Origin: a virus
Taxonomy: Duplodnaviria > Caudoviricetes
DNA length: 39,403 bases
Reading direction: 5' to 3' (one strand)
Virus record (IMG/VR): IMGVR_UViG_3300032234_000919
Coordinates: 1 to 39,403 of that record
Every line of letters starts with the position of its first letter. The stretch's first letter is position 1. The translations under genes were made by a program, and so were the position numbers. Shown here one piece after another: positions 1-39,403 of this stretch. The notes beneath the pieces were generated by a model, which did no database searches, was not told the DNA's origin, and was given only the letters and a program-made list of their open reading frames with translations.

Positions 1-156
1 ACTGCAATCACGGCAAGAAATGCAATTGATACAGTTTTGGCAATTAATTAAAGTTTTTGAATACTTCTCGGCTTGCTCTTGGGTGTAAATGGACGCATTC
101 CATTTATTTAAGCCAATTACCCAATAACCGTCTATTTGTTGTGTTTTTTTATTCAT
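1..156 (-). CDS. Partial Cys-repeat protein (runs off window edge)
   Basis: Hand-translated from ATG at 156: MNKKTQQIDGYWVIGLNKW...INCQNCINCISCRDCS. Not in the ORF track. Confidence 0.6.
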   Translation of the reverse strand, partial: MNKKTQQIDGYWVIGLNKWNASIYTQEQAEKYSKTLINCQNCINCISCRDCS

Positions 157-267
157 TTGTTACCTCCGTATGTTGATTTAAACCAATAATAATGCTACCC
201 ACCATAATAGCATACTCAATCCAAAAATTAATAATTCTATTTCTTGTTTCATTTGTTACCTCCGTAT
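152..267. repeat. 20-bp direct repeat TTCATTTGTTACCTCCGTAT at 152-171 and 248-267
   Basis: Exact match. Degenerate copies near 1714-1731, 3445-3462 and 3678-3695 mark gene junctions. Confidence 0.85.
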
Positions 268-575
268 ATGTGTTTGAAGTATTGGTCAAAAGTTGGATAT
301 CTCCAATCAAAGATTGTTTTCCTTGAATCGAGTGCAGTTTTTTTATGTTGCTCCATCTCCATTTCTTTGAATTTTTCAATTTCTTCAACGTGTTTTTTCA
401 TATCAACATATTGACTGAAATACTCAATTACAGAATCTACTGCGGATTTTTGCGTTTCGTTGCTCTCGCGTTCTTGGTTTTTTACAAACTCAATTTTTTG
501 AGCAATGGTCATTTCGTTGCCGTCACCAAATTGATGGGAGCATTGGTTTTCTAAGTTTTGTTGTGCGTTGGTCAT
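249..575 (-). CDS. Hypothetical protein, 'xTAVE...KEMEKEQ...YGG' repeat family
   Basis: QKSAVDSVIEY...KEMEMEQ...QYFKHIYGG motif shared with neighbouring ORFs. Confidence 0.7.
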   Translation of the reverse strand: MTNAQQNLENQCSHQFGDGNEMTIAQKIEFVKNQERESNETQKSAVDSVIEYFSQYVDMKKHVEEIEKFKEMEMEQHKKTALDSRKTIFDWRYPTFDQYFKHIYGGNK

Positions 576-631
576 CGTGTGTTGTTTTATGGTTCGAATT
601 TAATTGTAAGTGTTTGTTTGTCAATCGTTTT

Positions 632-1717
632 TTAGTGAATGGACGTTTTTTTTAGTAAATGGGGTATTTCGAGTTTCAATAACCTCTCGATAACATCTTC
701 GGTACTATGCCCATCAAATGGGAATAAGGCTTTTTCGGTTTCGGGGATTTTGAATAAGTCCCAATCTTCTATAGTATAGTGATTGGATATTTGACCCGTT
801 GGTAACATTGCACTCACAATGAACCAATTGTCTTTACCGAATGGGTATTCTCCATCGTGATGCCTACGGCTTTTGTGGACGTTATATTTTACCGAACTTA
901 CTATCGCGCCACCTAATTTTTTCTCATTGATAATTTGAGTGCCCCATTCATTGAATAAGGTTACGTTATAAGCCTTTCTAATTTGGTAAAGTGTCTTGAA
1001 AGTGTGGTAGCCATCCGATGTTTCCTCAGTTATTTTGTTTTGCTCTTTCTCCATTTCTATTGCTTGTCTTTTTAATTCAATATATTCGCTTGTATTAATG
1101 TTAAATTGAATGTTTCTGATTGATGGTGTTTCTCTTGCATCTCCCTTTTCTTCGAGTTGCTCAATAAACTGTTCTACTGCCGTTTTTTCTGTTTCGTTTG
1201 TCATATATTCAGTACCATTAGATTTATACGCTTTTAATGCGGGTATCGCTATTTCAAAAAACACGTTAGGGTCAATAAAATACCCATACTTATACCCTAT
1301 TTGTAAACCATTCATCCACGCATCAAGTTCATAATGGAACTGATGGGGAAATGAATAATTATCTTTACTTTGAAAGATGTGCCCTAATTCGTGAAAGAAA
1401 ATTGCGGTTTCAATCTCTTTGTTGTCGCACTTACCTATGTATATTTCGGCATTACACAAACTATTACCCTTTGAGCAAAAACCACTATTTAATTCTTTTT
1501 CAACACCTAAAAATAAATTAATGTTATTTTGCTTCGCTATTTCTTCAATACTTAGCATTGGTTTTTTATCTTTTTCCATAAGTTTTTTAAGTTCTTCTTT
1601 TCTTTGTTGTCTTAATTGTTCTCGGTTTTGGATTCTCCATTTGTTTTTTTCTATAGCATCCAATTTTTTTATTTTACCATAGCCCCCTTCTAAGAGTTTT
1701 TTAAATTGTGGGCTCAT
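632..1717 (-). CDS. Fusion protein: HExxH zincin-like domain + KEMEKEQ module + WDGH-like domain
   Basis: FFHELGH...ELDAW; NETEKTAVEQ...EMEKEQ; SDGYHTF...HHDG...GQISNHY...FDGHSTEDV. Start moved to ATG 1717. Confidence 0.7.
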   Translation of the reverse strand: MSPQFKKLLEGGYGKIKKLDAIEKNKWRIQNREQLRQQRKEELKKLMEKDKKPMLSIEEIAKQNNINLFLGVEKELNSGFCSKGNSLCNAEIYIGKCDNKEIETAIFFHELGHIFQSKDNYSFPHQFHYELDAWMNGLQIGYKYGYFIDPNVFFEIAIPALKAYKSNGTEYMTNETEKTAVEQFIEQLEEKGDARETPSIRNIQFNINTSEYIELKRQAIEMEKEQNKITEETSDGYHTFKTLYQIRKAYNVTLFNEWGTQIINEKKLGGAIVSSVKYNVHKSRRHHDGEYPFGKDNWFIVSAMLPTGQISNHYTIEDWDLFKIPETEKALFPFDGHSTEDVIERLLKLEIPHLLKKTSIH

Positions 1718-2246
1718 TTTTGCCTCCGTAAATTTCATTCCAAAATTGGTCAAACGATTTTCCACCTTCCTCCATTGAGTTTTGACCCGCTTCAAATATT
1801 TTAAACGCCTTTTGTTTCTCCATTTCTTTCAAATTTTCTATAATATCCATAGCCTTTGCCAACCCTATTCGATAGTCTCCGCCTCTTTTGGTTAGATTAG
1901 CGGGATGCTTTGAATCTAAAAGAGATTGATAAATTTTTTCACGAGCAATATCCAAAATCGTTTGATGGGCTTGTTTTTTCTCTTTTCTATGGATTATTTC
2001 ATAATGGATTAATAAATCAGCAATTTCTCCGTAGTTTAAATTCATTACCCCATTTTGATTAATCGTGATTTTATTTTCTACGAGGTAAGATAAAAATTCT
2101 TGGAATACGTCAAAATGTTTAGTATTATCAACTATAGTTTTTATTTCTCCTTTTTCGTTTGCTTTTGCAATACAGAAGGAATTTGCGCGATTGTGTTGTA
2201 ACTCTATCAATTCTTCAAGAGTTAAGTTTTCTATTGGGTTTTTCAT
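1701..2246 (-). CDS. Hypothetical protein with C-terminal KEMEKQ...IYGG module
   Basis: 181-aa ORF in a tightly packed operon; family motif present. Confidence 0.75.
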   Translation of the reverse strand: MKNPIENLTLEELIELQHNRANSFCIAKANEKGEIKTIVDNTKHFDVFQEFLSYLVENKITINQNGVMNLNYGEIADLLIHYEIIHRKEKKQAHQTILDIAREKIYQSLLDSKHPANLTKRGGDYRIGLAKAMDIIENLKEMEKQKAFKIFEAGQNSMEEGGKSFDQFWNEIYGGKNEPTI

Positions 2247-2247
2247 T

Positions 2248-2505
2248 TTATTGGTTGTTGTTTAATTCTATTACAAAATTTCTAACTAAAACAATTAATT
2301 CATCTAATGTTTTCGCTTTAAAAGATTGAATCCCTTCGGTATTGCCATTTTTAAAATTTACAGTGGCGGAATGATTCCATTTCGATTCGTCCCACATATC
2401 TACACGGGAATGAATCATAATGCTTGTAAGTTTGTCAAACTTAAATGGGTCGTTAATCACACTTAGTGTGCTGAATGTTTCTTTTCCTAAGTCTATTTGG
2501 CTCAT
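2248..2505 (-). CDS. Hypothetical protein, paralog of 14487-14723
   Basis: DPFK.DK..SI.I and F.NGNT.G.Q.F shared between the two. Confidence 0.75.
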   Translation of the reverse strand: MSQIDLGKETFSTLSVINDPFKFDKLTSIMIHSRVDMWDESKWNHSATVNFKNGNTEGIQSFKAKTLDELIVLVRNFVIELNNNQ

Positions 2506-2517
2506 TTTATTTAATTG

Positions 2518-2619
2518 TTATAAAACCCCTACTTGGACTAAATACAATATCACTATACCTAAAATGCCCCCGATAAACAATCCGAGAATAAAACCATTCC
2601 AAAATTTTTCGTTTTCCAT
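2518..2619 (-). CDS. 33-aa membrane peptide
   Basis: Hand-translated MENEKFWNGFILGLFIGGILGIVILYLVQVGVL; fills the intergenic gap. Confidence 0.55.
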   Translation of the reverse strand: MENEKFWNGFILGLFIGGILGIVILYLVQVGVL

Positions 2620-2632
2620 ATTTTAATATTTA

Positions 2633-2743
2633 GAGCCGCAACGGGTACCGCCCCCGTTTCTTGGTCTTTTGGCTTCACAAAGGGACATTTATGCCCCTCT
2701 GTTACTCACCATCACCCACGAGTTACTTTTACTCTATACGGCT
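2633..2743 (-). ncRNA. tRNA-like RNA (about 111 nt) with an expanded anticodon arm
   Basis: Acceptor AGCCGTA/TGCGGCT; TA linker; D-arm GAGT-AAAAGTA-ACTC; T-arm ACGGG-GGCGGTA-CCCGT; internal 11-bp hairpin. Confidence 0.65.
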
Positions 2744-2751
2744 ATTTTTTT

Positions 2752-2943
2752 CTATAAATTGTATGCTATTCTAAGTAATTCTAAAAATCCGAATGTTAAA
2801 GTTTTTTCGGAGACCCTTGCATCATTAATTTCAATTAAAAAATCTTGTGAAGGCAAAACTCCATTTGAGGCATTCAAATACCTTTGAAGATATTCTCTTG
2901 CCATTTCACTTTTAATTGGCTCAATCGTTTGAGGGTTCTGCAT
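2752..2943 (-). CDS. Hypothetical protein
   Basis: ORF in operon; start uncertain. Confidence 0.55.
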   Translation of the reverse strand: MQNPQTIEPIKSEMAREYLQRYLNASNGVLPSQDFLIEINDARVSEKTLTFGFLELLRIAYNL

Positions 2944-3301
2944 TTTCGGGGTGGTGTTCTTCATAAAAATCAAATTGCTTTTTAAGTTCGGGTTTGTAGT
3001 CTAAGTAATCTAAATCGGGGTCACATACCTTGTCCACTAAAACATCATACCCCATCAAAATTCTACCGTGGATGTGGGCTATTTCCCTTTGATAATAATC
3101 CCAATAATATTCCCAATTAAATCTTTCATCATCGGTACAATGTTTAATTATGGGAATAAATCTTTCATCTTCTTCCCAATCTTTTAAAAACCATTCCCAT
3201 TCAAACTTATTCAAGGGATTAATCGTAGCCAACTCATCGTTAAACTGCATCCATTTACGCAACGTATCAATGTGTTCTTGCGGTGCTTTTGCCATTCTCA
3301 T
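2921..3301 (-). CDS. Hypothetical acidic/aromatic protein
   Basis: 126-aa ORF in operon. Confidence 0.75.
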   Translation of the reverse strand: MRMAKAPQEHIDTLRKWMQFNDELATINPLNKFEWEWFLKDWEEDERFIPIIKHCTDDERFNWEYYWDYYQREIAHIHGRILMGYDVLVDKVCDPDLDYLDYKPELKKQFDFYEEHHPENAEPSND

Positions 3302-3304
3302 TTG

Positions 3305-3448
3305 TCAATCTCCTTGTATTATTTGTTGATGTATTATAAACACAATTCCCGAAATCACAGTTATTTCAAAACCAAATGCGTAATAAACAAGAAGATATAC
3401 CCCAAGTAAAACAACATACAATAATAATTGTCGAATATCTCGTCTCAT
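3305..3448 (-). CDS. 47-aa membrane protein
   Basis: Hand-translated MRRDIRQLLLYVVLLGVYLLVYYAFGFEITVISGIVFII...; ATGA overlap with the upstream gene. Confidence 0.65.
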   Translation of the reverse strand: MRRDIRQLLLYVVLLGVYLLVYYAFGFEITVISGIVFIIHQQIIQGD

Positions 3449-3681
3449 TGTTCACCTCCAAAATCTCTTTGTACTTTTTCGTTGATAGCATCGGCAATGA
3501 ATTTGCCTATTTGGTCTAGAAATTCTTCGCACTCTTTGTGTGTTCCGAATAATTGTTGGATAGCACCCCAACCCCTAATTTCACCTACCATCTGAGAGCC
3601 CCCCTCTTCATCTTGTCTACTCCATAGGTATTGCCCAAATGGGGCATAGTAGACATCTTTAAGCCATTCTTTTAGTGTCAT
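3445..3681 (-). CDS. Hypothetical protein
   Basis: Start at ATG 3681 (MTLKEWL); EIRGWG motif. Confidence 0.7.
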   Translation of the reverse strand: MTLKEWLKDVYYAPFGQYLWSRQDEEGGSQMVGEIRGWGAIQQLFGTHKECEEFLDQIGKFIADAINEKVQRDFGGEQ

Positions 3682-3682
3682 T

Positions 3683-3898
3683 TTAACCTCCGTATGTTTT
3701 TTCGTAATAGTCACTTCCGTTTAATCCTCTATTTGCCAATGGGAAACCATCAACCGCATTAATTACCTCTTGCTTGTGCATTTCTTTGGCTTCTCTATAT
3801 ACTACAAGATTTTTGTAATCTTTTGTCACTAATAATCCTTGACTTGCTAATTTTTCAAAAGCAAAATCTATTGAGGTTTTTTCTGTTTCGTTAATCAT
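3683..3898 (-). CDS. KEMEKEQ/YGG repeat-family protein
   Basis: NETEKTSID...EAKEMHKQE...YYEKTYGG. Confidence 0.75.
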   Translation of the reverse strand: MINETEKTSIDFAFEKLASQGLLVTKDYKNLVVYREAKEMHKQEVINAVDGFPLANRGLNGSDYYEKTYGG

Positions 3899-4191
3899 TT
3901 GTTATGTTGGTTTTTTATAAATTCAATAATTACTTGACACATTGTAGAGGCTGAATAACTTCTATTTTTGGAAATTTGAGCATTAAGAAAATCTAACAAC
4001 TCTTTTGTTTTAGCCGCTTCTTTAGTTGATTGTTCGGCTAATACTTTTATCAGTCTAAGTTCTTCCATTTCTTTGGCTTGTTTAAGTATTGCCTCCTCAC
4101 CTCCATTATTAACATATTTCCAAGGTTCTTCCCTAAATTTTTTATGCTCTTTAGCATACCATTCAACGGGGCTTTTTCGTACTTCACTCAT
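3895..4191 (-). CDS. KEMEKEQ repeat-family protein
   Basis: KSPVEWY...QAKEMEE; ATGA coupling. Confidence 0.75.
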   Translation of the reverse strand: MSEVRKSPVEWYAKEHKKFREEPWKYVNNGGEEAILKQAKEMEELRLIKVLAEQSTKEAAKTKELLDFLNAQISKNRSYSASTMCQVIIEFIKNQHNK

Positions 4192-4478
4192 AAATTGGTA
4201 ATTTTAGGATGTTGCCATTTTTCCAAACCACATTTCATACATTTAGTGCTACTTGAATTTACTGTATCAGGAACAAATCCAGAACAAATGGTAGCAGTAT
4301 GAGTAGTAGTCCCACTAATATCATTTGGTACTGTAACTGTATTCCAAGGAGTATTAGTAGTTATATTAGTTTTAATAGGTTGTGGGCAACTCAAACACAT
4401 TATCGTAGTCGGTGAATAAACTCTACCGCACTTAGGGCACTCCCACCCTTGTTGCGTAAATCCGTGTTGGTGTATCAT
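4188..4478 (-). CDS. Zinc-ribbon protein
   Basis: GWECPKCGRVYSP...CLSC and CMKCG. Confidence 0.7.
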   Translation of the reverse strand: MIHQHGFTQQGWECPKCGRVYSPTTIMCLSCPQPIKTNITTNTPWNTVTVPNDISGTTTHTATICSGFVPDTVNSSSTKCMKCGLEKWQHPKITNL

Positions 4479-4897
4479 TTTGTATTATCTCTAAAATCTA
4501 TTGGTTCTTTTAAATAATCCCATTCGATTATGTTAGTAATTACCGCATAACCCGTGAGCGAACATCTCCATTCGGTGCACTTCTCATTAGAACAAGCACA
4601 TCGGAAAATGTAATGTTTGTTACCTTTTTCATCAACCCCAAGTATGTCCACTTTTTTAGGCGGTAACATATCTTCGACCTTCTTGAACTTAGTTTTGAAA
4701 ACCAAATTGTCATCGTCATCGTATTCGTGGCAATGAGGGCAAAAATGCTTTTCATCTTCATCAGTAATCCAACCTAACTCTTGGGCTTCTTCAAATGCGT
4801 AACGAATATCCCCCCACCCCGAAAACATACAATCTTCAAATGCATCTACTCCGCATCCATCGCACAAAAAGGAATAAGTCAACGAACTCTTTAACAT
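4475..4897 (-). CDS. Cys-rich putative zinc-binding protein
   Basis: CDGCG...HFCPHC plus a second Cys cluster. Confidence 0.7.
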   Translation of the reverse strand: MLKSSLTYSFLCDGCGVDAFEDCMFSGWGDIRYAFEEAQELGWITDEDEKHFCPHCHEYDDDDNLVFKTKFKKVEDMLPPKKVDILGVDEKGNKHYIFRCACSNEKCTEWRCSLTGYAVITNIIEWDYLKEPIDFRDNTK

Positions 4898-4898
4898 A

Positions 4899-5147
4899 CT
4901 ATCTCCACTTAAAAGGGTTTTGTGTATCTACTTCATTTTTTTTTTTGAAACCTATCACACCAAAAAGCACAATCGCAATGATAAACGCTACCACGATGGT
5001 AACGTAACTTAAAGGGTGCCAAGGATTAATTCTTCGGTACTTTCTTTTCACATTAAAAGATTTGTCACCAATTTTTCTATTTATGGTCATTTCTTGACCT
5101 TCTTTTTCTTGGATAACTCCAATGAATTTTAAAAACTTACGAATCAT
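4899..5147 (-). CDS. Small membrane protein
   Basis: One hydrophobic helix. Confidence 0.65.
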   Translation of the reverse strand: MIRKFLKFIGVIQEKEGQEMTINRKIGDKSFNVKRKYRRINPWHPLSYVTIVVAFIIAIVLFGVIGFKKKNEVDTQNPFKWR

Positions 5148-5560
5148 TTTCTTCTCAATAAATTTTTGATTTTTGTTTTAATCCACTTAAAAAATGTAAT
5201 GTGAGGAGGTTCCAATATTTCACTAATCAGTTGCTTAACCATCTTTTTTTCTAAATCAATCCAAGACTGAGCAACTTTATTGGCTAACTCTTTTTGAGAA
5301 TTTTCACTTAGGTTGGTAATTTTTGTTTGAAATGCTTTTTTATCTTCGTTGAGGTTTATAGCAAATTCTTGAATTTTATTACGAGTTTCTTTTAAGGTAT
5401 CACCTTTGATTGAATATTTACCATCGTGGCTATCCGCTATCCAATACTTGTAATAGCCTTTATTTTTTGGTAAATACCATTTTTGAATAAGCCAAAGTAC
5501 TCCATTGCTATCCGTCATATAATGACGTTTTGCAACTATTGTAGTTGTTGTTTCGTCCAT
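5144..5560 (-). CDS. Hypothetical protein
   Basis: First gene after the promoter at 5569-5576. Confidence 0.7.
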   Translation of the reverse strand: MDETTTTIVAKRHYMTDSNGVLWLIQKWYLPKNKGYYKYWIADSHDGKYSIKGDTLKETRNKIQEFAINLNEDKKAFQTKITNLSENSQKELANKVAQSWIDLEKKMVKQLISEILEPPHITFFKWIKTKIKNLLRRK

Positions 5561-5568
5561 AAGTAATA

Positions 5569-5576
5569 CAAATATA
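5569..5576 (-). promoter_or_regulatory. Bacteroidota sigma-A -7 box TATATTTG
   Basis: Matches TAnnTTTG, 8 nt before ATG 5560. Confidence 0.7.
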
Positions 5577-5653
5577 CACTTATTTTGAAAAATAAATAAA
5601 AAAACACAACTTTTTTTTTTAAAGTCGTGATTAAACCATTGATATTAAATCAT

Positions 5654-6397
5654 TTAACCTACCCTATTCATTGTCACAATCAAACTCGGAACCATAGGAA
5701 TAGATGCGGGTACATTGTTTACTCTTGCGATTTGAATATGTTGGTCGGTAGCATACCACATTAATTCTAAATATTGATTTGCCACAAGCGATTCGACAAA
5801 GTTCCAAGCCACAACAATATATTGACCATTGTTCGCTAACGTAATTCGAGTATTAGTTTCGGGAATATTTACTCCATTTTTACGTAAATAAATATACAAT
5901 TCCGCGGATTGACCTCCTTGCGTTTTAATTATTTGAGCCGAAAATTGCAAATTGTAAATGCCCGTATTAGCAACCGTGATTCTTGAATTGCTAACAATAC
6001 TTACACCATTTGTTAAAGCGGTGGTATTAAGGGTCATTGCCTTTTGCTCCCCACCCGTTGTTGTTTGGGTAGTTGTGTCGTAAAAAGAACCATAGTATAA
6101 TGCCGTGCCCGTTGAATTAGCGGCACTAACTTCGATATTATCTCCCACGGCAAAAGAAATATTTGCCCCCGCCTTTAAAGTTCTCAATTGACTTGGAGCC
6201 GTAGTACCATCTACGTAAATTTCCGTTTCCCCTCCTATATTTTCTAAAAGACCCGAACCCAAATAATTACTCACGGGCTCCACGAATCCATTTGTATCTT
6301 TTAATTTCAACACCTCATCGTTATCGTCCACAAAAACGGATAATCCATTTGCCGATAAAACTTCAATGTCGTTTGCAATCGATTTAGTAATTGACAT
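5654..6397 (-). CDS. Fibre/spike-like protein with a C-terminal C1q/TNF-like beta domain
   Basis: YGSFYDTTTQ...NGVSIVSNSRITVANTGIYNLQFSAQ pattern. Start at ATG 6397, right after TATCTTTG (6402-6409). Confidence 0.6.
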   Translation of the reverse strand: MSITKSIANDIEVLSANGLSVFVDDNDEVLKLKDTNGFVEPVSNYLGSGLLENIGGETEIYVDGTTAPSQLRTLKAGANISFAVGDNIEVSAANSTGTALYYGSFYDTTTQTTTGGEQKAMTLNTTALTNGVSIVSNSRITVANTGIYNLQFSAQIIKTQGGQSAELYIYLRKNGVNIPETNTRITLANNGQYIVVAWNFVESLVANQYLELMWYATDQHIQIARVNNVPASIPMVPSLIVTMNRVG

Positions 6398-6408
6398 ATA
6401 ACAAAGAT

Positions 6409-6437
6409 AAAAAAAAGACCCCACATTGGAGGTCTTT
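6409..6437 (-). terminator. Rho-independent terminator
   Basis: AAAGACC/GGTCTTT stem followed by a T-run on the minus strand. Confidence 0.75.
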
Positions 6438-6461
6438 GATTTTAAGTATATTACAAGTGCG

Positions 6462-6629
6462 CTAAGAGTTCAAACTTTTAATAAATTTCAAAGCATTTTT
6501 CATTCGGATGTAGTTTTTAATGGGTATCCCGTTCTCCCATACTCGGTAGCATTTCTTAAAGTTTAAATAAGAAACACTAATGAAATATGACTTACCATTT
6601 AAAAATATATGTGTATTTAATCCCACCAT
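6462..6629 (-). CDS. 55-aa hypothetical protein
   Basis: Hand-translated MVGLNTHIFLNGKSY...FIKSLNS; fills the gap before the terminator. Confidence 0.45.
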   Translation of the reverse strand: MVGLNTHIFLNGKSYFISVSYLNFKKCYRVWENGIPIKNYIRMKNALKFIKSLNS

Positions 6630-6924
6630 AAATTCTTCCTTTAAAAGTTACTCTCGTAATGGTATCGCCAATTTTTACTTTGTCGTAATTTTCTTTTTCC
6701 GTCGTAAACCTTACATTTTCCTCTAATAAAATTTTATAGGTAGTATTCGAAAAAATGGGATTGGAGAAGTATGGGTAATTTCGAACATAATACCCATCTT
6801 TCTCCTTGGATTCTACTAAATACTCGATTTTGGAAACTTCACGAGAAGTAAGAGTGTCCGCGATATGCACGAACACTCCAACTAATATAAGCGTAACAAT
6901 GGTTTTAAAAAATGTTAGTTGCAT
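6592..6924 (-). CDS. Membrane-anchored hypothetical protein
   Basis: N-terminal hydrophobic helix; probable start ATG 6924. Confidence 0.65.
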   Translation of the reverse strand: MQLTFFKTIVTLILVGVFVHIADTLTSREVSKIEYLVESKEKDGYYVRNYPYFSNPIFSNTTYKILLEENVRFTTEKENYDKVKIGDTITRVTFKGRIYGGIKYTYIFKW

Positions 6925-7702
6925 AGGTGTTAGCCAATTCAAATAACTCCTCGTTAATTTTGATGTCCTTTACAAAATTAGTAATTTTTCGGGCTCTTCG
7001 TAACTTACCTTTACGATTTACATATTTAAAACCACCACGAACAAGTTTCTCTTGAACTACATTAAAAACCGTCCACAAATCATTCGATTCGTCTTCATTT
7101 CGGATTGACCTCAAGACATCTTCCGTACTCACTTTTACTTCTTCATCACGGAATCTAATTTGAATTGCTCTCATCGCGAAATCTACCTTTTCTTCTTCGG
7201 TCAATTCTTTTTCCTTGAAGTTGTTCAAAGTTTTGATTGTGTTAGGAATATTCATAACCATTTCATTAATCAAACCTTGAAGTTGTGAAAACGAATAGCC
7301 ACTATGCCTCATTCGCATTTGACCGAAATCTTCGGTGCAAATAATCAACCCATTTGAACAAACCAAACGGAACAAACCCGCACGGAATTGGAAAGAAGAT
7401 TTACCATCGTGAGAGTTGATTAAAAGAATTTGTGGGTAAACCACATCGTCCCCATTGGCTGATGCAATTTTCAAGTCGGGATTGCGAAATGTAACCAAAT
7501 GTTTTTTGTGGTTTTCATTACCCTTGCGTGTAATACCTTGTTTAACATCAACTACACCCCACCCCAACTTACTCATATCTTCTATGAGTTGTTTAGTAGG
7601 AATGTGAGTGTACTTGCTAGACAAGTTAGATTCGTGAGTTTCGCTCATTACCGCGGGGGCTTTAGCGATGATTTGTTCGTTGGTTTTGAATACGATTTCC
7701 AT
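6905..7702 (-). CDS. DUF932/DUF945-family protein
   Basis: LINSHDGKSSFQFRAGLFRLVCSNGL; DLWTVFNVVQE. Confidence 0.85.
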   Translation of the reverse strand: MEIVFKTNEQIIAKAPAVMSETHESNLSSKYTHIPTKQLIEDMSKLGWGVVDVKQGITRKGNENHKKHLVTFRNPDLKIASANGDDVVYPQILLINSHDGKSSFQFRAGLFRLVCSNGLIICTEDFGQMRMRHSGYSFSQLQGLINEMVMNIPNTIKTLNNFKEKELTEEEKVDFAMRAIQIRFRDEEVKVSTEDVLRSIRNEDESNDLWTVFNVVQEKLVRGGFKYVNRKGKLRRARKITNFVKDIKINEELFELANTYATNIF

Positions 7703-7892
7703 AAGTTTTATTGTTTAACGATGCAATATTACGATTATTTTTCAGAATAATCAAAAAAACAATAAAAATATTTTAAAAAAATTTCAAACCATTGATTTTA
7801 TTCGGTTTAATCAAAAAAGTGTTCGTTTACTAAAAAACACTTGTAACTTAAAAAATGTTGGTTTTACTTTGCTAGACCTAACAACAAAAATT

Positions 7893-8270
7893 ATGGAAAT
7901 TAGACAAGAATTATTTAAAGCAGTTATCAAAATGGGATTCCAAGAAATTGATAACTCATTAGACAAAAATGAAAAGTACTATTTAGTCAATGATGACTCA
8001 GTTACTTTAGACCACTACAATTATCAAATGGACAGATTTGCAATGTACGCATTGCTTATTCTAAAAACCCATAATCAAATGGTCGAAGTAAACTTATCTA
8101 AAGACTTATTCATTTCTTCAGTTGCTCAAGTGATTAAGGATGAATTTGAAGAGTTTAAAAACAAATACGATAATTGTGATTTTGAAGAAGAAAGTAATGA
8201 GGGAATAGAAATGAAAAGCAAGTTGACTTTCTATAAGTCTACTAGCGATTTTCTATATACTTTAAAGTAG
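7893..8270 (+). CDS. Hypothetical protein
   Basis: Divergent gene; ATG 7893 follows an A-rich leader. Confidence 0.7.
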   Translation: MEIRQELFKAVIKMGFQEIDNSLDKNEKYYLVNDDSVTLDHYNYQMDRFAMYALLILKTHNQMVEVNLSKDLFISSVAQVIKDEFEEFKNKYDNCDFEEESNEGIEMKSKLTFYKSTSDFLYTLK

Positions 8271-8505
8271 ATTGATGCTTTTTCTCTAAAAATTCTAAAT
8301 GTTGCTTCTTATCTCCTAGATTTAAGTGGCAACTTCTACAAAGAGCGATTAAATTTTCAATTTGGTCGCTTTTTTTTGTGCCTCCCATACCACGTCTATG
8401 AATGTGGTGAATATCGACTGCACGAGCCCCACAGACTTCGCAGCCAATAAAATCATCGAGAGCATATTTGAAATGCTCCATATACATTTTTACATAAGGT
8501 TTCAT
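8242..8505 (-). CDS. HNH endonuclease
   Basis: CEVCG...DIHHI...NLIALCRSCH. Confidence 0.85.
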   Translation of the reverse strand: MKPYVKMYMEHFKYALDDFIGCEVCGARAVDIHHIHRRGMGGTKKSDQIENLIALCRSCHLNLGDKKQHLEFLEKKHQSTLKYIENR

Positions 8506-9261
8506 CTATTTAAAAAATCCTAATTGGTTTCTTACTTTCTTATTTGCAAACAACACTATACCCACCCCTACGGCTAACAATAAAATGTAGTTAAGGTAGT
8601 TAGCACTCTTTGCGGTTGTTTCTGCTATGATGGTGTTTTTGTTTTTTTGAACTTTTGACCAACCACCCGTAGAATCAGTAACAAATAAAGAGTAAGAACT
8701 TTTCCCAACACCCGCAGTAATGTGAAATATTGCTTTCAATGCCGAGTCCAAATCTTTTAACCCATTTAAAGAAGTTGCCCCATAATTTTTAATTACGGGA
8801 TTTTTTTCAGCATCTTTATAGTATTGAGCAAGTGCTTTTGCTCCAACTTGCCTATCTAAAAGCAAATCGGGATTCGATGCTAAATCGACCCCTATCTTTT
8901 TACCGAGAGTAGTATAGTTTGATTTCCCCGTAATTTGAACATATCCTCTACCTCTATACTTATATCCTTCAGTTGTACTATTACCTAGTCTGCCCCCATA
9001 TACTTTATTAAAAAACTTTTCGCAGTCTTGTTTCAATGCCGACAACTCATCTTCAGACAAACTAGAAACAATAGAACCAAATATTCTACGAATGTCCGCG
9101 TTACTAGTTCTATTATAACAATTTTCGCGTAGTGGGAATAATCCACTTTCCTTCCAAGCAATTACTACTACTGCATCTTGAACAAATTTATTGGTCAACC
9201 CAACTTTTTCAAGGGCTGCACGAATTTGTTGAGCATTAGATATTTGTGCTGAATTAAGCAT
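8506..9261 (-). CDS. GH19/lysozyme-fold peptidoglycan hydrolase with a C-terminal membrane anchor
   Basis: KESG...E; YGGRLGN; YRGRGYVQITGKSNY; NPDLL; C-terminal TM followed by KK. Confidence 0.85.
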   Translation of the reverse strand: MLNSAQISNAQQIRAALEKVGLTNKFVQDAVVVIAWKESGLFPLRENCYNRTSNADIRRIFGSIVSSLSEDELSALKQDCEKFFNKVYGGRLGNSTTEGYKYRGRGYVQITGKSNYTTLGKKIGVDLASNPDLLLDRQVGAKALAQYYKDAEKNPVIKNYGATSLNGLKDLDSALKAIFHITAGVGKSSYSLFVTDSTGGWSKVQKNKNTIIAETTAKSANYLNYILLLAVGVGIVLFANKKVRNQLGFFK

Positions 9262-9935
9262 TATCTAGAATACTGAATGAAGTTATTATAAATATCGGTA
9301 GCAATTACTTTATTTCCTTGTGGATTTAAGTGGCAAAGTTTGTCGTTTTTGGTACAGAATTGAGCGCGATTTTGAGCAAGTAAAGAATCATTAGTTGGGC
9401 AACCACCCGTGATTATTCTAGTTGGTACAATATAGTTAGCAGACAAAATTTTTGTCTGAATATCGCGGTACAATTTGCTAGTTTCGGATTCAATCACTTT
9501 ATCTCTTACAGAATTGTCGCGGTATGCATCGCAATGAAGATTAACAACAATAACCCTACGGGGGATACCCATAGAGCCAACATTACGAAGCCCACCACCA
9601 AAACGAGCCGTGTCACTTATTTTTTGCAAATTAGACAATGCTTTTTCACGAGCCTTTTGTGGAGGTAATATTCCGTACATATCGTTATACCCACCCCATA
9701 CAACTACAAAATCCCAACCCTTATCTTTTGCAAACTCTTTATTAAACTCAGTTAGCATCCAATCGGTTGTTGCTCCATTTTTCTGAATGATTTTAAAATT
9801 TTTAAATCCAACTAATTTACGCAATTCATTAACGTAGTTAGTAGCCATTGAATTCGTTTGAGAATCCCCTATAAACAACCATCTTCCTCTACTTGGCTTG
9901 AATGGGTCATTGAATAGACGTGCGAAAAAACTCAT
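9261..9935 (-). CDS. SGNH/GDSL hydrolase
   Basis: FIGDSQT, G block, GGYND, HLNPQG. Start ATG 9935 after TATATTTG (9939-9946). Confidence 0.8.
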   Translation of the reverse strand: MSFFARLFNDPFKPSRGRWLFIGDSQTNSMATNYVNELRKLVGFKNFKIIQKNGATTDWMLTEFNKEFAKDKGWDFVVVWGGYNDMYGILPPQKAREKALSNLQKISDTARFGGGLRNVGSMGIPRRVIVVNLHCDAYRDNSVRDKVIESETSKLYRDIQTKILSANYIVPTRIITGGCPTNDSLLAQNRAQFCTKNDKLCHLNPQGNKVIATDIYNNFIQYSR

Positions 9936-9973
9936 ACACAAATATAACCAAATAACTATATTTGTTTTACATC

Positions 9974-10004
9974 AAAAAAGAAAGGGCATCCTTTCGGACA
10001 CCCT
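9974..10004 (-). terminator. Rho-independent terminator
   Basis: AGGGTGTCC-GAAA-GGATGCCCT followed by a T-rich tail. Confidence 0.8.
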
Positions 10005-10051
10005 AACCCTTATGGATGGTTAAACAAGGTGCATTACTTGTGAAATAATGC
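9974..10051 (-). ncRNA. Putative small RNA A
   Basis: Promoter TATATTTG 10056-10063, 5' hairpin GCATTA/TAATGC, terminator 9974-10004; no ORF. Confidence 0.55.
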
Positions 10052-10176
10052 GATGCAAATATAGAGTGTGTATGTTTTATTTAACTAGAAAATGAAAAAT
10101 AATTTTATCTTATTGACTATCAATACTTTTTTAAATATTTTTCCACAACTTATACAAGGTATAAAGTAATTTCTTA

Positions 10177-10184
10177 TAAATTTG
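10177..10184 (+). promoter_or_regulatory. Bacteroidota -7 box TAAATTTG
   Basis: 9 nt upstream of ATG 10194. Confidence 0.65.
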
Positions 10185-10193
10185 CCCTCCCTT

Positions 10194-11216
10194 ATGGTTA
10201 AAAGAAAATCTCGCAAACTCAAATTTTACTTCCGCGTTTATCGCGCAGCGAAAGAAGAGTTAATTTCCCGTGGCTTCAATTTAAAAGGCAAAAACAAGGA
10301 GTTTCGCGCATACTTGCGTGAACAAATTACTCCCAAGTTTGCTGAGAAAAAAAGATTCACCAAGAAGCAATTAGAAAAGGTTATTAATGAAACTTTATCT
10401 GAGTATCAGATAAAAATTGGTGTAACTCCAACTCTACCAAAAGAACCCAAAGGTGATTACATTAACCCTTTGCTTATTCCCTTGCCTTTGGTTTCGGGTA
10501 TTTCGTGGTTTTTGATTGATGATTTTTTAGATTCAGAACTAAGAGCAGAATTAGAAGCAATAGACCCAATTAGAGGATTGAGAGTTGAAATAAATGCGGG
10601 TCAAGCGATGGGGAGTACGGGTATATTTAACTTAAAAGAATATCAATATGATGCTAGTGGGGTGAAAAATATTGTTGAAAATGTTCGTGAGTTCGTAGAG
10701 AATGATTCAACCCCCGAATGGAATGGTCAAATTTTAGTTCGTAAATATGCTAAAGACGATGGGGATGCAGATTCTTATTATTTGCAATTAACTCTTTACA
10801 TCAATGGTCAAGAGATAGCACCATTTAATTCGGGCGAAGAAGCATTTCAGCCTATTCCCGAACAAACGATGGAAGAAAAAAGAGAGCAACGAAGAAAAGC
10901 ATTAAAAATAAAAAAAGAACGTGAAAAAGAGCGTAGACAAAAAAGCGGTCAAAAAGAAAAAAGGATGAGGGAACGTCCTAAGAAAAAAGAAGAAAAAGAA
11001 ACTCCAAAGGAAGAGAAAAAAGAAGCGAAAAAACCATCTGAAAGCAAGGAAGGTTTAGAGAAAATCTTTGAAAGACAAGAGAATTTACTAGCCCAAGCCC
11101 GTAGGGATTATGATGACGGGATTTACAACAAAACCGAATATAAAAAACGAATTTCCGATATTAACAAGTTGATTGAAAAAGCAATAGAGAAATTTGAAAA
11201 AGGTGGAGAAGTATAG
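10194..11216 (+). CDS. Hypothetical protein with basic N-terminus, acidic core and Lys/Glu-rich C-terminus
   Basis: Long ORF heading the replication block. Confidence 0.8.
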   Translation: MVKRKSRKLKFYFRVYRAAKEELISRGFNLKGKNKEFRAYLREQITPKFAEKKRFTKKQLEKVINETLSEYQIKIGVTPTLPKEPKGDYINPLLIPLPLVSGISWFLIDDFLDSELRAELEAIDPIRGLRVEINAGQAMGSTGIFNLKEYQYDASGVKNIVENVREFVENDSTPEWNGQILVRKYAKDDGDADSYYLQLTLYINGQEIAPFNSGEEAFQPIPEQTMEEKREQRRKALKIKKEREKERRQKSGQKEKRMRERPKKKEEKETPKEEKKEAKKPSESKEGLEKIFERQENLLAQARRDYDDGIYNKTEYKKRISDINKLIEKAIEKFEKGGEV

Positions 11217-11233
11217 ACAACTTTTTCACATTA

Positions 11234-11266
11234 TTTGATTTTACATTTTATTTTCGTTTATCTTTG
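11234..11266 (+). promoter_or_regulatory. Bacteroidota promoter TTTG-N21-TATCTTTG
   Basis: Both -33 and -7 elements present with canonical spacing. Confidence 0.75.
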
Positions 11267-11283
11267 AAAATAATTATCGCACT

Positions 11284-11610
11284 ATGATAAATTTTTCATC
11301 TGAAAACGAGAACAAGATTTACAACTTGCTGATTTCAAACCAAAAGTCAAGAGATAACGATATGTTGTTGGTTGCTTTGTTTTGGAAACAAGAGTTAGGA
11401 GTTAAGGATGTTTCCGAATTGGAAAACATTTCTTCAAGAACACTTTTCCGTAAAATGGTTAATGGTGAAGTTACTCACTTTGAAACCATACGAAGGACAC
11501 GAGCGAAGTTGCAAGAAAAGTATCCCGAAGTTAGGGGTGAAAAATATTTGAAGCGATTACAAAGACAAGACGAATTAAAAGAAGATTTAGGCTATGGAGT
11601 ACGGGAATAA
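11284..11610 (+). CDS. Hypothetical phage protein, possibly DNA-binding
   Basis: RDND..L...W and ETIRRTRAKLQE motifs. Confidence 0.75.
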   Translation: MINFSSENENKIYNLLISNQKSRDNDMLLVALFWKQELGVKDVSELENISSRTLFRKMVNGEVTHFETIRRTRAKLQEKYPEVRGEKYLKRLQRQDELKEDLGYGVRE

Positions 11611-12334
11611 AAAAGATTTACTTGTAATTGAGGAAACTCGATTCAAGGGAGGCAAGGATGCCAAACTACTTATTGAGCGGTTGAAGAAACAGAAAAAAGA
11701 TTTCTACGTGCGTGAAACGAATTTTATTACCATAGTTGTTTGCGATAATATGGAAATGATTTACCCAAATTTAGGGGATAAGCGTTTCCCCCCAAATCAG
11801 TTGTGGCTATTCGGTAGAGTAAAGCAAGAGGCAGAAAACTTTTTACGCAATAACCCCAAGTGGAAAATGCCCAAGAAGTTTCCGACAAACGTAACTAATT
11901 ACAACTATGACGATTCGTTTGGTGATATTACGGGAACTGATATAAACGGAGCATATTGGCAAATCGCATTTAACGAAGGCTACATTTCAAAAAACACTTA
12001 TGACAAAGCAAGTGGCGAAGAGTTCAAACGAACCCGACTTGCTGCATTGGCTATCCTTGGAAGGAATATCGCCTACTCAAAATATTCCAAAGGAGTTATT
12101 GAACCGAAGAAAACTATTTTTCAATTTAATCAATTGGAGGTTCATTTGGTGTACAAGGCTATACGATTTAAGTGTTTTGAGATTATGCAAAGACTTGCTA
12201 AAATGCTAGGTGAAGATTTTGAAGCGTACCGAACTGATTGTATTTACTACAGAGATACTCCAAAGAATCGAGCGAAAGTTCACAAATTTTTAGAAAAGAA
12301 AGGTTTTTCTTACAAACAACTTGTATATGATTAA
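11594..12334 (+). CDS. Miniature family-B DNA polymerase-like protein (palm only)
   Basis: Motif A-like GTDINGAYW; motif C-like YRTDCIYY; degenerate motif B KRTRLAALAILG. Confidence 0.6.
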   Translation: MEYGNKKDLLVIEETRFKGGKDAKLLIERLKKQKKDFYVRETNFITIVVCDNMEMIYPNLGDKRFPPNQLWLFGRVKQEAENFLRNNPKWKMPKKFPTNVTNYNYDDSFGDITGTDINGAYWQIAFNEGYISKNTYDKASGEEFKRTRLAALAILGRNIAYSKYSKGVIEPKKTIFQFNQLEVHLVYKAIRFKCFEIMQRLAKMLGEDFEAYRTDCIYYRDTPKNRAKVHKFLEKKGFSYKQLVYD

Positions 12335-12372
12335 TTTTTGTATAAATTTGCATTTGATTATTTTCTAAGATA

Positions 12373-12792
12373 ATGAAAACAAAAAGTGTGAAATTGGAAC
12401 TGAGCCCTTTGCGGTGGCAAAAAGTAATTGATTCGGTTACTTCGGATAGTTATGTAAATGAGAGAGTTAACGAAATTCTTTCATCTAACAGAAAACTTTT
12501 CAACCCCAAGGACGAAATATTAGTTGACGGATTTTATTACGCATTTAATGAGTTTGTCGAGGATGGCAAACCATTTGTGACTTTGACCCCTTACAGAATT
12601 AAGCATAGTGTAATGAACAAGAAAAAATATTCTTTCGGCTGCTACAATCGAGTTAGCAACGAATTGAATTTGTTTTTCAAAGGAATGGCTAAAAGCGATA
12701 GCCGTGAACACGCAGTGGTAGTGTACAATTCACTACTAGATTACTGCAAGTCAACCAACCCGAACCTAAAACCATTTGCAATAAAATTATGA
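12373..12792 (+). CDS. Hypothetical protein
   Basis: Follows TAAATTTG at 12343-12350. Confidence 0.7.
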   Translation: MKTKSVKLELSPLRWQKVIDSVTSDSYVNERVNEILSSNRKLFNPKDEILVDGFYYAFNEFVEDGKPFVTLTPYRIKHSVMNKKKYSFGCYNRVSNELNLFFKGMAKSDSREHAVVVYNSLLDYCKSTNPNLKPFAIKL

Positions 12793-12974
12793 AAGCAATC
12801 ATTACTTTTATCAAATCATTGAGCGTACCTCAACAGATTCAAGAAGCACCTAGATTTGAAGATTGGTATCACCAACTTAACCCAAAAGACAAGCCCTTGA
12901 GCAACTTTAAGGAGTTAGAAAAAGTGATTTACGAACACAAATTTGGAAAGAAAATGAAAAAAACTATGAATTGA
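12789..12974 (+). CDS. Hypothetical protein
   Basis: Start overlaps the upstream stop. Confidence 0.6.
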   Translation: MKAIITFIKSLSVPQQIQEAPRFEDWYHQLNPKDKPLSNFKELEKVIYEHKFGKKMKKTMN

Positions 12975-13014
12975 TGATTATTTTTCAAAATAATTATTAT
13001 ATTTGTATGTACTT

Positions 13015-13365
13015 ATGGAAAACAAGATGTTAAACGCTATTAAAATTGATGTTGAGAGACAAGAAGTCTACTCCATCGAGGTAGAAAAATCCCTTAATGG
13101 GTACTACAACGCAATCGGTAACGATTGTTCATTAATCGAAGTTGCTACTTACCTACCTAGTAAAAAATCTAGGTTTGGCGATGTGGTTTACGTGGACGAA
13201 GAAGGACTAATGAAGAAGCCAATAGGCTACTTTACCCTTTTCGGTAGAACTTATGTAAATAACGCTATTATTCTAGGTAGCGAAGAAACTGATGATGGTG
13301 TTGAATCAACTCACACTTCGTATTCAGTGGAAGAAATAAAGGGCTTAGTGGGGTTTGTTGGTTAG
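13015..13365 (+). CDS. DUF3846-like protein
   Basis: YVDEEGL motif; TATATTTG at 12998-13005. Confidence 0.7.
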   Translation: MENKMLNAIKIDVERQEVYSIEVEKSLNGYYNAIGNDCSLIEVATYLPSKKSRFGDVVYVDEEGLMKKPIGYFTLFGRTYVNNAIILGSEETDDGVESTHTSYSVEEIKGLVGFVG

Positions 13366-13369
13366 GATG

Positions 13370-13433
13370 AAAAAAGGGCAAGAGGTGGCATCTTCTTGCC
13401 CTATTAGTACAACACGATGCTCACTTGGTAAGC
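13370..13433 (-). ncRNA. Putative small RNA B (opposite strand to the flanking genes)
   Basis: Minus-strand TACCTTTG 13438-13445, hairpin TGCTTAC/GTGAGCA, terminator AGGGCAAGA/TCTTGCCCT + T6. Confidence 0.55.
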
Positions 13434-13485
13434 AATTCAAAGGTATCATTATTAGTTGTCAATAATTGGCTTACTTACTACCTAA

Positions 13486-13746
13486 ATGAAAAGATACAAA
13501 TATTACTTTAATGGCTTAGAAGAAAAGCCAATTAGCATAGAGGCTAGTAGCAAAGAATCTGCTAGGAGAAAGTTAGAAGAGATTTGTAACGATTCTCGAT
13601 ACAAAGACAATGGCTATGCTATTACTAATGTTATTAGAGAAACTACCGAAACTTTGGTAGACGGAGTTTCTGAGAAAAATATAAACGGAGTTGAATTTAT
13701 TTGGAGCAAAAATGGGTGGATTAAAAATATCACAAAGTCTTATTAA
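13486..13746 (+). CDS. Hypothetical protein
   Basis: 86-aa ORF in operon. Confidence 0.65.
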   Translation: MKRYKYYFNGLEEKPISIEASSKESARRKLEEICNDSRYKDNGYAITNVIRETTETLVDGVSEKNINGVEFIWSKNGWIKNITKSY

Positions 13747-14485
13747 GGACTTCGCCAAATACAAGCAAGGGGAAGAATGCGGATTAGTCGTAAAGGCTAA
13801 ATTCGTTGATAAGAAATGGTCTCCCCCAAGTGAGGCACAAAAACACGGAATTTATTTTGAGTATAAGGCTACGGGTTCGCTTCCTAAGAGTGGAGAAACA
13901 CCATCAGCCGAATACGATTCAAAGGGTCGGATGTTGAACCCTTATGCCAATGCCGAAGCGAGTGCAAGTCTGTTTAAAACCCTCATAAAAATTTGGAATA
14001 TAAAGATACTAGAAACATCTTGGTATATGGATGATGGTGTGGCTAATGGAGTAGCGGACTTACTAGTGGAAATTGAAGGTAAGAAGGCTATAATAGACTT
14101 GAAATATAGTGGATTACTAGACGATAAGTGGAACGATTTAGGGTGGCACGAAGACTTTCTATCAGAGAAAGACAAAATACTTATTCAAGGGGTTCACTAC
14201 ACTAAATTAGCGGAAACGATTTTAGAAGAACCCGTTGATTTTTTCTTTTGGGTTTTCAATTCTAAAGACCCAAGGGATGTTCGTATTTTCAAACAAGTAA
14301 ACTCATACGAGCGGTATATAAAACACGAATCAATGATTAGCAATGTTCAATTAGAAATTGAAGAATTAGTTGCAAGTGATTCTTGGATTGCCCGTCCTAG
14401 TCTGAATAGATGCAACAACTGCTATTTGGCTGATAGTTGCCACAAACAACAAATATTACCAACTATTAAAACAATTTATTATTAA
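13712..14485 (+). CDS. PD-(D/E)XK exonuclease, Cas4/AddB-like, with probable Fe-S Cys ligands
   Basis: GVADLL...IIDLKY; Q..HY; an N-terminal Cys plus C-terminal CNNCYLADSC. Confidence 0.8.
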   Translation: MGGLKISQSLIKDFAKYKQGEECGLVVKAKFVDKKWSPPSEAQKHGIYFEYKATGSLPKSGETPSAEYDSKGRMLNPYANAEASASLFKTLIKIWNIKILETSWYMDDGVANGVADLLVEIEGKKAIIDLKYSGLLDDKWNDLGWHEDFLSEKDKILIQGVHYTKLAETILEEPVDFFFWVFNSKDPRDVRIFKQVNSYERYIKHESMISNVQLEIEELVASDSWIARPSLNRCNNCYLADSCHKQQILPTIKTIYY

Positions 14486-14486
14486 T

Positions 14487-14723
14487 ATGTTAGAACACAA
14501 AAAACTATTACCATCGGCTTATTTAGACCCTTTTAAAGTAGATAAAATACAAAGTATTCACATTTTTTTAAACAGAAGCATTTTTACAGATAAAGTTGAA
14601 GTTATCTCTACAATAGAATTTAGGAATGGTAACACAACGGGAAAGCAAAATTTCGATACAGAAACTATTGAAGAGGGTATTAAACAAATGCAACAATTTT
14701 TAAATCAATTAAATAATGGCTAA
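14487..14723 (+). CDS. Hypothetical protein, paralog of 2248-2505
   Basis: DPFKVDKIQSI...FRNGNTTGKQNF. Confidence 0.75.
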   Translation: MLEHKKLLPSAYLDPFKVDKIQSIHIFLNRSIFTDKVEVISTIEFRNGNTTGKQNFDTETIEEGIKQMQQFLNQLNNG

Positions 14724-15285
14724 ACTATTTTTTTACGACTTAGAAACAACGGGTCTGAATTTCAAGACAAATGCAATACACCAAATTTCGGGAATGATTG
14801 TAGTCGATGGGCAAGTGAGAGAACGATTTGAATTTAAGGTACAACCACACTTCGGAGCGATAATAGACGAAGCCGCATTAGCAATAGCGAACAAAACCCA
14901 AGAGGAAGTTTTAGCCTATCCCCCAATTAAACAAGTTTACGCAAAACTTTTTGCGTTGTTCACCAAATATGTAGATAGGTTTGACCGATTTGATAAATAC
15001 ATTTTAGTGGGGTACAACAACTTAAGTTTTGACAACCATTTCTTCCGTGAGTTTGTCACTAAACATTGTGATGATAAATACTATGGGAGTTACTTTTGGA
15101 GCAACTCTATTGATGTTTTTGCATTAGCCTCAGACCATTTACAAAACGAGCGTCATAAGATGTCTGATTTTAAATTACGTAGCGTTGCAAAGCAAGTAGG
15201 AATAGAAGTAGATGAAAGCAAATTGCACGATGCTCAATACGATATTGAACTAACCTATCAAATATATTTAAAAGTAAAAAAATGA
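14716..15285 (+). CDS. DEDDh 3'-5' exonuclease (DnaQ-like)
   Basis: YDLETTG; GYN..FD; HDAQYD. Confidence 0.9.
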   Translation: MAKLFFYDLETTGLNFKTNAIHQISGMIVVDGQVRERFEFKVQPHFGAIIDEAALAIANKTQEEVLAYPPIKQVYAKLFALFTKYVDRFDRFDKYILVGYNNLSFDNHFFREFVTKHCDDKYYGSYFWSNSIDVFALASDHLQNERHKMSDFKLRSVAKQVGIEVDESKLHDAQYDIELTYQIYLKVKK

Positions 15286-15464
15286 AAGCAGAAGAAATTT
15301 TAGATGACCTCTTGTCAAGGCACACTAAACTTCAAGTTAGAAACATTTTAGAATCTAAACTTTTGACTTTAGATACCAAAATGAACAAGTACGGATTTAC
15401 TCCCGAAGACTTGGAAGAAGAAAGAATTTACAAGAAGGCTATTGAATTGCTCAAAACGCGATGA
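15282..15464 (+). CDS. Hypothetical protein
   Basis: ATGA-coupled on both sides. Confidence 0.65.
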   Translation: MKAEEILDDLLSRHTKLQVRNILESKLLTLDTKMNKYGFTPEDLEEERIYKKAIELLKTR

Positions 15465-16228
15465 ACAAGGAAATTTCAACCAAATTATCGAACCAATTGA
15501 GTTTATACGAAACGCAAGTGTTTCGGGAACTTTTATCGGCTCACAACATTAGTAGCACCCAATTCAAACAGATTGTTTTGAGTGAAATTAAGAAGAACGA
15601 AAAGTTGATGGAGGTTTTTATCGTGAACCCAAGCAGTTTGTTTGCCTCTATCATTTTTGCCGCTCAGATAGGATTGATGCCGAGTGAAACTATCGGGCAA
15701 ATCTTTTTAATCCCATTTAAGGGCGTATGTAAACCCGTAATAGGCTACCAAGGATTAGTCACATTACTTTTACGCGATGTTCGTTTAAGAACCATTTCTT
15801 GCGAAGTGGTATGCGAAGGAGATGAATTTGATTATGAGTTAGGATTGACCCCAAAACTCTTTCACAAACCCAAAGACGAACTTCGCAGTAGCGAATCAAT
15901 GACCCATATCTATTGCGTAGCAAACTATGGGGATGGTATAAAGGAATTTAAGGTGATGTCACGCAAAGAAATCAACACGAACATAGAAATGCTCAAGAAC
16001 CCCAACGAACTTTACTACAATGACAAAAAAGACGGCAATATGTGGATGTTAAAGAAGATAGTACTGAAGCAATTGTCTAAGTTGATGAATAAAGACTACT
16101 ATTGCCAATTAGCAATTAAAATGGACGATGCATTAGAGGGCGGTAGAAATATGATTTTAGATGAGAACAATAATCCCATCGTAACCATTGAAGAAAAAAG
16201 AGGAAGTATTTATCAAACTTTATCCTAA
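15461..16228 (+). CDS. recT: RecT-family ssDNA annealing protein
   Basis: AAQIGLMP...FLIPF...IGYQGL...V.EGDEF...M..K.VLK. Confidence 0.85.
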   Translation: MNKEISTKLSNQLSLYETQVFRELLSAHNISSTQFKQIVLSEIKKNEKLMEVFIVNPSSLFASIIFAAQIGLMPSETIGQIFLIPFKGVCKPVIGYQGLVTLLLRDVRLRTISCEVVCEGDEFDYELGLTPKLFHKPKDELRSSESMTHIYCVANYGDGIKEFKVMSRKEINTNIEMLKNPNELYYNDKKDGNMWMLKKIVLKQLSKLMNKDYYCQLAIKMDDALEGGRNMILDENNNPIVTIEEKRGSIYQTLS

Positions 16229-16237
16229 ATTTGAATT

Positions 16238-16326
16238 GTCATACTGATTCTAGTATGTTTATTGTTTAGCGTTCGCTAAGAACTGTTTCTTCGCAAATAA
16301 AAAAGGCTACTTCGGTAGTCTTTTTT
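16238..16326 (+). ncRNA. Putative small RNA C
   Basis: TAAATTTG 16226-16233 overlaps the recT stop; hairpins CATACT/AGTATG and TTAGC/GCTAA; ends at the terminator. Confidence 0.5.
16299..16326. terminator. Bidirectional terminator between convergent blocks
   Basis: A6-GGCTAC-TTCG-GTAGTC-T6. Confidence 0.9.
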
Positions 16327-16327
16327 C

Positions 16328-16690
16328 TTAATTAGGAAAGTCTATATTCCCAAACACGTAGTAATCAGAACTAGCATACACAGTGGTTAAACTACCCAAT
16401 ATCTCATACCAAAACATTCCGATATTTAGATTATTTAAACCCGCAATAAGCCCCGTAAATGAATTGTACATATTTCCACTCATAGTCATAAAGGTAGGGT
16501 CGGTTGCTTTCTTTACTTGAATACTAAATGTAGGGTTATTAGAAAAGTTTACCCCACTTGTATCCCAAGTGTAAAGTGTATTAGCATTGGCACTAAATCT
16601 ATTAGGGTCTTGTAAACCACCAAATAAAGAAACATTCAAAAGAAAATTTTGAGTGTTGGTTACATTTATATTTATCAGTTTACGAGCCAT
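16328..16690 (-). CDS. Putative virion protein; N-terminus resembles the first strands of the candidate capsid protein
   Basis: ININVTNT....LNVSLFGG versus IIQISNT....NFDVLGS; beta-rich composition. Confidence 0.5.
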   Translation of the reverse strand: MARKLININVTNTQNFLLNVSLFGGLQDPNRFSANANTLYTWDTSGVNFSNNPTFSIQVKKATDPTFMTMSGNMYNSFTGLIAGLNNLNIGMFWYEILGSLTTVYASSDYYVFGNIDFPN

Positions 16691-19600
16691 TATACAATAT
16701 TAAGCACACCCCCATTTGACCATACCGCACCCGCGGGTAAACCCGCACTTGATGTAGGTACGTTTGCTATAACTAATCGGTTAACGTGCCAAGCACAATC
16801 TAAAGCAGAAGTTATACCACAACCATAAATACCCGCATAATTATTTTGGGCTACGTTGAGGTCACCACCTAAAATAACCGAACCATTCGCTTGAGCCGTA
16901 TTACAAAGACCACTCACTACCGTTGCGTAGTTCGCACACGCGGTATTCGATTGACCTCCCAAAATATTGGTATATAAAGCCGATGCCGTATTTAACTTAC
17001 CTCCGACTACAACGGATAATGAAGTGTTTGCGACGTTGCAACAACCACCCCCGATAAATGTATTGTCGGAAGATGCGATGTTACAAAATCCCGCACCAAC
17101 GAAAGCATTGTTTGATGAAGCCGAATTTCTAAGACCCGCACCAACACCCGAATAAACGCAACTCGCTACGTTTAAGAAACCACCACCAATGAATGAAGGA
17201 TTTCCCGATGCCGTGTTTTGGTCTCCACCCGCAACCGCACTTCTACAAGCCGAAGCGATGTTACCACTACCACCACCTACGAAAGACAAACCCCCACTCG
17301 CGTTATTACCACAACCACCTACTACAATAGCAAATGTTGATGTAGCGCAGTTTTGTTGACCACCCACAACTACGGAATCACTACCCGTAGCAAGGTTGTT
17401 GTTTCCTCCACCAATGAAGGCATCAGTACAAGCACAATTGCTAAACCCACCTACTATGGAAGAAAAGTTTCCAAGTGCACGATTTAATTGACCTCCTAAA
17501 ATTCCCGATGCATTTCCTATCGAACAATTTAAACCACCCGCTCCGACAAAAGATACCTCACCACAAGACCTATTGGCATATCCTCCCGATACCGTACTAC
17601 CAATTCCACTTGCAATACTACATCTTCCTCCTAAAGTGGATGAACATTCACCAATGGCACAACTTCTATTTCCTCCTAAAGATATAGAATATGCGGCAGT
17701 TGCTTTTGCATAAAAACCACTTGCCGTAGAATAGTCACAAGTAGCACAACTTCTAATACCACCTAAAACACTACTATGACCACCCGTTGCTTGATTCTCT
17801 TGACCACCAATTACAGTCGAACAATTTCCGCTTGAAATATTAACAAATCCGCCCGATATAGTTGATTGTAATCCACTCGTTGTATTAGAAACACCTCCAC
17901 CAATAAAGGAATCGAGATTAGTAGTAACATTATTACATCCTCCAACAATTGAAGACCTTCTTGCACCCGCTAAATTGAAAGTACCACCAACAACAACCGA
18001 ACACCATTCACAAGCAATATTACCACTACCTCCACCTATAAATTGATGGTTTGCTGGATTTACAAAACCTATTCTATTATTCTCTCCACCAACTATTGCA
18101 CCAAAAATACTTGTTAAAAAAATACAATTATTTACGCCACCCACTATAGAGGAACCATACCCTAAGGCTTTGTTTCCACATCCTCCAACAACACTACTAA
18201 ATACAGATGTAGCGCAGTTAAAATTACCATTTAAAACTGATGACCAAGAGTTAGTAGCACAATTTCTCAAACCATTACCAACATATGCGTAATCAGCACA
18301 AGCATAATTATAACATCCACTTCCTGTAAAAGCATAAATACCACAAACACGATTATATTCACCATTTACAATTGATGTATAATTACCACAAACTGCACCA
18401 AAAAAACTATTACGACAACCATTTCCAACAAAAGAATTTACACCACTCGCTCTATTTTCAAATCCATTTACTATAACAGAATAAGCACCCGATGCTATGT
18501 TTGAATTCCCTCCACCTACAAATGAATTACTTGAACTAGAAGTGTTGTTTGTACCACCACCTAGAAATGAACACGAAGAACTAGAAGTGTTGTTTGTACC
18601 ACCAACAATAACAGATGCATAAGCCGACCCCGTATTATTTGAACATCCACCACCTATGAATCCACCTCTCGATTGATTTACATTACAAAACCCTCCAACA
18701 ATCGTAGCAAAACAAGCCCTATCATTAGTTTGACAAATTAAATTATTATGACCACCTCCAATAAAAGTGCCACAAAAAATTCCTCCTCCAAAACGATTAA
18801 TGCAATTATTAACACCACCTACAATTACTGATGATTGGCTACATCCTACTATCACGTTATTCACTCCACCACCTACAAAAGAACCATATCCACTAGCAAT
18901 GTTTCCACATCCACCTACAACGCTAGAGAATACGGATATAGCACAATTAGATAAACCACCTACTACTCCACTCCAAGTTCCACTTGCGATGTTACATTGA
19001 CCGCCTATTACCGAAGAACACGCTCCACTAGCATTGTTAGATGCTCCGCCTACAACTACAGATGAAGTACCACTTAATACATTGCTTTTTCCACCACCTA
19101 TAAAAGCGTATCCTGCACTAAGAGTATTATCCCTACCTCCAACTAATACACTACAATTAGCAGTAACAGAATTTGTTAAACCACCTCCAATTACACTTCT
19201 ACCACCTGCATTAGTAACAGAAAAACCTGCCCCGACAAATGATTGTTGATTAGTCGCGCTATTACCCCTACCACCACCTATGAATGAATAATCACCACTA
19301 GCAGTATTCGCACAACCGCCCACAACCGCACTACAATTTCCCGTGGATGAGTTGCCTTGTCCACCCACTACTAAACTACCAATTCCACAAGCAGCATTAT
19401 TAGTACCACCTCCAACAAATGATGCATACCCCGTTGACCTATTTCCACAACCACCAACTATTGATGAGAATATAGATGCCGAGCAATTATTCTGACCACC
19501 TAAAGAATTTGAAAACGCCCCAATAGCACTATTGCCAACTCCACAACGAATTGTAGAATTAGCCCCACTACCTAAAATATAAAGGGATGAAACTCCCGCT

Positions 19601-19728
19601 AATATATCAGTTATACAACCTTGTTTGGTAGTTTGTGCATCGCTATCCCAAATGGGCATAGTAAAGCATCCTTTTATTTGCGCACTCGATAATAAAGGTA
19701 ATGCGCCCGTGGTTTTGTTAGTACTCAT
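16690..19728 (-). CDS. 1012-aa Gly/Cys/Asn-rich repeat fibre (YadA-head-like repeats)
   Basis: Dozens of ~15-aa S.(I/V)xGG..N repeats; C-terminal PTSSAGLPAGAVWSNGGVL. Confidence 0.75.
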   Translation of the reverse strand: MSTNKTTGALPLLSSAQIKGCFTMPIWDSDAQTTKQGCITDILAGVSSLYILGSGANSTIRCGVGNSAIGAFSNSLGGQNNCSASIFSSIVGGCGNRSTGYASFVGGGTNNAACGIGSLVVGGQGNSSTGNCSAVVGGCANTASGDYSFIGGGRGNSATNQQSFVGAGFSVTNAGGRSVIGGGLTNSVTANCSVLVGGRDNTLSAGYAFIGGGKSNVLSGTSSVVVGGASNNASGACSSVIGGQCNIASGTWSGVVGGLSNCAISVFSSVVGGCGNIASGYGSFVGGGVNNVIVGCSQSSVIVGGVNNCINRFGGGIFCGTFIGGGHNNLICQTNDRACFATIVGGFCNVNQSRGGFIGGGCSNNTGSAYASVIVGGTNNTSSSSCSFLGGGTNNTSSSSNSFVGGGNSNIASGAYSVIVNGFENRASGVNSFVGNGCRNSFFGAVCGNYTSIVNGEYNRVCGIYAFTGSGCYNYACADYAYVGNGLRNCATNSWSSVLNGNFNCATSVFSSVVGGCGNKALGYGSSIVGGVNNCIFLTSIFGAIVGGENNRIGFVNPANHQFIGGGSGNIACEWCSVVVGGTFNLAGARRSSIVGGCNNVTTNLDSFIGGGVSNTTSGLQSTISGGFVNISSGNCSTVIGGQENQATGGHSSVLGGIRSCATCDYSTASGFYAKATAAYSISLGGNRSCAIGECSSTLGGRCSIASGIGSTVSGGYANRSCGEVSFVGAGGLNCSIGNASGILGGQLNRALGNFSSIVGGFSNCACTDAFIGGGNNNLATGSDSVVVGGQQNCATSTFAIVVGGCGNNASGGLSFVGGGSGNIASACRSAVAGGDQNTASGNPSFIGGGFLNVASCVYSGVGAGLRNSASSNNAFVGAGFCNIASSDNTFIGGGCCNVANTSLSVVVGGKLNTASALYTNILGGQSNTACANYATVVSGLCNTAQANGSVILGGDLNVAQNNYAGIYGCGITSALDCAWHVNRLVIANVPTSSAGLPAGAVWSNGGVLNIV
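18533..18604. repeat. 27-bp exact repeat at 45-bp spacing within the fibre gene
   Basis: GAACTAGAAGTGTTGTTTGTACCACCA at 18533-18559 and 18578-18604. Confidence 0.85.
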
Positions 19729-19731
19729 AAT

Positions 19732-19884
19732 TTATGGTTCAAATAATAAAATCTTGCCTCCTCCATTGTCGATGAGGAGAATATCGTTTGGGTCTTGCCA
19801 CAATAAAAATGAAAATTCCAAGGGTGAATCCGCATCAACTGCAACCCACCCTATGCAATTTCCCATAGCAATGACTATTGGCAT
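19732..19884 (-). CDS. 50-aa protein (possible fibre adaptor)
   Basis: Hand-translated MPIVIAMGNCIGW...KILLFEP; fills the gap exactly. Confidence 0.65.
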   Translation of the reverse strand: MPIVIAMGNCIGWVAVDADSPLEFSFLLWQDPNDILLIDNGGGKILLFEP

Positions 19885-19885
19885 A

Positions 19886-20152
19886 TTAGTATAAGCCTAA
19901 AATGTTAGATGCCCCCGTTCCCGAAGACCATAATTTTTTGATTTGGATGGGCATAAAAGAGCCGTTAGGTACGTTTACAAACGTAACTATTTGCCCACTC
20001 AGCATTGTAACTTGAATATCTCCACCCGTACCAACATATAAGCATACACCATTTTCCAAGTTATCAATAGAAGTACCCCCAATGGTAATATCGTTATTAT
20101 CATCGGGAGTTAATGCTTGAGCATTATATCCTTGAAAGGTAGTAGTTGGCAT
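19886..20152 (-). CDS. Spike-base protein, RcGTA Rcc01079-like
   Basis: LTPDD...LYVGTGGDIQV.M..G..VTF.NVP.G...P..IKK..SSGT.A..I.GLY; start ATG 20152. Confidence 0.7.
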   Translation of the reverse strand: MPTTTFQGYNAQALTPDDNNDITIGGTSIDNLENGVCLYVGTGGDIQVTMLSGQIVTFVNVPNGSFMPIQIKKLWSSGTGASNILGLY

Positions 20153-20160
20153 AGTAAGGA

Positions 20161-20472
20161 TTAAGGTTCTAAGGTTACAATAGAGCAAGTACCCGCGCCA
20201 ATAACTGCCTCAATTTGAGTAATACATTGGTCGTGGATATTTGTCATTAAATCGGTACTCCAAAACTCTTGAGCATCCAACTCCAAACCACAACGAGATG
20301 GTAGTTCGGGAATGTTCAAGGATTGTTTACCCGCTAAATAATCTGCTTCACTCTTAAAGTAAGCGATGTTAACCCAAGAATCGTTTAGGATGTATATACC
20401 TAAAAATCCGAATGTTTCATTAACTGTGAATCCCTCAGAAGTAGTTAATGGTTTGTTAATTTTGATTGCCAT
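20161..20472 (-). CDS. Hypothetical fibre-associated protein
   Basis: First gene after TATATTTG 20498-20505. Confidence 0.65.
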   Translation of the reverse strand: MAIKINKPLTTSEGFTVNETFGFLGIYILNDSWVNIAYFKSEADYLAGKQSLNIPELPSRCGLELDAQEFWSTDLMTNIHDQCITQIEAVIGAGTCSIVTLEP

Positions 20473-20507
20473 TTTTTTATAAATTAAAGTTTAAGTTCAA
20501 ATATAAG

Positions 20508-20954
20508 TTAAAAATCACTAATATACTCTTTGAAGAACTCTATGTCATTGATTGTAGTGTTTCCATTAAACATTGATTGAGCCGTTTGTTCTTCGACTTC
20601 AATTCTATAACCCACAGTGGTGTTTGCCTCTATATTCGCGAAAAATGCGTTGTTTGAATCGAACGCATAATCGTAGCCAAACATAGATTGATTTAAACTT
20701 GCTTGGTCTTGATAGGGGTCAACCATCATCTGTAAATTCACTTCGTTTTTATCACCGAATTTGTTGAATTTTCTTAGACGAACGGGTTGTAATAATTGAG
20801 AAATACTAGAAGTAGACTGATAAATGTTGTATAATAAATAATCGTAGTTAAGACCTATTGAAGCGTTTATTTGGTCATAAGAAATACCACTTGCTCCCCT
20901 AACTTCAACTACGGGAGAACTATTTACGCTTATTATGGGTGCAATACTAGGCAT
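20508..20954 (-). CDS. Paralog of the candidate capsid protein (minor capsid?)
   Basis: Shares Y.Q, QS.S..QLL, DPYQ.Q, GY...D and I.A.T.V with 32746-33444. Confidence 0.65.
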   Translation of the reverse strand: MPSIAPIISVNSSPVVEVRGASGISYDQINASIGLNYDYLLYNIYQSTSSISQLLQPVRLRKFNKFGDKNEVNLQMMVDPYQDQASLNQSMFGYDYAFDSNNAFFANIEANTTVGYRIEVEEQTAQSMFNGNTTINDIEFFKEYISDF

Positions 20955-21265
20955 TACTTAACCATCAAAACGTCTTCGCCACTCAAAGTACGAGCAACGA
21001 ATTTTCCGTCCTTTGTACGAACAACTTTCATTTTATATTCTTCAACGAACATTGAATTCAACTTGTCCAAATTGGATGCGCTTTCTTTTGCATCTATAGC
21101 ATCTAAATAAGCATCCAAAATAATACGAGCGTTTTCTTTTTGCTTGACTTTTGAAGATTCGGCTTCTTGTGGAGCGGTAATACCTTTTTTACGAGGCAAT
21201 AAAATTATAACCCCTAAAACAACAATACCGATAATAATTAATCCGTCTTTTAAGTCCTTATTCAT
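20954..21265 (-). CDS. Membrane protein (N-terminal TM)
   Basis: Hydrophobic helix followed by RKK. Confidence 0.75.
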   Translation of the reverse strand: MNKDLKDGLIIIGIVVLGVIILLPRKKGITAPQEAESSKVKQKENARIILDAYLDAIDAKESASNLDKLNSMFVEEYKMKVVRTKDGKFVARTLSGEDVLMVK

Positions 21266-21266
21266 A

Positions 21267-21566
21267 TTATTTTTTTCTCAAAACAAAGAATAATGCAACA
21301 CCTACACCAACTACCAACAAACCTATACCAATATAGATTGGCAAGTTTTCTGAGCGTTGCTTAGATTTTATTGCATTTTCAATCAAAGCCAATTTCGATT
21401 GCTTGTCTTGAGCGGTTAAAAGTTGTTGTTGCAACCTTTTTTGTTCATCCGCGTTCAATAAAGCCAAATCGGCTTGAAGTTTAGTTTGTTGTTTAGCACT
21501 ATATACACCTACCGCGGTGTCTGAAATAGTTTTCGTAAGTGCCGCAAGTGTTACGGGGTCTATCAT
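21267..21566 (-). CDS. Tail-anchored coiled-coil membrane protein
   Basis: Q/L-rich helix, C-terminal TM + RKK. Confidence 0.75.
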   Translation of the reverse strand: MIDPVTLAALTKTISDTAVGVYSAKQQTKLQADLALLNADEQKRLQQQLLTAQDKQSKLALIENAIKSKQRSENLPIYIGIGLLVVGVGVALFFVLRKK

Positions 21567-21808
21567 TTTCGTTCCTCCAATTTTACAAGTCTAGTTTTGG
21601 TTTCTCCACGGAAATCAACGTAATCACCTTTAAGGTATTCGATGTCTTTTTTAGTTTCAGCAACCATAACTTTCAAATCGTTTATATCGCTCATCAAGGA
21701 TTTTATATCTTGATAAAGTGATATAACAAGGAAAGAAACTATCCCCATAATGATTCGTAAAAACCAAGTCCAAAGGGATGTAGTTGTTAAAGCAAGTTCT
21801 TTTTGCAT
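21563..21808 (-). CDS. TM + coiled-coil small protein
   Basis: Follows TAAATTTG 21827-21834. Confidence 0.7.
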   Translation of the reverse strand: MQKELALTTTSLWTWFLRIIMGIVSFLVISLYQDIKSLMSDINDLKVMVAETKKDIEYLKGDYVDFRGETKTRLVKLEERK

Positions 21809-21862
21809 CTACTTTAAAGGTATATGCAAATTTACCGAATTAACAACTAATAAGAAATTATT

Positions 21863-22048
21863 CTACTTTATAGGTAATTTAGACCAAATAATTTCGTGTC
21901 CAAAGTATAAAATTGGCTTCCAAAGCAAATCTGTTATGCTCATATAGATACCAACATCAATTCTGTTAGTAGTAATATAAGCAATAAAAAATGTGGAAAG
22001 TGAGCCAACTATTCTATAAGTAATCGTCTTATAAATCGCCCTTTTCAT
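21863..22048 (-). CDS. DUF2061-like small membrane protein
   Basis: KTITYRIVG...K.ILYF.HE..W; start ATG 22048. Confidence 0.75.
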   Translation of the reverse strand: MKRAIYKTITYRIVGSLSTFFIAYITTNRIDVGIYMSITDLLWKPILYFGHEIIWSKLPIK

Positions 22049-22391
22049 TTTTAAGTTGTTCGCGAATTTTAGTCCCACTAATTTCAGCAATTTCCGATGG
22101 TGGAATATGTTCTATTACCTCATATCCTACATCTCGACCATAGTTGAAACTCTCTATATCGGGAATAATAATTACTTTAACCATACCCTCATTAATTAAT
22201 GGATATAGTTGTTTCATAATGTTCAAACGAACTTCTTCCGCACTATAAGGGTTCTTTTCGTCTTTTTCAACATCACGAACCGCAATAAGTACGGGAATAC
22301 CTTGATTTAAATTTTGGTCTATTAGCCAACGATGACCACTATGCCATACTTGCCAACGACCTACATACATTGCATATTTTTTCTTTTCCAT
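22029..22391 (-). CDS. HxGH nucleotidyltransferase (cytidylyltransferase-like)
   Basis: GRWQVWHSGH and ISGTKIR. Confidence 0.8.
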   Translation of the reverse strand: MEKKKYAMYVGRWQVWHSGHRWLIDQNLNQGIPVLIAVRDVEKDEKNPYSAEEVRLNIMKQLYPLINEGMVKVIIIPDIESFNYGRDVGYEVIEHIPPSEIAEISGTKIREQLKNEKGDL

Positions 22392-22411
22392 ATTTTTACA
22401 TTTTACATTTG

Positions 22412-22879
22412 TTACAAATTCAAAAAACTAACAATCTTTCGTAAACATTCCATTTCGGTAAATTCGGAAGTATTTACTGATAAAAGATTTTCTTCGGCTA
22501 TTTCGGTTGGTTCTTCAAAATCAACGCAATGAAAAGCCTCTCTACCCCTCTTTTCTTTTACATCGTAGGTAAGGTAAATCCACTTTACTTGCTTTCCCAA
22601 CGACTCAATATATTGCCTTGCTTCCGCATAAGGAAACACAAAAGAAATTAGGACGTAGCGATTGAGTGAACATTCATAATATGCCATTTCACTAGCACGT
22701 TTAAGGTTTCTCAATCGCCCCTTCCTAGAATAGTCTTGGTCTTTAAACAACAACCGAAATTTATCGTTATCAATAAAATGCGCTGATGGTTTGTTAGCCT
22801 TTGATTTAAGGTGTCCAAATAACAACTTACTCAAAGTTGATTTTCCACTATGGGGTTGTCCAAAGAAAACTATTATCAT
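22412..22879 (-). CDS. cysC: Adenylylsulfate (APS) kinase-like protein
   Basis: GQPHSGKST; D.DKFR; DYSRKGR..N; FEEP. Confidence 0.8.
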   Translation of the reverse strand: MIIVFFGQPHSGKSTLSKLLFGHLKSKANKPSAHFIDNDKFRLLFKDQDYSRKGRLRNLKRASEMAYYECSLNRYVLISFVFPYAEARQYIESLGKQVKWIYLTYDVKEKRGREAFHCVDFEEPTEIAEENLLSVNTSEFTEMECLRKIVSFLNL

Positions 22880-23313
22880 TATTCTTCATCTTTAATTACT
22901 TCCATATCCGCTTGAGGTTCTTCATTACCTACTTCGGTTTCGGGAGTTTCTTCTACTTGGGAAACTTTTTCTGTTTCTTCAGTTTCCTCAGACTTTTCTT
23001 CAACTTCTTGGTTAGAAATAATTCCAACAATTGCATTCTCGTTTTGAACAACATCAAAAGATTTTCCTACAAATAAGAAATGGTGTTTATATAAGCCATT
23101 AGGACTTATACCGCTCCAAGTCAAAACAATAGCACCATCGCTATTAATAGCATCTACTAAAAAAACTTCTGCATTTACAATTGCTTGTAAGTTTTCATCT
23201 TCTTCGACTTCAGCAATTTCACCGATGGTGAAAATATATTTCTTATCGGAGTTTTCGGGATAGTTTTCGTTACTCCTAACTAAAACTACTTTATTATCTT
23301 TTAAGTTTATCAT
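22879..23313 (-). CDS. Acidic hypothetical protein
   Basis: Glu-rich tail; in operon. Confidence 0.7.
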   Translation of the reverse strand: MINLKDNKVVLVRSNENYPENSDKKYIFTIGEIAEVEEDENLQAIVNAEVFLVDAINSDGAIVLTWSGISPNGLYKHHFLFVGKSFDVVQNENAIVGIISNQEVEEKSEETEETEKVSQVEETPETEVGNEEPQADMEVIKDEE

Positions 23314-24131
23314 TTTGTGTATCTAAAATAGTCAAAAAACCATTTGTAAGTATTCCAAATCCAATCAGTAACATCTCGACCTAAAACTTGTTTAGCAGTG
23401 CTAGGAACGACTTCTAACTTAGTGCGAATAGTATGGTCTCCAAAGATTCCATAAACTTCGTCTGATTCTTGAGTAATTTGCTCAATATTATCCCAATCGT
23501 GTTGGAAGTAAGGCAACCCTAAATACTCATAAATACGATGCATTTCAGTATCGGGGTTTATGCACAAGTCTTCAAACTTTACAAAAAGTATTTTTGAATC
23601 GTAGCCTTGTCGCATAATTTCTGAAAGCCTTTCAATAGCCATACCAACGGGTTGTCCGTTTGCCCAAACATCAATTCGTTTTGGGGTACTAGTACCAATG
23701 AGTTGAGCGTGGTCTACCATATTGTTTCCCAAATGCTGATTTTTACGGAAATTCTTTTCCATAGAGCAATAAACATCTCTCAAATCGCGAACCATACAAA
23801 TAATCTTAGGTTCGGGATAAAAGAAATTTAAAAAGTCTCTATGTATTCCGTAAGCACGGCTTTTTTCCATTACAAACTTTTTGTCCGTAATGGCATTGAA
23901 AAAGCCAAACATACCATTGTGGCAAAAAGCCTTCCACCCCTTTTCCATAGTTTCTGTATCTTGGGCTTTAAATTCGGGGCTATTTCTATAATTGGCTTGG
24001 GCAGCATACAACAACTCAAAAACTCCACTAGTAGGAGTAACGTAAAAGTCGGGATTTTGAGCCATAATGTTTTGCAACAACGTGCTACCACTACGAGGCA
24101 AACTCGAATTGAAAAATATTTTATCTACCAT
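23310..24131 (-). CDS. PAPS-dependent sulfotransferase
   Basis: 5'-PSB SLPRSGSTLL; 3'-PB VRDLRDVYCS; KFEDL..NP. Confidence 0.9.
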   Translation of the reverse strand: MVDKIFFNSSLPRSGSTLLQNIMAQNPDFYVTPTSGVFELLYAAQANYRNSPEFKAQDTETMEKGWKAFCHNGMFGFFNAITDKKFVMEKSRAYGIHRDFLNFFYPEPKIICMVRDLRDVYCSMEKNFRKNQHLGNNMVDHAQLIGTSTPKRIDVWANGQPVGMAIERLSEIMRQGYDSKILFVKFEDLCINPDTEMHRIYEYLGLPYFQHDWDNIEQITQESDEVYGIFGDHTIRTKLEVVPSTAKQVLGRDVTDWIWNTYKWFFDYFRYTK

Positions 24132-24136
24132 ACATT

Positions 24137-25012
24137 TTAAATTTTTTCTAAAGCCTCAATAATAGTTTCCGCATCGAATATTTCGTTGGAACTATTGTAG
24201 GGCATTTCTAATGGGTCTCCCGTAATGTTAAACATACCCAAATAAGCATTACGCAATTCGGGCTTTTTAGTCCAATCTTTCGCTTGAATATTGATATGTG
24301 TGTCGTATCCAAATACACCCTCGGCATTGGCAATCCAACAAACCACGGAGGGAAGTTGTAAAGCAGCGCAAACGTGGTTAGCAAATGAATCAATCAAAAG
24401 GCGTTTTTGTGCCATCATTAAAAGAACACACATAGCACGGAAATTATCGGAAACCATCACCGTGTTATTCAAAGCGGGTTGGTCTTCTCTACGAATATGA
24501 CATACTAAATATTTTTCGGCATAATGGTCTACTACCTTCTGAGCCGTTTGTTGTGGAATATCTCTAGCCCAAGAATATTTGTTTTCTTGATTTGGTGCAC
24601 CCCCGTTTGTCTGAATAACCATCAACGGCTTATCCGAGACGAACTTTTGAGAATATAATTCCATTTCCCTTTGTGTGAGGTAAATTTGGGGATATTCTCC
24701 GTTGTATTGATACCCATTAAGTTTTGCCCACGTTTTAAGGATATGTTCGGTTTTTTGAATATGGGCAATCTCAAAATAGGGATTGTGAGCGTGTACTTTG
24801 CAAGGCTTATTGTGAATATATTCCTCATAAAAATATTGAATGTTTCCGAATCCGAATGACCTATCAACGTAAGGATTGTTTAAAAAAACTTCGGGGTATC
24901 CACTAACAACGATAAGTTTTGCTTCGGGATGTTGAACCTTGATAGTTTGGCAAATTGCGGTGGCAATAATACACTTACCTAAACCACCATCTATTTGAAA
25001 AATTATATTCAT
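24137..25012 (-). CDS. Glycosyltransferase, GT-B fold (GT9-like)
   Basis: GGLGKCI; IDSFANH.CAAL..PSVV.W. Confidence 0.75.
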   Translation of the reverse strand: MNIIFQIDGGLGKCIIATAICQTIKVQHPEAKLIVVSGYPEVFLNNPYVDRSFGFGNIQYFYEEYIHNKPCKVHAHNPYFEIAHIQKTEHILKTWAKLNGYQYNGEYPQIYLTQREMELYSQKFVSDKPLMVIQTNGGAPNQENKYSWARDIPQQTAQKVVDHYAEKYLVCHIRREDQPALNNTVMVSDNFRAMCVLLMMAQKRLLIDSFANHVCAALQLPSVVCWIANAEGVFGYDTHINIQAKDWTKKPELRNAYLGMFNITGDPLEMPYNSSNEIFDAETIIEALEKI

Positions 25013-25064
25013 ATATTACACATTTAGAGTGTGCAATTTAGTAAAAATCATAAATATAAAAAAA

Positions 25065-25475
25065 TTAACCTTCGGAAAGAAGTTCGTTAATGGTAGTAAT
25101 CTTTTTGTGTTGTGAACCATCGAAAATAGCCACACCTACCTTATTGTCTTCTCTCTTATAAAGAAACGCACTAAATGCAGTAGGGTCTATTTGCAAGTTG
25201 GTTGTGTTGTTTGCCATACTCTTATAAATGTATGGAACTACTAAGCCTTCTTGTCCTAGAATATCTAGTTTCAGACCCATAATTTCTTTGTAATGCGTGT
25301 CACGAACGATTTTCCAAGAATTACATAATTGATAATTAATTGGGGCTTCTTCACTATCCCCAAAAGTCAATCTGATTTGAACATCTTTTTCAGAAACACC
25401 TAATTCTTTCGCGAAGTTAGCAACTCCTTTTGCGAAGTCTTTTGCGATTTTTTCGCCAAACATTTCACCTACCAT
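25065..25475 (-). CDS. Hypothetical protein
   Basis: Follows TATATTTG 25494-25501. Confidence 0.7.
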   Translation of the reverse strand: MVGEMFGEKIAKDFAKGVANFAKELGVSEKDVQIRLTFGDSEEAPINYQLCNSWKIVRDTHYKEIMGLKLDILGQEGLVVPYIYKSMANNTTNLQIDPTAFSAFLYKREDNKVGVAIFDGSQHKKITTINELLSEG

Positions 25476-25503
25476 ACTATTTTAACATTTTTACAAATAT
25501 ACA

Positions 25504-26010
25504 CTAAGCATAGTATTCATCGTAAAGAGATTTTAACTCTCTTCCACTTGTACTATATCTTACGGGCACTTTTGTAAATCCGAAAATAGTTTTGATTCTG
25601 AAGTTTCCAACAAAATCCATTGGTATATCTTTCAAGGTTAAAGCATTTGCAGCGATTGTTCTCCATCCACTAATTAAACTCTTAGGGTCAAAATTAATGG
25701 TGAACGAAATAGGTGATTTTGAATTAGGTGCAATAGTGGTTTCTTTGGCTTCGACTATAGAACCCAATTTAACTCCACCCGTAAACGCTAAAATATCAAT
25801 ATCCTTAATGGTTGCAGTGAAGTTTGATTTGTTTATAATTTCCAAAGTAACTACACCTTCAGCAGTTGGTATTAATTTGTTTATTCTAAATCCAATTACG
25901 TTAAAGTCCCATTGGTTCGCTAACAATACGTTGCGATATACATAACGCGCAATAGCCGCACCCGCAAGTGTAGCACCCGTAATCAAAAGAATTTTGTTTG
26001 CTTTCATCAA
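25504..26010 (-). CDS. Membrane-anchored LEA_2/WHy-like protein
   Basis: N-terminal TM; LEIINKSNF...IKDID...G..LG...TIAPN beta-sandwich pattern. Confidence 0.55.
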   Translation of the reverse strand: MMKANKILLITGATLAGAAIARYVYRNVLLANQWDFNVIGFRINKLIPTAEGVVTLEIINKSNFTATIKDIDILAFTGGVKLGSIVEAKETTIAPNSKSPISFTINFDPKSLISGWRTIAANALTLKDIPMDFVGNFRIKTIFGFTKVPVRYSTSGRELKSLYDEYYA

Positions 26011-26270
26011 TTAAATAATAATTTGTAACCTACATATAAAGCACCCGCTGCTAAAAAATAATACACTATTGAATTAGGTACTCCCAAAACAACGGGCTCT
26101 TGTGCATTTAAACGCTCTACTCTACCACGAACTTCATCTACGCTAGATTGAACTTCGGGGGAAAAAGTTTCTTTGAATTTTAAACCAAAAGTTTTTGCTT
26201 GAGCAACATCGGCTTCAAGTTTCAAACCAATATCCTCATTGCCATCAGCATAAAAAAAGTTGTCTCTCAT
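26007..26270 (-). CDS. Tail-anchored virion membrane protein with ADG motif
   Basis: FFYADG near the N-terminus; C-terminal TM. Confidence 0.7.
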   Translation of the reverse strand: MRDNFFYADGNEDIGLKLEADVAQAKTFGLKFKETFSPEVQSSVDEVRGRVERLNAQEPVVLGVPNSIVYYFLAAGALYVGYKLLFN

Positions 26271-26271
26271 A

Positions 26272-27027
26272 TTAATTTCTTCTAGTTACAAAATAACCTA
26301 CAATTAATACTGCAACACCAATACCTACGTACAATAATGTTTTGTTGGATTTACCACCACCTAATGCACCAAGTACATCAGACCCACTACTACCCGTTGG
26401 GGGTGCTACGGGAGAACCCGTTTCAGCCGCTCTTTTAGCCTCTTCCATAGCAAGTCTTTTTTTCTCTTCTGCTAATTTTTTTTCTTCTTCTGCTTTCACT
26501 TGCTCTTCTTTCAACTTAATTATGTTGTCAAGTTCTTTGCTCAGTTGATTTAACGCTTCAATGTTTGCTCTAGCCTTGGAAGAACGTCTGAAAATTTCTA
26601 TTTCTTCTTTGTTTAAAACCAAAGTTGGCAACATAGCACTTAATACACCTATTCCAAAAGTTTTCGCCCTTACATTTCCCCTTTCTTGGTCTTTTTGATT
26701 TTCCCAAGTTATTTTGTCTGCATCAAACTTTTTTCTTATGGTTTGAAGTTCGTCCAAACTAAGTTTAATATTATATGGGAAAGCGGATTTATAACTATTC
26801 CTAGCAGCATCAATTTGTGAACCATAAGGAGCGGTAAATGCATCCCATTTTTTATCTGAATTGTCGAATGCTCTACGAAGAATTTTAGTCGCATCACTTT
26901 GACGTTGATTAAAATCTCCTAAACTTGCATCTCCATCAGCCCCTAAAAAGTTATCGGTTTCTAGCATCATAAGATTATCTCTCGATGCTACTTGAAAACC
27001 ATCGGCATTAGCCCAAGTCATTTTCAT
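26272..27027 (-). CDS. Tail-anchored coiled-coil protein with two ADG motifs
   Basis: WANADG, FLGADG; C-terminal TM + RR. Confidence 0.75.
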   Translation of the reverse strand: MKMTWANADGFQVASRDNLMMLETDNFLGADGDASLGDFNQRQSDATKILRRAFDNSDKKWDAFTAPYGSQIDAARNSYKSAFPYNIKLSLDELQTIRKKFDADKITWENQKDQERGNVRAKTFGIGVLSAMLPTLVLNKEEIEIFRRSSKARANIEALNQLSKELDNIIKLKEEQVKAEEEKKLAEEKKRLAMEEAKRAAETGSPVAPPTGSSGSDVLGALGGGKSNKTLLYVGIGVAVLIVGYFVTRRN

Positions 27028-27560
27028 TTTTTGTATCTCCTATAAATAAAAAATCCTAAAACCCCAACGGCAACAACAACACCACCAATAAGCACGTACA
27101 TACCTACTTTGCTATCACTTTTTGCCCCTAGAATTTTATTTAATTGTGATTGGAAATCTTCTTCTGCTTTTTGCGCAAACTTTAACTCACATTGAGATTT
27201 ATCGTAGAATGCTTTTAACTCATTTAAAGCACGTGTACGTCCATCTATGTAGGCTTGTAGTTGTTCTTTTTTTGCTTTCTTAGCCCCAACCATCGCCCTT
27301 TTATCAGCGGTAATTGCATCTTCAATTGCAGCAATAGTAGCCTTTAATACTTCACAATTAGATTTATCTTCTTCCTTCAATCCTCCAATTGACCATCCAT
27401 AGGCTTCATTTTGCTTAGAGCCATCAGCATAAGAATAATCAACATTGGGGAAACCAAATTCCACTTTGTCGGAAAAACTATATTCGTCACTACGGGGGCT
27501 TTGCTCACCCGTAAATCCGAAAGACATATCGTCATTTTTGAAAAAAACGTCTATTTCCAT
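27024..27560 (-). CDS. Tail-anchored coiled-coil protein with ADG motif
   Basis: YSYADG; C-terminal TM + RRYKK. Confidence 0.75.
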   Translation of the reverse strand: MEIDVFFKNDDMSFGFTGEQSPRSDEYSFSDKVEFGFPNVDYSYADGSKQNEAYGWSIGGLKEEDKSNCEVLKATIAAIEDAITADKRAMVGAKKAKKEQLQAYIDGRTRALNELKAFYDKSQCELKFAQKAEEDFQSQLNKILGAKSDSKVGMYVLIGGVVVAVGVLGFFIYRRYKK

Positions 27561-27561
27561 T

Positions 27562-27981
27562 TTATTTAAGTTGGGTTATATAATAATCAATTTGTGATTC
27601 GTACTTTAAAGGTAACAATCTATCTCCAAAAACAAAAACAATTGCTCTCATTGTCCTTCTACCTAACAAACCATCAACTTTCAATTCGGGCAAATCTATT
27701 TTTTTTGCCTTTATATATTCATTTAATTTAGTTTGAAGAGTTTCGACTTTGGTCTTAAAAGCAGCATCTGTTTTTGCTAATTCAGTTGGGTTAAAAGAAG
27801 TTGAAAAATATTTATCGTAAGATTCTAAATCTTTATTTAAAATATCTTCTTCAGTATTACCCGCGCCTAAAATTTTCTTTTTTAGGTCTTCGTCTTTTTT
27901 CTTTTTAACTATTAAAACAATAGCGGTGATAACTACACCTACTCCTAAGACGGAAAGTATTATTTTAGTGTTCTTTTTCAT
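27562..27981 (-). CDS. Membrane protein with a peptidoglycan-binding domain
   Basis: N-terminal TM; V..LQ..LN...LKVDGLLGRRT..AI (PG_binding_1 pattern). Confidence 0.7.
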   Translation of the reverse strand: MKKNTKIILSVLGVGVVITAIVLIVKKKKDEDLKKKILGAGNTEEDILNKDLESYDKYFSTSFNPTELAKTDAAFKTKVETLQTKLNEYIKAKKIDLPELKVDGLLGRRTMRAIVFVFGDRLLPLKYESQIDYYITQLK

Positions 27982-27983
27982 TT

Positions 27984-28490
27984 TTAAAATTTAATTACAT
28001 CTTCTCTTACCCAAGGATAATATTGTATAAATGAAGTATTTCTTGTTAAGAAAGATTTTTTACTTTGAAGTTCATCGTATAAGTTTCTATCCAATTTAAA
28101 TTTCACCCATTTATAAGGTCTTTTAGTGTTTGGGTTCATCATAGAGCCCGAATCTAATGCTACTTCAACTGCTTCACCTAATAACTTACCCTCTCCTTCA
28201 ACAAAATCAAATAAGTTGTTTATAAACCCATCGTTTACATAAGGTTGAGTTCTTAAATTTGTTGTAGATGTTTTAGTTAAGATTTTTTTGTTCTTAATTA
28301 CTTTTGTGGCTTCGGATGGTGATAATTTCATAATTGAATCCACTTCGGGTATAATTACTTTCTGTTTTTCAGTATCTTCCGATTCTTCACCACCAAATGT
28401 AACATTAGGCTTGTCCGATTTTCGGAAAGCAAATAAAACTATACCACCTAGTATAGCAATTGGAATAAGATATGGCAAATACTTTTTCAT
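27984..28490 (-). CDS. Membrane protein with an SH3b-like domain
   Basis: N-terminal TM; NLRTQP...WVKF...WVREDVI. Confidence 0.5.
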   Translation of the reverse strand: MKKYLPYLIPIAILGGIVLFAFRKSDKPNVTFGGEESEDTEKQKVIIPEVDSIMKLSPSEATKVIKNKKILTKTSTTNLRTQPYVNDGFINNLFDFVEGEGKLLGEAVEVALDSGSMMNPNTKRPYKWVKFKLDRNLYDELQSKKSFLTRNTSFIQYYPWVREDVIKF

Positions 28491-28666
28491 TATATTTTAG
28501 ATGCATCAACTTTTTTCCAAAGTGCTTCAAAGTCCTTGTCTGCTTTCGATTCTATTTCTTTTTTTAGAGCCGAAGCATCACTAGTTCTTTTTACCACCAA
28601 TATAATTAATCCTATTACAACCGCAACAGAACTATATAGCAATATTTTTTTAGTATTGTCCGTCAT
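28490..28666 (-). CDS. 58-aa membrane protein
   Basis: Hand-translated MTDNTKKILLYSSVAVVIGLIILVVKR...; abuts both neighbours. Confidence 0.75.
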   Translation of the reverse strand: MTDNTKKILLYSSVAVVIGLIILVVKRTSDASALKKEIESKADKDFEALWKKVDASKI

Positions 28667-29121
28667 TATTGTACTTTTTGATATACTCTATATCCAATGT
28701 AACCAACACTACCTAATACTAGTGCGTAAATACCTATTTTTATTACATTCACGCCTTTACCATCAAATATATCCGCAATAGATTGAGCAACATTAGTTAC
28801 TACTTCTGATGCACTATCTACAACGTCAAATGCAGAACCGCTTGGCTTTAAAACAAGTTTAAATAAACCTGCATTTTTATAAGGGTCTAAGCCCTCTTTG
28901 GAAACGTAAGCACGAAAATCAGAATCAAATGTTCTGCAATCGTAATGAGATGCAAATTCAGTACCACGTGAATAAGCGAACTCCCACATATATTTTGCAC
29001 GTTCTGCTCCGAATTTGGTCTTTAATAGTTTATGCCATTGTACCCAATCGCCACAATTCCAAGAACTATCTCTACCCCATTCATCGTAGTCGGGAACGCT
29101 ATTCCAAGTTGTAACTGCCAT
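28666..29121 (-). CDS. Tail-anchored membrane protein
   Basis: Trp-rich N-terminal domain; C-terminal TM. Confidence 0.75.
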   Translation of the reverse strand: MAVTTWNSVPDYDEWGRDSSWNCGDWVQWHKLLKTKFGAERAKYMWEFAYSRGTEFASHYDCRTFDSDFRAYVSKEGLDPYKNAGLFKLVLKPSGSAFDVVDSASEVVTNVAQSIADIFDGKGVNVIKIGIYALVLGSVGYIGYRVYQKVQ

Positions 29122-29122
29122 A

Positions 29123-29905
29123 TTATTCTATTACTATATTCATCTTTTCAAAGTCATTGATAAACTTGTTAATCAAGTCGTAACGAGCCTTATTAAGTTG
29201 AGTTGGTTTTTCTTTAAAAGTTTCTAAAAATGCTTGATAAGCCTCAATTCTTGGGTATCCTAAACCCAAATAAATTAATAAGCCATTCAAGTCTGCTTCC
29301 ATTTCATCATCAATTTTTTCATTCAAGTAAAAATGAGAAAACTCGTGTAATAAAATTGCCATCCTCATAGGGATAGTAAATTTCAAAAAGGCTTTCTTAC
29401 TTACTTGAATAGTACCCGTTCTTCTTCCAATACGTGCGGGAGTTGTTAACTCCACCCCATTTTCTTTTCTGATAGTAGAAACTAGATTTATGAAAAAATT
29501 GCCGTCATCGCTCCGATAAGTCTTGTTTACATCCAAATCTGATACATTAAAACAAAATTTTTGTGAAAAATTCACAAAATTCCGAATCATCGAATTTCCA
29601 ATATCATTCTCATCAATTCTACGCTCTAATGCCGACTTCTTTACAGAAATCAATTCATAACCTACATTACTATTTCCTAAAGTTCCATTGGGAGTATTGG
29701 AAACTTCTATTTTTGATACTTCGGGAGAAAGAGGCATACGAACAAATAGAGTTTCTTCACCTTGGATAGTTTTCCATCGCTCAGTGAACTTTCTAAATGG
29801 GTTTGATGCATCTGAAACCGTGAAGTATAATTTCTGAGGTTTATCGCTTCGTACTTTTACAACTAGTGTAATCGGTGCATAGTTCGTGACAACTTTTTCT
29901 ATCAT
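29123..29905 (-). CDS. Zincin metalloprotease (candidate maturation protease)
   Basis: ILLHEFSH followed by EMEAD (third-ligand pattern). Confidence 0.75.
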   Translation of the reverse strand: MIEKVVTNYAPITLVVKVRSDKPQKLYFTVSDASNPFRKFTERWKTIQGEETLFVRMPLSPEVSKIEVSNTPNGTLGNSNVGYELISVKKSALERRIDENDIGNSMIRNFVNFSQKFCFNVSDLDVNKTYRSDDGNFFINLVSTIRKENGVELTTPARIGRRTGTIQVSKKAFLKFTIPMRMAILLHEFSHFYLNEKIDDEMEADLNGLLIYLGLGYPRIEAYQAFLETFKEKPTQLNKARYDLINKFINDFEKMNIVIE

Positions 29906-30114
29906 TGACCCGCCCTCCTAACATCTTCGGGAGTACTATTAACTTGTACACTGCCCGATTTAATTTTAGATAAAGCCCTATCAATAGCATCATCGGAGTC
30001 ATTATCCGCGTCCAAAGGTTTTTTGGATGGGTTAAGACTTCCCCTATTAGCATAGATAAGCAATGCTATTAGAGCGATTAAGCCATAGGTCTTTATTTGT
30101 TTGTTAGTTAGCAC
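29902..30114 (-). CDS. Small membrane protein
   Basis: N-terminal TM. Confidence 0.7.
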   Translation of the reverse strand: MLTNKQIKTYGLIALIALLIYANRGSLNPSKKPLDADNDSDDAIDRALSKIKSGSVQVNSTPEDVRRAGQ

Positions 30115-30379
30115 CTTTTTTATACATTCTATAAATTAAGATTCCACCAATTACTAAGACCCCAACAAATAGTAAATTTTTCCCGATAATGCTACCGATT
30201 TGTAAATTTTCTTTTATCTGTTGAGTTGGTTCTAGTTCATCCCCTCCGTCTGCATTGTTAAATTCTTCTTGTGCCTTCACATTAGGAATAAAAACGCCTT
30301 TGGATTTTTCTCTTTCAATCCACTCACGAAATGGTAATGTACTTCCACTCTCTCTATATAATTGATTTGCACTCAACAT
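30104..30379 (-). CDS. Tail-anchored protein with ADG motif
   Basis: FNNADG; C-terminal TM + KK. Confidence 0.75.
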   Translation of the reverse strand: MLSANQLYRESGSTLPFREWIEREKSKGVFIPNVKAQEEFNNADGGDELEPTQQIKENLQIGSIIGKNLLFVGVLVIGGILIYRMYKKGAN

Positions 30380-30380
30380 A

Positions 30381-30890
30381 TTAATTTTTGCGAATATCGC
30401 TCAAAAATAATTCTTTTCCGTAACCCGAAAATTTCAAAATCACTTTATCCCCCAAACCGCTTGTAGCAGATGATGGTAAAGTCATTGTTCCCATACCCGT
30501 ATCTGTAGCACCACTTGGTATTACAACACTACCCGAAGTTGGAGTTGGTACATAAACACCACCCGTTGAAGTTGGAGTTGGAGGTGGCAATAAAATACCA
30601 CTATCCTTCAAAATCTTGTCAGCCGTTGCAGTACTACCCGCTGAAATAGGTGAAGATGCTCCTTCTTTTGCAGCAGTTGCTCCACTAGGAGGAGTAACGG
30701 GCATTGAAGAAATAGTTACACTTACGGGAGTTGATGGAGTAACGGGGCTAGGAGGCAAAATTATTGTTCCTCCGCCTCCACCGCCTCCACCACCTTGAGT
30801 AGTGCTTTCGGGTTTTTTCTTATATCTATTGTAAAGAAGTATTGCCGCAACGGCAACACCTCCATACAATAACAAATTGTTATTTGCCAT
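30381..30890 (-). CDS. Membrane protein with a poly-Gly, Pro/Ser/Thr-rich (mucin-like) ectodomain
   Basis: N-terminal TM, G9 run, P/S/T tracts; TATCTTTG at 30895-30902. Confidence 0.75.
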   Translation of the reverse strand: MANNNLLLYGGVAVAAILLYNRYKKKPESTTQGGGGGGGGGTIILPPSPVTPSTPVSVTISSMPVTPPSGATAAKEGASSPISAGSTATADKILKDSGILLPPPTPTSTGGVYVPTPTSGSVVIPSGATDTGMGTMTLPSSATSGLGDKVILKFSGYGKELFLSDIRKN

Positions 30891-30907
30891 ACTTCAAAGA
30901 TAAATAA

Positions 30908-31024
30908 TTATTTATTACCCTCTGTAGTCGTAGTGGTAGCCGTTGGTTTTGGCTTCTTGAAAACGAAATACAAAACACCCGCCACAACGGCAAGAGTTAA
31001 GATAGTTTTTGTTGTTTTGTTCAT
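30908..31024 (-). CDS. 38-aa membrane peptide
   Basis: Hand-translated MNKTTKTILTLAVVAGVLYFVFKKPKPTATTTTTEGNK. Confidence 0.7.
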   Translation of the reverse strand: MNKTTKTILTLAVVAGVLYFVFKKPKPTATTTTTEGNK

Positions 31025-31035
31025 AATTTTATAAA

Positions 31036-31221
31036 TTAAAATGGTTGTTTTTTGTAAAGTTGGTCATCGAAAGTAATTTCATCTTGTGTGAAATTAGCAA
31101 ATCCATCGGGCTGAGGATTTCCATTAGTAGCGGAATCCAAAACATCGTCTTTTTTTAAAGACTTAATTATTAGCACCGCTGCCAATATCCCTAGTCCGTA
31201 GTATATGTATTCTTTTTTCAT
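31036..31221 (-). CDS. Small membrane protein
   Basis: N-terminal TM. Confidence 0.7.
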   Translation of the reverse strand: MKKEYIYYGLGILAAVLIIKSLKKDDVLDSATNGNPQPDGFANFTQDEITFDDQLYKKQPF

Positions 31222-31436
31222 TTTTTAAATAAATTATAGATTATGTATGCACCTAGAGCAACACCTAAAAACATCAATATTCCACCCATATTTTCTTCTT
31301 GTGTTGTATTTAATTTTTCATCTTCTGAATTATCACCATCAGCACTTAAAGTCAAGTTTTTAACTCGACTTATTTGTGGATTGAAAAATTGTTTGTTTAC
31401 TATGTTTGAATCAAGTGTCATATTAATCTCTTTCAA
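31218..31436 (-). CDS. Tail-anchored protein with ADG motif
   Basis: LSADG; C-terminal TM + KK. Confidence 0.7.
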   Translation of the reverse strand: MKEINMTLDSNIVNKQFFNPQISRVKNLTLSADGDNSEDEKLNTTQEENMGGILMFLGVALGAYIIYNLFKK

Positions 31437-31647
31437 ATAAAAAGTAATTTATTGCACCTCCACCAATTGCTCCTAAAACGGCAAAAACGTAAAGGTTCTT
31501 TTTAGAGTACCAAGCATACATTAGACCCGCAACTACACCAACTGCACCACCTTTAATTACTTTCTTAGATTTATCTACGAAAGAATCGTGAGCATCTTGG
31601 CTCTTTATTTTTTTTACGTTATCTAATGCATCCTCAAATTGTTCCAT
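31423..31647 (-). CDS. Two-TM Gly-rich membrane protein
   Basis: GGAVGVVAG and LGAIGGG helices. Confidence 0.7.
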   Translation of the reverse strand: MEQFEDALDNVKKIKSQDAHDSFVDKSKKVIKGGAVGVVAGLMYAWYSKKNLYVFAVLGAIGGGAINYFLFERD

Positions 31648-31650
31648 ATT

Positions 31651-32283
31651 TTACTTCTTTTTATAAAAGTAAACTGCAACACCTATCAATGCTATCGCTC
31701 CAACAACTAATAAAACAGTGGTAGTAGTTGAAATACCTCTACCGCTTCCGATTGAAGATAGTTCATCTCTACCCGAATTCAAGTCAGTTGAAACAACATT
31801 TGCAGGTTGTCCCGTTTGTTTAATTGACCAAATATTTAAACCCGTATTGATTGCACTTGTAGCATTTTCGGGAGTAAATAGACCACTTAAAAAAGAGCCT
31901 ACTGCCGTATCTGAAAAACTTTTCTTTGGTCTTGTAGTTAGACCCGTAGGTGGCTCTATTGGGGGAGTACCACCTAAAGTCATAAATACTTTTGACGAAG
32001 ATGATGGGTCTGAAGTAGAAAGCCCTTTACCACTAGGTAAATCAGTTGCAGCAAAACCGCTATAATCCTCTTGAGCCGTTCTTAAAATTAACTTAGAAAA
32101 ATCATTCCTAAATTTTTCGCTTTTTGGCAATAATGCAGCAAAGGCTTTTTCAATTTGTGTTGAAGAAGCATTGTCCGCTATCATTACACCATTCTTACGA
32201 ATTAAAGCAATGGTTTCTTTTGGATTGTTATCAATCGTATAAGCCGTAAGGGCGTAGATTTTATTTGGTTCTAGTGATTTCAT
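31651..32283 (-). CDS. Tail-anchored membrane protein
   Basis: S/T/G-rich linker; C-terminal TM + KKK. Confidence 0.75.
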   Translation of the reverse strand: MKSLEPNKIYALTAYTIDNNPKETIALIRKNGVMIADNASSTQIEKAFAALLPKSEKFRNDFSKLILRTAQEDYSGFAATDLPSGKGLSTSDPSSSSKVFMTLGGTPPIEPPTGLTTRPKKSFSDTAVGSFLSGLFTPENATSAINTGLNIWSIKQTGQPANVVSTDLNSGRDELSSIGSGRGISTTTTVLLVVGAIALIGVAVYFYKKK

Positions 32284-32666
32284 TTTTTTGATACAATAAT
32301 TGCTGCGGCTATAATGATTGTTGCCGCTATCAACATAGCATTAGTTTGTAATGCCAATTTTGTCGAATCATTTTGTTGTTGGTTGTTATTTAAAACTGCC
32401 CCCGTAAGGATTCCGTCCGCTCCCAAAAAACTTTCATTTTTCTTGCATCCACAATTGCCATTTGCGTTTGAGTACAACTCAACAAATAAATCTTTGTCGG
32501 GATGTATTTCGGCTATTGCTTTTAATGCGGGTTCGCCTTCTTGGGCTACCAACATACGAAGATTATCGCCCATTCTACGAGGGTCAACTACTTGATAACC
32601 GAATTGATTAATTACGGCTTTTGCCCCGTATGGATTTGATTTAGCGATGTATTCGTAAAAGTTCAT
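32280..32666 (-). CDS. Tail-anchored protein with two ADG-like motifs
   Basis: YSNANG, FLGADG; C-terminal TM + KK. Confidence 0.75.
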   Translation of the reverse strand: MNFYEYIAKSNPYGAKAVINQFGYQVVDPRRMGDNLRMLVAQEGEPALKAIAEIHPDKDLFVELYSNANGNCGCKKNESFLGADGILTGAVLNNNQQQNDSTKLALQTNAMLIAATIIIAAAIIVSKK

Positions 32667-32692
32667 TTTATTTTCTTTTTTGTGTTATAAAT

Positions 32693-32727
32693 AAAAAAAG
32701 GGGAGGGCGAAACCACCCACCCCTTTC
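32693..32727 (-). terminator. Terminator after the candidate capsid gene
   Basis: AAAGGGG.GGG/CCC.CCCCTTT stem followed by a T-run. Confidence 0.8.
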
Positions 32728-32745
32728 TTATGGTTAAAAGTTGGA

Positions 32746-33444
32746 TTAACCTACTAATTTCACGGGTTGTGAACGTACAATGCCAGGAGAACCGAATTGA
32801 CGGCTTACTGCATTTCCATTCAATCCACGAGCCAAGTTGATGTTGTCGCTTGGGTACAAGTACAACTTAACGCTAGTAGAAGCCAAGATTTGGTTAATGA
32901 TTAACTTAGTGTAACCATCAATTCTGTACCCGTAGCGCATAGCCAACACAGTTGTCTGTTGCTGATATGGGTCGATTGTTGGTACTAAAGGCTTTTGAGC
33001 CAAGTTACCATTAGCGTCTTGAGTTTCTACGCTGATTACTTCCAACAACTGAGTGCTAGAAGCAGATTGGATATAAGTCAAACCAACGCTGAATGGGTTG
33101 TTCATAAACTGATACAACATTTGGCGGTAGTTTACGTTTGGTACTGCTGAACTAATGGTAGTTGAACCAATAACTAGAGAACCTGCTGCATTGAAACCAC
33201 TATTGTTGATGTATTCGTAAGAACCTAATACGTCAAAGTTAGAGGTAGCAGAACCTGTGTTTGAAATTTGAATGATGTAAGGCTGAGATGTAGGGGCACT
33301 TCCACCACCCATTTCGCCATTTGCAGACATAAAATCTTCAGAAGCAGTGAAAGATAAATCACTATCGAAGAATCCATCGGCATTTAAAAAAGACTCGTGA
33401 GCACGACCTTGTGCTGCTGCGAGATACTTGCGGATATTACTCAT
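32746..33444 (-). CDS. Candidate major capsid protein (single jelly-roll-like) with an N-terminal propeptide
   Basis: Beta-rich, no TM. Has its own promoter and terminator, C-ending codon bias, sits next to the packaging ATPase and has paralogs. FLNADG/FMSANG in the N-terminus. Confidence 0.55.
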   Translation of the reverse strand: MSNIRKYLAAAQGRAHESFLNADGFFDSDLSFTASEDFMSANGEMGGGSAPTSQPYIIQISNTGSATSNFDVLGSYEYINNSGFNAAGSLVIGSTTISSAVPNVNYRQMLYQFMNNPFSVGLTYIQSASSTQLLEVISVETQDANGNLAQKPLVPTIDPYQQQTTVLAMRYGYRIDGYTKLIINQILASTSVKLYLYPSDNINLARGLNGNAVSRQFGSPGIVRSQPVKLVG

Positions 33445-33466
33445 AATTTTTTGTTTTTAAATTGTT

Positions 33467-33577
33467 TTACTTGGTTTTGGCTTTGTCAATCATCAATTGA
33501 ACTTGATTTGCCACTAGCACACCAACGGCTACGATGGCTACTTGTCCTAGAATGTTTTTAATAGTTGTTGCGTTCAT
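33467..33577 (-). CDS. 36-aa membrane peptide co-transcribed with the candidate capsid gene
   Basis: Hand-translated MNATTIKNILGQVAIVAVGVLVANQVQLMIDKAKTK. Confidence 0.7.
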   Translation of the reverse strand: MNATTIKNILGQVAIVAVGVLVANQVQLMIDKAKTK

Positions 33578-33618
33578 AATTTTGTTAATTCGCTTGAGGT
33601 TCAGACCGCAAGTCAAAG

Positions 33619-33626
33619 CAAATTTA
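33619..33626 (-). promoter_or_regulatory. Bacteroidota -7 box TAAATTTG for the capsid operon
   Basis: Consensus match downstream of the ATPase terminator. Confidence 0.7.
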
Positions 33627-33704
33627 TTTTTAAAGATTAACTATTAATGATTAGTCTTTTTAATAACTGAAAACGCAACATTCCCCTTTAAAGGTATATT
33701 AAAT

Positions 33705-33732
33705 AAAAAACCCCCATTTATGTTGGGGGCTT
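33705..33732 (-). terminator. Terminator after the ATPase
   Basis: GCCCCCA/TGGGGGT stem + T6. Confidence 0.75.
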
Positions 33733-33739
33733 CATTGTT

Positions 33740-34552
33740 TTACTTTAAGTACATTTTTTTTAGTCGTTGGAGTTCCGATTTCATCGCACTATCGTGGGTA
33801 TATTTCGGTTTGTTAGTAGAAGTCCTAACTTGGAGCATTGGAGTAATTACCCTTCGATAATTTTCTTCTAAATATTGAGTACAAGCAACCTCAAACTTTT
33901 TCTCGTCAATCTTTCCTATTAAACACATATTTTCTACGTCCACATACTGATAAAATCTAATATTATCGGCAAAGTATTCGTTGTTTACCATAAACTCGGT
34001 TATGCGCAACAATTCATATTTATCTTCAAACTTCTTTTCGTGTCTTTTTGTGCTTTCCGTAATTTTATGAAACCGAAGCCAATTCATATTTTGCCAAACC
34101 TTCGGGGAAACCCTCCCTATACCTTGGTAGTGTAAAATAATATCTAAGTCCCTATGTCGGTTCGTTGCAATAGCCCCCATTAAGTCCATAGGCATACTAT
34201 CGCTGATGTAGCGGTTAATATCTTCAATCAATAGTAAACCTCCGCTATAGTTGTCTAAAATCACTCCTAAAGTATGTCCTAGTTCGTCTAGGGTCATTTT
34301 TTTACCATTCGGATGAAAAGGTCTAACTCTTCTTGCTTCAACAACGGGATGTAAACTAAACTTGATTAAATCTTTCAGTGCAATTGCCTTAATATGGGTA
34401 AACTCATCATTCACATCAAGTATTAGTGCTTTCCTTGGAAGTATCCCACTAGCGGGGTTTCCCATCACATAATCTTGCACTAACTTATTGGTAGTAAATG
34501 ATTTGCCACACCCTTTTTTGCCCACCGCAACACCTAATTTTGGCTCTCTCAT
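33740..34552 (-). CDS. FtsK/HerA-superfamily (A32/P9-like) genome packaging ATPase
   Basis: Walker A GKKGCGKS; ILDVNDEF; Walker B LLLIED; RH...IILHYQ arginine-finger/sensor; ATGA-coupled start at 34552. Confidence 0.75.
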   Translation of the reverse strand: MREPKLGVAVGKKGCGKSFTTNKLVQDYVMGNPASGILPRKALILDVNDEFTHIKAIALKDLIKFSLHPVVEARRVRPFHPNGKKMTLDELGHTLGVILDNYSGGLLLIEDINRYISDSMPMDLMGAIATNRHRDLDIILHYQGIGRVSPKVWQNMNWLRFHKITESTKRHEKKFEDKYELLRITEFMVNNEYFADNIRFYQYVDVENMCLIGKIDEKKFEVACTQYLEENYRRVITPMLQVRTSTNKPKYTHDSAMKSELQRLKKMYLK

Positions 34553-35304
34553 AGATTTTGCCCTTCTAAATATTTTTTCTTCCAAACATATAACATACTC
34601 TTATCTACATTGAATTTTTCTTTTACTTGAGTTAAAGTTGCTTTATCTTCAATCCAATATTTAAGTGCTTGTTTCTTATGTTCTTGCCATTGTTCTAAAG
34701 TCATACCTTTTTTTTGAGCAATAGAAGATTCTGTACCATTGGACATTCGACTTTTAGTTTCATCACTTCTTTTGTAAGAAGCGGCTTCTCCCATCATTTT
34801 ACGTTGTTCGTAAGTCCATCCACCACTTTTCTCATACCATTCTCTTATTTTCTGCTTGGACTCTTCGGTGTGTTTTTTACCTTTATTCACTTCGCTTAAT
34901 TTTTGTTTGTGTTCAATAGTCTTTTTTCTACCTTTTGCTTTTTCACTTATTTTTCTTTTTTGTTCTTCAGTTAATTTATACTGAATAGAACCATTTGAAA
35001 TATCTAAAATATTGTAAAGGATTATTTTATTTAACTCCCTCTCTTGTTGACGAAAATACTTTATCCAAAATACTTCTCTTTCTGATGCATTGTCAAATGA
35101 ACAAATCTCCAATGGCTCAATAAATAAATTATCTTGCCCATACTTCTTGTAAGCAGATACAAAATATTTATTTGTATGTAAATCTCTTTTCAAGTTTTGA
35201 ATATGAGTGTTCATTCTTTGCTCTAACCTTAATGATGTTTTGCCAACGTATATTCTTTCATCGCCTTTGAAGAAAAGTTTGTAGATAGTGTATTTGTCTT
35301 TCAT
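34549..35304 (-). mobile_element. Free-standing GIY-YIG homing endonuclease with NUMOD3 repeats
   Basis: IYKL...IYVGKT...R...H; E..WI; YN; KGKKHTEESKQKI. Own TATATTTG at 35309-35316. Confidence 0.85.
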
Positions 35305-35339
35305 AAAACAAATATACTACTTTTCTTCCAAAAGGTATA

Positions 35340-36320
35340 TTACGCTTTCTTTCTTCTAGTCCTTCTAGGTTTGTCATTTGCAATATCTTCCATCTGTTGC
35401 AAAATACTTGCATCCCCGAATTGTGGCATAGAAGTTTTTGTTCTTGACTTACGTAATGGCTCATCAACTACAATAGCCTCTTGTACGGGTTCAAAGTTAC
35501 TAACCTCTTCGGGCTCTACATATTGTCTAGTAGGTTCGCTTTTAGGTTCTTCGTATCTAGGGCTTTCTACGGGTTCTTCCCTCTTAGCCTCTTGTCTAGG
35601 TTGTGCACTTGGAGGTGGGGTAGAAACTCTTTGTGAGGTCATTTCTTTTAAAGAATCTAACAACTCCGAATTTTGTTTGCGTAGTGCAAAAACTGTTGCC
35701 CCTTTTGAAATAATATCTACACCAAAATAATAAGCCAATAATTGCTCATCGGTCATACCAATATTACGCTTCATAAACACACGAAGCATAACGGGTCTTA
35801 CCTTATCCTTGAATTCATCACTTACAGATATTACACCATCTGTTTGTGCATTGTATTCTTGAATGTAGTCAAGTATTGATACATTTGTTCCACCAACGGG
35901 TAAACTTATATTGGGGTCGATTTCCCCACTTTGCATTAAATTTTCAACTTTCTTAGGATTGAATTGAACTAACTTATTAGCAAATCCATTCAATTGAGTA
36001 TAACCATCTAACACTGCCTCAACCAATGCAGCGGAAGCCGCTTTTTGGTCTTTTTTGTCTAGTGTTTCAGTATATGGGTTTGCTGAAGAAGAATCGCCAT
36101 TTTGACCCCAAACAGTCCTACCATCTCCTTGTGATGGTTGTTCGGGATTAATATTGCTTTCTAAACCGCTTTGCAATTCTTCAAAACTTGGAGAAATAAA
36201 AACGGGTTCTTCAATAGGACTTGTATCTACTACTTGTACGTTTGGTTTAGTGTATTCTCTCTGAATAACATTTTCTTGTAGTGGATTAAAATCTATTTCA
36301 AAATTGTTCTCTGTGCTCAT
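35340..36320 (-). CDS. Acidic hypothetical protein (possible packaging or scaffold accessory)
   Basis: 326-aa ORF upstream of the ATPase; basic C-terminal tail. Confidence 0.7.
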   Translation of the reverse strand: MSTENNFEIDFNPLQENVIQREYTKPNVQVVDTSPIEEPVFISPSFEELQSGLESNINPEQPSQGDGRTVWGQNGDSSSANPYTETLDKKDQKAASAALVEAVLDGYTQLNGFANKLVQFNPKKVENLMQSGEIDPNISLPVGGTNVSILDYIQEYNAQTDGVISVSDEFKDKVRPVMLRVFMKRNIGMTDEQLLAYYFGVDIISKGATVFALRKQNSELLDSLKEMTSQRVSTPPPSAQPRQEAKREEPVESPRYEEPKSEPTRQYVEPEEVSNFEPVQEAIVVDEPLRKSRTKTSMPQFGDASILQQMEDIANDKPRRTRRKKA

Positions 36321-36323
36321 ATA

Positions 36324-36761
36324 TTATCTATTAAGGAGTTCTTTAAGTTTGATTTTCGATTGTTCTAATTTTTGGTGTATTTTCTTTTCAAATGCCGTAT
36401 CATTAGGAAAATTGTCGATGAATTGTTTTGCTTTTGAAATTGTGGAAACACTTGTTTTCGCATAGCCTTGCAAATCTATAACGGAATAGTTTCTATCGTA
36501 ATAGCACAACCATACCCAACAAGCAAATGCGTATTTCCTTGGATACTTTCTACTATTACCAAACAAAATCACGGTTGAAATATCAAATACTTCACAAACA
36601 CTTTGAGCCGCTAAAGACAAATCACTTTTCCATACGTTGTGACTTTGACCCTTTTCTAGTAAATGAATAGTATTTTGAATACCTATCTCTCGGATAGAGG
36701 AACTGATTGCTCCAAATAGATTCTCAATGCTCCTAAGTGAGTTCTTCGGTGTTGTTGTCAT
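36324..36761 (-). CDS. HTH protein resembling DnaA domain IV
   Basis: VCEVFDIS...LFGNSR...YL/WL...S...STIS pattern. Confidence 0.5.
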   Translation of the reverse strand: MTTTPKNSLRSIENLFGAISSSIREIGIQNTIHLLEKGQSHNVWKSDLSLAAQSVCEVFDISTVILFGNSRKYPRKYAFACWVWLCYYDRNYSVIDLQGYAKTSVSTISKAKQFIDNFPNDTAFEKKIHQKLEQSKIKLKELLNR

Positions 36762-37131
36762 TTTCAATAAAAATTATCTTGCCCTCTTCACCCCATATTT
36801 TTTTTGCCACAATGGAATGAATAGTTTGGTCGCCTTCGGGTTTCAACGCATCAAATACAAACTTGATAATATTATCTAAGTCGGGTTTTGATTGATGTTT
36901 AGTACCACACATTCTTTGTCGTTTTTTATTCGACCAAGAACTCGGCATTGGCAATACAAATATAATATTTGCTTCGTCTTTTAAAAGAAAATTTTGCGAT
37001 GCTGCAAAAAATTGAATTGCTTGACAACTCAATCTATACCTCAGCACTTCGGGTCGGGGAGGTTTGAGCCACTTATCCCTTTGTGTCATTCGTGGCTTAC
37101 CTATTGGATTTAATAGAAATTCATATTCCAT
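36733..37131 (-). CDS. rusA: RusA-family Holliday junction resolvase
   Basis: KPDLDNIIKFVFDAL...D..I. Confidence 0.85.
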   Translation of the reverse strand: MEYEFLLNPIGKPRMTQRDKWLKPPRPEVLRYRLSCQAIQFFAASQNFLLKDEANIIFVLPMPSSWSNKKRQRMCGTKHQSKPDLDNIIKFVFDALKPEGDQTIHSIVAKKIWGEEGKIIFIENDNNTEELT

Positions 37132-37768
37132 ACTTACTTGTGAATTCTTTCGATTGTACTAGTCTCTTAGCGCAAATGTGCGCGAAGTCATTATCAGTTG
37201 GATAATGAAGTCCTAAAAACAATCTACTTGTGGCTACATCGTGTGTTAAATTAGAAAGTGTTTCGTAATGTTCGGGATATTTATTCCCTATAAATTCAGT
37301 TAATACCCTTGCTTGAAAAGTATGCCCACTTGGATAAGAGGGATTAACTGCTGCCAATGATTTAAACGGAAACAATTTTGCCTTGTATTGCCCCGCTAAT
37401 TGATATGGTCTTATTCTCTGATAGTGAAATTTTAATTTGACTACCAAAAATTTGGTATCTTCTATAATTTCATCAATTTGAGAATCTAAATTTTGTCCTA
37501 CTTTGTTTTTGCAGTAGTTCTTAAAAATTTCAATTAAGTTTTTATCGTATTCAATATATCTACCAACTAATTCTTCATTTTGTTGTTCGGGTAAATTTTG
37601 ATATTGAATCAAAACTCTAATCTCATCCTTTGCTGCTTCACTTGAGTTTGTTGGATAAGGATATTCTTTTAAATCATCAAAAATATAATCAGACCCACCT
37701 TTACGTAGATAAGGTAGGAAGTCATCAGTAGGATTGCCGTAAATTATTTCATCAAGGTAGTTCTTCAT
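37121..37768 (-). CDS. PAP2-superfamily phosphatase/haloperoxidase-like protein
   Basis: K.....RP; YPSGH; SR...GLHYPTD. Confidence 0.85.
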   Translation of the reverse strand: MKNYLDEIIYGNPTDDFLPYLRKGGSDYIFDDLKEYPYPTNSSEAAKDEIRVLIQYQNLPEQQNEELVGRYIEYDKNLIEIFKNYCKNKVGQNLDSQIDEIIEDTKFLVVKLKFHYQRIRPYQLAGQYKAKLFPFKSLAAVNPSYPSGHTFQARVLTEFIGNKYPEHYETLSNLTHDVATSRLFLGLHYPTDNDFAHICAKRLVQSKEFTSKYGI

Positions 37769-38105
37769 ACTTACTACCCATATTTTTCTTCAAGTTGAAT
37801 TTTAACTCATTAATATCTTTTTTCATTGATTCATCATCTTTGTCCAATTTCATCATACTTTTTCTTTGAACATAGATTTGCATAACCAATGAAACAATGG
37901 TTAAAGAAATAATTCCTATCGCAATCCATTGACCCCAATCTCTACTTCCATCAGAATCACCTTCGGGGGCATCTCCACCTTGTTCTAAGTTCATTCCTTG
38001 AGCCGCCATAGTTGCGGGAGTAGGAGGGATAGGATTAGTTGCCATTGATGCGGCATTTGTTGCTTCTTGTGCTACTTGTTGTGTTGCTATTTGGGTTGCT
38101 TCCAT
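37752..38105 (-). CDS. Membrane protein
   Basis: Low-complexity N-terminus, central TM, coiled coil. Confidence 0.7.
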   Translation of the reverse strand: MEATQIATQQVAQEATNAASMATNPIPPTPATMAAQGMNLEQGGDAPEGDSDGSRDWGQWIAIGIISLTIVSLVMQIYVQRKSMMKLDKDDESMKKDINELKFNLKKNMGSKYEELP

Positions 38106-38603
38106 TTATGCTATAAATTTTATGTAATTACCTTGCCTCATAACGGCACGATATTTACCGACTTGTGCTTTGGGTCTTTCAGTACCCGTAAATTCCACTT
38201 TGGGTTCTATCTCATCCATTACCTCTTTTTTCGCTTCTTGTATATCTTTAGTATAGTTTCTGTATATAATACCAATAACTGCACCAACACCTACAACTGC
38301 TAAACCTATCTTGGCTTTCTGTTTAACATCACCTTTAACATAATAAAGAGTTGCTAGAACACCCGTCCACCAAATAGGATTCAAAAGATAATAAGCCGAT
38401 ACTGATTTGCGCCAATATTTCTGAGGGGTAATCGTACCCGCCTTCCATTGGTTGCGCAATTTTCTTTCATAATAAAAGTAAAGGGCATCAGCGGGGGTAG
38501 GGATAATATCAGATAATATTAATCCAACCGCCCCCGCATAGAGAACTCCTTGCCCGTACTTTCCGTCCGTTGCTTTCGATATTTCCGAAAAAACTTCTTT
38601 CAT
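38106..38603 (-). CDS. Multi-pass membrane protein
   Basis: Two to three hydrophobic segments. Confidence 0.7.
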   Translation of the reverse strand: MKEVFSEISKATDGKYGQGVLYAGAVGLILSDIIPTPADALYFYYERKLRNQWKAGTITPQKYWRKSVSAYYLLNPIWWTGVLATLYYVKGDVKQKAKIGLAVVGVGAVIGIIYRNYTKDIQEAKKEVMDEIEPKVEFTGTERPKAQVGKYRAVMRQGNYIKFIA

Positions 38604-38713
38604 TACTTAGAAGCCTTTGAGAAACCTTTTCCTGCAACGTAGGCTACAACGTAGATAGCACCTAAAGAGATTGCTAAACCTAGAAGAGCCGTGCCTAAAT
38701 TAGTGTTTTTCAT
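38603..38713 (-). CDS. 36-aa membrane peptide
   Basis: Hand-translated MKNTNLGTALLGLAISLGAIYVVAYVAGKGFSKASK. Confidence 0.7.
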   Translation of the reverse strand: MKNTNLGTALLGLAISLGAIYVVAYVAGKGFSKASK

Positions 38714-38721
38714 ATATTTTG

Positions 38722-38940
38722 TTAATTAGGTTCTTTTTCATTTTTACTTGCACCAAAGTAATAACTTATTATCATTGTTATAATTGACAATACGCCACCG
38801 CTAATGGTAAAATAAATATCTTTTTGTTCGCTTGGGAAGTCATAGAATACTATGCTTATCAAAACGAAGAAGCACAAAGTTATCACAATAAATGCGATAA
38901 TTGATGTTGCGTGTTTAGTGAGTAATTCTAAAAATTTCAT
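38722..38940 (-). CDS. Two-TM holin-like protein
   Basis: Two TM helices, IISYYFGAS, charged tail. Confidence 0.55.
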   Translation of the reverse strand: MKFLELLTKHATSIIAFIVITLCFFVLISIVFYDFPSEQKDIYFTISGGVLSIITMIISYYFGASKNEKEPN

Positions 38941-39263
38941 TTTTGTACAATTATTGTGTCGTGAATTACAATGGTATCTATTCCAACAACTTGAGATAAT
39001 ACCATCGCTAATTTACTGCGTTTTTTTTCTTTCACTAGGGTAGTTGACATTACTTTTATGTTAGATTCGATTGCGGCTACTTGAGCGTTTTTAATGCTAT
39101 CAGCAACTAATGAAATAGAATCGTGTTTGTACATTGTTTTGTGGCTTTCAAAATATATTGAATCGGCTTCACGAATAATCGAATCCAACTCAGCATCTTT
39201 TTCTTGCTCAACATTTGAACAACTAGTTATAAATAATGGCAATATCAATAGTAGCCTAATCAT
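38937..39263 (-). CDS. Lipoprotein (spanin-like?)
   Basis: Signal peptide with lipobox ITSC; coiled coil. Confidence 0.6.
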   Translation of the reverse strand: MIRLLLILPLFITSCSNVEQEKDAELDSIIREADSIYFESHKTMYKHDSISLVADSIKNAQVAAIESNIKVMSTTLVKEKKRSKLAMVLSQVVGIDTIVIHDTIIVQK

Positions 39264-39403
39264 TTTCTTGGGATTTTACCTAACTGAGTATAAATCTCAA
39301 TTTTTGTGGTTGCCGCTGCAAGTGCACTATCGCTTTTCTTTAATTGCTTAGAATGCAACAAAACGATAGCCTTGAGTTCTGCTATTTCTTTTTTGTACTC
39401 TTC
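39260..39403 (-). CDS. Partial coiled-coil protein (5' end outside the window)
   Basis: Open frame EEYKKEIAELK...GKIPRK*; ATGA overlap with the next gene. Confidence 0.6.
   Translation of the reverse strand, partial: EEYKKEIAELKAIVLLHSKQLKKSDSALAAATTKIEIYTQLGKIPRK

Follow-up and report, generated by a model that had tools for sequence, protein, structure and literature searches.

A predicted miniature family-B polymerase core and its constant upstream partner, tentatively a terminal-protein primase for the linear genome ends of large phages

Evaluating a 39,403-nucleotide stretch of phage DNA (hereafter the window), we found that a 246-aa protein encoded at 11594–12334 (+) belongs to a large and conserved family of proteins of about 250 aa that is without annotation, and that its predicted fold amounts to the palm and fingers of a family B DNA polymerase, its gene lying behind a constant partner gene. 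To summarize its possible biology, we interpret this core, likely drawn from a protein-primed ancestor, as a terminal-protein primase that would patch the ends of linear genomes while a bacterial replication fork copies the bulk, a tentative reading that we favour at somewhat less than an even chance. The relatives that carry the family are linear phages of 68–146 kb. The window, a fragment that is 52% complete, lacks its genome ends.

The open reading frame is real and begins with ATG, and the two motifs that an earlier note on this DNA had read as polymerase motifs A and C lie within it, with DINGAYW at residues 116–122 (11939–11959, +) and YRTDCIYY at residues 212–219 (12227–12250, +). A word-indexed search (E ≤ 1e-3) revealed 90 homologues, almost every one 220–290 aa long, and an exhaustive profile search returned 1,334 cluster representatives at E ≤ 0.001 (526 at 1e-10), the longest among the best 150 of these being 373 aa. 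From the best 150 of the 1,334 profile matches we aligned 119 proteins of 215–320 aa, query included, and removed four rows that were frameshifted or came in two pieces (P0098, P0105, P0137, P0208), leaving 115 diverse sequences. Conservation of both catalytic Asp residues, which the earlier note had marked for checking, proved complete, with D116 and D215 the sole invariant columns at 18% mean column identity; when the four removed rows are kept, D116 is found in 119/119 and D215 in 118/119. The steric-gate position (Y121 in the window) is Tyr in 105 sequences and Phe in 10, and an aromatic residue in 115/115 points to dNTP use. Motif B (K145-x2-R-L-x5-LG; 12026–12061, +, with the K145 codon at 12026–12028) is indeed degenerate, as it had first appeared: the Lys is kept in 113 of the 115, Asn replaces L149 in only 35 to give the canonical K-x3-N (Leu stands there in 69), and the family, compared with the canonical K-x3-N-x2-YG, has no Tyr before the Gly. 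Motif C departs from DTDS in that its first Asp is replaced, mostly by Lys (53), Arg (22) or Asn (10) among the 115, and its Ser mostly by Cys. Motif A reads DVNSAYW or DINSAYW in 37 of 69 near members, for comparison with DVNSLYP in phi29 and DVNSMYP in PRD1.

Structure prediction and fold searching, also proposed earlier as a check, support a predicted family-B palm and fingers, albeit at middling scores. The AlphaFold (AF2) model of the 246-aa protein (pLDDT 90.9, pTM 0.80) drew family-B chains or HSV UL8 in all of the top 8 rows of the VIA wide fold search (Z 7.1–8.1; next row 6.1) and in all of the top 24 rows of a second look (Z up to 8.9), where a Z of about 8 is middling only. Most of these matches cover only model residues ~66–246, and those to phi29 polymerase and UL8 extend to the N-terminal part as well, such that phi29 polymerase (2pyj_A) matches 223 of 246 residues (Z 8.0, rmsd 6.0; model 11–246 on chain 53–489). 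Foldseek against the PDB gave no match at E ≤ 0.001, and its weak matches mix reverse transcriptases and family B polymerases. Taking the motif A likeness and the phi29 fold match together, descent from a protein-primed family B polymerase is likely, and the protein is a core derived from a family-B or protein-primed polymerase, not a complete member of either.

The domain make-up modifies the first impression that the protein has no room for an exonuclease domain, thumb or TPR inserts. There is no active exonuclease domain, but a remnant of one persists at residues ~1–90, since in structure these align with the phi29 exonuclease domain over its second half. Across the family only 77–156 residues precede motif A, the structural match begins at phi29 residue 53, past ExoI, and none of the ExoI–III carboxylates is conserved, the best-kept acidic positions before motif A reaching 56/115 and 68/115. 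The thumb is absent as supposed, given that the tail after the motif C Asp has a median of 44 residues (range 26–97) versus 117 in phi29 and 123 in PRD1, and that the match stops at phi29 residue 489, before the thumb. TPR1 is missing too, with 27–43 aa from motif A to motif B versus 134 in phi29 and 120 in PRD1. A TPR2-like insert, by contrast, may be retained, because the stretch from motif B to motif C (65–76 aa, versus 75 in phi29 and 90 in PRD1) holds a predicted beta-hairpin at 159–177, in which Gly167 is found in 96/115.

Annotation pipelines miss the family because Pfam, PHROGs and NCBIfam hold no model for it: the 246-aa protein has no Pfam family (including no match to PF03175) and no NCBIfam family, and PHROGs yielded only one weak match to an unknown family (E 0.006). 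Sequence-level matches were likewise lacking among PDB sequences and, by tblastn, in 50,697 GenBank phages, and hhalign of the family against phi29 polymerase gave a probability of 0.3%. A scan of the records for PF03175 was silent (0/30), as was its control, which makes it uninformative. An Atlas lead pointed to protein-primed PolB (score 0.86, with that family on 10% of members), and a search for fused longer forms of 551–2000 aa found none, which is weak evidence. Neither the family nor the phage group is described in the titles and abstract openings returned by a full-text literature search, most subscription papers lying outside that scope.

A protein that has lost its thumb, its exonuclease and the first Asp of motif C, and that has UL8 (Z 8.0–8.2) among its best fold matches, could instead be a nucleotidyltransferase outside replication (for protein nucleotidylation, or for a template-free oligonucleotide or anti-defence signal) or a non-catalytic scaffold resembling UL8, which is catalytically dead and about 750 aa long. 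We consider this very unlikely, as a dead scaffold would not be expected to retain both Asp residues and the Lys of motif B so strictly, the steric-gate residue has been preserved, and the gene is core (13/13 whole records), unlike counter-defence genes, which are mostly sporadic. Both UL8 and the mininucleovirus ‘divergent family B DNA polymerase’ (290 aa, in the cited part of PMC6960288) are PolB-derived folds among the best matches here, at sequence identities of 4–11%, and mininucleoviruses, unlike the phages here, also encode a full PolB. In a separate search of viral models, giant and crustacean virus PolB-like proteins of 268–378 aa and a 315-aa model (E 5.7e-6) were among the best matches, such that other miniature PolB families may exist.

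Turning to gene neighbourhoods, the most constant feature is the 340-aa gene upstream (10194–11216, +), whose family precedes the polymerase in 64/64 viral loci and lies within 52 bp of it in 60/64 (63 IMG/VR loci plus the window, a redundant set with 53 unique proteins). We took 80 further loci from metagenomes, 39 of which had too little upstream DNA to score, and found the partner upstream in 39 of the 41 scorable ones (37 by rule and 2 just outside it), the exceptions being L151 and L191, the latter with an intervening integrase-like ORF. The obligate partner is therefore the 10194 gene. The 108-aa gene at 11284–11610 (+) is not an obligate part: its family occurs in 30/64 loci and falls between the pair only in the window.

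The partner possesses a basic helical N-terminus (23 K/R versus 8 D/E), an acidic alpha/beta middle (10 K/R versus 22 D/E) with T142 and R165 invariant in 40/40 and Y195 present in 36/40, and a C-terminal helical hairpin. This acidic-domain pattern is like that of the phi29 terminal protein and unlike that of PRD1. No sequence or family match was detected for the partner, Foldseek gave no viral match at E ≤ 0.001 and VIA only generic helical hairpins (residues 277–339), so that a terminal-protein role rests on position and charge. At its very C-terminus lies FEKGGEV (11193–11213, +), a GG motif that ends the partner in 39/53 unique proteins versus 35/1,460 other ORFs and that recurs many times, in the same form, in large multidomain proteins of the same phages, one of which bears ART-PolyVal. 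Written as [FYM]-x-x-G-G, it is repeated up to at least 12 times in large ORFs of G006, G012, G013, G016 and G018 (e.g., L109:2921–7081). Large multidomain proteins of this kind are probably packaged and injected. If the GG-motif proteins here are packaged, the partner would be made early and bear a tag for the virion, which fits the expected look of a terminal protein, and we regard it as a candidate terminal protein.

An obligate partner would also suit a true replicase, either a split holoenzyme or a minimal one, with thumb, processivity and proofreading supplied by the partner, by the 139-aa protein encoded downstream (12373–12792, +; no family match) or by DnaQ, and no other polymerase-like gene was found in these genomes. 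In the same direction, two members of the polymerase family (P0096, P0103) have N-terminal extensions with a weak likeness to the C-terminal hairpin of the partner (scores of 16.0 and 13.7 bits, where the best of 1,195 shuffles reached 9.5 bits); as a hint of fusion we rejected this as weak, with hhalign at 1–2% and unextended members reaching 12 bits via an internal motif. The earlier note had seen a stand-alone DnaQ about 2.4 kb downstream and had proposed a split or minimal polymerase. The DnaQ-like gene (14716–15285, +; PF00929, E 1e-14) does start 2,382 bp past the polymerase stop, and the miniature PolB-like reading stands insofar as both catalytic Asp residues are kept, but DnaQ as the other half does not: no homologue clustered with it in the flanks (≤10 kb) of the 63 related loci, and among whole relatives it is missing from 8/12 and, in the other 4, sits on the other arm, far from the polymerase gene. 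DnaQ as the partner is thus not supported. Further, the conserved 139-aa gene is present in 49/64 loci and absent from 15/64, near relatives, which encode no DnaB (0/20 records) and among which G016 gave no primase or helicase match in 93 proteins, still keep an initiator gene, which points to the host replisome, and a core without thumb or proofreading would be an unlikely copier of 70–146 kb, so we judge a replicase to be unlikely. DnaQ does lie downstream in the distant members L150 and L151, in which no partner was seen upstream (L150 has only 810 bp upstream). These two represent a distant subfamily (L150:811–2419, L151:10001–13408), L151 with the canonical K-x3-N, and may put this core to another use.

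The same block encodes a RecE-like PD-(D/E)XK exonuclease-like protein (13691–14485, +) and a RecT annealing protein (15461–16228, +), each in 50/64 loci and both in 13/13 whole records, and DnaB lies further along in distant loci. Such an arrangement fits a gap-filling or DNA-primer polymerase for recombination-dependent replication with the partner as a DNA-binding cofactor. This we judge distinctly unlikely, in that the partner adjoins the polymerase whereas several small variable genes lie between it and the RecE/RecT genes. Such a reading would also name no system that maintains the inverted-repeat ends, and would leave the partner's GG motif unexplained.

Evaluating genome ends across the relatives, we found 5/30 records classed as inverted terminal repeats (ITRs) and 25/30 as ‘linear’, with 5 further records linear. 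Whole records (n = 12, 68–101 kb) possess ITRs in 8/12, comprising exact repeats at both ends in 5 (123–653 bp, probably cut at an assembly junction in four cases) and 3 in which the repeat at one end has its match somewhat inward of the other (ITRs of ~489, 905 and 998 bp); no ITR was seen in the remaining 4, whose ends are possibly incomplete. Four lake-water assemblies stop at positions 1, 4, 12 and 84 of the G001 end, a comparison of contigs only, and the G001 record may itself derive from two of these runs. In one lake-water assembly the ITR forms a separate contig continuing into both arms. A hairpin-ended linear phage of the N15 type was considered and rejected: the protelomerase family PF16684 was found in 0/22 records (the control in 1/14), and no fold-back or strand-change joint was seen at the G001 end in contigs of the four runs. 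The last 150 nt of the phage ends fold modestly (z −2.6 and −1.8). Separately, an 11-bp unit, telomere-like or part of an ITR, is repeated in tandem and in inverted orientation at two contig ends, L278:1–142 and the far terminus of L284 (G036:C9, 132 kb).

To connect these ends to a mode of replication, we assessed the genomes for replication genes. An initiator gene (PF09524) was found in 22/36 records and 13/13 near-complete ones, the window, as an incomplete fragment, being without it; three of three such proteins tested match phrog_428 ‘replication initiation protein’ (E ~1e-34), and NCBIfam (TIGR02220) describes the family as of unknown function. Distant relatives (records up to 146 kb) encode a full DnaB within the polymerase's gene block, a few genes further downstream, in 4/4 loci. 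The family-B polymerase model PF00136 matched none of 23 records, and the 93 proteins of G016 gave no primase, helicase or polymerase match. The initiator or DnaB genes point to a bacterial fork. Iterons within the initiator gene exceeded shuffles by more than 1 in 0/12, and an origin was not located thereby. A strand-skew test for outward forks (pooled slope +0.22 ± 0.06, 10 relatives) failed its control and was rejected, because the same sign came from phi29 (+0.42 ± 0.30) and PRD1 (+0.14 ± 0.14), both of which begin replication at the termini.

The same chemistry with other timing has to be weighed here, namely that the pair primes each terminus and hands the primer to an inward DnaB/Pol III fork, with no internal origin. 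All evidence from the pair and the ITRs would fit equally well, and so would an initiator gene without iterons. DnaB travels along the displaced strand in the 5' to 3' direction, a polarity suited to a start at the end, and the 5' strands of the ITRs are G-rich (skew +0.34, +0.52, +0.55 and +0.14), as expected if they are displaced. However, phi29 and PRD1, which start at their ends, have a C-rich 5' strand, opposite to the ITRs of the relatives, which weakens the skew argument, and lambda O-like initiators, of which the one here is core (13/13), normally open an internal origin. We see this hand-off as unlikely. The strongly G-rich ITRs (+0.34 to +0.55) are those at L064:1–489, L096:1–653 and the right end of L085.

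The earlier note had also raised a nucleotidyltransferase that synthesizes primers or primes on protein, and of these options the protein-priming version is the one that genomic context favours. End patching is the reading we retain, since a fork of bacterial type leaves linear ends unfinished and the searches turned up no hairpin machinery, so that the constant pair most simply fills the gap. In this scheme the initiator, together with the conserved gene that follows it (DnaB in distant relatives), would load a host DnaG/Pol III fork at an internal origin, and the fork would, through the end-replication problem, leave 3' overhangs in the ITRs. The basic N-terminus of the partner would then bind the end and its acidic middle would offer a Thr, Tyr or Ser hydroxyl (T142, Y195 and S172 are the candidates), to which D116 and D215, judging by sequence, would link a dNMP with metal ions and then extend it by a few bases, with neither proofreading nor processivity. 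Host polymerase and ligase would close the gap, and the partner would stay on the 5' end and enter the virion. Against this scheme stand the absence of TPR1, which binds the protein primer in known enzymes according to the cited part of PMC4889955, the partner's lack of detected relatives, the iteron search that located no origin, the whole records in which no ITR was seen, and the two distant members that show no partner upstream and sit beside DnaQ.

Classical protein-primed systems provide the closest comparison for the enzyme. With phi29 gp2/gp3 and PRD1 P1/P8 (PF03175) the phages here share palm and fingers, a DVNS-type motif A, linear ITR genomes and a gene order in which the terminal protein gene, or here the partner, precedes the polymerase gene. 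They differ in that the phi29 and PRD1 polymerases are 553–572 aa, whereas the 246-aa protein is without active exonuclease, TPR1 or thumb, and in that the genomes here reach 68–146 kb, include an initiator or DnaB gene and encode a partner without detectable kinship to known terminal proteins.

For the proposed logic, the closer analogy is Tap/Tpg of Streptomyces, in which Tap is about three times larger than the 246-aa protein. Tap puts a 13-nt oligonucleotide on the terminal protein to patch the ends, and the cited part of PMC4513846 gives it no DNA polymerase motif. By analogy, the phages here would share internal replication by a host fork, a two-gene operon and a short oligonucleotide on a basic terminal protein; in contrast to Tap/Tpg, the enzyme is a recognisable PolB core, resides in a virus and faces ends that fold only modestly. 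Sphaerolipoviridae (SH1, PH1, HHIV-2, HCIV-1) are likewise linear with ITRs of several hundred bp and, in the cited parts of PMC12643093 and PMC3622292, no canonical polymerase, and end patching has been proposed for these polymerase-less viruses (PMC3622292, cited part). They are tailless and membrane-containing, as the phages here probably are, yet archaeal, ~30 kb and with demonstrated terminal proteins, whereas ours is a candidate. Profiles of the polymerase and partner found no match among SH1 ORFs.

Beyond replication, we assessed the phage group (window plus G001–G044) for its structural genes. A putative capsid protein (232 aa) and a P-loop packaging-type ATPase (281 aa) are encoded at 32746–34585 (−) and conserved in 13/13 records; the capsid candidate has no PDB sequence match and the ATPase candidate's matches are confined to the P-loop. 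Given no terminase, portal or head matches (a single weak terminase P-loop match had E 1.5e-4) and many membrane-anchored proteins, we infer a tailless, jelly-roll architecture, and these phages are probably tailless and membrane-containing. The group looks unclassified, with capsid, ATPase and most core structural genes lacking a Pfam or PHROG match. Genome bins point to no single host: five matches name five unrelated taxa, and the 132-kb contig in a Sediminibacterium bin has phage-type gene order throughout. In L048, L050 and L053 the polymerase-bearing terminal block is inverted relative to the structural genes.

Several other features of the window merit description. Six structural or membrane proteins at 26007–33444 (−) share an A-D-G motif (FLNADG, FLGADG, FNNADG, YSYADG, WANADG, FFYADG), possibly a maturation or assembly signal, and a core HEXXH protein (29123–29905) lies close to them. 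A 1012-aa Gly/Cys/Asn-rich protein with 15-residue repeats and no family match (16690–19728, −) is probably a spike or fibre, and consecutive cytidylyltransferase-like, APS-kinase-like and sulfotransferase genes (22029–24131, −) suggest a phage sulfation module. A GIY-YIG/NUMOD3 homing endonuclease gene (34549–35304, −) stands immediately upstream of the ATPase gene.

As to what this means, protein-primed replication, which in classical systems needs no helicase and is confined to genomes below 50 kb (cited part of PMC4889955), and fork-based replication are treated as separate toolkits, and the phages here appear to carry parts of both. Our corresponding scenario, favoured with a little less than even confidence, is that a widespread group of large tailless freshwater phages escaped the <50-kb limit by trimming a phi29-type polymerase to a 250-aa terminal-protein primase and leaving bulk synthesis to a bacterial fork; the protein-primed PolB module would then persist in altered form, and the replication strategy is possibly new. 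Within the parts of the papers compared here (PMC4513846, PMC3622292), end patching has so far been demonstrated only for Streptomyces Tap, and the pair, if the reading is true, would offer a two-gene, small-protein system for testing its viral counterpart. A further consequence would be that a family-B core needs neither TPR1 nor thumb to prime on protein, and a 250-aa tool for covalent protein-DNA linking would become available. Such phages would then follow a hybrid replication strategy, with their ends patched by a PolB core that would rank among the smallest active family-B enzymes.

What the first reader, a model, noticed from the sequence alone, without database searches (positions are those of the whole stretch)
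16328..39403. Morphogenesis module of a large tailless, probably membrane-containing Bacteroidota virus
Seen: an A32/P9-type packaging ATPase, a beta-rich capsid candidate, a spike base plus fibre, and more than 20 small single-TM proteins. No terminase, portal, HK97 capsid or tail genes were recognised in 23 kb of structural genes. Known: this ATPase class packages genomes in PRD1/PM2/sphaerolipovirus-like viruses with internal membranes, and characterised bacterial members are mostly 10-30 kb or smaller. Inference: a >39-kb lineage that combines tailless morphogenesis with tailed-phage-like accessory genes (RecT, RusA, HNH).
Basis: partly seen in the sequence, partly recalled or inferred. 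Interest (0 to 1): 0.85.

Follow-up and report, generated by a model that had tools for sequence, protein, structure and literature searches.

The report
Large tailless lake phage assembly module
This stretch is the likely particle-building gene block of an uncultured lake virus, probably of Bacteroidota bacteria: it has a packaging motor of the tailless-virus type, a predicted single jelly-roll coat protein and about 20 small membrane proteins, and its relatives reach 68-132 kb with no detectable tailed-phage head genes, larger than the tailless bacterial viruses I could compare.

The parts
33740..34552 (-). A32/P9/B204-type (FtsK-HerA superfamily) genome-packaging ATPase, 270 aa
32746..33444 (-). 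Major capsid protein candidate: N-terminal helix, disordered leader (17-41) with two F-x-[NS]-A-[DN]-G motifs, single jelly-roll-like barrel (50-202), C-terminal arm
20508..20954 (-). Capsid paralogue lacking the first barrel strands; likely vertex (penton-like) half
   Evidence: HHalign 99.1%, E 4.9e-19 to capsid residues 93-201; found in 12 of 14 relatives; predicted complex with 16328-16690
16328..16690 (-). Spike-base/adaptor; predicted to donate the missing strands to 20508-20954; N-terminal domain of 223-1241-aa proteins in relatives
   Evidence: Complex score 0.87, best control 0.00; fused to beta-propeller or DUF285 repeats in relatives; gene within 460 bp downstream of the paralogue in 10 of 11 relatives that hold both
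16690..19728 (-). 1012-aa repeat fibre, variable between relatives
   Evidence: Sequence; similar long proteins in 7 of 12 relatives; no family hit
29123..29905 (-). Conserved HExxH zinc-protease candidate (H187, E188, H191, E201/E203)
   Evidence: Residues invariant in 32 of 32; in 43 of 49 loci and 14 of 14 whole records; no Pfam, PHROG or PDB hit
25504..32666 (-). Block of small membrane proteins around the protease; five carry the shared motif (26007, 26272, 27024, 30104, 32280); 25504 is LEA_2-like
   Evidence: Hydropathy and motif scan; Pfam LEA_2 E 1.7e-7; 32280, 30104, 25504 in 12 of 12 relatives
35340..36320 (-). Core protein of unknown function just upstream of the ATPase (packaging/assembly factor candidate)
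   Evidence: 46 of 49 loci, 12 of 12 whole records; no family hit
37121..37768 (-). PAP2-superfamily phosphatase/haloperoxidase-like enzyme, core gene
   Evidence: PF01569 E 7.3e-8; 44 of 49 loci
37752..39263 (-). Further membrane proteins, a two-helix holin-like ORF (38722) and a lipoprotein-like ORF (38937)
   Evidence: Hydropathy; roles inferred from sequence only
20954..21808 (-). Three small membrane proteins next to the capsid paralogue
   Evidence: 20954 in 10 of 12 relatives
22029..25012 (-). Accessory sulfation/glycan block: nucleotidyltransferase-like, APS kinase, sulfotransferase, 291-aa unknown
   Evidence: PF01467 (under cut-off), PF01583, PF13469; in 7-9 of 12 relatives
34549..35304 (-). 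GIY-YIG/NUMOD3 homing endonuclease, a recent insertion
   Evidence: PF01541; absent at this place in the 90%-identical relative G005
36733..37131 (-). RusA-like resolvase, accessory
   Evidence: PF05866 E 1.5e-12; BLAST hits in 3 of 12 relatives
11594..12334 (+). Outside the finding: 246-aa conserved protein with PolB-like motif spacing (D116, K145, T214-D215); polymerase reading unconfirmed
   Evidence: Atlas lead DNA_pol_B_2 0.86; no HMM or HHalign support
10194..11216 (+). Outside the finding: conserved basic protein ending in K-F-x-x-G-G-x-V; terminal-protein or core-protein candidate
   Evidence: gene beside the PolB-like gene in the 9 relatives listed; no similarity to PRD1 P8

Best explanation
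The region is the likely morphogenesis operon of a large, likely linear double-stranded DNA virus of probably Bacteroidota hosts, which would build a tailless particle from one predicted single jelly-roll coat protein laid on a likely internal membrane and fill it with an A32/B204-type ATPase. Steps: (1) shown: the ATPase, coat candidate, protease, PAP2 enzyme and several small membrane proteins travel together in all whole records read; (2) inferred: the membrane proteins recruit host lipid, and the coat protein, made in the largest amount, assembles on that vesicle as a vertical single-barrel lattice; (3) predicted: 20508-20954 and 16328-16690 interlock into one barrel at the vertices, the second half carrying or anchoring variable receptor-binding domains and fibres; (4) inferred: the ATPase pumps the 70-130-kb genome, which in relatives ends in inverted repeats, into the procapsid; (5) inferred, weaker (about even odds): the HExxH protease cuts at the shared F-x-N-A-D-G-type peptide in the coat leader and membrane proteins to mature the particle; otherwise the peptide is an uncut docking signal.
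Confidence: 0.78

Rival explanations
1. A tailless virus, but with a pleomorphic or externally enveloped particle: the many membrane proteins form the shell and the jelly-roll protein is a matrix or surface layer, not an icosahedral lattice over an inner membrane.
For: Very high share of membrane proteins; no capsid family match; a PAP2 enzyme and glycosyltransferases are core genes.
Against: The jelly-roll protein is soluble, most conserved and most codon-optimised; a dedicated B204-like ATPase and a vertex-like paralogue fit a preformed procapsid, as in HCIV-1/HHIV-2 (PMC6414509, passages).
Confidence: 0.1
2. A true member of the two-coat-protein vertical single-barrel group (Halopanivirales-like): the split 20508+16328 pair is the second, towered coat protein rather than a vertex protein.
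For: The closest ATPase by profile is P23-77's (89.9%); a one-piece 320-aa form with an insert between the first and later strands exists in G051; those viruses use a plain and a towered coat protein and have ~30-kb linear genomes with inverted repeats (PMC5332951, passages).
Against: The pair lies 12-16 kb from the coat gene, has weaker codon bias (ranks 6 and 32 of 48) and is fused to bulky propellers or 700-1200-aa domains in relatives; no profile match to VP4/VP7/VP16/VP17.
Confidence: 0.07
3. A tailed phage with unrecognisably divergent head genes, or with head genes in the part not held; the ATPase and jelly-roll protein would then have other jobs (segregation, decoration).
Against: End-to-end records with inverted repeats lack terminase, portal and HK97 hits; the one strong terminase hit covers an intein in a MoxR-type AAA protein; no direct terminal repeats in 49 records.
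Confidence: 0.03
4. A non-viral linear plasmid or conjugative element whose ATPase is a VirB4/TraD relative and whose jelly-roll protein is a pilus or surface subunit.
Confidence: 0.02

Closest known systems
Thermus phage P23-77 and haloarchaeal SH1/HHIV-2/HCIV-1 (Halopanivirales; vertical single-barrel viruses, realm Singelaviria per 10.1101/2025.02.15.638363, passages)
   Same: FtsK-HerA packaging ATPase (best profile match P23-77), single jelly-roll coat, many membrane proteins; SH1 group has linear genomes with inverted repeats.
   Different: One coat gene, not an adjacent small/large pair; no profile similarity of coat proteins; genomes 68-132 kb against 17,036 bp and 30,578 bp; conserved HExxH protease and shared motif; split paralogue.
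Salisaeta icosahedral phage 1 (SSIP-1)
   Same: Membrane-containing, listed among vertical single-barrel viruses (PMC4958249, passages); largest tailless phage genome I compared, 43,788 bp. That its host is Bacteroidota-related and its lattice T=49 is recalled; the primary paper was not held.
   Different: Circular record; no HMM match of ATPase, coat, protease, paralogue or adaptor to 33 of its 57 ORFs (best E 0.28); its Walker-A protein aligns only over the P-loop.
STIV2 B204 / PM2 P9 / PRD1 P9 / A32 ATPases (double jelly-roll viruses, Varidnaviria)
   Same: ATPase fold and motifs; RH arginine finger and strand-end Q read as the A32-type signature (signature recalled).
   Different: Coat is one barrel of about 150 residues, not two; prokaryotic double-jelly-roll genomes are about 7-18 kb (PMC5894146, passages).
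Flavobacterium phages FLiP and phiCjT23
   Different: FLiP-group viruses are ssDNA, up to 17 kb, without a packaging ATPase.

Membership tests
Caudoviricetes (tailed phages) | Terminase large subunit | tested here: not met
   0 of 49 records PF03237, 0 of 5 PF03354; PHROG/Pfam scans of window and 14 relatives; sole hit is an intein. The rest of this genome is not held.
Caudoviricetes (tailed phages) | Portal and HK97 capsid protein | tested here: not met
   PF04860 0 of 4 inverted-repeat records; the G050 match is on another contig of that bin; no major-head or portal hit
Conjugative VirB4/TraD ATPases | Closest structural kin among coupling/VirB4 proteins, large multi-domain or membrane-anchored | tested here: not met
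Varidnaviria (double jelly-roll viruses) | A32/P9-type packaging ATPase | tested here: met
Varidnaviria (double jelly-roll viruses) | [quoted passage not shown] | tested here: not met
   One barrel, residues 50-202; tandem two-barrel copies exist only as extra genes (G001 397 aa, P0126, P0159)
Varidnaviria (double jelly-roll viruses) | Single jelly-roll penton | tested here: inconclusive
   A split paralogue is predicted; vertex position not shown; no match to PRD1 P31 or PM2 P1
Singelaviria / Halopanivirales | FtsK-HerA packaging ATPase | tested here: met
   P23-77 ATPase 89.9%, E 1.7e-6, 150 columns; PH1 ATPase
Singelaviria / Halopanivirales | Two paralogous single jelly-roll coat proteins (plain and towered) from adjacent genes | tested here: not met
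   One coat gene; next gene is a membrane protein; the only paralogue is truncated and 12 kb away. It could still act as a second coat protein (rival 2).
Singelaviria / Halopanivirales | Coat homologous to VP16/VP17 or VP4/VP7 | tested here: inconclusive
   No profile-to-single-sequence match; fold searches gave only generic jelly-roll scores
Singelaviria / Halopanivirales | Vertical barrels in an icosahedral lattice over an internal membrane | not testable with these tools
   Needs particles; membrane-protein load is indirect
SSIP-1-like viruses | Shared structural proteins with SSIP-1 | tested here: inconclusive
   No hit in 33 of 57 ORFs; single sequences limit sensitivity
Protein-primed family B polymerases | Profile match with exonuclease, palm and TPR domains | tested here: inconclusive
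   Motif spacing by eye and Atlas lead 0.86 with 138 of 256 features; HHalign 0.1% to 7 pPolBs, aligning motif C only; too short for an exonuclease domain

The most novel reading that the evidence does not exclude
An undescribed high-rank lineage of giant tailless Bacteroidota phages, common in lakes, that package up to 132 kb into a membrane-lined shell built from a single small jelly-roll protein, plug interchangeable spikes into a vertex barrel completed by strand donation, mature by zinc-protease cleavage at a shared peptide, and copy linear genomes with a stripped-down family B polymerase.
Probability: 0.3. Interest if true: 0.92.

Novelty: new variant of a known kind. Interest (0 to 1): 0.78.

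Why it matters
Large bacterial virus genomes are assumed to belong to tailed phages; tailless bacterial viruses that I could compare span 10-44 kb. A family of over a thousand clusters with genomes of 68-132 kb, invisible to Pfam, PHROG and GenBank searches, would move that limit about threefold, add an unrecognised predator of freshwater Bacteroidota, and give a non-halophilic, non-thermophilic model for single jelly-roll capsids, the proposed forerunners of double jelly-roll shells. The coat, ATPase and protease profiles now make the group findable, and the split vertex pair and protease motif are direct bench tests.

Tried and rejected
No tblastn match of ATPase or coat among 50,697 GenBank phages. 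Profile searches of PDB sequences for coat, ATPase, protease and PolB-like protein gave nothing significant. Foldseek on the coat model: no PDB match at E 0.001, viral-model hits are C1q/fibre-type with TM under 0.3; Halopanivirales coat proteins are not among the listed VIA rows, which does not exclude them. Atlas look-alikes for the coat scored 0.80 or less. 'Terminase large subunit' on L061:6615-9116 (E 1e-41) rejected: the matched residues 162-533 are a LAGLIDADG intein inside an AAA_5 protein whose intein-free form is in G014. Other head/tail labels rejected as repeat or domain matches without further test: collagen fibres, an M23 domain hitting a tape-measure family, phrog_5939, phrog_977, phrog_16619. 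Provirus idea rejected: G050:C9 and G051:C1 show flat GC and virus-like small ORFs to both ends. PolB reading not confirmed. Search for longer fused coat forms found one 512-aa protein (weak evidence). No RNA holder listed. No ATPase tree was built: at 10-18% identity I relied on fold and profile ranks. The single complex job went to the split pair, so coat oligomers and protease-motif binding were not modelled. One 4,026-aa collagen protein was left out; 19 of G004's 100 ORFs (short ones) were left out, and G004-only clusters were scanned against Pfam alone. Paper searches (one search was on promoters) listed no description of this lineage; most subscription journals are not searched and no supplements were read.
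Full report
Observation. The window is a single 39,403-bp virus record. From 16328 to the right end all called genes lie on the minus strand. The ATPase, the beta-rich 232-aa protein, the 120-aa and 1012-aa genes and about 20 small membrane proteins are there as described. Pfam and PHROG name none of these structural candidates and find no terminase large subunit, portal or major head protein among 69 window proteins. The block also holds a sulfation cassette, a GIY-YIG endonuclease, RusA and a PAP2 enzyme; RecT and HNH lie left of the finding.

The family. The 232-aa protein has 1,354 clusters at 90% identity and 1,084 representatives at 50% identity, and no match among 50,697 GenBank phages. 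Forty-nine IMG/VR loci were fetched; within 10 kb the ATPase is present in 47, 35340 in 46, PAP2 in 44 and the HExxH protein in 43. Fourteen records were read whole: twelve IMG/VR contigs of 41.7-102.2 kb and two contigs of 101.8 and 132.5 kb from bacterial bins that are virus-like end to end. Thirteen gene clusters occur in 12 of 12, among them coat, ATPase, protease, PAP2, five small proteins, a glycosyltransferase and a MoxR-type AAA protein with its neighbour. The 90%-identical relative G005 runs 17.5 kb past the window's right end; by collinearity with G014 I infer about 75 kb for this genome. Twenty runs from 13 studies hold the stretch; the labelled ones are freshwater, lake or plankton.

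No tailed-phage head. Terminase_6N matched 0 of 49 records, 0 of 13 rated at least 90% complete, while ringing in 5 of 14 control genomes. All 119 ORFs of 60 aa or more in the inverted-repeat record G014 were scanned against PHROG, 81 of 100 G004 ORFs against Pfam, and 181 of 182 representatives of the remaining proteins of 240 aa or more against PHROG. One strong terminase hit appeared, in the closest relative; it covers an intein within the core AAA protein. Collagen and repeat fibres draw 'tail' labels. Four of 49 records have inverted end repeats and none direct repeats; lengths are 653, 133, 123 and 123 bp, the short ones possibly assembler overlaps, two of them holding an inward-facing TATATTTG. 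G050:C9 ends in inverted arrays of an 11-mer.

Split vertex protein. 20508-20954 is a coat paralogue covering residues 93-201 only (99.1%). The start of 16328-16690 faintly resembles the missing residues 53-77 (6%). The two genes lie within 460 bp in 10 of 11 relatives holding both and about 4 kb apart here and in G007; the second is often the N-terminus of a propeller or repeat protein; G051 has instead one 320-aa protein with both parts around an insert. The predicted complex scored 0.87 against a best control of 0.00 (mark reached by 116 of 157 solved and 2 of 215 mismatched pairs; runs agree in at least 93% of contacts; partner pLDDT at least 88), pairing the donor's first strand with the paralogue's last. 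Halves of a split gene tend to pass such tests, and the model does not show binding or vertex position. Spike strands locking into pentons are known from HCIV-1/HHIV-2 (PMC6414509, passages).

Protease and motif. 29123-29905 keeps H187, E188, H191, E201 and E203 in 32 of 32 sequences. An aromatic-x-[NGSY]-A-[DNE]-G-type peptide occurs 9 times in 6 window proteins, the coat leader and five membrane proteins (shuffle mean 0.4, maximum 2 of 30; pattern drawn from this window), in 80 of 82 close and 47 of 133 diverse coat sequences. Cleavage is not shown.

Host. TAnnTTTG lies upstream of 9 of 32 operon-head genes (shuffle mean 1.4, maximum 5; reverse strand 3), exceeds the shuffle maximum in 11 of 12 relatives, Shine-Dalgarno-like words are rare (8 of 72; background 6.4%) and A stands at -3 in 62%; these are Bacteroidetes traits (PMC6847099, passages). 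Bins disagree: the two long contigs are in Bacteroidota bins, the nine short ones mostly in unrelated taxa.

Replication. 11594-12334 keeps aspartates and a lysine at PolB-like spacing and sits beside a conserved basic protein, as terminal protein and polymerase genes do in PRD1. Only an Atlas lead supports this; profile tests failed. I give it about even odds.

Comparison and verdict. It works like the vertical single-barrel, internal-membrane viruses but fails their two-adjacent-coat-gene test and shows no coat homology; it fails the double jelly-roll test and the tailed-phage tests. Prokaryotic double-jelly-roll genomes are 7-18 kb (PMC5894146, passages), the SH1 group about 30 kb (PMC5332951, passages), SSIP-1 43.8 kb. 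Also seen: 10.1101/2025.02.15.638363 and PMC13552765 (passages); other papers as search listings only. Nine lineage-directed searches listed no description of this group. Earlier notes of this scan report the same lineage, motif and split paralogue on other genomes; they are not independent evidence. Verdict: new variant of a known kind, interest 0.78.

Noticed in passing
window 10194-12334 (+): Conserved gene pair: basic protein plus 246-aa protein with PolB-like motif spacing and no exonuclease part; 518 clusters, no Pfam or PDB match. Possible minimal polymerase with terminal protein.
   Followed up: partly
window 10194-11216 C-terminus; relatives' large proteins: Second motif [FYM]-x-x-G-G-x-[VILT]: 7-38 hits in 2-8 mostly soluble proteins per relative, shuffle means 1.4 or less; possible packaging or cleavage signal for injected proteins.
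   Followed up: partly
L116:1-90 and L122:18280-18486 (G050:C9): 132,486-bp record with inverted arrays of an 11-mer at both ends; G/T-rich short repeats also at one end of G002, G003 and G051. Telomere- or origin-like.
   Followed up: partly
L055:17225-18418, 6650-7174, 14648-15112 (G001); P0126, P0159: Extra coat-like genes, including tandem two-barrel copies, among accessory genes: a natural single-to-double jelly-roll fusion, or a defence against related viruses.
   Followed up: no
L123:4889-5572 (G051): Second, degenerate copy of the packaging ATPase near the contig end.
   Followed up: no
window 22029-25012: APS kinase, sulfotransferase and nucleotidyltransferase-like genes between structural genes; many glycosyl- and methyltransferases in relatives: possible sulfated glycan coat on the particle or host surface.
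   Followed up: no
L061:6615-9116; L088:186-2786; L072:13986-16457: Inteins in the core MoxR-type AAA protein and the core glycosyltransferase; they cause false terminase hits in PHROG.
   Followed up: yes
L051:9038-10153; L088:3280-5640; L092:2161-4926: Large polyvalent-type proteins with RelA/SpoT, ADP-ribosyltransferase and ArdA domains upstream of the module.
   Followed up: no
window 8506-9261: GH19 lysin with a C-terminal membrane anchor, like the structural membrane proteins; may be a virion entry enzyme.
   Followed up: no
L117:17825-18304; L060:2728-3207: LRAT/NlpC-like enzyme with a C-terminal membrane segment inserted between the split vertex genes in two relatives.
   Followed up: no
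L053:3-11339 (G004): Collagen-repeat fibre of at least 3,778 aa ending in a Peptidase_S74 chaperone domain.
   Followed up: no
window 2248-2505 and 14487-14723: Two paralogous ~80-aa genes (40% identity) on opposite strands; the sequence just past window base 150 also recurs in G014's end repeat.
   Followed up: no

Follow-up and report, generated by a model that had tools for sequence, protein, structure and literature searches.

A short motif, [FYW]xxA[DN]G in its strict form, is shared by the capsid candidate and several membrane-anchored proteins of what is likely a tailless, uncultured freshwater bacterial virus, and has in our judgement roughly an even chance of being the maturation cleavage signal for the neighbouring zinc protease. 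More tentatively, we suggest that this gluzincin reads one freely gained tag on the capsid arm and on dozens of membrane proteins in a large, widespread and undescribed group of tailless membrane phages, a prokaryotic parallel to adenovirus and poxvirus maturation that would be independent of the eukaryotic cysteine protease. A literature search found no description of such a motif-zincin system. The window analysed (39,403 nt) spans positions 1-39,403 of IMGVR_UViG_3300032234_000919, and all the genes listed below lie on its minus strand.

The motif in the structural block

A previous sequence-only reading had listed hexamers in seven structural proteins. All of them were found on the minus strand in the ORFs named, and the strict pattern is present in six of these proteins, but the seventh (31218-31436) has TLSADG (31335-31352), without the aromatic. 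The 17 ORFs of the structural block contain nine strict sites in six proteins (0.16 expected from 5000 shuffles, maximum 3), compared to none in the remaining 62 ORFs (0.47 expected), and a six-frame search of the window gave a single extra strict match, in a non-coding frame. As a look-elsewhere control, all patterns of the same shape were considered in 1000 shuffles, where none led by an aromatic exceeded 5 matches and none of any class exceeded 8. The codons of the copies differ at synonymous positions, so the motif is not a DNA repeat, and duplication is ruled out as its source. FGFTG, LKFSG and VEFTG, also put forward as variants, are weak and have no aromatic at position 1, and VEFTG is found in 38106-38603, outside the 26007-33444 span given for the motif.

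The likely major capsid protein (32746-33444, 232 aa) is predicted to consist of an N-terminal helix (residues 2-20), an acidic, low-confidence arm (16-51) and a single jelly roll (52-200). The motif appears in the arm as FLNADG (residues 19-24, 33373-33390) and FMSANG (residues 38-43, 33316-33333). The predicted beta-sandwich has a pLDDT of 70-90 and resembles viral and non-viral jelly rolls alike (Z 5-6.3). A viral fold library gave weak matches only, the atlas matches of the capsid candidate were below 0.9, and no sequence match was found among 50,697 phage records or in the PDB. A capsid paralogue of 148 aa (20508-20954), devoid of arm and motif and located 12 kb from the one arm-bearing candidate, is possibly a vertex protein.

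Adjoining the capsid gene is a core gene (53 of 54 clusters) for a C-anchored membrane protein of 128 aa (32280-32666) with YSNANG (32457-32474) and FLGADG (32412-32429), the position of the latter being kept in most of the 53 family members. Other C-anchored proteins with the motif are those at 30104-30379 (91 aa, FNNADG at 30245-30262), with the motif in 12 of 45 homologues, 27024-27560 (178 aa, YSYADG at 27420-27437) and 26272-27027 (251 aa), the last with WANADG (26998-27015) and FLGADG (26932-26949) within its first 32 residues. The TLSADG protein is also C-anchored and has FIGADG in one homologue, while the C-anchored protein of 210 aa at 31651-32283 has a degenerate site, YSGFAA, at the place where its homologues often have the full motif (sites present in 8 of 30). 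The 87-aa protein at 26007-26270 contains FFYADG (26241-26258) at residues 5-10, and its homologues have degenerate forms only. Six of the seven proteins had been described as ending in a transmembrane segment and a basic tail; five are clear, but 26007 is borderline, with a weak C-terminal hydrophobic segment (hydropathy 1.53) and one Lys.

Conservation and form of the motif among relatives

The expected conservation in homologues was found, A22-D23-G24 being invariant in 109 close capsid homologues and the motif being kept across most relatives of 32280. The strict A[DN]G ending is a lineage-specific narrow form of a wider family motif, [FYW]-x-[NSG]-[AFMVL]-x-G, which was found de novo in 231 C-anchored proteins taken alone and in 99 capsid arms taken alone, and is spread over at least 37 BLAST families. 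In the membrane proteins of 54 genome clusters, [FYW]xN[AFMVL]xG gave 140 matches vs. 7.8 in shuffled sequences (18-fold). A distant clade that was largely held out (2 of 16 contigs were not new to the analysis) gave 64 motif matches in 104 membrane proteins, with 6.2 expected, and 8 in 225 upstream ORFs, with 8.1 expected. The shuffle controls in the window, the relatives and the distant clade rule out a chance origin. Apart from sites that read N-x-S/T, most sites have D, N, G, F, E, A or V at position 5, and G or S is frequent at position 3. From 41 (strict) to 63 (loose) of the 99 distant capsid arms match the motif, and many arms have several tandem copies, up to about six, ending in D, A or E rather than G (frequency of G at the last position 0.60). 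Long capsid paralogues have the full motif between the domain and a C-terminal anchor in three of five cases, and the short arm-less ones in none of 40.

The motif information ends at the Gly, with no residue preference after it; just before the motif there is an acidic preference. In 27 of 40 families the segment before the site exceeds the one after it in acidity, a figure matched by 1 in 1000 control splits, but without the three residues that precede the motif the local step in charge loses significance (p = 0.13). Some proteins of relatives show an abrupt change from acidic to basic at the Gly, which was discarded because it stems largely from the five residues in front of the motif; in the window sites a basic run after the Gly is absent. 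Co-drift of motif variants between families within a genome, first suspected by eye, was unsupported (p = 0.18 and 0.28). Sortase-type signals (LPxTG, PEP-CTERM) have the motif directly before the C-terminal anchor. Here the distance to the anchor has a median of 53 residues (within 10 in 2 of 97), which rules out a sortase-like C-terminal sorting signal. The motif is also found at 16 N-anchored sites and on the anchorless capsid, at variable distances from anchor and termini.

The zinc protease candidate and its link to the motif

The zincin gene (HEFSH) is located at 29123-29905, as had been pointed out. Its product (260 aa) is predicted to have a beta-sandwich (residues 1-93) and a gluzincin domain, in which the HExxH residues H187-E188-H191 (29333-29347) are on a predicted helix (178-194), with E201, in the place of the third ligand, and D205 providing the ExxxD on a following helix. 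All five are invariant in 54 of 54 zincins, in which there is no invariant Cys, and the ExxxD is kept in 15 of 15 distant-clade zincins. The best fold match of the predicted structure was the M48 protease BepA (Z 8.3, rmsd 4.0, 121 aligned residues), and we predict a gluzincin-type zinc protease. The window protein reaches no Pfam or PHROG family; weak matches to Pfam M48 were obtained for 9 of 120 homologues (best E 0.001). Neither the 50,697 annotated phage records nor, by sequence, the PDB gave a match, and the zincin forms its own viral family of 1606 clusters. A self-site was found in none of 54 zincins with the broad motif and in one of 54 with the strict one. YRSDDG, at residues 130-135, reaches 9.3 bits but is in a predicted strand-turn and was taken as structural.

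Of the capsid-recruited loci that extend 5 kb or more downstream, 117 of 117 (52 clusters at 90%) contain the zincin, as do 15 of 15 distant-clade loci, and no relative was found with the motif but not the zincin. Locus L316, without zincin, has only 3.9 kb downstream, within the normal range of 1.5-7.5 kb. Two distant capsid subgroups are without IMG/VR loci, and the co-occurrence count covers the branches above these deepest ones. Since any core morphogenesis gene would be expected to show such linkage, it is not specific evidence that the zincin reads the motif. The complex model of the zincin with Zn and capsid residues 1-48 reached 0.43 vs. 0.01 for the best of three controls. Among solved pairs 116 of 157 attained the mark, and among mismatched pairs 2 of 215 did, with 18 solved pairs and both mismatches at or below 0.60. 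The zincin-capsid runs (contact agreement at least 0%, partner pLDDT at least 33) returned no interface, and the modelling is weakly suggestive of the zincin as motif binder. Conservation and zincin co-occurrence partly support the role in maturation or sorting that had been proposed; the strict form on which it was based is lineage-specific.

If the motif is a cleavage signal, the zincin would cleave at the motif or directly behind it while the virion, which is probably tailless and contains a membrane, matures. The basic N-terminal helix of the capsid protein (2-20) would hold it to the membrane in assembly, and cuts at residues 19-24 and 38-43 would release the shell from this tether. In proteins such as 26007 and 26272 short acidic propeptides would be trimmed off, and in others such as 32280 the soluble domains would be parted from their anchors. 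The same peptide may dock the proteins before being cut. Candidate scissile bonds are the one after the Gly, where the information ends, and the one before the hydrophobic fourth residue; zincins usually prefer cutting before a hydrophobic residue. This reading predicts a sequence-specific protease. Motif sites are often lost in membrane families and distant capsid arms, which counts against cleavage, as do the lack of co-drift among motif variants and the missing self-site in the zincin, and the tandem non-Gly copies in the arms suit multivalent binding as well.

Alternative explanations

A less likely but still appreciable reading is that the motif serves for docking and is not cut. It would bind to an assembly factor or in a pocket of the capsid jelly roll and so bring the membrane proteins together beneath the shell, and the substrate of the zincin would be a different one. 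The up to six or so degenerate tandem copies in capsid arms, the free gain and loss of the motif in membrane proteins and its variable spacing to anchor and termini would fit, and D/N/S-G ends are typical of beta-turns. Against docking alone, no relative was found without the zincin, the motif information ends at the Gly, the complex model weakly backs the zincin as binder, and another substrate for its invariant active site is not evident. Adenovirus offers a precedent for docking, as the N-peptides of pVI and pVII share a hexon pocket, though they are also cut (PMC8156859, in part).

A covalent-modification site (e.g., for glycosylation or sulfation) used by virus or host enzymes is improbable. 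Of the 140 N-containing family sites 46 read as N-x-S/T sequons, genes for glycosyl- and methyltransferases are numerous in relatives, and sulfotransferase- and kinase-like ORFs were recognised by eye from sequence at 22412-24131 of the window; but none of the nine window sites has the sequon, and no single modifiable residue is kept because positions 5 and 3 vary among sites. Marginally less probable still is a scaffold or chaperone role of the zincin upon binding the motif, perhaps via its beta-sandwich, for which GOLD, carbohydrate-binding and pre-peptidase domains are structural matches (Z 6-8), or cutting by a host protease. The lack of a modelled interface at the active site would agree with a scaffold, but the invariance of all five catalytic residues implies catalysis by the zincin itself. 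It is very improbable that the motif has no shared reader and merely caps helices, forms turns or reflects composition: it often follows a predicted helix and D/N-G turns are common, but against this stand the 18-fold excess over shuffles in membrane proteins, the absence from non-structural ORFs and the at least 37 BLAST families.

Comparison with known systems

In vaccinia (I7L, Ala-Gly|X), adenovirus (AVP) and ASFV (Gly-Gly|X), one protease processes several unrelated structural precursors, including in vaccinia the membrane protein A17, and a Gly-ended consensus and a jelly-roll lineage, here a prediction, are common to those systems and the present one (PMC1198262 and PMC8156859, both in part). 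A Gly-ended consensus in several structural proteins is what we found, and to that extent the likeness noted earlier holds, but by analogy only, because those enzymes are His-Cys-Asp cysteine proteases of eukaryotic viruses and the linked one here is a predicted gluzincin in a bacterial virus. Our motif, unlike theirs, has aromatic residues five positions before the Gly (-5), Asn/Ser/Gly at -3 and hydrophobic residues at -2. If our reading is true, a bacterial lineage maturing with a zinc protease would show that the strategy arose twice. Proteolytic maturation has been described for eukaryotic jelly-roll viruses, and according to one model a PRD1-like ancestor acquired the protease late (PMC6260650, in part). 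In a review of membrane-containing phages (PMC6356626) the terms "protease", "proteolytic" and "cleav" have 0 occurrences.

The prohead proteases of giant tailed phages (SPN3US gp245, A-X-E|; phiKZ; T4 gp21) also use a short motif common to the capsid and further proteins of the virion. In SPN3US, nine head proteins are cut by gp245 at a single motif. The motif is repeated in N-terminal propeptides of 20-254 residues, and in T4 propeptides also target proteins to the prohead (PMC10052503, in part). However, these are tailed phages, whereas here terminase and portal were not found in five long relatives, the capsid candidate is a predicted jelly roll and the candidate substrates are membrane-anchored; gp245 cleaves itself, whereas the zincin has no self-site. 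The M48, M56 and M78 gluzincins (BepA, ZMPSTE24, abylysin) share with it HExxH and ExxxD, and BepA the predicted fold, but the zincin is soluble, with an N-terminal beta-sandwich, and belongs to its own viral family.

Packaging genes and virus group

Upstream of the capsid gene is a P-loop ATPase gene without motif (33740-34585), with weak HerA/Zot-like Pfam matches and R143-H144 and Q154 invariant. DUF87/HerA matches were obtained in 24 of 37 cases (best E 1.2e-5), and annotated phages gave only a weak Walker-B match. This FtsK/HerA-like protein is likely the genome-packaging ATPase. PF03237 (terminase) and PF04860 (portal), one family each that divergent forms could escape, matched none of five long relatives, while controls matched; the 62 ORFs of at least 130 aa of relative G003 gave no terminase, portal or HK97 capsid against PHROGs at 1e-5. 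The many single-pass proteins suggest a virion with an internal membrane.

As in the Singelaviria (HCIV-1, P23-77; SSIP-1), a single jelly roll and a HerA-like ATPase are predicted here, along with many small membrane proteins. SSIP-1 has 44 kb (PMC6260650, in part) and the relatives found here 85-102 kb or more, with no sequence match to the 50,697 phage records; Singelaviria have two major capsid proteins, vs. one arm-bearing candidate and the 148-aa paralogue. The Odin group was ruled out, with double jelly rolls and no ATPase (PMC5894146, in part). In GTDB, 12 of 43 pattern matches were true relatives, across unrelated and probably misbinned bins (four Bacteroidota/Ignavibacteria). Three RNA runs had contigs over the capsid gene region, with less than 1/10 of the words present. 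The capsid family comprises more than 1300 clusters, in which the motif flags likely virion proteins.

A hexapeptide shared by the structural proteins

The motif [FYW]xxA[DN]G is real and, in a wider form, found across the family. Every hexamer listed in the sequence-only reading was found in the window, and this strict pattern matched 9 times in the 17 ORFs of the structural block (26007-33444) vs. 0.16 expected (5000 shuffles), with none in the remaining 62 ORFs; in a look-elsewhere control 9 matches were never attained (1000 shuffles). Codons at synonymous positions differ among the copies, and therefore selection acts on the peptide. Six of the seven proteins had also been described as ending in a transmembrane segment and basic residues; five do have a clear C-terminal anchor with a basic tail, but that of the protein at 26007 is weak and the capsid candidate (232 aa, 32746-33444, minus strand) has none.

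We collected 234 locus records of relatives, in which many contigs recur and which form 82 clusters when the capsids are grouped at 90% identity; 54 of the clusters, each with at least 6 kb downstream and with one duplicate removed, were used for motif analysis. Matches of the strict pattern numbered 53 in the 54 capsids, where 1.4 were expected; among anchored proteins there were 40 in the 387 with a C-terminal anchor (3.2 expected) and 9 in the 256 with an N-terminal one (1.6). The 299 block proteins in which no anchor was called gave 12 (3.3 expected), and the 360 soluble proteins encoded upstream gave 6 (1.9). A single match was found in 54 copies of the zincin, the HExxH metalloprotease candidate at 29123-29905 (minus strand). 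De novo discovery in 231 C-anchored proteins, anchors removed, returned [FY]-x-N-[AFLVM]-[DST]-G, and 99 capsid arms alone gave an almost identical matrix which, at 11 bits, was enriched 15-fold over shuffles in C-anchored proteins vs. 1.5-fold in upstream soluble ORFs. The form [FYW]xN[AFMVL]xG had 140 matches vs. 7.8 shuffled. Sites are spread over 37 BLAST families, at a median of 53 residues from the C-terminal anchor, with acidic residues preferred before the motif and no preference after the Gly; position 5 is permissive (D, S, T, N, G, F, E, A, V). A distant clade had 64 matches vs. 6.2 in membrane proteins and 8 vs. 8.1 upstream. Conservation among homologs was uneven: the motif is in place across most of the 32280 family but absent from most of the 30104 family. 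Many members of the former (32280-32666, minus strand) have a CxC/CGC cysteine cluster immediately ahead of it.

In the predicted structure of the capsid candidate (mean pLDDT 68), residues 2-20 form a helix, 16-51 an arm of low confidence and 52-200 a beta-sandwich with generic jelly-roll matches (Z 5-6.3), including PR772, PBCV-1 and phiCjT23 capsid chains. Capsids are basic over the first 15 residues (median +2) and acidic over the next 35 (median -6). Depending on strictness, only 41-63 of the 99 arms contain the motif; many arms have tandem degenerate copies, Met-led in the distant clade.

The metalloprotease candidate

The zincin model is a confident one (pLDDT 89) and has a beta-sandwich (1-93) resembling GOLD/CBM/pre-peptidase domains and a second domain whose predicted fold matches BepA (Z 8.3, rmsd 4.0, 121 aligned), ZMPSTE24 and abylysin. 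H187, E188, H191, E201 and D205 are invariant in 54/54 diverse copies, and HExxH is intact in all 196 records with the gene. Going downstream from the capsid gene, the zincin gene is reached after 1.5-7.5 kb. It was found in 183/183 records having at least 5 kb downstream, in 117/117 of the capsid-recruited loci among them (52 clusters) and in 15/15 of the distant clade (16 loci, one truncated). Relatives keeping the motif without the protease, which the sequence-only reading took as favoring a binding role, were not found among these loci, which stop short of the deepest capsid branches.

Cutting or docking

The most probable reading, though no better than an even call, is that the hexapeptide is recognized by the zincin and cleaved there or close by. 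A cut in the capsid arm would detach the shell from a helix that likely binds the membrane, and elsewhere cutting would trim acidic leaders and free domains from their anchors. Segments upstream of the site were more acidic than those downstream in 27/40 families (1/1000 controls as extreme), and the local charge step without motif-adjacent residues was not significant (p = 0.13). The main rival, a docking peptide that stays uncut, seems to us rather doubtful. The zincin-capsid complex model scored 0.43 (runs 0.03, 0.55 and 0.43) vs. 0.01 for the best control, supporting contact weakly, with agreement between runs of at least 0%, partner pLDDT of at least 33 and no interface returned; in calibration 116/157 solved and 2/215 mismatched pairs passed, 18 solved pairs and both mismatches at or below 0.60. 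Co-drift of motif variants within genomes was not seen. Docking and cutting can coexist: peptides of adenovirus pVI and pVII do both (PMC8156859).

If cutting takes place, it would resemble, in way of working and not in membership, maturation by vaccinia I7L and adenovirus AVP (PMC1198262, PMC8156859) and by giant-phage prohead proteases (PMC10052503). In a literature search with most subscription journals outside its coverage, neither this virus group nor the motif was found described.

Some membrane proteins of relatives (L119:16114 and 16641; L048:16681 and 17213; L117:6955 and 15999) have an acidic leader in which the motif is tandem or degenerate, with Lys/Arg-rich runs directly after the leader, in sequence like a masked DNA-binding segment.

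The virus and its setting

The window spans one entire virus record of 39.4 kb, and the labelled DNA runs containing it are from freshwater, lake or plankton. Its genes for a GH19 endolysin, RecT and RusA indicate a bacterial host. The ATPase upstream of the capsid candidate (33740-34585, minus strand) has weak HerA/Zot matches, with invariant RH and Q that we take to be marks of packaging ATPases. No terminase or portal match was found in five relatives of 84-102 kb, nor any terminase, portal or major capsid family among the 62 ORFs of at least 130 aa of one of the five, whose ORFs did match tail-fibre families and one "virion structural protein." The jelly-roll-like capsid prediction, the HerA/Zot-like ATPase and the lack of terminase and portal matches therefore suggest a virus that is probably tailless and membrane-containing. 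Clustering at 90% gave 1354 capsid and 1606 zincin clusters, a large family.

Other minus-strand genes include a GIY-YIG/NUMOD3 homing endonuclease (34549-35304) directly upstream of the ATPase and overlapping its start, a PAP2-family phosphatase (37121-37768) that may act on lipids and belongs to a conserved block located ahead of the ATPase, and a LEA_2-domain protein (25504-26010) at the end of the membrane-protein block, also present in distant relatives. Four ORFs (22029-25012, minus strand) resemble in sequence a nucleotidyltransferase, adenylylsulfate kinase, sulfotransferase and glycosyltransferase. A 1012-aa repeat protein rich in Gly/Ser/Cys/Asn (16690-19728, minus strand), without matches in Pfam or PHROG, is a possible spike or fibre.

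Capsid paralogs

A short arm-less paralog of 148 aa (20508-20954, minus strand), 12 kb downstream of the capsid candidate, is a possible vertex protein; similar ones are present in many relatives, and the motif occurs in 0/40 of the short arm-less paralogs. Five long paralogs (L245:9560-10783, L278:501-1772, L281:1190-2407, L286:9122-10432 and L314:2468-3766) have 405-436 aa, carry a large insert and are membrane-anchored at the C terminus, with the full motif immediately ahead of the anchor in three. Stray paralogs outside the structural block (L226:6650-7174, 14648 and 17225-18418, in genome G001; L049:605-1267; L129:7298) have unrelated N-termini and no motif, one being a 397-aa tandem duplicate, and three loci (L104, L300 and L400) have a tandem pair of capsid-like genes.
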